This document shows positions 1 to 38,343 of a stretch of 38,343 nt of DNA, one piece after another. Numbering within the stretch: position 1 is the stretch's first letter; each line of letters begins with the position of its first letter. Position numbers and translations under genes: made by a program. The DNA is from Proteromonas lacertae. Lineage: Eukaryota. The notes below the pieces were generated by a model that was not told the origin of the DNA, ran no database searches, and worked only from the letters and a program-made list of their open reading frames with translations. The stretch lies in contig NGBS01000591.1 of assembly GCA_002245135.1 (NCBI GenBank), positions 186,001 to 224,343 on the forward strand, given 5' to 3'.

Positions 1-321
1 AGATTGATAAGGTGGTTGATAAGGTTGATGCTGTGTAGCAGGCTGAACAGGCATTTGTAATGTAATAGCCTGAGATACAAATATTTGGTCATTATTACTA
101 ACATATGTTGAGAGTGGATTATTATTGTTCGGAATTAGGTCCATGAGAATAAGTTGATAAAATCAACTGTTGTGGATTTTACATGAAAACGTCCCTAAGT
201 TATTATAAAAAAATCAATATACTGCTAAATCTTCAAAGAAACTACTACATGTACACGATAAATTGACAGGAAATTGGTATGGCTGTTGACCTGCACAGCA
301 CAAATAAACAACAGATTGCAT
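1..321 (-). CDS. 5' part of a gene with an N-terminal ubiquitin-like-sized domain followed by a Q/P-rich tract; runs off the window; paralogue of 30373-30692
   Basis: ATG at 321 gives MQSVVYLCCAGQQPYQFPVNLSCTCSSFFEDLA, then a GT-AG intron (195-222), then GRFHVNPQQLILSTYSHGPIPNNNNPLSTYVSNNDQIFVSQAITLQMP. This needs removal of two single-base insertions (about 177-180 and 135-136). It aligns by eye with the 30373 gene. The UBL fold is inferred. Confidence 0.6.
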
Positions 322-509
322 ATATTTAGTCTTTTTACTAAAATCTATGTAAATAGTAATTTCCTATTCAAAAAAGCGGGAATGTAATTATTACATAAAT
401 TAAATACACATCTCTTTTTACATATCATTTATACAAGCAAAACAAACAATATAATATTTTTATAACACCAATGAAATTAAAATGTTTTAAATTCAAAACA
501 TAAAACGAA

Positions 510-1485
510 TTATTCATCAAATGGATCTTCACAACAAGTCCTTTCACAAACTTTACACATTTCATCTAATTGTTTTTCAGTTAAATTGTATAATGTATCA
601 ATAAATGCAGTCTAGTAATGAAATTAATAAATCTAAATGAAAATATACTCTAAATGAAGCAGGACCTTTGCATTCTTTTTCAGCTATCTCACCAGCTACA
701 GAATACAAAGACATAGCCTACAAAATATAAATAAAATAATCATTACATTTGCAACTGAAGTAACAATATCTTCACTATCTATAATACATGCGATAATACA
801 TGCATTTAAAGAACATCCAATAGCTGTCACACGAGTCATCATTACTGTTCCATTAGGAATGTTTACTACTCTATTACCATCAGTTACATAATCCTCATCA
901 CCACTTATTGCTACTATACAGTGATATTTAGATGCAATTGCTATTCCGCTTTCCAATGCTTGATTACTGCTATTTGTACTATCTACACCTTTACTAACTA
1001 CTTTTGTCTCACCACATAAAGATATTATTTCACTAGCATTACCTCTGACAACTGTTGGATGAAAATCCATCAATTCCTTGTATACTTTTGTTCTGTATGG
1101 ATTTTATCAGTTAAAATTACTAAAACTGTGAAAATGTCTATCAAAAAAGATATGTTGCTCCACATCCACAAGGATCCAGTATCCATGGAATATTATTATC
1201 ATGTGCTGCTTTTGCAGCATTTTTCATTCCTTCAACCCATAAAGAATCTATTGTTCCTCCATTAATCAGCAATCCTCTTGAAATCTTTGGTAAAATCTGC
1301 AGTTTCTTCTGGTGCATGTATCTACATTATATTTATAATATATAATATACCATAGCAGGAGAAGCCTTCAAAGCAAGAAGAACATTAGCCATAATATCCA
1401 TACTTACATAATTAGTAATACAATGAATTAAAGGAGAGAGTTTTTCAACTCTACAATATGTTTCCTAAGGTTTTTCAATTGACAT
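510..1485 (-). CDS. thiM: Hydroxyethylthiazole kinase (ThiM); as sequenced it has an in-frame TAG and a +1 frameshift
   Basis: Motifs PLIHCITNYVSMDIMANVLLALKASPAM, INGGT, PWILDPCGCGAT-PYRT, VVRGNASEI, SKGVDS, VTAIGCSL and KGPASFR. Three GT-AG introns plus the AT-AA intron at 1102-1153. TAG at 1465-1467 and one extra base near 1285-1288. Confidence 0.85.
1102..1153 (-). other. U12-type AT-AA intron (52 nt, phase 2) in thiM
   Basis: ATATCTTT...TTTTAAC-TGATAAAA. Removal restores the conserved GAT-PYRT motif (GCA AC|T CCA TAC). Confidence 0.8.
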
Positions 1486-1655
1486 TTTAATTTAACGACT
1501 ATAATTTTGAAATGTAAATATGTTAATACAGTTATATTTGATTTATATTTGAATGTTTAATAACAACATAAATTCATATTGTGTTAATTGAAAATTAAAA
1601 ATTTATTATAAAAGAAAGAATTTATAAAATAATACACTATATTACATTTATATGC

Positions 1656-2033
1656 TTAAACTACATTCTCATTGTTTATTTTATTCACTTTTAAGCAAAT
1701 GGACTTAAATTCTGTCCCTTTTATTAACAATCTATTGAAATTTCTTAAAAATTCTAGTTTATCACCTAAAATAAATCATTATGGATGAAAATACTAACTT
1801 TTCTAAATTCTTTAACACGAGTGATAAATATATTGAAATCTCTGTCAGTACACTATTATATTGTGTTAAATAATGAAACATACAACGAAATTACCAACAA
1901 AAAACCTTCCATCTTTAACTTCTATTCTTACAGTTTCATTTATTAGTTTTGATAAAAAATCTCTTGGTGGTAAACTTTTCACTATATTAATTAATTTAAA
2001 CAGCTTTATACATTCATCTATTGGAGTAGACAT
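1656..2033 (-). CDS. NAA38: LSM-domain protein, NAA38/LSMD1 (NatC auxiliary subunit)-like; missed by the ORF track
   Basis: Spliced over three GT-AG introns: MSTPIDELKSLPPRDFLSKLINETVRIEVKDGRFFVGNFVCTDRDFNIFITRVKEFRKVSDKTRILRNFNRLLIKGTEFKSICLKV. The Sm1 motif has the CTDRD signature typical of LSMD1. Confidence 0.75.
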
Positions 2034-2594
2034 AAGATATTGACAATTCTATTTATTCCAAAAATATAATCGTTTCAAATGAAGTTGCATTTTTCATTTC
2101 TTTGATTTTCTTCATGATTAATAAAGGTATAATATTAATTATATATTTATTGAAATATAATTGCAAGATGTTGCTGTTTTATGCAATTTTTATTTGCATT
2201 TAACTTCCTATTACTTGCAAAATTCTAGTTTTATGTTTGAACTTTCACACCTTCATGTGTGAATAGAATAGAATAAAACTATATTCATTATAAAGTTCTA
2301 ATTTTATGTTTTATAGGATGTTTATAAATACTTGAGAAATACAAATATCATGATTTAATAATTATGATGGTTAGTTGATGATAGAGTTAAAAGAGAATTA
2401 AGTGAAGGAAGAGGTGAGATAATGAACATAGGTTTTGACTGTTTAAATAATAGTGTAAAGAGTAGTTAAATATTAAAGTGTTGTTATTATTATTAATGTT
2501 TTTTGTATGTAAATTTTTAATAATCTTATTATGTAAATAAGGATGTGTAGGCTTGATTATTGTTTGAATCCACTTTTTTTTATTTCAATTTTTA

Positions 2595-4938
2595 ATGCAT
2601 TATGAACGAATAAAACAGTTGGGTAGCGGAGCATTTGGAGTAACATATCTTATAAAATACAAAGATGGTTATGCTGCTATGAAAGAGATGAAAAGTGTTG
2701 CAGATTATAAAAAGTCTCAGCAAGAGTGTAATATTATGTCAAAATTAAGACATAATAATATAGTCAGAATGTTTGAATATGAAGACAATGAAAGTGAAAG
2801 AAGAATAACGATTATTATGGAGTATTGTAAATATGGTAGTCTAAAAGACATAATTAAGGAACTCAGTTATAATAAACAAAATTTATCTGAATATGGCGTA
2901 CTACACTATTTTATTGGAATGTCGTTGGGATTACAATATTTAGCATCATCATAATATATTACACCGTGATTTAAAAACTGATAATATATTCATAAATGCA
3001 GATAATATTGCATTGATTGGTGATTTTGGTTATTCTAAAGAAACAGCATCTTTAACCACAACAGTAGCTGGTACACCTCTTTATATGGCTCCAGAAATAT
3101 TAAAATCTGTTGGTAGTTATCAACCAGCTGAAAACTATTCGAATAAAGTCGATATATATAGTTTAGGTTGTATATTACATGAATTATGCACAAATGAACC
3201 ACCCTATAATGCCAGTAGTGTTGAAAATCTAATTGTGATGCAAATGAATTATAGATATAAAATACTTCCTGACAATTTATCTAAATTTGGAGATATTATA
3301 AGAAGATGTTTAGATTATGATCCAAATAATAGACCATCCATTGATGAATTATTGAATGACTCAATATTCCAAGATTATATAATGAATAAGAGTAGTAAAT
3401 ATTATCTTGCTTATAATACTCATTCATTTGAAGCACCACATTCAAAAGTAGTAATTCACTCACAACAACAACAACAATATCAAACTGGTGTTATTTCTGA
3501 AGAAAATAATTATCTCAATAATACAGTTGTTACTCATATCAACGAAAATATTCAACAAATTCAACCACCACCACAACAACAACAACCAATTCAGCAATAT
3601 TTACCGCCAGTAGTACAACAAAATCAACCACCACCACCACAACAACAACAGTTACAGCCACCACAACAACAACCAATTCAGCCACCACCACCACCACAAC
3701 AACAACAACAACAACCAATTCAGCAATATTTACCTCCAGTAGTACAACAAAATCAACCACCACAACAACAGCAACAATTTCAATATCAACAACAATTTCA
3801 ATATCAACAACCTTATTTGCCACAGCAACCACAGCAAGTACAATATCATCAATATCAACAGTCAAATCAACCATTTCCTTTACAACATCAACCAGGGAAT
3901 GGATTTTATGCAAATAACAAAGGACCAAAGACTCTTCCACCAAATAATAATCTGAATCAGTGTAAATATGATGGACCAAAGACTATGCAGCCTCAAGAAC
4001 AACCAACATCAAAGAATTTAAACTATAAAAAACCAAAGATAATGATTGTAGGAAAAAATCCAACAACAAACTCACCTCCACCATCACCTCCACCACCATC
4101 ACCACCACAAATTCAGCAACCAAATCAGAAACCTATTCAGCAATACATACAACAGCAACAACAACCATTACAATCAAAACAGAAACCTCTGCAACAGCCA
4201 TCACAACCACCATCACAACCACAAATTCAGCAACCAAATCAGAAACCTATTCAGCAATACATACAACAGCAGCAACAACAACCATTACAATCAAAACAGA
4301 AACCTCTGCAACAGCCATCACAACCACAAGAGAGGATAGCATCACCTCCATCACAACTTCCTGTTAAAATTCCTACAACAGAATTAGTTCAACAAAATGA
4401 TGAGATTATAAATTATCCTTTCATTGTATGTTCTTATAATATAATTCAAATAGAAAGAAATAGATGATGTGTTGAACAGTTTGGAGAGAAATTCAATAAC
4501 AAAGCATTTTAATGATATAAAAGATATTCTTACAGCTTACTCTGCTATTACTGCAAATATTCCAAGTATTATTATAAGTAAATCAATATTTCTTATTATT
4601 TAGATGAAATTGAAGATAAATTATTTCTGTTTTTTAAGAAACTATCCACTTATATTGGTAGACAATTACTTCAAGATGTTTTAAGTAGAGATAATCACAT
4701 AGAGTATTATAAAATGAATGGATATGAAGATGCAAAAGGGTATAGAATTTCTTATTATTATACTATTAAATATAGTAATTGGGAAAAAGATATGAGAGTT
4801 ATATCTTTACTTTCATTGATGATTCAGTACCTTGAATGTCATCATAGAGAAGCAGAAGCGAAAGCTATAAAAGTAGCTTTATCAAAAGATGGAATTGTAT
4901 GAAATTTTCTACTAATTTATTTCTAGGACCTTAATTAA
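2595..4938 (+). CDS. NEK/NIMA-like Ser/Thr kinase with a Q/P-rich linker and a helical C-terminal region
   Basis: GSGAFG, AMKE, HRDLKTDN, DFG and GTPLYMAPE. One extra base near 2943 splits the domain (YL-g-HHHNILHRD). Four GT-AG introns in the 3' part, stop at 4936-4938. Confidence 0.85.
3560..4330 (+). repeat. CAA/CCA-rich low-complexity coding region with internal duplications
   Basis: Near-identical copies at 4105-4209 and 4219-4326 (PQIQQPNQKPIQQYIQQ...KPLQQPSQP). QPIQQYLPPVVQQNQPP occurs at about 3583 and about 3712. Confidence 0.85.
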
Positions 4939-5054
4939 AGCACTTTATTAATCATTATATAAATACATAAATATAGTAATTTCATATTATTCATTGTTTT
5001 TTAATTCCAAAAATATATTCGTTTTAAGAATCTTTTGAAACTCCTTTATCGTTA

Positions 5055-8018
5055 ATGGAAGATACATATGATCCAAAGAAAATGTATCCTGAGTTTATTT
5101 TGAAAGCTCAAAAAAGTGCACTTGAAGCTGAAGTCAGTGATCATATTGTTAATCCAGCTGCTTTAACAATAGCCACTCATACTGGTTCCTTTCATTGTGC
5201 TGAAGCTTTGGCTATTGCTATGTTAAGAGTTCTACCAGAATTTTCTCATTCTCGTACAATTCAAAAAATCATTGTATTTATTATCACTAGAAATTGTTCG
5301 AACTCATAACAAAGATATTCTACAAAACTGTGAAATATGGGTTGGTGTTGGTGGAGAGTTCAATATAGAAAAGAATCATTTCGATTCACATATACCTGGA
5401 TTTAGAGAAGCATTTTCATCTCATTACTTTACTCCACTATCATGTTGTGGAATGATATACAAATTATATGGTAGAGATATAATAGAAGCATTATTAGATG
5501 TTAATATATTATCACATGATCTTGAAGTGTTATATGAAATAGTATATCAATGATGATTAATAATATTAATTGAAATAGATATATTTTTCATTCATTGAAC
5601 ATATTGATGCACAAGATAATGGTATAGGAATAGCTGAAAGGCCATTGTATCAAATATGTAATAGTTTACCATATCGAATATCATTATTACATCGTCATTG
5701 GGGTGAAGATTATCTTGATTTGTTTAAGAAAGCAATGGCTATTAGTCTTGGTGAATTTGTTGATATGTTGCATTATTATACTACAGATTGGTTACCAAAT
5801 AGATTATCATTTTCTATTGTATATATTGATTTTTTGTTTTATTATGAATTAATAGAGTTTTGAAAAAATGTTTAGAGATAACTCAGAGATTCTATATATT
5901 CCTACTTATTATAAATGGAAGCTATTTCTATATCCTTATGAAAATGAAAGGCATTGTTTAGGTCATACTAAATTTGTAGTATGTCCTAACAAGAAAGGTG
6001 ATTTATGGTTAGTTTTCGCAGTTAGAAATAGCCAAAATTCTACGCAGTACAGAGCATTATTGAACGAAAATTGGAGAGGTTTAGAAAGAGAAGAACTAGT
6101 AACAAAATCAAAGATAGATACTTTAGTTTATATTAATTTAGAAGGAACACAAGGTGGTAGTTTAGACTCAGATGGAGCAATCAAATTAGCAGAAATATCT
6201 TATGAATTATTGAAAGATGAATTTGAAACTCAAACTCCATTCACTCCATTTTCACCATTAACTCCACAAGTTTCTGCTTCAAATTTAGTTGGTTTAGGTG
6301 AAGCACAGAAATCGTCGAATGATTCTGTTATTATTAGATCATCTTTAACTCCAAGACAAGAATTTATAAGTAATGCATCTGTATTTACAGAAATACCAGA
6401 AGGTGTTGATCCAATGAAATGTATTGCTACACATGGACAGAAGTTTCATGCAGATGAAAGTCTTAGTTGTTCTTTATTGAAGTTATTACCAGATTATAAA
6501 GATTATAGTATTTTTTTATACAATATTCCATTTATAGCAATAATAAGAACTCGTGATATAGATATAATACAAAAATGTGGAGTTGTTGTTGATGTTGGTA
6601 AAGAATATGATCCAATAAAGTATATTATTATAATATTTGTTATATTATGAAATAGAATGAGGTTTGATCATCATCAAAGAGACTTTGATGAAACTTATGG
6701 AAGTGATTTTACAACAAAATTATCCAGTGCAGGTTTGATATTCAAACATTTTGGACAAGAAATAGTTCAATCATTAATACCTCGTAAATTAAATGAATCA
6801 GAAATAAAGACAATTTGTGATAGAGTATATAAAATATTCATTGAACAAATTGATGCAGCTGATAATGGTATTGATATTAGTGAATGTCCAAAATTTCAAG
6901 TTTCTTCTTCAATATCTCAAAGAGTTGCTAAATTGAATTCTGCACCTCGTATTTTTATTTGATTATTCATATTATTGTTATTAGATAAAGAAGAAATGTT
7001 CAAACAAGCAATGACTTTAATCATTGGTGAATTTATTGACATAGTTAAATCATGTTATAAAAACTGGTTACCATCAAGAAACTATTTAAAGAAAGACTTT
7101 GCCATAATGTTAACTCAAGATTTTAGTAAGCATGTATTAGTATTAACAAAGAGTTACAATTGGAAAGGTCATCTTTATGAATATGAAAGAAAAAAGAAAA
7201 TGATTGGGCAAGTCAAATTTGTTCTATATCCTGCAGGTGGTGGATGGAATATCCAAGCAGTTCCAATCAATGAGTTTTCATTTCAAAATAGAGTTGGTTT
7301 ATATGAACCATGGAGAGGATTAGATGGTAAAACATTATGTCTTGTCAGTGGTATTGATGGTTGTAGATTTGTACATGCAGACGGTTTCTTAGGATCAAAT
7401 AGTACATTCGATGGAGCTGTACAAATGGCATTGAGATCAATGGATTTAGATGTTTTAAGTCCAACAACACCAAGACCAAGTGAATGTATATTATACTTTT
7501 ATTATATTCATTTATTTTTAATAGTATTTTCACAGTTATATAAACATGGATCATTGATATTATCAGAAGATCATACAGTTGCATCTGTAGAACCTGCTGA
7601 TTGGTCATTTAGATATGTTTGTGTTGATCATTTAATTGAAAGTGGAATAACAAGATTTTCATTTCACTTAACTGTTGATGAACTAAATGGTGGTTGGATA
7701 ATGATTGGAGCAACTCAAACGCCTGCAATTGGAGAAGATGATATGTTTAGACAGCAGAATACTTATACTTACAGTGGTGTAACAGGAGAAATAAAAACTG
7801 GAAATAGTAAATGGATAAAACAAAAGAATTATCCTCCAATTCGTCAAGGTGATATAGTTCAAATGAAATTTGATATGAATAAAAAGACTTTAAGCTATAA
7901 AATCAATAATAAAAAATTAGGTGTTGTGTTTAATGATATAGAAGCACCATTATATGCTTATATAGAATTGCTGGGATATAAGAAGATGGAAGTAAGATTA
8001 CTGAATTTTGCTATGTAA
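5055..8018 (+). CDS. Tandem MYG1 (DHH-family exonuclease) domains plus a C-terminal SPRY/B30.2-like domain
   Basis: Seven GT-AG introns join the ORF fragments in frame. Domain 2 has THGQKFHADE, VVDVG, FDHHQ, KLSSAGL, IDAADNG, WRGL and FVHADGF. Domain 1 is a degenerate copy. The tail has the SPRY-like pattern WIMIG...GDIVQMKFDMNKKTLSYKINNKKLGVVF...PLYAYIEL. Confidence 0.85.
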
Positions 8019-8160
8019 ATCATTACATAAATAATAAATTATCACATATTTTATCATTTTTCATTTTTTTTCCATTTATATAATATTAAAAACAAAACAC
8101 ATGTGAAGATATAAAAAAAAATCAAAATTAAATAATATAATACTTGTTATTGTTTTACTT

Positions 8161-8675
8161 TTACTTGCTGTCATCTTCTATATCATCAGCACCAATTTTC
8201 TTCCACTCTTTCATCACAACTCCTTCATTATAATGTGCTTTTCTCTTTCTTTCAAATTCTTTTCTTCTTTTCTCTTCCTCAATTCTTTCTAGTCTATTTC
8301 ATAAATAAAATAATAATAACAATATTAATACTCTTCAATACTCTTTTCATCTCCTTCTTCGACACGCTTTTGTAACTATCATAAATAAAGCAATAAAGCA
8401 TACTTCTAATTTATAAGCTAGGTCATTTGGATTGATAGCTTCATCTTCCTCATCTTTTGGTTCCATACCTGGAGGTGGATGATAAGGAGTTTTAGGTTCA
8501 CTGATAATCATATGACGACCACGTTCCTTATCATATTCTGATATACCCTTTTCATCCCACTGCAACTTTGCTCTGAGCATATTATTCAATAAAGTATATA
8601 CCTTTTATGAGCTTTTTCACCATGTTCTAGTAGAATAGGTTTTACTTTTTTATCATTTTGCTTTGTATCACTCAT
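8161..8675 (-). CDS. PPP1R2: Protein phosphatase 1 inhibitor 2 (IPP-2)
   Basis: KPILL, KLQWDE, ISEPKTPY and FERKRKAHYNEG motifs over three GT-AG introns. Confidence 0.9.
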
Positions 8676-8820
8676 AATCTAAAAAATAAATATCAAATGC
8701 TTGATTCTTCTCAAACTTTTTTGATTTTCTCATTTTCTCAACAAATAGAATGCAAAAAGTATTAAAAAAATTAATAAAATCAATAATTCATTTACTGGTA
8801 TACATTATGATATTATATTT

Positions 8821-9189
8821 TTATCCACAAACTGGATCTGTTCCACAACCAAGAACTTGATGGCAATGAGCACAGCAATGAACACTATAATCAATATCGC
8901 ATATAGTTAATACGGCTTTTTTAAACCTTGACAACAGCATAAAAATAGAGCAAAGCAAGTTAGGAAGAAACATAGACAAATAACTAGACAGGTTCTAAAA
9001 ACAAATAAATTATGTTGATATAATTATACAAATTACCACTTTCATATTCCACAATAGTAAAACCTCTATAATGGCAATAAGGGCATTCTATATCCACTGG
9101 TCTATAAAATATATACATCAAATATACGTTGTTCCAAAAAATATAATACCTCCTAATTTTTCTTGTCTTACTATCAAATTTTCATTCAT
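8821..9189 (-). CDS. LITAF-domain (zf-LITAF) small membrane-associated protein, copy A
   Basis: Spliced over three GT-AG introns: ...PVDIECPYCHYRGFTIVEYESG-hydrophobic Cys-rich stretch-KKPVHCCAHCHQVLG...DPVCG*. Shows the CxxC / hydrophobic / HxCxxC pattern. Confidence 0.85.
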
Positions 9190-9565
9190 TTTCAAAAAAA
9201 TATCTAAAATGTAACGAATCTATTTTTTAGAAGACCTAAAAAAATACAAATTTATTTAGTCATTAAAAAAAATCTTTAAAAATTGTATAATATGATAATA
9301 GATGAAAAAATGCAGCTTTAATGATAACGACAATTTAAATTCATTAATCTATAAGTAGTAATTTATGTATATATTCACTATGTTCGTGTGGTGTACATTG
9401 TTTAATTTGATATTGCTAATTAAAAGTAATATTAATCCAAACAAAAACTTAAAATTATTGTTTTTATGTTATTTTCCTATTTCTGCTAACAAATAAATGA
9501 TATTTAAAGTCATAATCATATTAAATGTATGATATCATTCTTTTTAAAATCTCCTTGTCAAGTGC

Positions 9566-9939
9566 TTATGGACAAACTGGATCTTGTCCCATACCAATTA
9601 CAGAATGGCACTTAGCACAATAATGAACACTATTATTATTATATAATATATATAATACGGCTTTTTCAATCCCTGAATGCAACATAATATAAAAGCGAAA
9701 CATGATAAGACGAAAAAGAATAAACAGAGGACTAAGCATGTTCTAAAGTATATAATAAACATTGTTTTATGTATACAAATTCCCACTTTCAAATTCTACT
9801 AGAGTATAACCTCTATGACCACAAAATGGACATTTTGTATCAACAGGCCTATATGTGCTTATATAAATTAGATATACATTTGTCCGAAGTATATAGGTCC
9901 TCCTGCATATTCGGCACTGCTAACAGCATTTTGTTTCAT
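9566..9939 (-). CDS. LITAF-domain protein, copy B (tandem paralogue)
   Basis: ...PVDTKCPFCGHRGYTLVEFESG-hydrophobic-KKPVHYCAKCHSVIG...DPVCP*. Same three intron positions as copy A. Confidence 0.85.
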
Positions 9940-10025
9940 TTTTTGTAATATTCAAAAATCTTAAAAAACGAATGAATTTATTGAAATGTAAAAAATGACT
10001 TTACTCAAACTTGTATCAAATACTA

Positions 10026-11572
10026 TTAATTTAAATTATCTACATTATCATTACGATTTATTTCATTATCTTCTACATCTAATCGATAATCTGGAGAATA
10101 AGGAACAAACTCACGTTTTATTGGTAAAGAAGGAGTAAGAGTTTCAAGTTGTGGTAATTCTGGTATGCTTAAATAATCACTAATCACTTTATGACATTCA
10201 TTAAATCCAAGCGATAAAGCCAAATATAACGGTGTTGTACTTGATTTGTTTCTAGCTCTGTAATTAGCTCCTAAAGGTAATAAACACTTTATTATTGTTG
10301 GATTATTAGCTCTAACAGCACAATGAAGTGGTGTATCTCCTTCTTCATCAACTGCATTAATCATGTCAGGATATATTTCAAGAAAATACTTCACACAAAT
10401 CTCAAAAACAGCTTCTAATTCTTCATTATCGATTTTCTCTTGTGGTAATGAACAGAGTAGATGAAATGGTAATTTTCCACTTTTATCTGTATTATAAGGA
10501 CTTACTCCATATCGAACTAAAGATTCGATTATTTCTTCAGTATTTATATTAAATCCTTCACCACAAATTGCATGTAAACAATTCCTTGAATATGTTGTTA
10601 GTAATGTTGGTCTTAATACATCAATCTATTGATTTGTATATTAATATATATATATATATATATATACTTGTAATAATAAATTGATTATATTTATATCACC
10701 TAAAGTACAAGCTATATACAAAGGAAAATAACCTAATGCATCTTGATAATTAACATTAACACCCCATTCAAGAAGAAGTCTAATTATATCCATATTTTGA
10801 GTAGAAATTGCATACATAAATGCACTTTTCTTAGTATCATTACAATAATTAGGATCAACACCATCATTTAATAATATATATATCTGATTATAGTTTTGTG
10901 ACTGTATGGAATTGATCAAAGATGGTCCTCCATAGTTAGGAGGAGGATGAGATAATTCAAACACTAAGTTCGTTAAACCTCCACACCACAGATTAGCTTC
11001 AGATAGTGTATTAGTGTATAATATTAGAAATCTTGTTCCTGCTTGAATTACAAAGTAAGATACCTTAGGATTTAATTCTGATTTATTCTTGGGTGGAACT
11101 TGTGATATCATTTCTATTTGAGATAATAATACATTTCCTATTGGCTCTTTATCTTCTTTTTTAAGTCTCCATTCTAATTTTCTAGTAATTGGATCAACAT
11201 TAAACCAATATTCTCTTGCACTTCCTAAATCTCCTAAAAGAAGTTCGTTATCTGAATCTGAGTCAAATTCAGAGTTTAATTTATCTAAATGATATAATTC
11301 CATGTGCTCATCATATTTCTCCTTTGAACTACACCACTGATTACAATTTACACATTTTCTATATTATATTAGATTTCAATTTCAAAAATACCTTGGATAT
11401 TCTGTATTAGCTTTAGCCGCTGCAGTTAGACTTCCTTCAGTAGAATGTTTCCATAAATATCCTCCAAAAATGATTTTAGCTACAGATCGTTTTATTTATT
11501 AAGGACATAGTAATATAAATGTTTTAAAAATGATATATCTTTGGCATATTCATGCCAACCTCTTAAAGCCAT
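10026..11572 (-). CDS. PH domain (with inserted C2H2-like finger) plus ankyrin-repeat protein
   Basis: GGYLWKH...REYWF...LEWR...PIGNVLLSQI...EANLWCGGL is PH-like. Ankyrin motifs include GDTPLHCAV and GYFPLYIAC. ATG at 11572, AT-AA intron at 11490-11536 and two GT-AG introns. Confidence 0.8.
11490..11536 (-). other. U12-type AT-AA intron (47 nt, phase 0)
   Basis: ATATCATT...GTCCTTAAT-AAATAAAA. Removal joins MALRGWHEYAKD to RSVAKIIFGGYLWK. Confidence 0.7.
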
Positions 11573-11610
11573 TCTATTAATAAATATTTGATCGTTTCAT
11601 CTAGAATTGA

Positions 11611-13978
11611 ATGAAGCTTTTATTCGCAGAAGTTAACTCTCAATTGTTGAAATGCTTAATTACGCTTGCAGAAAGTAAAGTACAAGCTACTCATGAGGTA
11701 ATGCCACCGAATCTTGTTAGATTTGGTAGAAACATTGCATTAGTAGAGAGTGATACAATCTATGGAGGTAACGCTATCTGTCGATATCTCGGATATGCAA
11801 ATCCCAAATCAAAATTGGCAATGAATCTTGAAATTGATTCTTGGTTGGAATTTGAAGAGAATATTCTTTCAGCTGCAATTGCAGTATATATACATTTATT
11901 CATATTATATTTATAGAAAGGTAACATTGACAATGCTTTTAAGAAATTAGAAGAGTCATTAAATGGCAAGAAATATATAACTGGAAAATTAAGTACTGCT
12001 GATATTGTACTAGGATCATCTCTTTATGGTAAAGTAACAAGTATATATATATATATTATATTATAATGATTTTTGTATAGATGAATATCCAATATTAAGT
12101 GCCTATGTAAATAATTTATTCAACGAAAGTAGTTTCAAAGCAGGATTAAGTGAATTAGAAAAATGTAAAGAATTATTACCAAAACCATTCAGCTTACCTG
12201 AAAACTTATCATTATTGAATAAAGTCAAAATCTTATTCAATCAAGCAGTAATAAACGCATTTCCAACCTTACCAAAAGACAAATTTACAATTGATGTAGA
12301 AGTAAATACAAAACCAACAATGAATCATGATTATCAATGTAATAGTGCAATGTCTTTATTTAAGACATTAAAAGCCAATAAGATTGCAGATGCACCAAAC
12401 CAACCTCGAGCTGTTGGTGAAAAAATAATGAATAACTTCCCTTCTCATTCATTATATGAGAAATTAGAATTAGCTGGACCTGGTTATATTAATTTATACT
12501 TATCAAAGAAATGGGTAGCTGATGAAGTAATGAGAATATTGAATTTTGGAGTTGAACCACCAGCTGCTGAGAAGAAGAAAGTAATAATTGATTATTCTAG
12601 TCCAAATGTAGCTAAAGAGATGCATGTTGGTCATTTAAGAAGTACAATTATTGGAGATACAATTGCAAGAATTTTAGAGTTTGCAGGACATGATGTAGAG
12701 AGAGTAAATCACGTTGGTGACTGGGGAACTCAATTTGGTATGTTAATTGCGCATTTAAAAGACACTTGTCCAAATTATAAGACAGAAATTCCTAATATTA
12801 ATGATTTAACAAAATTTTATAAAGAAGCTAAAGCTAAATTTGATGAAGATGAAGAATTTAAAAAAAGAAGTCATTTGGAAGTTGTTAATCTACAAAGTCA
12901 TGATGAATCAGTGAATAAAGAGAATATTGGATTATGGAAAAGAATTATTGAAGTAAGTCAACAAATGTTCACTCTTGTTTATGAGAAATTGAATGTACAT
13001 CCAGGATTAAAGATGGTAGGTGAATCCTTTTATAATCCAATGTTACCAAGTGTAGTAACAGACTTAGAGAAAGAAGGAATGTTGACTAACAGTGATGGTG
13101 CTAAGATATGTTTTGTGGAAGGTGTTGAAACTCCATTAATCGTACAAAAATCAGATGGTGGTTTTGGTTATGATACTACCGATTTAGCTGCTATTAGATA
13201 TCGTGTTAATGATAGAAAAGCAGATTGGGTTATATATGTAGTAGATAGTGGACAAGGATTACATTTTGATATATTGTTTAAAGCTGCAAGAAAGTCACAT
13301 TTTGTCCATGAAAATACACGTTTAGATCATGTAGGATTTGGAGTAGTTCAAGGTGAAGATAAGAAGAGATTCAAAACAAGATCAGGTGATACAGTACGAT
13401 TAGTTGATTTATTAGATGAAGCTAGAGATAGAGCAAGAAAGATATTAGATCAAAGAATCGCTGATAAAACCTCGCCATTAACAGAAGAGAAAGAAATTGC
13501 ATATGCTGCTGAACAATTAGGTTATGGAGGTGTAAAATATTTTGATTTAAGACAACATAGATTATCTGATTATGTGTTCAATTATGATAGAATGTTGAAT
13601 CCTGATGGAGATACTGCTGTTTATATGAATTATACTTATGCTAGAATAAGATCAATTATAAGAAAGAGTGAATATTCAAAGAATCTTGAAGAATTGAAGA
13701 AAAAGGCAATTCATATCACCCATCAAAGTGAATATGAATTATGTATTCAATTATTATGTTTCCAAGAGATTATTGAACAAATTGAAAAGGATTTATTACC
13801 TCATAAATTGTGTAATTATTTATATAATTTATCAATTAAGTTGAATAACTTTTACAGAGATTGTAGAGTTATTGGAAGTGAAGAAGAGCCAGATAGAATC
13901 TTATTATGTAGTGCAACTGCTGAAATTATGAAGAAATGTTTGGATTTGTTGGGAATTATTCCATTAGAAAGAATATAA
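11611..13978 (+). CDS. RARS1: Cytosolic arginyl-tRNA synthetase with an N-terminal GST-like domain
   Basis: DYQCNSAM, DYSSPNVAKEMHVGHLRSTIIG, HVGDWGTQFG, KSDGGFGYDTTD and RFKTRSG. Two GT-AG introns join upstream exons with NAICRYL, IDSWLEF and LSTADIVL. Confidence 0.95.
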
Positions 13979-14109
13979 AAATGATTTGTTTTATTTTGTT
14001 TTATTGTTTTTTTCTTTATGATTATTGTTTATGTTTATTTTTAAAAACATAAATCTATTTCTTATATTACTTTTTTTATTTTATTTTTTAAACACAAAAA
14101 CTATAAAGA

Positions 14110-15447
14110 TTAAGGACATTTCTTATCTAAATACTTTACTCCATTCTCATTATACTCTCTTTTATTAAACCACATTTCATCAAAACCATTTATACTACAT
14201 AACAAACTTCCTCCAATCCAACTCAGTATATTTCTATCATTCTCACTGGAATTAATCACTTTCATCTTATTCGTATTAGGATTCATTACTAAATCCATCT
14301 CTCTACAAATTCTATCATAAAATCCATTCATGGAACTATTACCACCAGTAACAACTGTACTTTTCAGTTCCTTTCTTATCTCTGCATTTAAGCAATTCAC
14401 ACTATTAGATATATATCCTGTAAATGATATTATATTACTATCTATTCCAGGAACACTTGGATCATAAAGTATCTCTGGAACTGCAAATCTTTCAAGTCCA
14501 ACTTCAATTTGCTGTCCATCTGGAAGTGTAAATGGAACAGGTAAGAAAGTTCTATTTCCTTCTTCTTCACTTCGTATAAATGGCATATCACTCATTACAC
14601 TAACTTGTTGTTTGATTTGTGAACCTATTTCTCTCTTTATGTAATTATAATATGTTTCATTACATTAAATATTCATTAAAGAAAATATAAAAATTATAAT
14701 ATCATTAAAAGAAAGAAAGATATATTTTCATTTATTTTAGGTACAATGCCTTTCTTTTCCACTAATTCAGTATAAAAATACTCATCAAAATATCTTCCAC
14801 CCAAAGGACATTTTTGAACTCCTTCTTTTAATACCCATCCATCTAATACAGGAATACAACCAGTATATTGATAACATGATTCTATTACATAAGCACTTGT
14901 CACACCACAACCATAGCAACTTACTACTGCTGAATTGCAGAAGTATATAGCAGGCACTTTGTATGTTTCGAATAGTATTTCTGTGTATTTATATCGTTCA
15001 TTATCTGTTATATCCAGTGGTTCTACAATTAATATTGGGTTTTCTTCTAAACTTGTATCATGATTTAATTTCTTACAATTGTCTATGAGTAGTTCAATGG
15101 CATCCCAGTCTTTTACTATAAAGAAAATGTGATAATCTATATACCATGTCCATCATTTGTGAGTGGGTCATATACATAACTGATTGATTTACTAATCAAA
15201 AACATTAAATAGTATATATATATACTTTGTGAGTAAATCATTTATATACCATTTTGATCTGTTGATGTTAATATCTATTTCTTTCATTTTATTTGCATCT
15301 GGTAAATCTATTCCAATAGAAGTTGGTACAATAACCTATATCACTAAACATAATAAACTATACACCTGGCTTACAATCACCTGCATCTCCAAAGCAAGTT
15401 TTGTATGTCCCTATATCCAAAACAACTCCTCTTTGGTCAATATTCAT
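14110..15447 (-). CDS. ARP4: Actin-related protein, ARP4/ACTL6-like
   Basis: VVLDIGT...GDAGDCKP, DWDAIE, IVEP, TEILFETYKVPAIY, LPDGQQIEVGLERFAVPEILYDPS, VVTGGNS, SWIGGSLL and the terminal KKCP. Three GT-AG introns plus one AT-AA intron. Confidence 0.85.
14665..14723 (-). other. U12-type AT-AA intron (59 nt, phase 0) in ARP4
   Basis: ATATCTTT...TTCTTTAAT-GAATATTTAA. Removal gives VPKINEN|CNETYYNYIKREIGSQIK. No AG acceptor lies between the upstream-frame stop and the start of the downstream open frame. Confidence 0.8.
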
Positions 15448-16059
15448 AAAAATAAAATTCTGTCAATATGTCAATTAAATGTAATTTACTCTTCAATTTT
15501 AATTATTATCATATTGTAATAATTAATGCATGATTGTATATCTAATTTAAACAGTATTTGCTTTATTGTATTATAAAGCAAACAAGAAATTGAATGTAGG
15601 TGTTTTTGTTATTCATTTAAACAAATAGAACACTTAAAAACAATAATTATTTGTATAATGCATTTATTATTCTTTATAAAGTGTTTTTAATTAACATTAT
15701 AACTATCTAATAATTTTCAATCAATTATGCAAAGAAGAGAAAATAGCATTTAATATTCCATTTGAAACACCATAATATTTACATATTATGCTTATTCAAA
15801 GAATGAGACAAAAATCACACAAAATCTAGAATAACCCTAATTAATACATAGTAAAAAATCTACATTGAAATAACTATAGAAATTTTATCGTTATTATCTC
15901 CTATTTATTCCGATATGATCGAAAAAAGAAATAAGTTCAACTGACAATATGTTCGTTTTTTAATTAAAATAACAGCTAGGTTTGACTTTAAAATAAAAGC
16001 TTGATAATTTTGAAATATTATTATTAAAAAAATCTTATAATAATAAGGTGAAGGAACAG

Positions 16060-18178
16060 ATGAATGATTTTGTTTGGAATGATTTATTAGATTTCCTACA
16101 ATTCCATGGATTAGTTGACACTAAACAGGCGTTACTAAAAGAATTGAGTATGAACTAAATTCGTTTATAATCATTTATATAGAAACAAAAAAAGACATAG
16201 CAGCTTGCCCTGTCAGTAGGCAGGATTTGTCCGGTATAAACACAACTGTCATTTATCTTTCAATAGCTATACTAGATTCACATAAACTTGATTGCAAAGC
16301 CAACAAAAGCGACAATTTAGTCTTTTATAATACTTGCATAAAACTACTGGAGAACCGTGAACCAAATCCGCTTGATGGTATTACCCATAATCTTGAACAA
16401 CTATTTGCCAATCTAGGTGCTCAAATAGAGAGATCAGATCAAATACTAAACTATATAAAAGAAAACCCACAAGATGTACCAGATGTTGATAATTTACTAC
16501 ACCAATTCAAGTGTATAGCTGCAGGTCTATTACATTATATGAATCCACTCACAATAGGTCGTTTACCCCAAGAGTTATATGATGATTGCTGTCAAGTATT
16601 GGAAGTAGATAATTTAGATGCATTTCTCAGTTCATCCTCTTCAATTCCAACAGAAGTAGTTGACGAAGAGGAATTAGCAAGTAAAGAAAAGCAGGGAAGT
16701 ATTAATATTACTCAATCACCCGATATAACTTCTACTATAGGTATAGACACTGCAGTATCATCAACTCAAGTATCAGAGTTTAGTGACTTAGAGAATTCTA
16801 CTACAAATGGTAATTCAGATGGTTCATTGATACTTCCAGAAGATTCTGTATATATGTCTAATGAAATGGATGAATATGTTGAATATGATAATATCAATGG
16901 TGATGAAGATGATGAAGAAGAAGATTTAGCTCCATATATGTGTTATAAAACATCAGGACAAGAATTTGAGAATTTAATACAACTGACTCCTTTAGCTAAA
17001 CCAAAACCACCCCCAAAAGTTAGACCACGATCTGCTCCAAGATTAACCTCATTTCAATTGCCAGTTAATTATTATACTCATCATACTGGATTTGAGCCAC
17101 AACCTGATTTTGTATGTGAAACTGGTGATGTATTGATTGAGAAATATGAAATAGTGAGACTATTAGGTGAAGCTGCATTTAGTAAAACATACGAATGTAT
17201 AGATCATAAAGATAAGAAACACGTTTGTATAAAAGTGATTAAAAATGAGAAAGACTATGTGGATCAATCATTAGATGAGATTAAAGTGTTGACAGAGTTA
17301 AATAACGGTGATAAACAAAACAAAAATCATATATTGAGATTATTTGGATATTTTTACTTTAAAGAACATTTATTTTTAGTGACAGAGTTATTATATCAGA
17401 ATTTATATGATTTTACATGTTTATTAAAGAGACATAAGACTAGAAAACAGTATTTTACATTAGATAGAGTGAAGTATATAACAAAACAGATCCTTGAAGC
17501 AATGGTATATTATCATAATCTCAATGTTATTCATTGTGATTTAAAACCTGAGAATATAATGTTGGAGGATCCAAATAGATGTACAATTCAAGTAATTGAT
17601 TTTGGATCATCCTGTTATAATACTGATAGATTAGTGTCTTATGTACAATCAAGATCATATAGAGCACCTGAGGTTATATTAGGAATGAGTTATGATAAAC
17701 GTATTGATATATGGTCATTAGGATGTATTGTGGCTGAATTATATACTGGTAATTTACTATTTGATAATAGTAGTGTTGGTGCTTTATTAGCTAGTGCTGT
17801 AGCAATTCTAGGACAAGTTCCTAAGAATATGTTACAATGTGGTACAGCTGTAAATAAATATTTTGCTGGACCAGAATATATGATGTATGAATATTCACAA
17901 GAAAGTAATGGTTATACTGTATATATACCTGATAAAACATCATTGAGTGAGAGATTGAAGGTGAAAGATAAATTGTTTATATCATTCTTAAAGTCATGTT
18001 TACAATGGGATCCTTCCAAAAGACCAACTGCTGAACAATGTTTGAAACATCCTTGGTTTAATACACAACCTACAGAAGACAGTATATATATATATTATTA
18101 TTATTATTTATAGAGTTATATTTTGATTTACCAGCAGTGTTGAATAAGAAAGTTAAAAAACATAAAGTAAAACATTAA
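16060..18178 (+). CDS. DYRK-family kinase, DYRKP-type, with an N-terminal LisH-like motif
   Basis: HTGFE, LGEAAFSK, DQSLDEIK, HCDLKPEN, DFGSS and SYVQSRSYRAPE. First exon LLDFLQFHGLVDTKQALLKE. Three GT-AG introns. The start position is uncertain. Confidence 0.85.
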
Positions 18179-18308
18179 ATTTCTAAATAGCTACTTTAAC
18201 TATAATTATTCCTTTTAATATTGTAGATGTTATTATAGTATGGTTCTTACATATATTCTTGATTTATATATTAAAATTGTTGAGTAACAGAAAGGGAAGA
18301 AAAAAAAA

Positions 18309-18380
18309 TGAGGTAAGAGAGATTTGAACTCCCAACCTTTGGATCTGGAATCCAACGCGCTACCGTTGTGCCATTACCCC
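18309..18380 (-). tRNA. tRNA-Trp(CCA)
   Basis: GGGGTAA acceptor pairs with TTACCTC. D-arm TGGCACAACGGTAGCGC, anticodon arm TTGGA-TTCCAGA-TCCAA, T-loop GTTCAAATC, followed by an oligo-T Pol III terminator. Confidence 0.95.
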
Positions 18381-18445
18381 TTCTATCATTTTGAATTGAA
18401 TATGGGTTGATAAACAATTAGAGGAGTACATAATTTGTTTTTCAA

Positions 18446-19146
18446 ATGGAGAGTTTATTAGAGTTGTTATCTGATAAGTTTTACGAAGTTATGAAAGAAA
18501 AGAAGATTATTGGGGATAAAGAACTAGAAGATGAGATGTTAAAGAGTTTTCCTGAATATACAGCCGTATATAATTTATTTACCTTTAGCATGCATTACAT
18601 GGAGAATTGTGCAAAATAATAAGTTTATATCTTGGGTTAAAACTCGTCAAATACACAGATTCAAAAATTACTTGGTTAGCTGATAATGCTGTGGATGGAT
18701 ATAAGCTCTATTTTGAAGAGAACGAAAAGACTAGAAAGAAAATGCTTCAAGATAAATTAGATAATGTTGCTCAAGTTGCACATCAAGTATAAATAATGTA
18801 GAATATTTTATATTCAATTTAGCATGTTAATTTACAATATATAATTGAAAGAAATACCGCCAGAAAATTTATAATACCACCAGAAGATAGAATTCCACTT
18901 CCATTTACAGTAATTAGACACAACAATAGTAGTATGGATTTAGAATCTAACCCAAACTTCTCACAAGTAGTAGTATCATCATTTGAACCATTTGAAATAC
19001 AACAAGACTATAGTTTTCTTGATGATATGGGAATTGTTCATATCGATAAGGATAATCTACAGAAATATATACCACCGGAATATATTCCGTATGAATATAC
19101 ATATATATTATTTAATAGATATTTACCTCAAGAAATTCCAAGTTAA
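18446..19146 (+). CDS. DP-like (E2F dimerisation partner) protein with a degenerate DNA-binding helix
   Basis: Three GT-AG introns. LQYIIERN...IPLPFTVI...MDLESNPNFSQVVVSSFEPFEIQQDYSFLDDMGI resembles the DP marked box. The N-terminus has winged-helix spacing (LSDKFYEVMKEK...KITWL). Confidence 0.7.
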
Positions 19147-19226
19147 TTGTTTATAATCTCTTCATTTATAAAATATGTTTTTACTTCAACCAACAAATAA
19201 TAATAAAAACTAAAAAAATATCAAAA

Positions 19227-20358
19227 CTATTTATTTTTCTTCATCATTTTTTCTTTTTTGACAATATCATCATCTTCATTATCAGATTTATCACTATAAT
19301 CTTCACTATCACTCGACAATTTATCATTATCTAACTCTTTAACACCATCAATTATCTTTGTAATAAATGAAGAATCATCATTTATCACTTCTTTATCTTC
19401 TTCAGTATAATCTTGTATCTTTATCTCATCAGGTCTTATCACATCAAATTCTACAGGCATTTTAATATCTAAACCTTGGTAGCAATTACAGAATGCAAAT
19501 AAATTAACAGAATACATATTACTTCCTGGTGTATCTGGTGCTTGAAAGTGTAGCTTAACAGTAAACTCTCTTTCTTTACTCACACTTGTTTCATATGATG
19601 AAACTACTACACTTGGCTTCATTGTAATACGATTGACTACATTAGCAACTAACATGAAATACCATTTCTCTTGTATATCACCATAATAACTAAAAAACAA
19701 TTAAAAATATTACAATAATATTCATATTTATACCAATTTGAATGGCATTGTGGTGCTTTTTCTTTTGGTTTAACATGCAATCTTTTACAATGAACATTTA
19801 CTGTTACTAAATCATTTGTTGCAATCGTGTCTTCATCAGCTACAGTACATTTTGCAGTTATTTCCATAATAGGAAAAAGAGAAGTAACTGTTTTAACATC
19901 TTCGCGGTTTTCTTTATTTATTAATTCTTCAAAATTTTCACTATTTTAAAAATAAATATAATAATATTAATAATACAATGGCTGCTTAATGAACTGTTTA
20001 AATGAATCACATTTCGATCTAATCTTTGCTATTTCTTCATTACTCATATTTGGTAGTTGTGCAAATGGTTCATTATCACCATAGATTCCTTGATATAACA
20101 TTTGACTTAAGTGTAAAATATGTGATACTTTACTAAACTCAGTAATTTCAGTAAATGGATTAATATCCACAACACATTCAAACATATGTTTTACTAACTT
20201 GGTACAAATGGGTAATATTGTGATTAGATCACTTATATCATCATAAGTTAGCTCATTATATAATCTGTTTAAATATGCGTGTAATAATATATTGGCTTTG
20301 ACATAACGATATTGTTTTTTATTTAATGATTCTAAATGGTCTGGATCAACCAACTATT

Positions 20359-20392
<34 letters not shown>

Positions 20393-21333
20393 GATATACT
20401 GATGGTTTAATCATTTGTCTTTTCTTCTTCATCATTGCATATAATTCTTTTAAATGTTTTATTTCACTTTCTTTTCTCTTTAATAAATCAGTTTCTGTAA
20501 ATTCATCAGAAAGACATAATATATCAATCAATACACTATATATAATTAAATATATAAATATTTGCTTTTTATACTCCCTATTTGTATCTTCTTTTATGTT
20601 TTTATGATATAATCGTGTAGTTTCCATATATATATTATCATCACCTGAATAATATCTTGTTTGATTATAACAATAAAAAGATATTAGTGGAATAAATATA
20701 ACCATAAATGCACCATAAATATACAATACTTTCAATTTATTTTCTGGCTCTAATAACCAGGAAGGTAAACCGATTGAGATTTTGAAATCTACAAATCCAT
20801 CGGGATTACCTGTTTCTTCATAATTTCTTCTACCTTCTTCATCAGTCAATGCTTCATATGCTTTTTGAATTTTGATGAATTTGGCTTTATCACCTGTTGT
20901 TTTATCTGGATGATACTTTAAACTTAATTTACGATATGCTTTTTTAATATCACTCAGTTTGGCACCTGACTTTATATTCAGTATTTCGTAAGGATCAAAA
21001 ATATCGGAAGGTCTATTCTTCTGAATAACTTGATATGCATTTTGAAGTAGAAGCAAAATAATTGCACATATTATTATTTGCAAAATTACTCCTTTGTGAC
21101 AAAATCGAGAAGAGAATGATTCACGATTAGCCATATCACTGTATTTCTTTAATTCAGCTTGACTTCTTGCTTTCTAGCGTATTATATTATAAAATACATA
21201 CCTTTTTTGGATTAATCTGTCCGAAATATGAATCATAGCATCTCCATAATATATAGAGTGTAGCAGGTATTAAATATAATGTTAAACAAGAAAAAATGAA
21301 GTAAGAAAAGGCAGATGAGTCGTAATCAATCAT
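19227..21333 (-). CDS. SEC63: SEC63 translocon subunit (TM, J domain, Sec63/Brl domain, acidic tail)
   Basis: MIDYDSSAFSYF N-terminus, FDPYEIL, KAYRKLSLKYHPDK, GNPDG, IGLPSWL, KANILLHAYL and FQAP...CYQGLD. Five GT-AG introns. Confidence 0.92.
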
Positions 21334-21494
21334 TTTCTAAAAGCAAACTTGACTTGACATTATATGGGAGTTTGAAACAGTTCCGATACAAATACCCAAT
21401 TTAAAAACTTTAAAAAATCTTTCTTTTTTGGATTTCTCAACACTTAATTAATAAATCTTTAAACTTGATACATATTTAATTAGTAATAATACAA

Positions 21495-23004
21495 ATGTCA
21501 TCAAAATCGTTCTTTAAACCTCCAGAAATATCGGGATATACTTATAAGAAGTACTTAGGACATGGAATGAAAGGAGCTCTTTATCAAGTTCAAAGAGATG
21601 ATGATTATGCAGAAAATCCAGATAAGTTTGCCTTGAGAATCGTTTGGATTGGTAAAAAGAAAAATGTTGATGATGAAATATCCTTATTATCTCAACAAGT
21701 ATAATATATTCATTGCTATAATTATATAGTGTGATAACCTCCAAAGAATATCTTGTGAAACATTAATCACCTGTATTGACTTTGGTAACCCAGGATCATT
21801 CTTTTTTGCTTTATATAATTGTCCAGAAAAAGGTTCATTAAAATATTTACTATTTAAAAACCGTAAACAGCGAGTAGCAATAGCAGAAAGATTTATACTA
21901 GGAATCTGTGCAGATTTAGCCAAAGCATTAGTGAAAATACATTCATTCAAATTACCTCATGGAGATGTAACACCTCAGAATATATTTATGAATAGTGAAG
22001 GAAGATTTGTCTTAGGTGAATATGGAATTAATCGTCACTTTACTCTAAGTGATACAAATGTAATAAGTGCAGGAATGCCTTATTATTTACCACCAGAAAT
22101 AGTAGTGAATGATTCAGAACCTACATTAAGATCAGATATCTTCTCATTAGGTTGTGTATTATGGGAATGTTGTAATCTACAGCCATTATTCCCGGATTAT
22201 TTTAGTATAATTAAGTTTAATAATGATAAACAATTACCATCTACATTCTTTGAAGGGTATAGTGAAGTTTTGAGAGAAGTGATTCAAACATGTTTGAATT
22301 ATGATAACAAACAAAGACCTGAAGCTGAGGATATATTGGATGTTGATTGTATTAAAAAATATATTCAAGATAGAAGTATTACATTTTTTAATTTATTTTC
22401 TATAGTTAATCCTCATCCTACTAAATTAACATATCCCAAGAATAACTTTGTATTTGTAGTGAATGAAGAAGTTAAAAGTGAATCTACAACACCACAAGTT
22501 GATGTTAGTACTGTTGATAGTTATTCTATCGAGCCAAACCTCCCAAATGGTTTAATATTTGATTCTAATACTGGTGCGATTAGTGGTACACCAACTGAAT
22601 CACAAAAATCACAAAGTTATACAGTTACTGTAGAAAAAGGTGATCAAGGTTGTGATACTAAGATTAATATATCAATTATTACTAGTGAACCACCAGCTAA
22701 TTTGAAATACCCTAAAGATAAGTGGATTTTGAAGATTGATTCTGAAGTTCATATACAACCGACTTGTGATAATATTCCTACTATATATATGAGTCCTGGA
22801 GGTCTTCCTAATGGATTATATCTTGATCCAATAACTGGAGTTGTTTCTGGATCGCCAACTGATGCTAATCCTCCGACTGGCTATACTATCGTTGCTAAAA
22901 ATCAATTTGGATCAAGCGTGTTTCAGGTTGAAATTGAAATTATTGGTATATATTTTGTTTTTATTTCAATAGATGTATTTAACCCAAGAGATCCTTCATA
23001 TTAA
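21495..23004 (+). CDS. NEK-like pseudokinase fused to two putative Ig (He_PIG) repeats
   Basis: Kinase fold with FALR, HGDVTPQN, GEYG, YLPPE and SDIFSLG. Two LPNGL.D..TG..SG.PT repeats. Three GT-AG introns. Confidence 0.8.
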
Positions 23005-23107
23005 CCATATATAATAAATTTTTATTATTTTTGTATTTTTGTGATATTATTTTTGTGATTGTATATCTTGTTCAGTATACTTCATTCAGAAATTTAAAAA
23101 TACTCTA

Positions 23108-23119
23108 TTTGGCGCGAAA
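23108..23119. promoter_or_regulatory. Double-stranded E2F-type site TTTGGCGCGAAA upstream of BRCA2
   Basis: Matches TTTSSCGC on both strands. It is a CG-rich word in very AT-rich DNA, about 255 nt before the BRCA2 ATG. Confidence 0.65.
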
Positions 23120-23374
23120 TTTTCTTTTATATATTTTTTAGCTTTTCTCATTCCTCAAAGATTTTGATTTTTCTAAAATATTTTTTTCCTATTCAATATA
23201 GAATGTATACACCATTCATACATATATTTAGTCAATATTCAAAGATCTCACTTAATTCAACTCTTGGTTTATAATTCATTCATTAAAGGTATATGATCTT
23301 TTATATTCAATATAATAGAATATTTATTAATTATATATTAATACAATACACCATATATAAATATATCAAGTTAA

Positions 23375-26300
23375 ATGCCTAGATTGAAGAGAAGTATTAT
23401 CTCTAAATCATCTGTGTTACATCCATCTCTTCTAGAAAAGACTGAGAAAGAAAATATAATCCGTCATTCAATTTCAAAAACTAATTCCTCTACCAAAATA
23501 CCTTCAAATAATTTAATTGATTCTTCCATTAATGTTTCAACCCCCATAAAACGCAAAAATAAAGATGACGAAGAAGATTCATATGAAAGTCCAGTTATAC
23601 CAATTATCTTATCACAAAATCAACATAAAAAGAAAAGAGTGAATGAACCATTATTAATTATATCAAGCAAAGAAAATAATAAAATGAGCAATAAAGTACT
23701 TAGTTCAATATTCAGTACAGGAAGTGGTAAATCAATCGAGATAGATGCTAGTGCTTATAAGAAAGCTGAATCCTTATTGAATGAAAAAGCTGAAGAAGAA
23801 GAAGAAATGAACAAAGATAAAGAAGATAATAAAGAAGATATAAAAAGTAAAGGAATCAGTTACACTCCTCCAGTTGTGAAGAATAATAAAATGAACAATA
23901 AAGTACTTAGTTCAATATTCAGTACAGGAAGTGGTAAATCAATCGAGATAGATGCTAGTGCTTATAAGAAAGCTGAATCCTTATTGAATGAAAAAGCTGA
24001 AGAAGAAGAAGAAATGAACAAAGATAAAGAAGATAATAAAGAAGATATAAAAAGTAAAGGAATCAGTTACACTCCTCCAGTTGTGAAGAATAATAAAATG
24101 AACAATAAAGTACTTAGTTCAATATTCAGTACAGGAAGTGGTAAATCAATCGAGATAGATGCTAGTGCTTATAAGAAAGCTGAATCCTTATTGAATGAAA
24201 AAGCTGAAGAAGAAGAAGAAATGAACAAAGATAAAGAAGATAATAAAGAAGATATAAAAAGTAAAGGAATCAGTTACACTCCTCCAGTTGTGAAGAATAA
24301 TAAAATGAACAATAAAGTACTTAGTTCAATATTTAGTACAGGAAGTGGTAAATCAATCGAGATAGATGCTAGTGCTTATAAGAAAGCTGAATCCTTATTG
24401 AATGAAAAAGCTGAAGAAGAAGAAGAAATGAACAAAGATAAAGAAGATAATAAAGAAGATATAAAAAGTAAAGGAATCAGTTACACTCCTCCAGTTGTGA
24501 AGAATAATAAAATGAACAATAAAGTACTTAGTTCAATATTCAGTACAGGAAGTGGTAAATCAATCGAGATAGATGCTAGTGCTTATAAGAAAGCTGAATC
24601 CTTATTGAATGAAAAAGCTGAAGAAGAAGAAGAAATGAACAAAGATAAAGAAGATAATAAAGAAGATATAAAAAGTAAAGGAATCAGTTACACTCCTCCA
24701 GTTGTGAAGAATAATAAAATGAACAATAAAGTACTTAGTTCAATATTCAGTACAGGAAGTGGTAAATCAATCGAGATAGATGCTAGTGCTTATAAGAAAG
24801 CTGAATCCTTATTGAATGAAAAAGCTGAAGAAGAAGAAGAAATGAACAAAGATAAAGAAGATAATAAAGAAGATATAAAAAGTAAAGGAATCAGTTACAC
24901 TCCTCCAGTTGTGAAGAATAATAAAATGAACAATAAAGTACTTAGTTCAATATTTAGTACAGGAAGTGGTAAATCAATCGAGATAGATGCTAGTGCTTAT
25001 AAGAAAGCTGAATCCTTATTGAATGAAAAAGCTGAAGAAGAAGAAGAAATGAACAAAGATAAAGAAGATAATAAAGAAGATATAAAAAGTAAAGGAATCA
25101 GTTACACTCCTCCAGTTGTGAAGAATAATAAAATGAACAATAAAGTACTTAGTTCAATATTCAGTACAGGAAGTGGTAAATCAATCGAGATAGATGCTAG
25201 TGCTTATAAGAAAGCTGAATCCTTATTGAATGAAAAAGCTGAAGAAGAAGAAGAAATGAACAAAGATAAAGAAGATAATAAAGAAGATATAAAAAGTAAA
25301 GGAATCAGTTACACTCCTCCAGTTGTGAAGAATAATAAAATGAACAATAAAGTACTTAGTTCAATATTCAGTACAGGAAGTGGTAAATCAATCGAGATAG
25401 ATGCTAGTGCTTATAAGAAAGCTGAATCCTTATTGAATGAAAAAGCTGAAGAAGAAGAAGAAATGAACAAAGATAAAGAAGATAATAAAGAAGATATAAA
25501 AAGTAAAGGAATCAGTTACACTCCTCCAGTTGTGAAGAATAATAAAATGAACAATAAAGTACTTAGTTCAATATTCAGTACAGGAAGTGGTAAATCAATC
25601 GAGATAGATGCTAGTGCTTATAAGAAAGCTGAATCCTTATTGAATGAAAAAGCTGAAGAAGAAGAAGAAATGAACAAAGATAAAGAAGATAATAAAGAAG
25701 ATATAAAAAGTAAAGGAATCAGTTACACTCCTCCAGTTGTGAAGAATAATAAAATGAACAATAAAGTACTTAGTTCAATATTCAGTACAGGAAGTGGTAA
25801 ATCAATCGAGATAGATGCTAGTGCTTATAAGAAAGCTGAATCCTTATTGAATGAAAAAGCTGAAGAAGAAGAAGAAATGAACAAAGATAAAGAAGATAAT
25901 AAAGAAGATATAAAAAGTAAAGGAATCAGTTACACTCCTCCAGTTGTGAAGAATAATAAAATGAACAATAAAGTACTTAGTTCAATATTTAGTACAGGAA
26001 GTGGTAAATCAATCGAGATAGATGCTAGTGCTTATAAGAAAGTTGAATCCTTATTGAATGAAAAAGCTGAAGAAGAAGAAAAGCTTAGTAAAATTAGTAA
26101 TGTAGTAAAAGAAGAAAGTCCTACTAATGTTCAACCTGTTTTCGATGATATACCTTTTACTCAAGGATCAGTATCTTCAGAAAACATGGAGAATGACGAA
26201 AATAGTGAAACATATACTTCAAGAATAAAGATATCATCTCCATTAAAGCATTTCATTTCTAATCTTGACGAATCTGATTTACCTGACACTCCTCCAACTA

Positions 26301-29300
26301 TATTTAAATCAAATATAGAAAATAGTAATAATCATATAGATAATGGTAATGATGATGATGAATTATCTCAACCAATATTACCATTAGAAGATGAAACTAG
26401 CCAATCATTATATCTTGAAATTCCTGTGAAAAGAACAAATACATCAGATTTAGAATCAATAATAAGAGATGATGATAACATTAAGAGACAAAAGATTGAT
26501 AATAATTGTTATAATAATGATAGTGAAGATATATTATCAGATTATACTACTCCTGATGTTCCATTTCTATCTCCATTACAAGTTGATTCTACAAATAGAG
26601 CAGACAATGCTCTATCAGATAATTCTACCACAGATATATCACATAATACTTCACATTGTGATTGTAATAAAGAGAATATCAATGATAATGTGTTTATTAC
26701 TCCTTCTGTTGATAAAATCAAAAGAAAATTCAGCGAAATAAGTAATATTAATATTTCACCAATACCATTTACATCTCCACTTACTGTTGCTACAGTTACA
26801 ATTCAAAATCAACTACAACCACCACCACAACAACAAATAAAGACAATATCATCTCTTCCAAGTTTATCAACTACTATTAACAATAACAATGACCAACATA
26901 TTACTCCAATTAAATCAAACCAAAAAGAGAATGAAATGATTATTCTTACACCAGAATTACAACAGAAACAACAAAATCAACAGCAAGTTTTAAATACTAC
27001 ACTATTATCACATGCAAGGTCAAATGTAATTGAATCATCTCCATTTGCTAATAAGAATGATACGAATTTGTTGCATTTAACACCCATAAAACCTTTCAAT
27101 AATAATAATGTAAGATATACACTTAGAAATGGTAATAGTAATAATCTCTTTACTCCAGTAAAAAAGTATAGAGCATTAGATAGAATAGATCAATTATCAC
27201 AATCTTCACAGTCATCACAACCTACAATTATACATCAAACATCACCACCTCAACAGTTAACAACAAACATCTCAAATATAGATCCAATTAAACAACAACA
27301 ACAACAACAACAACAATTATCTATTCCTATACTAACTCCATCTAAATCAGTTATAACTCCAATAAAGAATAATAAAACACTTATAACATCTCCAATAACA
27401 ATGATTAAGCCATACAATCCTTATAATTATCATATTAAGAAATGGAATGTTCCTGAATCATTGTCAACAGAGAAAGAATTAGCATCAATCTACAGTAACA
27501 ATGGCTTATCACAATTAGTAATATATATGAATTCAACCAAAGCAAAATATTTAGTATTTGATATAGACACTGGATTACCATCATCAATATCTAATGAACT
27601 AAATCATCCAACAATAGACTACATATATAAACATCTACAGCAAACAGTTCAATCACCTAATCTATTAACATTACCATGGTTAAAGAATCATTATCGATGG
27701 GTGGTATGGAAATTAGCTTCATTAGAAAGATGGAGTGGAATAGCTAATAAGTATTTAACATTAGATAAAGTGATTAATCAATTAACAAAGAGATTTAATA
27801 AAGAAATAATCGAAGGAAAACAACCTCCAATGAAAAGGATATTACATAAAGATATAAACTGCTCATTATATATAATACTCTGCATTTCATCTATAATATC
27901 AAAGAATTCAATAAGTCAATGTTCAGTCGAATTAACAGATGGTTGGTATGGAATAGAATGTCAATTAGATAATCAATTAAGTAATATGTTAAAGAAAGGA
28001 TTGCTCTATGTTGGTCAAAAATTATGTATTAGTGATGCACAACTAGAAGGAGTTAATCAAGGAATAGAACCATTAGATTGTAAGATAAACAATAGTGAAG
28101 ATGGTACAAATGAGCCAAAGTTGATTATATCAAAGAATTCAACTTGTATTGCTCCTTATAATAGAAAATTAGGATATCAGAGATCAAGATTATTAATAAG
28201 AGGAATTAATGAATTAAGTAATGATGGAGGTAGAGTTTCATGCATTGAAGTTTGTATATTAAGAAAGTTCCCACAGAAGTATATGCAGAAAGTGAAAGAA
28301 GGTTATAGATGCATTGATGAAACTGAATTTAATCATTTATTGAATGAATACACAAAGAAAAAAGAAGAATTTATTGAGAAAAGAAGACAGTTTTATCATT
28401 TAGGTGATTATGGTGATAGTCCTTCTTCTCAAATTAGTGAAAAAGAAATGAAATATTTAATGGCTCAATTTCAAAAGAAACAAGAAAGGATTATAGCAAA
28501 AATAGAAAAAGAAGTGGATGAATTTGATAATGAGAGTATTTCACTATTATTATTACTATTATTTTAGATTCAATTAATTGTACTCCATTTTTAGAATTTG
28601 CTGTTCATGATACAGTAATAAAGAATCATCCAATAACTCATGTTTGTATATGGAATAATTCATCAGATATGAATCAAACAATTAAAGAAGGATCACATTG
28701 GAGAATAAGTTCATTATTAGCTGGTAAAGGCAAAGGTGGATTGATTAGATTAAGTACTTCCAGAAATACGAAATGGGATGAAATTAAGAATATTGATAAT
28801 AATCATGTATATTAGTTTCTATTATTATAATAATATATATAGGAATGCTTTTATAAACCACCATCCTATTCAAATATCTCAACTTTTACTACCGACACTC
28901 CATTGAACATATTTATTAATACATCAGGTTTAATAGTGTATATAAATCATCCTGTGAATAGTAATACTGCTCAAATATTCTGTTTATCTCCAGAATTATC
29001 AATATTTGTAGTATATATGTTTGTATCAACATTAACAGCAGAATTGGAGATAAACACTCCAATATCATTCTGTGATATAAAATATGAAGGAATTGACAAA
29101 ACATTTCAATTTTATATGTTCGAATATAGTAATATATCAAGTTATTATACTACTAATACAAAATGTCCAAATATACTGTTGCAATCTTATAATATATTAT
29201 CAGATTCATCATTTGTTAGTAATCTACCTTGTACTTTCAATTATATAAACGAAATATTACAGAAATCGTTAAATACAAATGATTATCAGAAACTAATTGA

Positions 29301-30115
29301 TTTTAGTCAATATTTAAAACATTATTCTGTTGTTTTACCAAAGATTACAGATATTAATAATAATAACAGTATTTCAAGATGTAATTCAATGAAAAGAGGA
29401 TTTTCAAATATAGTAGAATTTGAAGGGCCAAATACATTATACTATATCTCAGTATACAAAGACAATAAGATCAACAATTCAAATAAATAAAAAATTAGAA
29501 AATACACCTGTTACTCCATCACAATCAGATATTGTTCCTCCTGCAAAAGTACCATATAAAGTAAATACAACTGAATTGATTCATTGTTATAATCAAAGAG
29601 ATTATAATGAATTGGATAATGTTTTTATTCTATGTTATATAGATGATGGATTAGATGCATATAGCTTTGAGTGTAGCTTGAGACAGTTTGATAGTATTTT
29701 GAATATGATTGAATTGAACATTATATCTTTTTTAAAAATATTATTATTATATTTATTATTTCTTAATATAGTATAAACTGAGTGGGAACCGTTTTATGAA
29801 CAACTGATATTAATTAATTCACCTTTATTCTCATATATATCTAAAATTCCAACATCTCATTCAATAATTCATTTATTGATACATTTAGATTCAACTAATT
29901 CAGAGACTATCATTTGCCCTTGTAGTCAATACTTCAAATTTGCAGAAATAGTAATAACTACATTTAATAATTATTTAAAAACAATTTTTCAGAGTCTTTT
30001 CCTCAAAGTAAAACTTTATTTGAAGGATGACAAGTATTATCTTAATCAATTCGAGAAATCTCATTGTATATCTAAATCCAACAATGCATCATTTCTATTT
30101 GATAATATTGATTAA
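23375..30115 (+). CDS. BRCA2: BRCA2 homologue: 12 BRC repeats, helical domain, OB1, OB2/tower, OB3 and a C-terminal extension
   Basis: WLKNHYRWVVWKLASLER, VELTDGWYGI, NSTCIAPYNRKLG, DGGRVSCIEVCILRKFP and LSTSRNTKW. Two GT-AG introns, a +1 shift near 29425 and an AT-AA intron at 29723-29776. The 3' end beyond 29490 is less certain. Confidence 0.9.
23678..26080 (+). repeat. Tandem array of 12 x 207 nt (69 aa) units, each with one BRC repeat
   Basis: FSTGSGKSIEIDASAYKKAESLL recurs every 207 nt from about 23711 to about 25988. The units are almost identical in DNA. Confidence 0.95.
29723..29776 (+). other. U12-type AT-AA intron (54 nt, phase 0) in the BRCA2 3' region
   Basis: ATATCTTT...TTTCTTAAT-ATAGTATAA. 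Removal joins MIELNI to TEWEPFYEQL and on into ORF 29876-30115. The nearby AG and AC ends give early stops. Confidence 0.75.
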
Positions 30116-30372
30116 TAATTATTTATTCTTATACGTTTATGTTTTTGTTACATTCACTATCTAAATTTTAACAATTTGTGAAAATATATTTCGAATAAAA
30201 CTGATTTATGTTTTAAACAAGAAAATATTATGTATCTGCTATGATATATATTCTATTATTCTTATTTTCATAACCATTCGTAAAGTGTGAAATGTAATAA
30301 GTGAATGTAATTTACATTATTATTGTAATATAGACATTCTCTTTATTTTTTTTCGTAACCGAAATTTGATTA

Positions 30373-30692
30373 ATGCAATCTTTTGTGTATTTGAGGTGTG
30401 GTAATCAACAGCCGTATTTATTTAATGTTGATTTATGTTCTGCGTGTAGTAATTTCTTTCAAGATGTTGCTGTGTATCAATATCGTCTATAGAATCTTAG
30501 AGACATTTAAATATTCATCCCCAACAATTAGTAATGATAAGTTTAACTCATGGACCTATTCCGAATAATAATGATCCTATCTTACTATATGTTTCAAATA
30601 ATGACCAAATATTTGTATCTCAGTCTATACAAATTCAAATGCCATATCAATTATCAAGTCAACTACCAACAGAACAACTTTCAACAAAATAA
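30373..30692 (+). CDS. UBL-like small domain, paralogue of the gene at 1-321; possibly the true 5' end of the AAA gene
   Basis: MQSFVYLRCGNQQPYLFNVDLCSACSNFFQDVA, intron 30472-30500, then RHLNIHPQQLVMISLTHGPIPNNNDPILLYVSNNDQIFVSQSIQIQMP. Confidence 0.65.
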
Positions 30693-31045
30693 TCACACTC
30701 AATCTCTACCATTATATAATGTCCAAAATCAATTACTTAATACTTCATCAATCTCCATTTTAAGACAGCCACAAAATAACAAATTCATGAGAATAGCTCA
30801 GAAATTCTATAAACCATTTTTTCTCTCAGGTTTTATCTGAAGAATATAATAACATTGTAAATGATTTATTTCACTCTACAAATTAACTTCCTGAAAATAA
30901 TAATGGCAGTATAGAAACTGAAAATAAAAATAAGAAAGGAACAAAAAGAAGAGCTATAAATCCAGATTCAGATTCAGATAGTTCATATCAATCAGATGAA
31001 AATAGTGAAAGTGATAACAATGAAGAGAATGAAGAAGAAAACGAG

Positions 31046-34000
31046 ATGAATAATATTCCTGAAGAAACTTCAAATGTGAAAGCTGATTATACAATAAATA
31101 ACATAATTCATTATCATCCATTTGTGAAATGTTCTATTTTGATTCAATATAATGATACTAAAGAAATTGATTGTATTTCATTAGATAATTTATACATTAG
31201 GACTAAAGGAATAGTATATTCATCTTTACCATCAACATTAATTTGTGGATTAGATTATGTAGTAAATGGTTCTAAAATTGGTTTTCAATATAGACAAGAA
31301 AATAAAAAGAAAAATTTCACATTGCCATTACTAAAGACAAAGAAAGGTAATAACATTATTCCTGAAAAGATATATTTCCATCAAATATGTGAATGTAAAG
31401 AAAAATCCTATCGTTTTCCATCATTAAGAAATAAATCTGTTACTTGTCATAGTGATATAATGATTATTCATTCTCCAAATGAATCATTGGAAGTAATTGA
31501 TGAAGATACAGGAAAGAAAATAATCTGTAAACCATATAGAGATGTAACAGCTATAAATAAAAGATCTCAAGCTGTTTTAACTGAAAATGCATTAAAAAGA
31601 ATGAAAATAATAGAAGATGGAATAGAAAAGAATACTCCATTATTAGTTGAAGGTAAAACTTCAAGTGCCAAAACATTCACAGTTGAACAAGTGTGTATGA
31701 ATGGTCAAATTCCATTAATTCGATATAATTTCAGTCCATCATCAGTAATTGATGAATTGATAGGAAATGTGATAATAAAAACAATAGATGGTAAATCAAC
31801 TCCAATATTCCAATTAGGTCCATTTTCTGAAGCTTTTATTGAAGGAAAAGTGATATTATTGGATGAATTGTCATTAGCCAATGCTGAAGTAGTTCAAGCA
31901 ATAATGAATGTTTTAGATTCTCATGAATTATATGTTGATTCAATAGGAAGTGGTTATACAAAATATGATATGAATCCTAGTTTCAGAATAATAGCAACAC
32001 AAAATCCAGCTGGTTCAATATATAAAAGAACCAAAATTGATGAAACAATGATGTCTAGATTCAGATATATTGATTCAAGATTCTTCCCAGAAATAACAAG
32101 AGAAGAATTAAACAAGATATTAGAATCAATTGGAAAAATCTCAAAAAGTAATGTGAATGATATTTTAAATTCTCATCAAAATGCATTAGCCAATCATCCA
32201 GATAGAGTTTATACATTGAGAGATTGTATTAGAGCAAATACTCTAATAACATCAGCTAAATGTTCTTCAAAAATAGCTACAGAGATTGTTTATGGCGATA
32301 TATTACTAACAAATAAACTGAATTTATCTAAACCACTTGAAATTAGTAAATCTACTTTATTTCCATTGAATGAAACTATTTGGAATAATCTTTGTCAATA
32401 CATAAAAGCAATATTTAAATCAGGTTGTCATATTTTATTATGTAGTGAGAATGAATATACAGCTAGAAAGTATGTATTATCATATCTCCAATCTATTCAT
32501 GATAATGAAAAACTCAATATTATAAGATGTACAAGTGGAACAACAACTGAGAATTTGGTTGGAATGTTTCAATTAGAAGGAAATAATAATAATGAAGAAA
32601 ATGGAAATGATATTAAAATAGCCCCAAAATGGCATGATTCTCCTTTAGTAAAAAGTATAATCAATGGAGAAACTTGTTTTCTTCAATCCTTAGATAATAT
32701 GAAATCTAATTCAATCGAAAGATTGAATTCTTTATTAGAAATAATACCAAATGATGGATGTAAACAGAAAGTGAGATTTGATGAAAGAATTGAAGAACCA
32801 GAAATTGATATTCATCCAAATTTTAGAATAATTGCAAGTGTTTCAAAAAATGGTTTAATGAAATTTTCTCCTGCTTTGATTAACAGATTTATATTAGTTA
32901 CTTTACCAGATGAAAAAATAGAAAATGCATTTGAAGAAAGTGATGAGAATAAAAAAGAGATGATAAATACTTTCTGTGAATCATTCTTCAAAGAAGAAAC
33001 AAAGAAACATATAAATGAATTAACAAAATATTATGAAAAACATTCAAAATATTTAGAATGTTATGAAGGATTATTTGAAGGAATTGAAGAAAGAAGAGAG
33101 TTATTAAGTGAATTATTAATATCATTAATCACACACAGATCAATAGCTTTATTTGGACATAAAGAAAGTGGTAAAAGTTATTTAATAGAACAACTATTGA
33201 ATGGAAGTTATAATCCAATAAAATCTCTAGCATTATATATCTCTCCAGAAACTGAAATTGATCAATTGTTAGGATTTTTCACCAAGGATAGAGAATTTCA
33301 TCGAGGTGTAGTTATATCAGCAATGGAAGAAGGTGTAGTATTGATGATTGAACATTCTCATTTATTATCAAGTGATATATTACAATTGTTTGAAACATTT
33401 ATTGATCCAACCACTAATGAATTTGAATATATGAATAAAATCTTCAAAATACATCCATCATTCAGAGTAATATTCAATTTCACAACATCTGGTGATAGAA
33501 AACCAACTCAATCAATACCTTGTTATTGTCCAAGTTTTGAAATAAAAGAATATACAAATGAAGAAAAGAGTAAGATATTTGACTTACCAAAAGAAATATT
33601 TGAAAATGATTTATTCTCAATGACTCAACTTCATTATTTAATTCCATTAAAATCAATATATAAAGATATGTTACCTTATTTACTTGGTTTATATTGTGAT
33701 GAAAGTAAAATATCATTATTAGATGAGATATTCAAAGATATAATCAAAAATACAACAATCGAGACATTTTTGAAAAGTAAAATTAATTTCGTAAAAGAAA
33801 AGAATCATTATACTCTATCAAAGTATAACATATCAACAACATGTGAATTAAATAAAATATCTGATAATGTTGATAATTGGTATTTGGAAAGTCTATTTCG
33901 ATTATCGTTATTATCATCAAGTGATTGTCAAGCACCAGTTTTATATATCACATGTGAATCATTCCAAATGTCTTTAATGAATGATTTATATGAAGATAAT

Positions 34001-36778
34001 GGAAGATTTATCGAATTATCAAGATCTTATGATTCTTCTTATTTGATAGGAAGTACTTTAATTTCCAGTCCATCTGAGTTATTAACAACAATGAATCAAA
34101 TAGCAACATCATATAACAATTACAATAAAGGAAATCCAAGTGATACATTTGTTGAATGGAAGAATAATATGAATGAAATAATGAAATATAATGAAGAATC
34201 TTGCTTATTCTTCAAACCTGGTTTGATAATGACAAGTTTTATAACTGATGAAACATTGATATTAAATCATTTTGATCTTATAAGTGAATCTGTTTTACCC
34301 AGAATAACAGGATTATTGGAATTATATAAAGGTTCAATGAAATATGAGAAGAATATTGACAATCAATATGTTTATTCAGTTTATGAAGATATAATGAATC
34401 AAATAAAAGATATAAGGAGTTTTATTCCACCCAAGATGATAGGAGTAATAAGTGATAGTGATTTTAATAGAATTAATGATAAATCTTTATTCTTGCCAAT
34501 CTATTGTCCAAATCCAACAGAAACAGAATTGATCAGAAGATTTCCATTATGTAAAGATATAATTGGATACCCATTACACTTTTACACATTAGAGAATAGA
34601 ATACAGAAGTATTTTAGAAATCCAATTGATTCAATGTTTTATTTAGATTATATATCAAGAAATCATCAATCAAGATATGAATTACTAAGATCTAAGAAAG
34701 CCAAATCTGTTTCTCAACCATTACAAAGACTATTCAAATTAGATAATAAGAATTCTGAAGAAGTATCAGCGAATTTGGATGTTGATGGATTATTGAAAGA
34801 AGTATTTAGTGTTAGTTTTATGGATGTGTATGATAAGATTCAAGATTATTTGAATAAGAATATTCAAGAATCATTTTATATAGTTCCAACCACAGTTCAT
34901 ATGATATTGACATTATTATTAGGAATACAATCGAATTTACCAGTGATATTAGAAGGTGATCCAGGTGTTGGTAAATCAGTAACAGCTCAACATGTCTATA
35001 ATGCTTTGGATATTCCAATATTCAGATTTAATTTATCACCAAATATAACAATTCAAGAATTATTTGGTAGTTTAACAATTGGATCTGATCAAAATCAAGA
35101 AAGAAAACCAGGTATAATAACAACAGAATTAGAAAATCATAAAGATGATGAAGAAATAGGATTTCTATTTGATGAATTGAATTTAGCTCCATCTGATGTA
35201 TTGGATGAGTTTTACACATTTATAAAATGTTGTACTGATAAGAATAAAACAACATTTGATGCTCCTGGTTATGGAACAATAGAATTGCCAAAGAAAGTTA
35301 ATATAGTTTGTACTTTAAATCCTGCTTCAATGACAAGTAACAGATCTTCTTTATCAAGTAATTTATTAACAATTAGTCTATACCATAATGATATATCATA
35401 TCAATTATCTGAATTATTGACAATAGGCAAACAAATATTAAAACAAAGTGAAAATCCAGAAGATGGAGCTGAAGATATAGAAAAGTTCAATCAAATAATC
35501 AATCAATTATTTGAACAATCCTTAAGACTTGGAAAACAAATAGGTATTGGATTTACATTGAGAGAACCAATCAAAGCAATAGAAGTGTGGAGAAGTTTTG
35601 ATATAAAAGCTGATATAAAAGCAGCTTTATGGTTGACATTTGGATGTAAATACAATCAGTATGATATTCAAGAAATTGAGAAAGTTTTATCAATCAATAA
35701 TAAGATGGATATAAAACTGATAGGTAAAGAAGAAAATACATTATTAACAGGTCCTTGGTCAATTCCATTCTCAAAAGAATCTTGTGGATTTGATTTTAAT
35801 CAATTTACAACCTCAGAAAAATCCTTAGCTTATAAAATAGCTTTATCATATATATCCAAAAGAGCAGTGATATTATATGGTCCATCTCCATCTGGTAAAA
35901 GTTTTGTATTAAGAAGATTAGCAGAATTATATAATCAGACATTGATAGTTGTTCCATTGAATAGTGAAAGTACAAGTTCTTTATTAATAGGTAGAATGGA
36001 ATTAGTTTCATGTGGAGAAGAAAAGAAAACTTCATTAGAGTTTAAGAAAGGTCCATTATTAACAGCTATAGAAAAAGGATGTTGGATAGTAATAGAAGAT
36101 ATAAATCTAGCAAGTGGTGATATTTTGGAAAGATTAAACTCATTATGTGAAGAAAATCCAGAATTGAAAATAACTGAATATAATGGTGAAAATGGAGATG
36201 AAGAAATAAGATATACAAGAGATAATCCCAAAGCTGAATATAGAATTCATGATAATTTCCGAATTTATTTCTCTTTTTCAACAACCAATCTAGCAACAAT
36301 TCCAGCTCCATTGTTAAGTCGTTGTATAGAGATATATGCTAATCCATTAAACACAGTAGAATCTGCTCAAGAATTGTGTTATATAAAAGAAAAAGAGGAT
36401 GAAGTGAAATGTTTTGGAAAAGAAATTCCAATTAATTTCAGAAATATACTGAGATATTTGAATAATCCAAATGATGAAAGTTATGAATTTGAATTTCATA
36501 TGAGAAGAGAATCAAAATATCCAATATTAGTAAAACCTCCAGAAACTAATACATCAAATATAAGTATATTAATCAAAAGATTGAAAGATAAGAATGTTGA
36601 TAAAATTGAAGATTTGATAGAACAAGTAATGAATGATAGTATATTGATGTTTAACAGGAAAAGAAGTAATAGTGAACATTCCCAAATATACCAAATAATC
36701 AATTCTAACTACACATCATCATTATTGTATTATCCACTTTATCAGATATATTCAACAGTGAATAAGAATTTTTGGTAA
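31046..36778 (+). CDS. Giant midasin/dynein-related protein with six tandem AAA modules
   Basis: Walker A-like GKTSSAKT, GHKESGKS, GDPGVGKS and GPSPSGKS. Walker B LLDELSLA, LFDELNLA and VIEDINLA. ERLNSL and HPNFRI/FRIIATQNP motifs. Intronless ORF whose frame is open upstream to 30887. Confidence 0.85.
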   Translation: MNNIPEETSNVKADYTINNIIHYHPFVKCSILIQYNDTKEIDCISLDNLYIRTKGIVYSSLPSTLICGLDYVVNGSKIGFQYRQENKKKNFTLPLLKTKKGNNIIPEKIYFHQICECKEKSYRFPSLRNKSVTCHSDIMIIHSPNESLEVIDEDTGKKIICKPYRDVTAINKRSQAVLTENALKRMKIIEDGIEKNTPLLVEGKTSSAKTFTVEQVCMNGQIPLIRYNFSPSSVIDELIGNVIIKTIDGKSTPIFQLGPFSEAFIEGKVILLDELSLANAEVVQAIMNVLDSHELYVDSIGSGYTKYDMNPSFRIIATQNPAGSIYKRTKIDETMMSRFRYIDSRFFPEITREELNKILESIGKISKSNVNDILNSHQNALANHPDRVYTLRDCIRANTLITSAKCSSKIATEIVYGDILLTNKLNLSKPLEISKSTLFPLNETIWNNLCQYIKAIFKSGCHILLCSENEYTARKYVLSYLQSIHDNEKLNIIRCTSGTTTENLVGMFQLEGNNNNEENGNDIKIAPKWHDSPLVKSIINGETCFLQSLDNMKSNSIERLNSLLEIIPNDGCKQKVRFDERIEEPEIDIHPNFRIIASVSKNGLMKFSPALINRFILVTLPDEKIENAFEESDENKKEMINTFCESFFKEETKKHINELTKYYEKHSKYLECYEGLFEGIEERRELLSELLISLITHRSIALFGHKESGKSYLIEQLLNGSYNPIKSLALYISPETEIDQLLGFFTKDREFHRGVVISAMEEGVVLMIEHSHLLSSDILQLFETFIDPTTNEFEYMNKIFKIHPSFRVIFNFTTSGDRKPTQSIPCYCPSFEIKEYTNEEKSKIFDLPKEIFENDLFSMTQLHYLIPLKSIYKDMLPYLLGLYCDESKISLLDEIFKDIIKNTTIETFLKSKINFVKEKNHYTLSKYNISTTCELNKISDNVDNWYLESLFRLSLLSSSDCQAPVLYITCESFQMSLMNDLYEDNGRFIELSRSYDSSYLIGSTLISSPSELLTTMNQIATSYNNYNKGNPSDTFVEWKNNMNEIMKYNEESCLFFKPGLIMTSFITDETLILNHFDLISESVLPRITGLLELYKGSMKYEKNIDNQYVYSVYEDIMNQIKDIRSFIPPKMIGVISDSDFNRINDKSLFLPIYCPNPTETELIRRFPLCKDIIGYPLHFYTLENRIQKYFRNPIDSMFYLDYISRNHQSRYELLRSKKAKSVSQPLQRLFKLDNKNSEEVSANLDVDGLLKEVFSVSFMDVYDKIQDYLNKNIQESFYIVPTTVHMILTLLLGIQSNLPVILEGDPGVGKSVTAQHVYNALDIPIFRFNLSPNITIQELFGSLTIGSDQNQERKPGIITTELENHKDDEEIGFLFDELNLAPSDVLDEFYTFIKCCTDKNKTTFDAPGYGTIELPKKVNIVCTLNPASMTSNRSSLSSNLLTISLYHNDISYQLSELLTIGKQILKQSENPEDGAEDIEKFNQIINQLFEQSLRLGKQIGIGFTLREPIKAIEVWRSFDIKADIKAALWLTFGCKYNQYDIQEIEKVLSINNKMDIKLIGKEENTLLTGPWSIPFSKESCGFDFNQFTTSEKSLAYKIALSYISKRAVILYGPSPSGKSFVLRRLAELYNQTLIVVPLNSESTSSLLIGRMELVSCGEEKKTSLEFKKGPLLTAIEKGCWIVIEDINLASGDILERLNSLCEENPELKITEYNGENGDEEIRYTRDNPKAEYRIHDNFRIYFSFSTTNLATIPAPLLSRCIEIYANPLNTVESAQELCYIKEKEDEVKCFGKEIPINFRNILRYLNNPNDESYEFEFHMRRESKYPILVKPPETNTSNISILIKRLKDKNVDKIEDLIEQVMNDSILMFNRKRSNSEHSQIYQIINSNYTSSLLYYPLYQIYSTVNKNFW

Positions 36779-38343
36779 AAATACAACAATAATTGAATGT
36801 AATCCAATTCTTCAAAGATGGATTTTATTCAAATACTTCAAACTATCTTCATCAGACAAGATGAAATATATTCACAAATGTCCTTTGATTGATATAGAAG
36901 ATAGTGAAATAACAAAATTGAAAGAATATTATAAATTAAAAAAAGATTCAGATGAATTGTTGTTATGTTATATAATAGGTAAGGATAAAGTATTATTGAA
37001 TAATAAAGATTCTCAATGGAATAAATATCAAAATGTGTTTAGTGATATAATTGAAAAGATAGATGAATTAGGTCCAATAGAAGTAATAGAAAATATAATA
37101 AACAAAACACTTCGATTATTGAAAGGTTATTCATCAAATATATCAAGAAGACCAAAAGAAAACACAGGAATGAACTGATTTATTATTTAATGATATTCAA
37201 AGAATATATGATGAATTTGATGAAGCAATGAAAGATACAAGTTTAAAACTGAATAGATTCTATGGAATGGATAAATATTTTGAAGAATATTCTACATTTT
37301 TACTGAAATGAAAGATTTAAAAGCAATATCTATGATAAGAGAACATGAAAAAAGACAAAGACAAATGAATTATAACAAATCAAAAAAGAATTAGCAAAAT
37401 AAAGAGTGGATTTGAAATGGATTTTGAAGAAGAAAAATAATATAGAAGGAATAGATGATGATGCTTATGATTTATTAAAAGATATAAAACAAATAAAAGA
37501 CACATAATCGATTATCATCAATTCAAGATAAAGAAGCAAGATTGTATTTAGAATGTAGTCATTTCTTATATGCTTTAGAAGTGTCAAATACAGCATCAGC
37601 AATAGTTCAATATTATGAATTATTGAGAGAATTAGAAATATCAAAAGATAAGTTAATTCATGATTTTGAGAATTTTGAAGTAATGAAAATCTTTAGAAAT
37701 ATATGTGACAGCTAGAATCAATTATTATGCTAAAACTGTAGATTTGAATTATTATTATTCCATAATTAAAGAAGCTCCATTTTATATTCATGGATCTGTA
37801 ACTCAAGAACAATTAGATAGTGCAATAAATACTTTATTAGATAATGATTGGATTATAAAAGAAAAAAAGAAATGATGATGGTAAAATGAAAATGGATTTA
37901 TCACATATAACTGATAAATGTAATACAGATTATAAGATAAATTAGAATTACACAGGAGAAATCATTAGATATGTAGAAGAAGAAAATGAAAGAGAATTGA
38001 TTTACATAAAGATTATATCATTAGAACCATACAATACACAAGTAAATGTGAACCAGGAACAATAGTATCATCATCTGATTTAAAAGTATGAATATCAATT
38101 AAAAATATAATATGAAAAGTGAACCTTTGTTTATATCTATGAAGGAATATATTTCTTCACTGCCATTTCATGATAAATTAGTTTTAATATGTCCATTATT
38201 ACACAATGAATTATCAGATATTGTGTTAGAAATATTGAGTGAAATATCATTGAAAGATTTCTTAAAACAAATCCTATTCTAAAATCAATAGATGATATAA
38301 TTCCAAAAACAGATGAATATCTTCAAAATGAATATAAAAATGG
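36779..38343 (+). pseudogene. Frameshifted or stop-interrupted continuation of the AAA gene (pseudogene or poor consensus)
   Basis: Same GAA/GAT/AAA-rich coding-like composition in short frames (for example 36861-37178) with no intron signals at the breaks. Confidence 0.55.

What the first reader, a model, noticed from the sequence alone, without database searches (positions are those of the whole stretch)
1102..29776. A systematic class of AT-AA minor-spliceosome (U12-type) introns
Seen: four unrelated genes (thiM 1102-1153, PH-ankyrin 11490-11536, ARP4 14665-14723, BRCA2 29723-29776) have frame breaks repaired by removing an element of one design. The 5' end is ATATC(T/A)TT, a pyrimidine-TTAA(C/T) branch motif ends 8-10 nt from the 3' end, and the terminus is AA. 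Lengths are 47-59 nt, all longer than the 23-44 nt GT-AG introns. Known: U12 introns use RTATCCTT and TCCTTAAC and normally end GT-AG or AT-AC, with AT-AA a rare variant. Inference: AT-AA is the dominant minor class in this lineage (4 of 4; no AT-AC or GTATCYTT-AG seen). That would imply a remodelled minor spliceosome with C-to-T shifted signals and altered 3' splice-site recognition.
Basis: partly seen in the sequence, partly recalled or inferred. Interest (0 to 1): 0.92.

Follow-up and report, generated by a model that had tools for sequence, protein, structure and literature searches.

The report
Minor introns ending AA, Blastocystis relative
Four genes of an AT-rich relative of the gut protist Blastocystis are interrupted by short inserts that carry the signals of the rare "minor" class of introns and likely end in AA instead of the textbook AC or AG; if this holds across the genome, the exception would be the rule in this lineage, but no RNA evidence was available.

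Summary
The four elements are at the stated coordinates and form a class apart from the window's 39 GT-AG introns: +5 C in 4 of 4 against 0 of 39, a branch motif 8-10 nt from the end in 4 of 4 against 1 of 39, and 47-59 nt against 23-46 nt. Homology pins the AA end only in thiM (top of 312 excisions), and thiM has two other lesions. PH and BRCA2 rest on donor register and frame; ARP4 could end AA (59 or 68 nt) or AT (65 nt). The organism groups as sister to Blastocystis, which is known to keep a minor spliceosome. In the published ST1 intron table the last base is already loose (120 rows read: AC 71, AG 42, AT 4, AA 3). So this is best read as a shifted variant of the clade's A-type minor introns, with AA likely the commonest end. 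Compensatory snRNA changes are untested and not required. No genome, RNA or orthologous DNA could be obtained; the sample is four. New variant of a known kind.

The parts
1102..1153 (-). thiM element, 52 nt, ATATCTTT...AA, phase 2; branch motif TTTAAC at 1115-1110
   Evidence: Top-scoring of 312 open in-frame excisions against a profile of 120 ThiM homologues (209.0 bits, tied with a 1-nt slide giving the same protein); best AT-AC 191.0, AT-AG 191.9, GT-AG 175.2; restores the 24-residue spacing seen in 104 of 119 homologues
11490..11536 (-). PH-ankyrin gene element, 47 nt, ATATCATT...AA, phase 0; branch motif CTTAAT at 11503-11498
   Evidence: Downstream exon is homologous to P0243-P0245 and has two stops and no ATG directly upstream; with the ATATC donor the AC one base further gives a stop at the junction; formal alternatives: GT-AG 80 or 98 nt with a GTTG donor, AT-AC with off-register donors
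14665..14723 (-). ARP4 element, 59 nt, ATATCTTT...AA, phase 0; branch motif TTTAAT at 14680-14675
   Evidence: Both flanks match Pfam Actin, the upstream flank best matches ACTL6A; junction lies in an unaligned loop, so not pinned by homology
14656..14669 (-). ARP4 alternative 3' region: second TTTAAT at 14669-14664 with in-frame ends at 14659 (AT, 65 nt) and 14656 (AA, 68 nt)
29723..29776 (+). BRCA2 tail element, 54 nt, ATATCTTT...AA, phase 0; branch motif CTTAAT at 29762-29767
   Evidence: 6% GC, non-coding score (-3.9 bits), ends in an in-frame stop between two coding-like stretches (+26.8 and +9.6 bits); no Pfam or Atlas hit on either flank; next in-frame end is AG at 29782, 15 nt past the motif

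Best explanation
These four inserts carry minor-intron signals and are likely A-type (U12-dependent) introns whose 3' end is likely set by distance from the branch site, with a loosely checked last base that has likely shifted to A as the commonest choice in this AT-rich Blastocystis relative. Shown: coordinates, motifs, separation from the GT-AG class, the thiM junction by homology, the frame constraints. Inferred: U11/U6atac read the ATATC(T/A)TT donor and U12 the YTTAAY branch site, with C-to-T changes absorbed as G-U wobble; the cut falls at the first A-N dinucleotide ending at least 8 nt after the branch motif; the first A pairs with the last base in a non-Watson-Crick pair that accepts A. 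A+T mutation pressure (intron cores about 10% G+C) removed C and G at that position; some selection of A over T probably adds to it.
For: +5 C 4 of 4 vs 0 of 39 GT-AG introns, branch motif 4 of 4 vs 1 of 39, all four longer than all 39. thiM junction top of 312. The 8-nt minimum taken from thiM alone predicts an in-frame AA end in the other three, for both ARP4 branch options (lists; about 1 in 27 by chance, my estimate). Putative branch A at -10 to -12 fits the -12 to -10 range used for Physarum and is near the 11-13 nt optimum in a review. Sister group Blastocystis (ArgRS tree, SH-aLRT 98) has 346 U12 introns and all four minor snRNAs in ST1; its ATATCC introns vary at the last base (120 of 336 rows read: AC 71, AG 42, AT 4, AA 3). 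AT-AA is a known functional minor terminus (1.1% of conserved minor introns in animals, 3.0% in plants). AA share here differs from the ST1 sample even if only two sites count (Fisher p 0.002; 7e-6 for four).
Against: No transcript, raw read or orthologous DNA was seen. n = 4 in a window picked out for this pattern. thiM has an in-frame TAG (1467-1465) and a +1 frame break near 1286, so it is either a pseudogene or poorly assembled. Other unexplained frame breaks lie near 2945, 29490 and 37170-38100. ARP4 has an in-frame AT end at a distance usual in ST1, and BRCA2 an in-frame AG end. ST1 introns mostly have 5-7 nt after the branch motif (read by eye), not 8-10, and 0 of 339 start ATATCA as the PH element does. 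With a fully free last base, four A's have probability 0.02, three 0.05, two 0.14, so an AA/AT mixture is not excluded. No minor snRNA lies in the window.
Confidence: 0.62

Rival explanations
1. Real A-type minor introns with a nearly free last base: AA and AT are both common genome-wide, AC and AG persist, and four AA ends are partly sampling luck. No change in the spliceosome beyond what Blastocystis already shows.
For: ST1 already tolerates all four last bases; intron cores are 37.5% A and 52% T; ARP4 could be AT-AT; only two or three ends are firm.
Against: Neutral chance of four A's is 0.02; with ST1-like weights rescaled to this base composition it is 0.0006-0.002 (crude model).
Confidence: 0.22
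2. Ordinary AT-AC minor introns that look like AT-AA through assembly errors or, in thiM, decay of a pseudogene.
For: The window has several unexplained single-base frame breaks; an AC lies 1-2 nt beyond the AA in PH, BRCA2 and the 68-nt ARP4 option, so one lost or extra base each would make them AT-AC.
Against: Four independent errors at four junctions are needed; the six longest exons hold 17,551 uninterrupted coding bases; thiM has no AC near the pinned end; for PH, ARP4 and BRCA2 the AC register meets a stop at or within three codons of the junction, so a distant upstream indel cannot rescue it.
Confidence: 0.07
3. The junctions lie elsewhere: long GT-AG introns or off-register AT-AC introns, or the elements are removed by the major spliceosome.
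For: Open GT-AG or AT-AC excisions exist on paper for PH, ARP4 and BRCA2.
Against: They need 80-150 nt introns or donors unlike the window's GTAT (37 of 39) or the clade's ATATC; in thiM they lose 18-34 bits; all 39 major introns end TAG; no single shifted register works for all four.
Confidence: 0.09

Closest known systems
Blastocystis sp. ST1 U12-type introns (Gentekaki 2017, PMC5608401; Larue and Roy 2023, PMC10639083)
   Same: Short (ST1 median 39 nt), longer than the genome's major introns, start ATATC, TT-N-A-Y branch motif close to the end, A at -2, variable last base, many in phase 0 (3 of 4 here)
   Different: ST1: +6 C in 336 of 339, last base C 59% or G 35%, A 2.5% (120 rows read), mostly 5-7 nt after the motif, 1% of introns. 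Here: +6 T or A, last base A, 8-10 nt, 4 of 43 introns located in the window
AT-AA non-canonical minor introns of animals and plants (A-type, AT-AN; PMC10639083 Table S1, PMC1557818 Table 2, PMC8280824)
   Same: Same termini and motif design; AT-AA is the commonest non-canonical minor terminus there
   Different: A rare exception there (1.1% animals, 3.0% plants); apparently the rule in this window
Physarum polycephalum expanded minor intron system (10.1101/2020.10.12.336362)
   Same: +6 C-to-T donors, branch A 9-12 nt from the end, many non-canonical ends with AT-AA at 27% of them
   Different: Physarum has a changed TTTGA branch motif and mostly GT-AG or AT-AC ends; a transposon origin was proposed there, whereas the four elements here share no internal similarity

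Membership tests
U12-type (minor) introns | 5' splice site RTATCCTT-like, exact register | tested here: met
   ATATC at +1 to +5 in 4 of 4, TT at +7/+8; +6 is T (3) or A (1) rather than C
U12-type (minor) introns | Conserved branch sequence of TCCTTAAC type close to the 3' end | tested here: met
   TTTTAAC, TCCTTAAT, TCTTTAAT, TTCTTAAT; second A at -10, -10, -12, -11; 1 of 39 major introns has such a motif there
U12-type (minor) introns | Removal restores the coding sequence | tested here: met
   thiM by homology; the other three by open frame only
U12-type (minor) introns | Excised from the transcript at these junctions | not testable with these tools
   No RNA holder listed
U12-type (minor) introns | Genome encodes U11, U12, U4atac, U6atac and minor-specific proteins | not testable with these tools
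   No genome held; none in the window; present in sister taxon ST1 and ST7
U12-type (minor) introns | Position shared with a minor intron in another lineage | tested here: not met
   Tested for ARP4 only: the human ACTL6A minor intron (GT-AG, phase 2) falls in a stretch that is continuous coding sequence in this gene, well upstream of the element. Supportive when present, not defining
Canonical AT-AC subtype | AC terminus | tested here: not met
   No in-frame AC within 14 nt of the branch motif with the ATATC donor at any of 4 sites
U2-type (major) introns of this genome | GTAT donor, TAG acceptor, 23-46 nt | tested here: not met
   37 of 39 GTAT, 39 of 39 TAG, 0 of 39 +5 C
Introner or transposon-derived intron family | Sequence similarity among copies | tested here: not met
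   6 of 6 core pairs no better than shuffles, 59-313 of 500

The most novel reading that the evidence does not exclude
This lineage runs a minor spliceosome tuned to A...A: almost all its minor introns end AT-AA, AC a base or two further on is passed over, and minor introns are several times more abundant than in Blastocystis ST1 (4 of 43 here, 9%, 95% interval 2.6-22%), many of them recently gained. It would be the first genome in which neither AC nor AG is the main minor terminus.
Probability: 0.35. Interest if true: 0.82.

Novelty: new variant of a known kind. Interest (0 to 1): 0.62.

Why it matters
A genome where AT-AA is the normal minor terminus would be a natural experiment on how the spliceosome checks the last intron base: Blastocystis ST1 (C or G) and this relative (A) could be compared at the level of PRP8, CENATAC, ZRSR2 and the snRNAs, and against genome base composition, to separate drift from real specificity. 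It also matters in practice: gene finders limited to GT-AG, GC-AG and AT-AC would miss or misplace these introns, so minor intron counts in AT-rich protists may be too low.

Tried and rejected
Whole genome: none held. Sequencing runs for window 600-10000: no RNA holder listed. Metagenome contigs with an ArgRS query, chosen because the gene lies between two elements: 80 loci kept of 590, best 47% identity, no close relative, not analysed further. ARP4 homologue search gave 1 distant hit; PDB actins and ACTL6A do not align across the junction. Atlas: no usable hit for the BRCA2 downstream exon. Rfam: only a tRNA. A gene parser allowing any ATATC...AN intron proposed three further candidates (5544, 29444, 37326); 5544 is a GT-AG intron, the other two lack a branch motif and were rejected. 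The idea that the ARP4 element sits at the human ACTL6A minor-intron position was tested and rejected. The first ARP4 enumeration used a wrong frame and was redone. The ArgRS tree is the quick version; the careful search did not finish. Earlier notes on this genome or look-alikes: none. Papers not held: the Proteromonas genome paper, Dietrich 2001 and 2005, Brock 2008.
Full report
Observation. Pfam supports the gene labels; the ARP4 upstream exon is closest to ACTL6A among solved structures. The motif was fitted to the elements, and a looser version gave 21 hits against 12.4, so the motif alone is weak; the coincidence with breaks carries the weight.

A class apart from the major introns. I located 39 GT-AG introns by a parser and by inspection (the list may miss some). 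They are 23-46 nt, 37 start GTAT, all end TAG, none has C at +5, and one has YTTAAY 8-10 nt from the end. The four elements all have +5 C, all have the motif, and all are longer (Fisher 8e-6 and 4e-5). Their cores are unrelated to each other.

How firm is each AA end? thiM: of 312 open in-frame excisions scored against a profile of 120 homologues, 1153-1102 ranks first, tied only with a one-base slide that gives the same protein but has no splice-like ends; the best AT-AC, AT-AG and GT-AG choices lose 18, 17 and 34 bits, and only a 52-nt removal gives the 24-residue spacing of 104 of 119 homologues. But thiM also has a TAG at codon 7 and a +1 break near 1286. PH-ankyrin: the downstream exon is conserved and needs an upstream exon; with the ATATC donor the only in-frame A-N end within 14 nt after the motif is AA at 8 nt, and the AC one base further creates a stop. 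GT-AG routes need 80-98 nt and a GTTG donor. BRCA2: AA at 9 nt or AG at 15 nt; neither flank has a homologue, both score as coding, the downstream one weakly, and an unexplained break lies 230 nt upstream. ARP4: AA at 59 nt, AT at 65 nt or AA at 68 nt, in a loop that homologues do not align.

One rule fits all: cut at the first A-N dinucleotide ending at least 8 nt after the branch motif. Taking the 8 from thiM alone, it gives an in-frame AA end in PH, BRCA2 and both ARP4 branch options (lists), about 1 in 27 by chance (my estimate). It also means an AC at 9 nt (PH) and at 11 nt (BRCA2) is passed over.

Organism. Arginyl-tRNA synthetase is 59% identical to a tortoise Blastocystis and 55% to strain DL. 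In a quick maximum-likelihood tree the window and three unnamed relatives (76-94%) form the sister group of all Blastocystis rows (SH-aLRT 98, one gene). GC is 27.4%; a published table gives 27.0% for Proteromonas lacertae and 21-23% for tortoise Blastocystis. No Proteromonas protein was in the tree, so I call it a Blastocystis relative, probably within Opalinata (inference).

What the sister group does. Gentekaki 2017 reports 346 U12 introns among 35,412 and all four minor snRNAs in ST1. Its intron table holds 336 rows starting ATATCC, 3 ATATCT and 0 ATATCA (the ST7 sheet is cut short). I read 120 of the 336 and counted by hand: AC 71, AG 42, AT 4, AA 3; the three ATATCT rows end AC, AA, AG. 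The 25 ST1 GTATCCTT rows are 29-33 nt, like major introns. So the clade's minor class looks A-type with a loose last base. The window differs in which base is used (p 0.002 even for two sites), at +6, and in a branch distance about 3 nt longer.

Mechanism. Shown: signals, junction constraints. Inferred: U11 and U6atac pair with the donor and U12 with the branch site; C-to-T changes give G-U wobble, so no compensatory snRNA change is needed (own knowledge). Branch-to-end distance is a known determinant of minor 3' ends, non-canonical ends work with lower efficiency (review), and AT-AN introns depend on CENATAC in human cells. First and last intron bases form a non-Watson-Crick pair (recalled, no call). 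With intron cores at 37.5% A, 52% T and 10.5% G+C, drift alone gives four A's with probability 0.02; ST1-like weights give 0.0006-0.002 (crude). I therefore favour drift plus some preference for A, with an AA/AT mixture as the main rival.

Against. No RNA, reads, genome or orthologous DNA. Four cases in a window picked for the pattern. Unexplained indels exist, mostly near the window's ends, though 17,551 coding bases in the six longest exons are clean. The ARP4 element is not at the human ACTL6A minor-intron position, so it has no support from positional conservation.

Novelty. AT-AA is known as a rare minor terminus: 1.1% in animals, 3.0% in plants, 3 human cases in Sheth 2006, 27% of non-canonical minor introns in Physarum. 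Eight library searches listed no paper describing a lineage with AT-AA as the majority, nor minor introns in Proteromonas or opalinids; subscription papers, including the Proteromonas genome paper, were not held, and bioRxiv supplements are closed. Papers seen: PMC10639083 (passages, section 30, supplement part 8), PMC5608401 (passages, section 8, supplement 12, supplement 32 part 1 and searches), PMC12129017 (passages, section 5), PMC10690189, PMC1557818, PMC3584512 and 10.1101/2020.10.12.336362 (passages), PMC8280824 (passages, supplement rows); the rest as search listings only.

Verdict. Observation confirmed; U12-type identity about 0.9; AA at three or more of the four ends about 0.8; AA the commonest minor end genome-wide about 0.6. 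New variant of a known kind; interest 0.62.

Noticed in passing
window 1467-1465 and about 1286 (minus): thiM has an in-frame TAG at codon 7 and a +1 frame break: pseudogene or assembly error.
   Followed up: partly
window about 2945, about 29490, 37170-38100: Further frame breaks that no intron explains: in the NEK-like kinase domain, in the BRCA2 tail, and several in the 3' part of the midasin-like gene.
   Followed up: partly
whole window: Major introns are very uniform: 37 of 39 start GTAT and 39 of 39 end TAG, 23-46 nt, median 33.
   Followed up: yes
whole window: Minor-type share is 4 of 43 located introns (9%) against 1% in Blastocystis ST1; p 0.0008 before allowing for the window having been picked out, and the intron list may be incomplete.
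   Followed up: partly
PMC5608401 supplement 32: Blastocystis ST1 minor introns are 35% AT-AG in the 120 rows read, and its 25 GTATCCTT introns are 29-33 nt like major ones; a review calls AT-AG disfavoured. The paper's main text describes them only as typically AT-AC.
   Followed up: partly
window 11572 (minus) and 11611 (plus): The PH-ankyrin gene and arginyl-tRNA synthetase start back to back, 38 nt apart; cluster members of both genes share contig lengths in the relatives, hinting at kept synteny.
   Followed up: no
window 23375-26200: BRCA2 carries a long array of near-identical BRC-containing repeat units of about 70 residues.
   Followed up: no
window 5028-8018: One gene appears to join two MYG1 exonuclease domains and a SPRY domain.
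   Followed up: no
window 8820-9190 and 9565-9940 (minus); 1-330 vs 30370-30700: A tandem pair of small cysteine-rich (LITAF-like, label recalled) paralogues with shared intron positions; the window's first 330 nt have a diverged paralogue near 30.4-30.7 kb.
   Followed up: partly
window 18309-18380 (minus): A tRNA gene (Rfam). The Blastocystis TGTTTGTT motif occurs only 3 times in the window and genes end in encoded stops.
   Followed up: no
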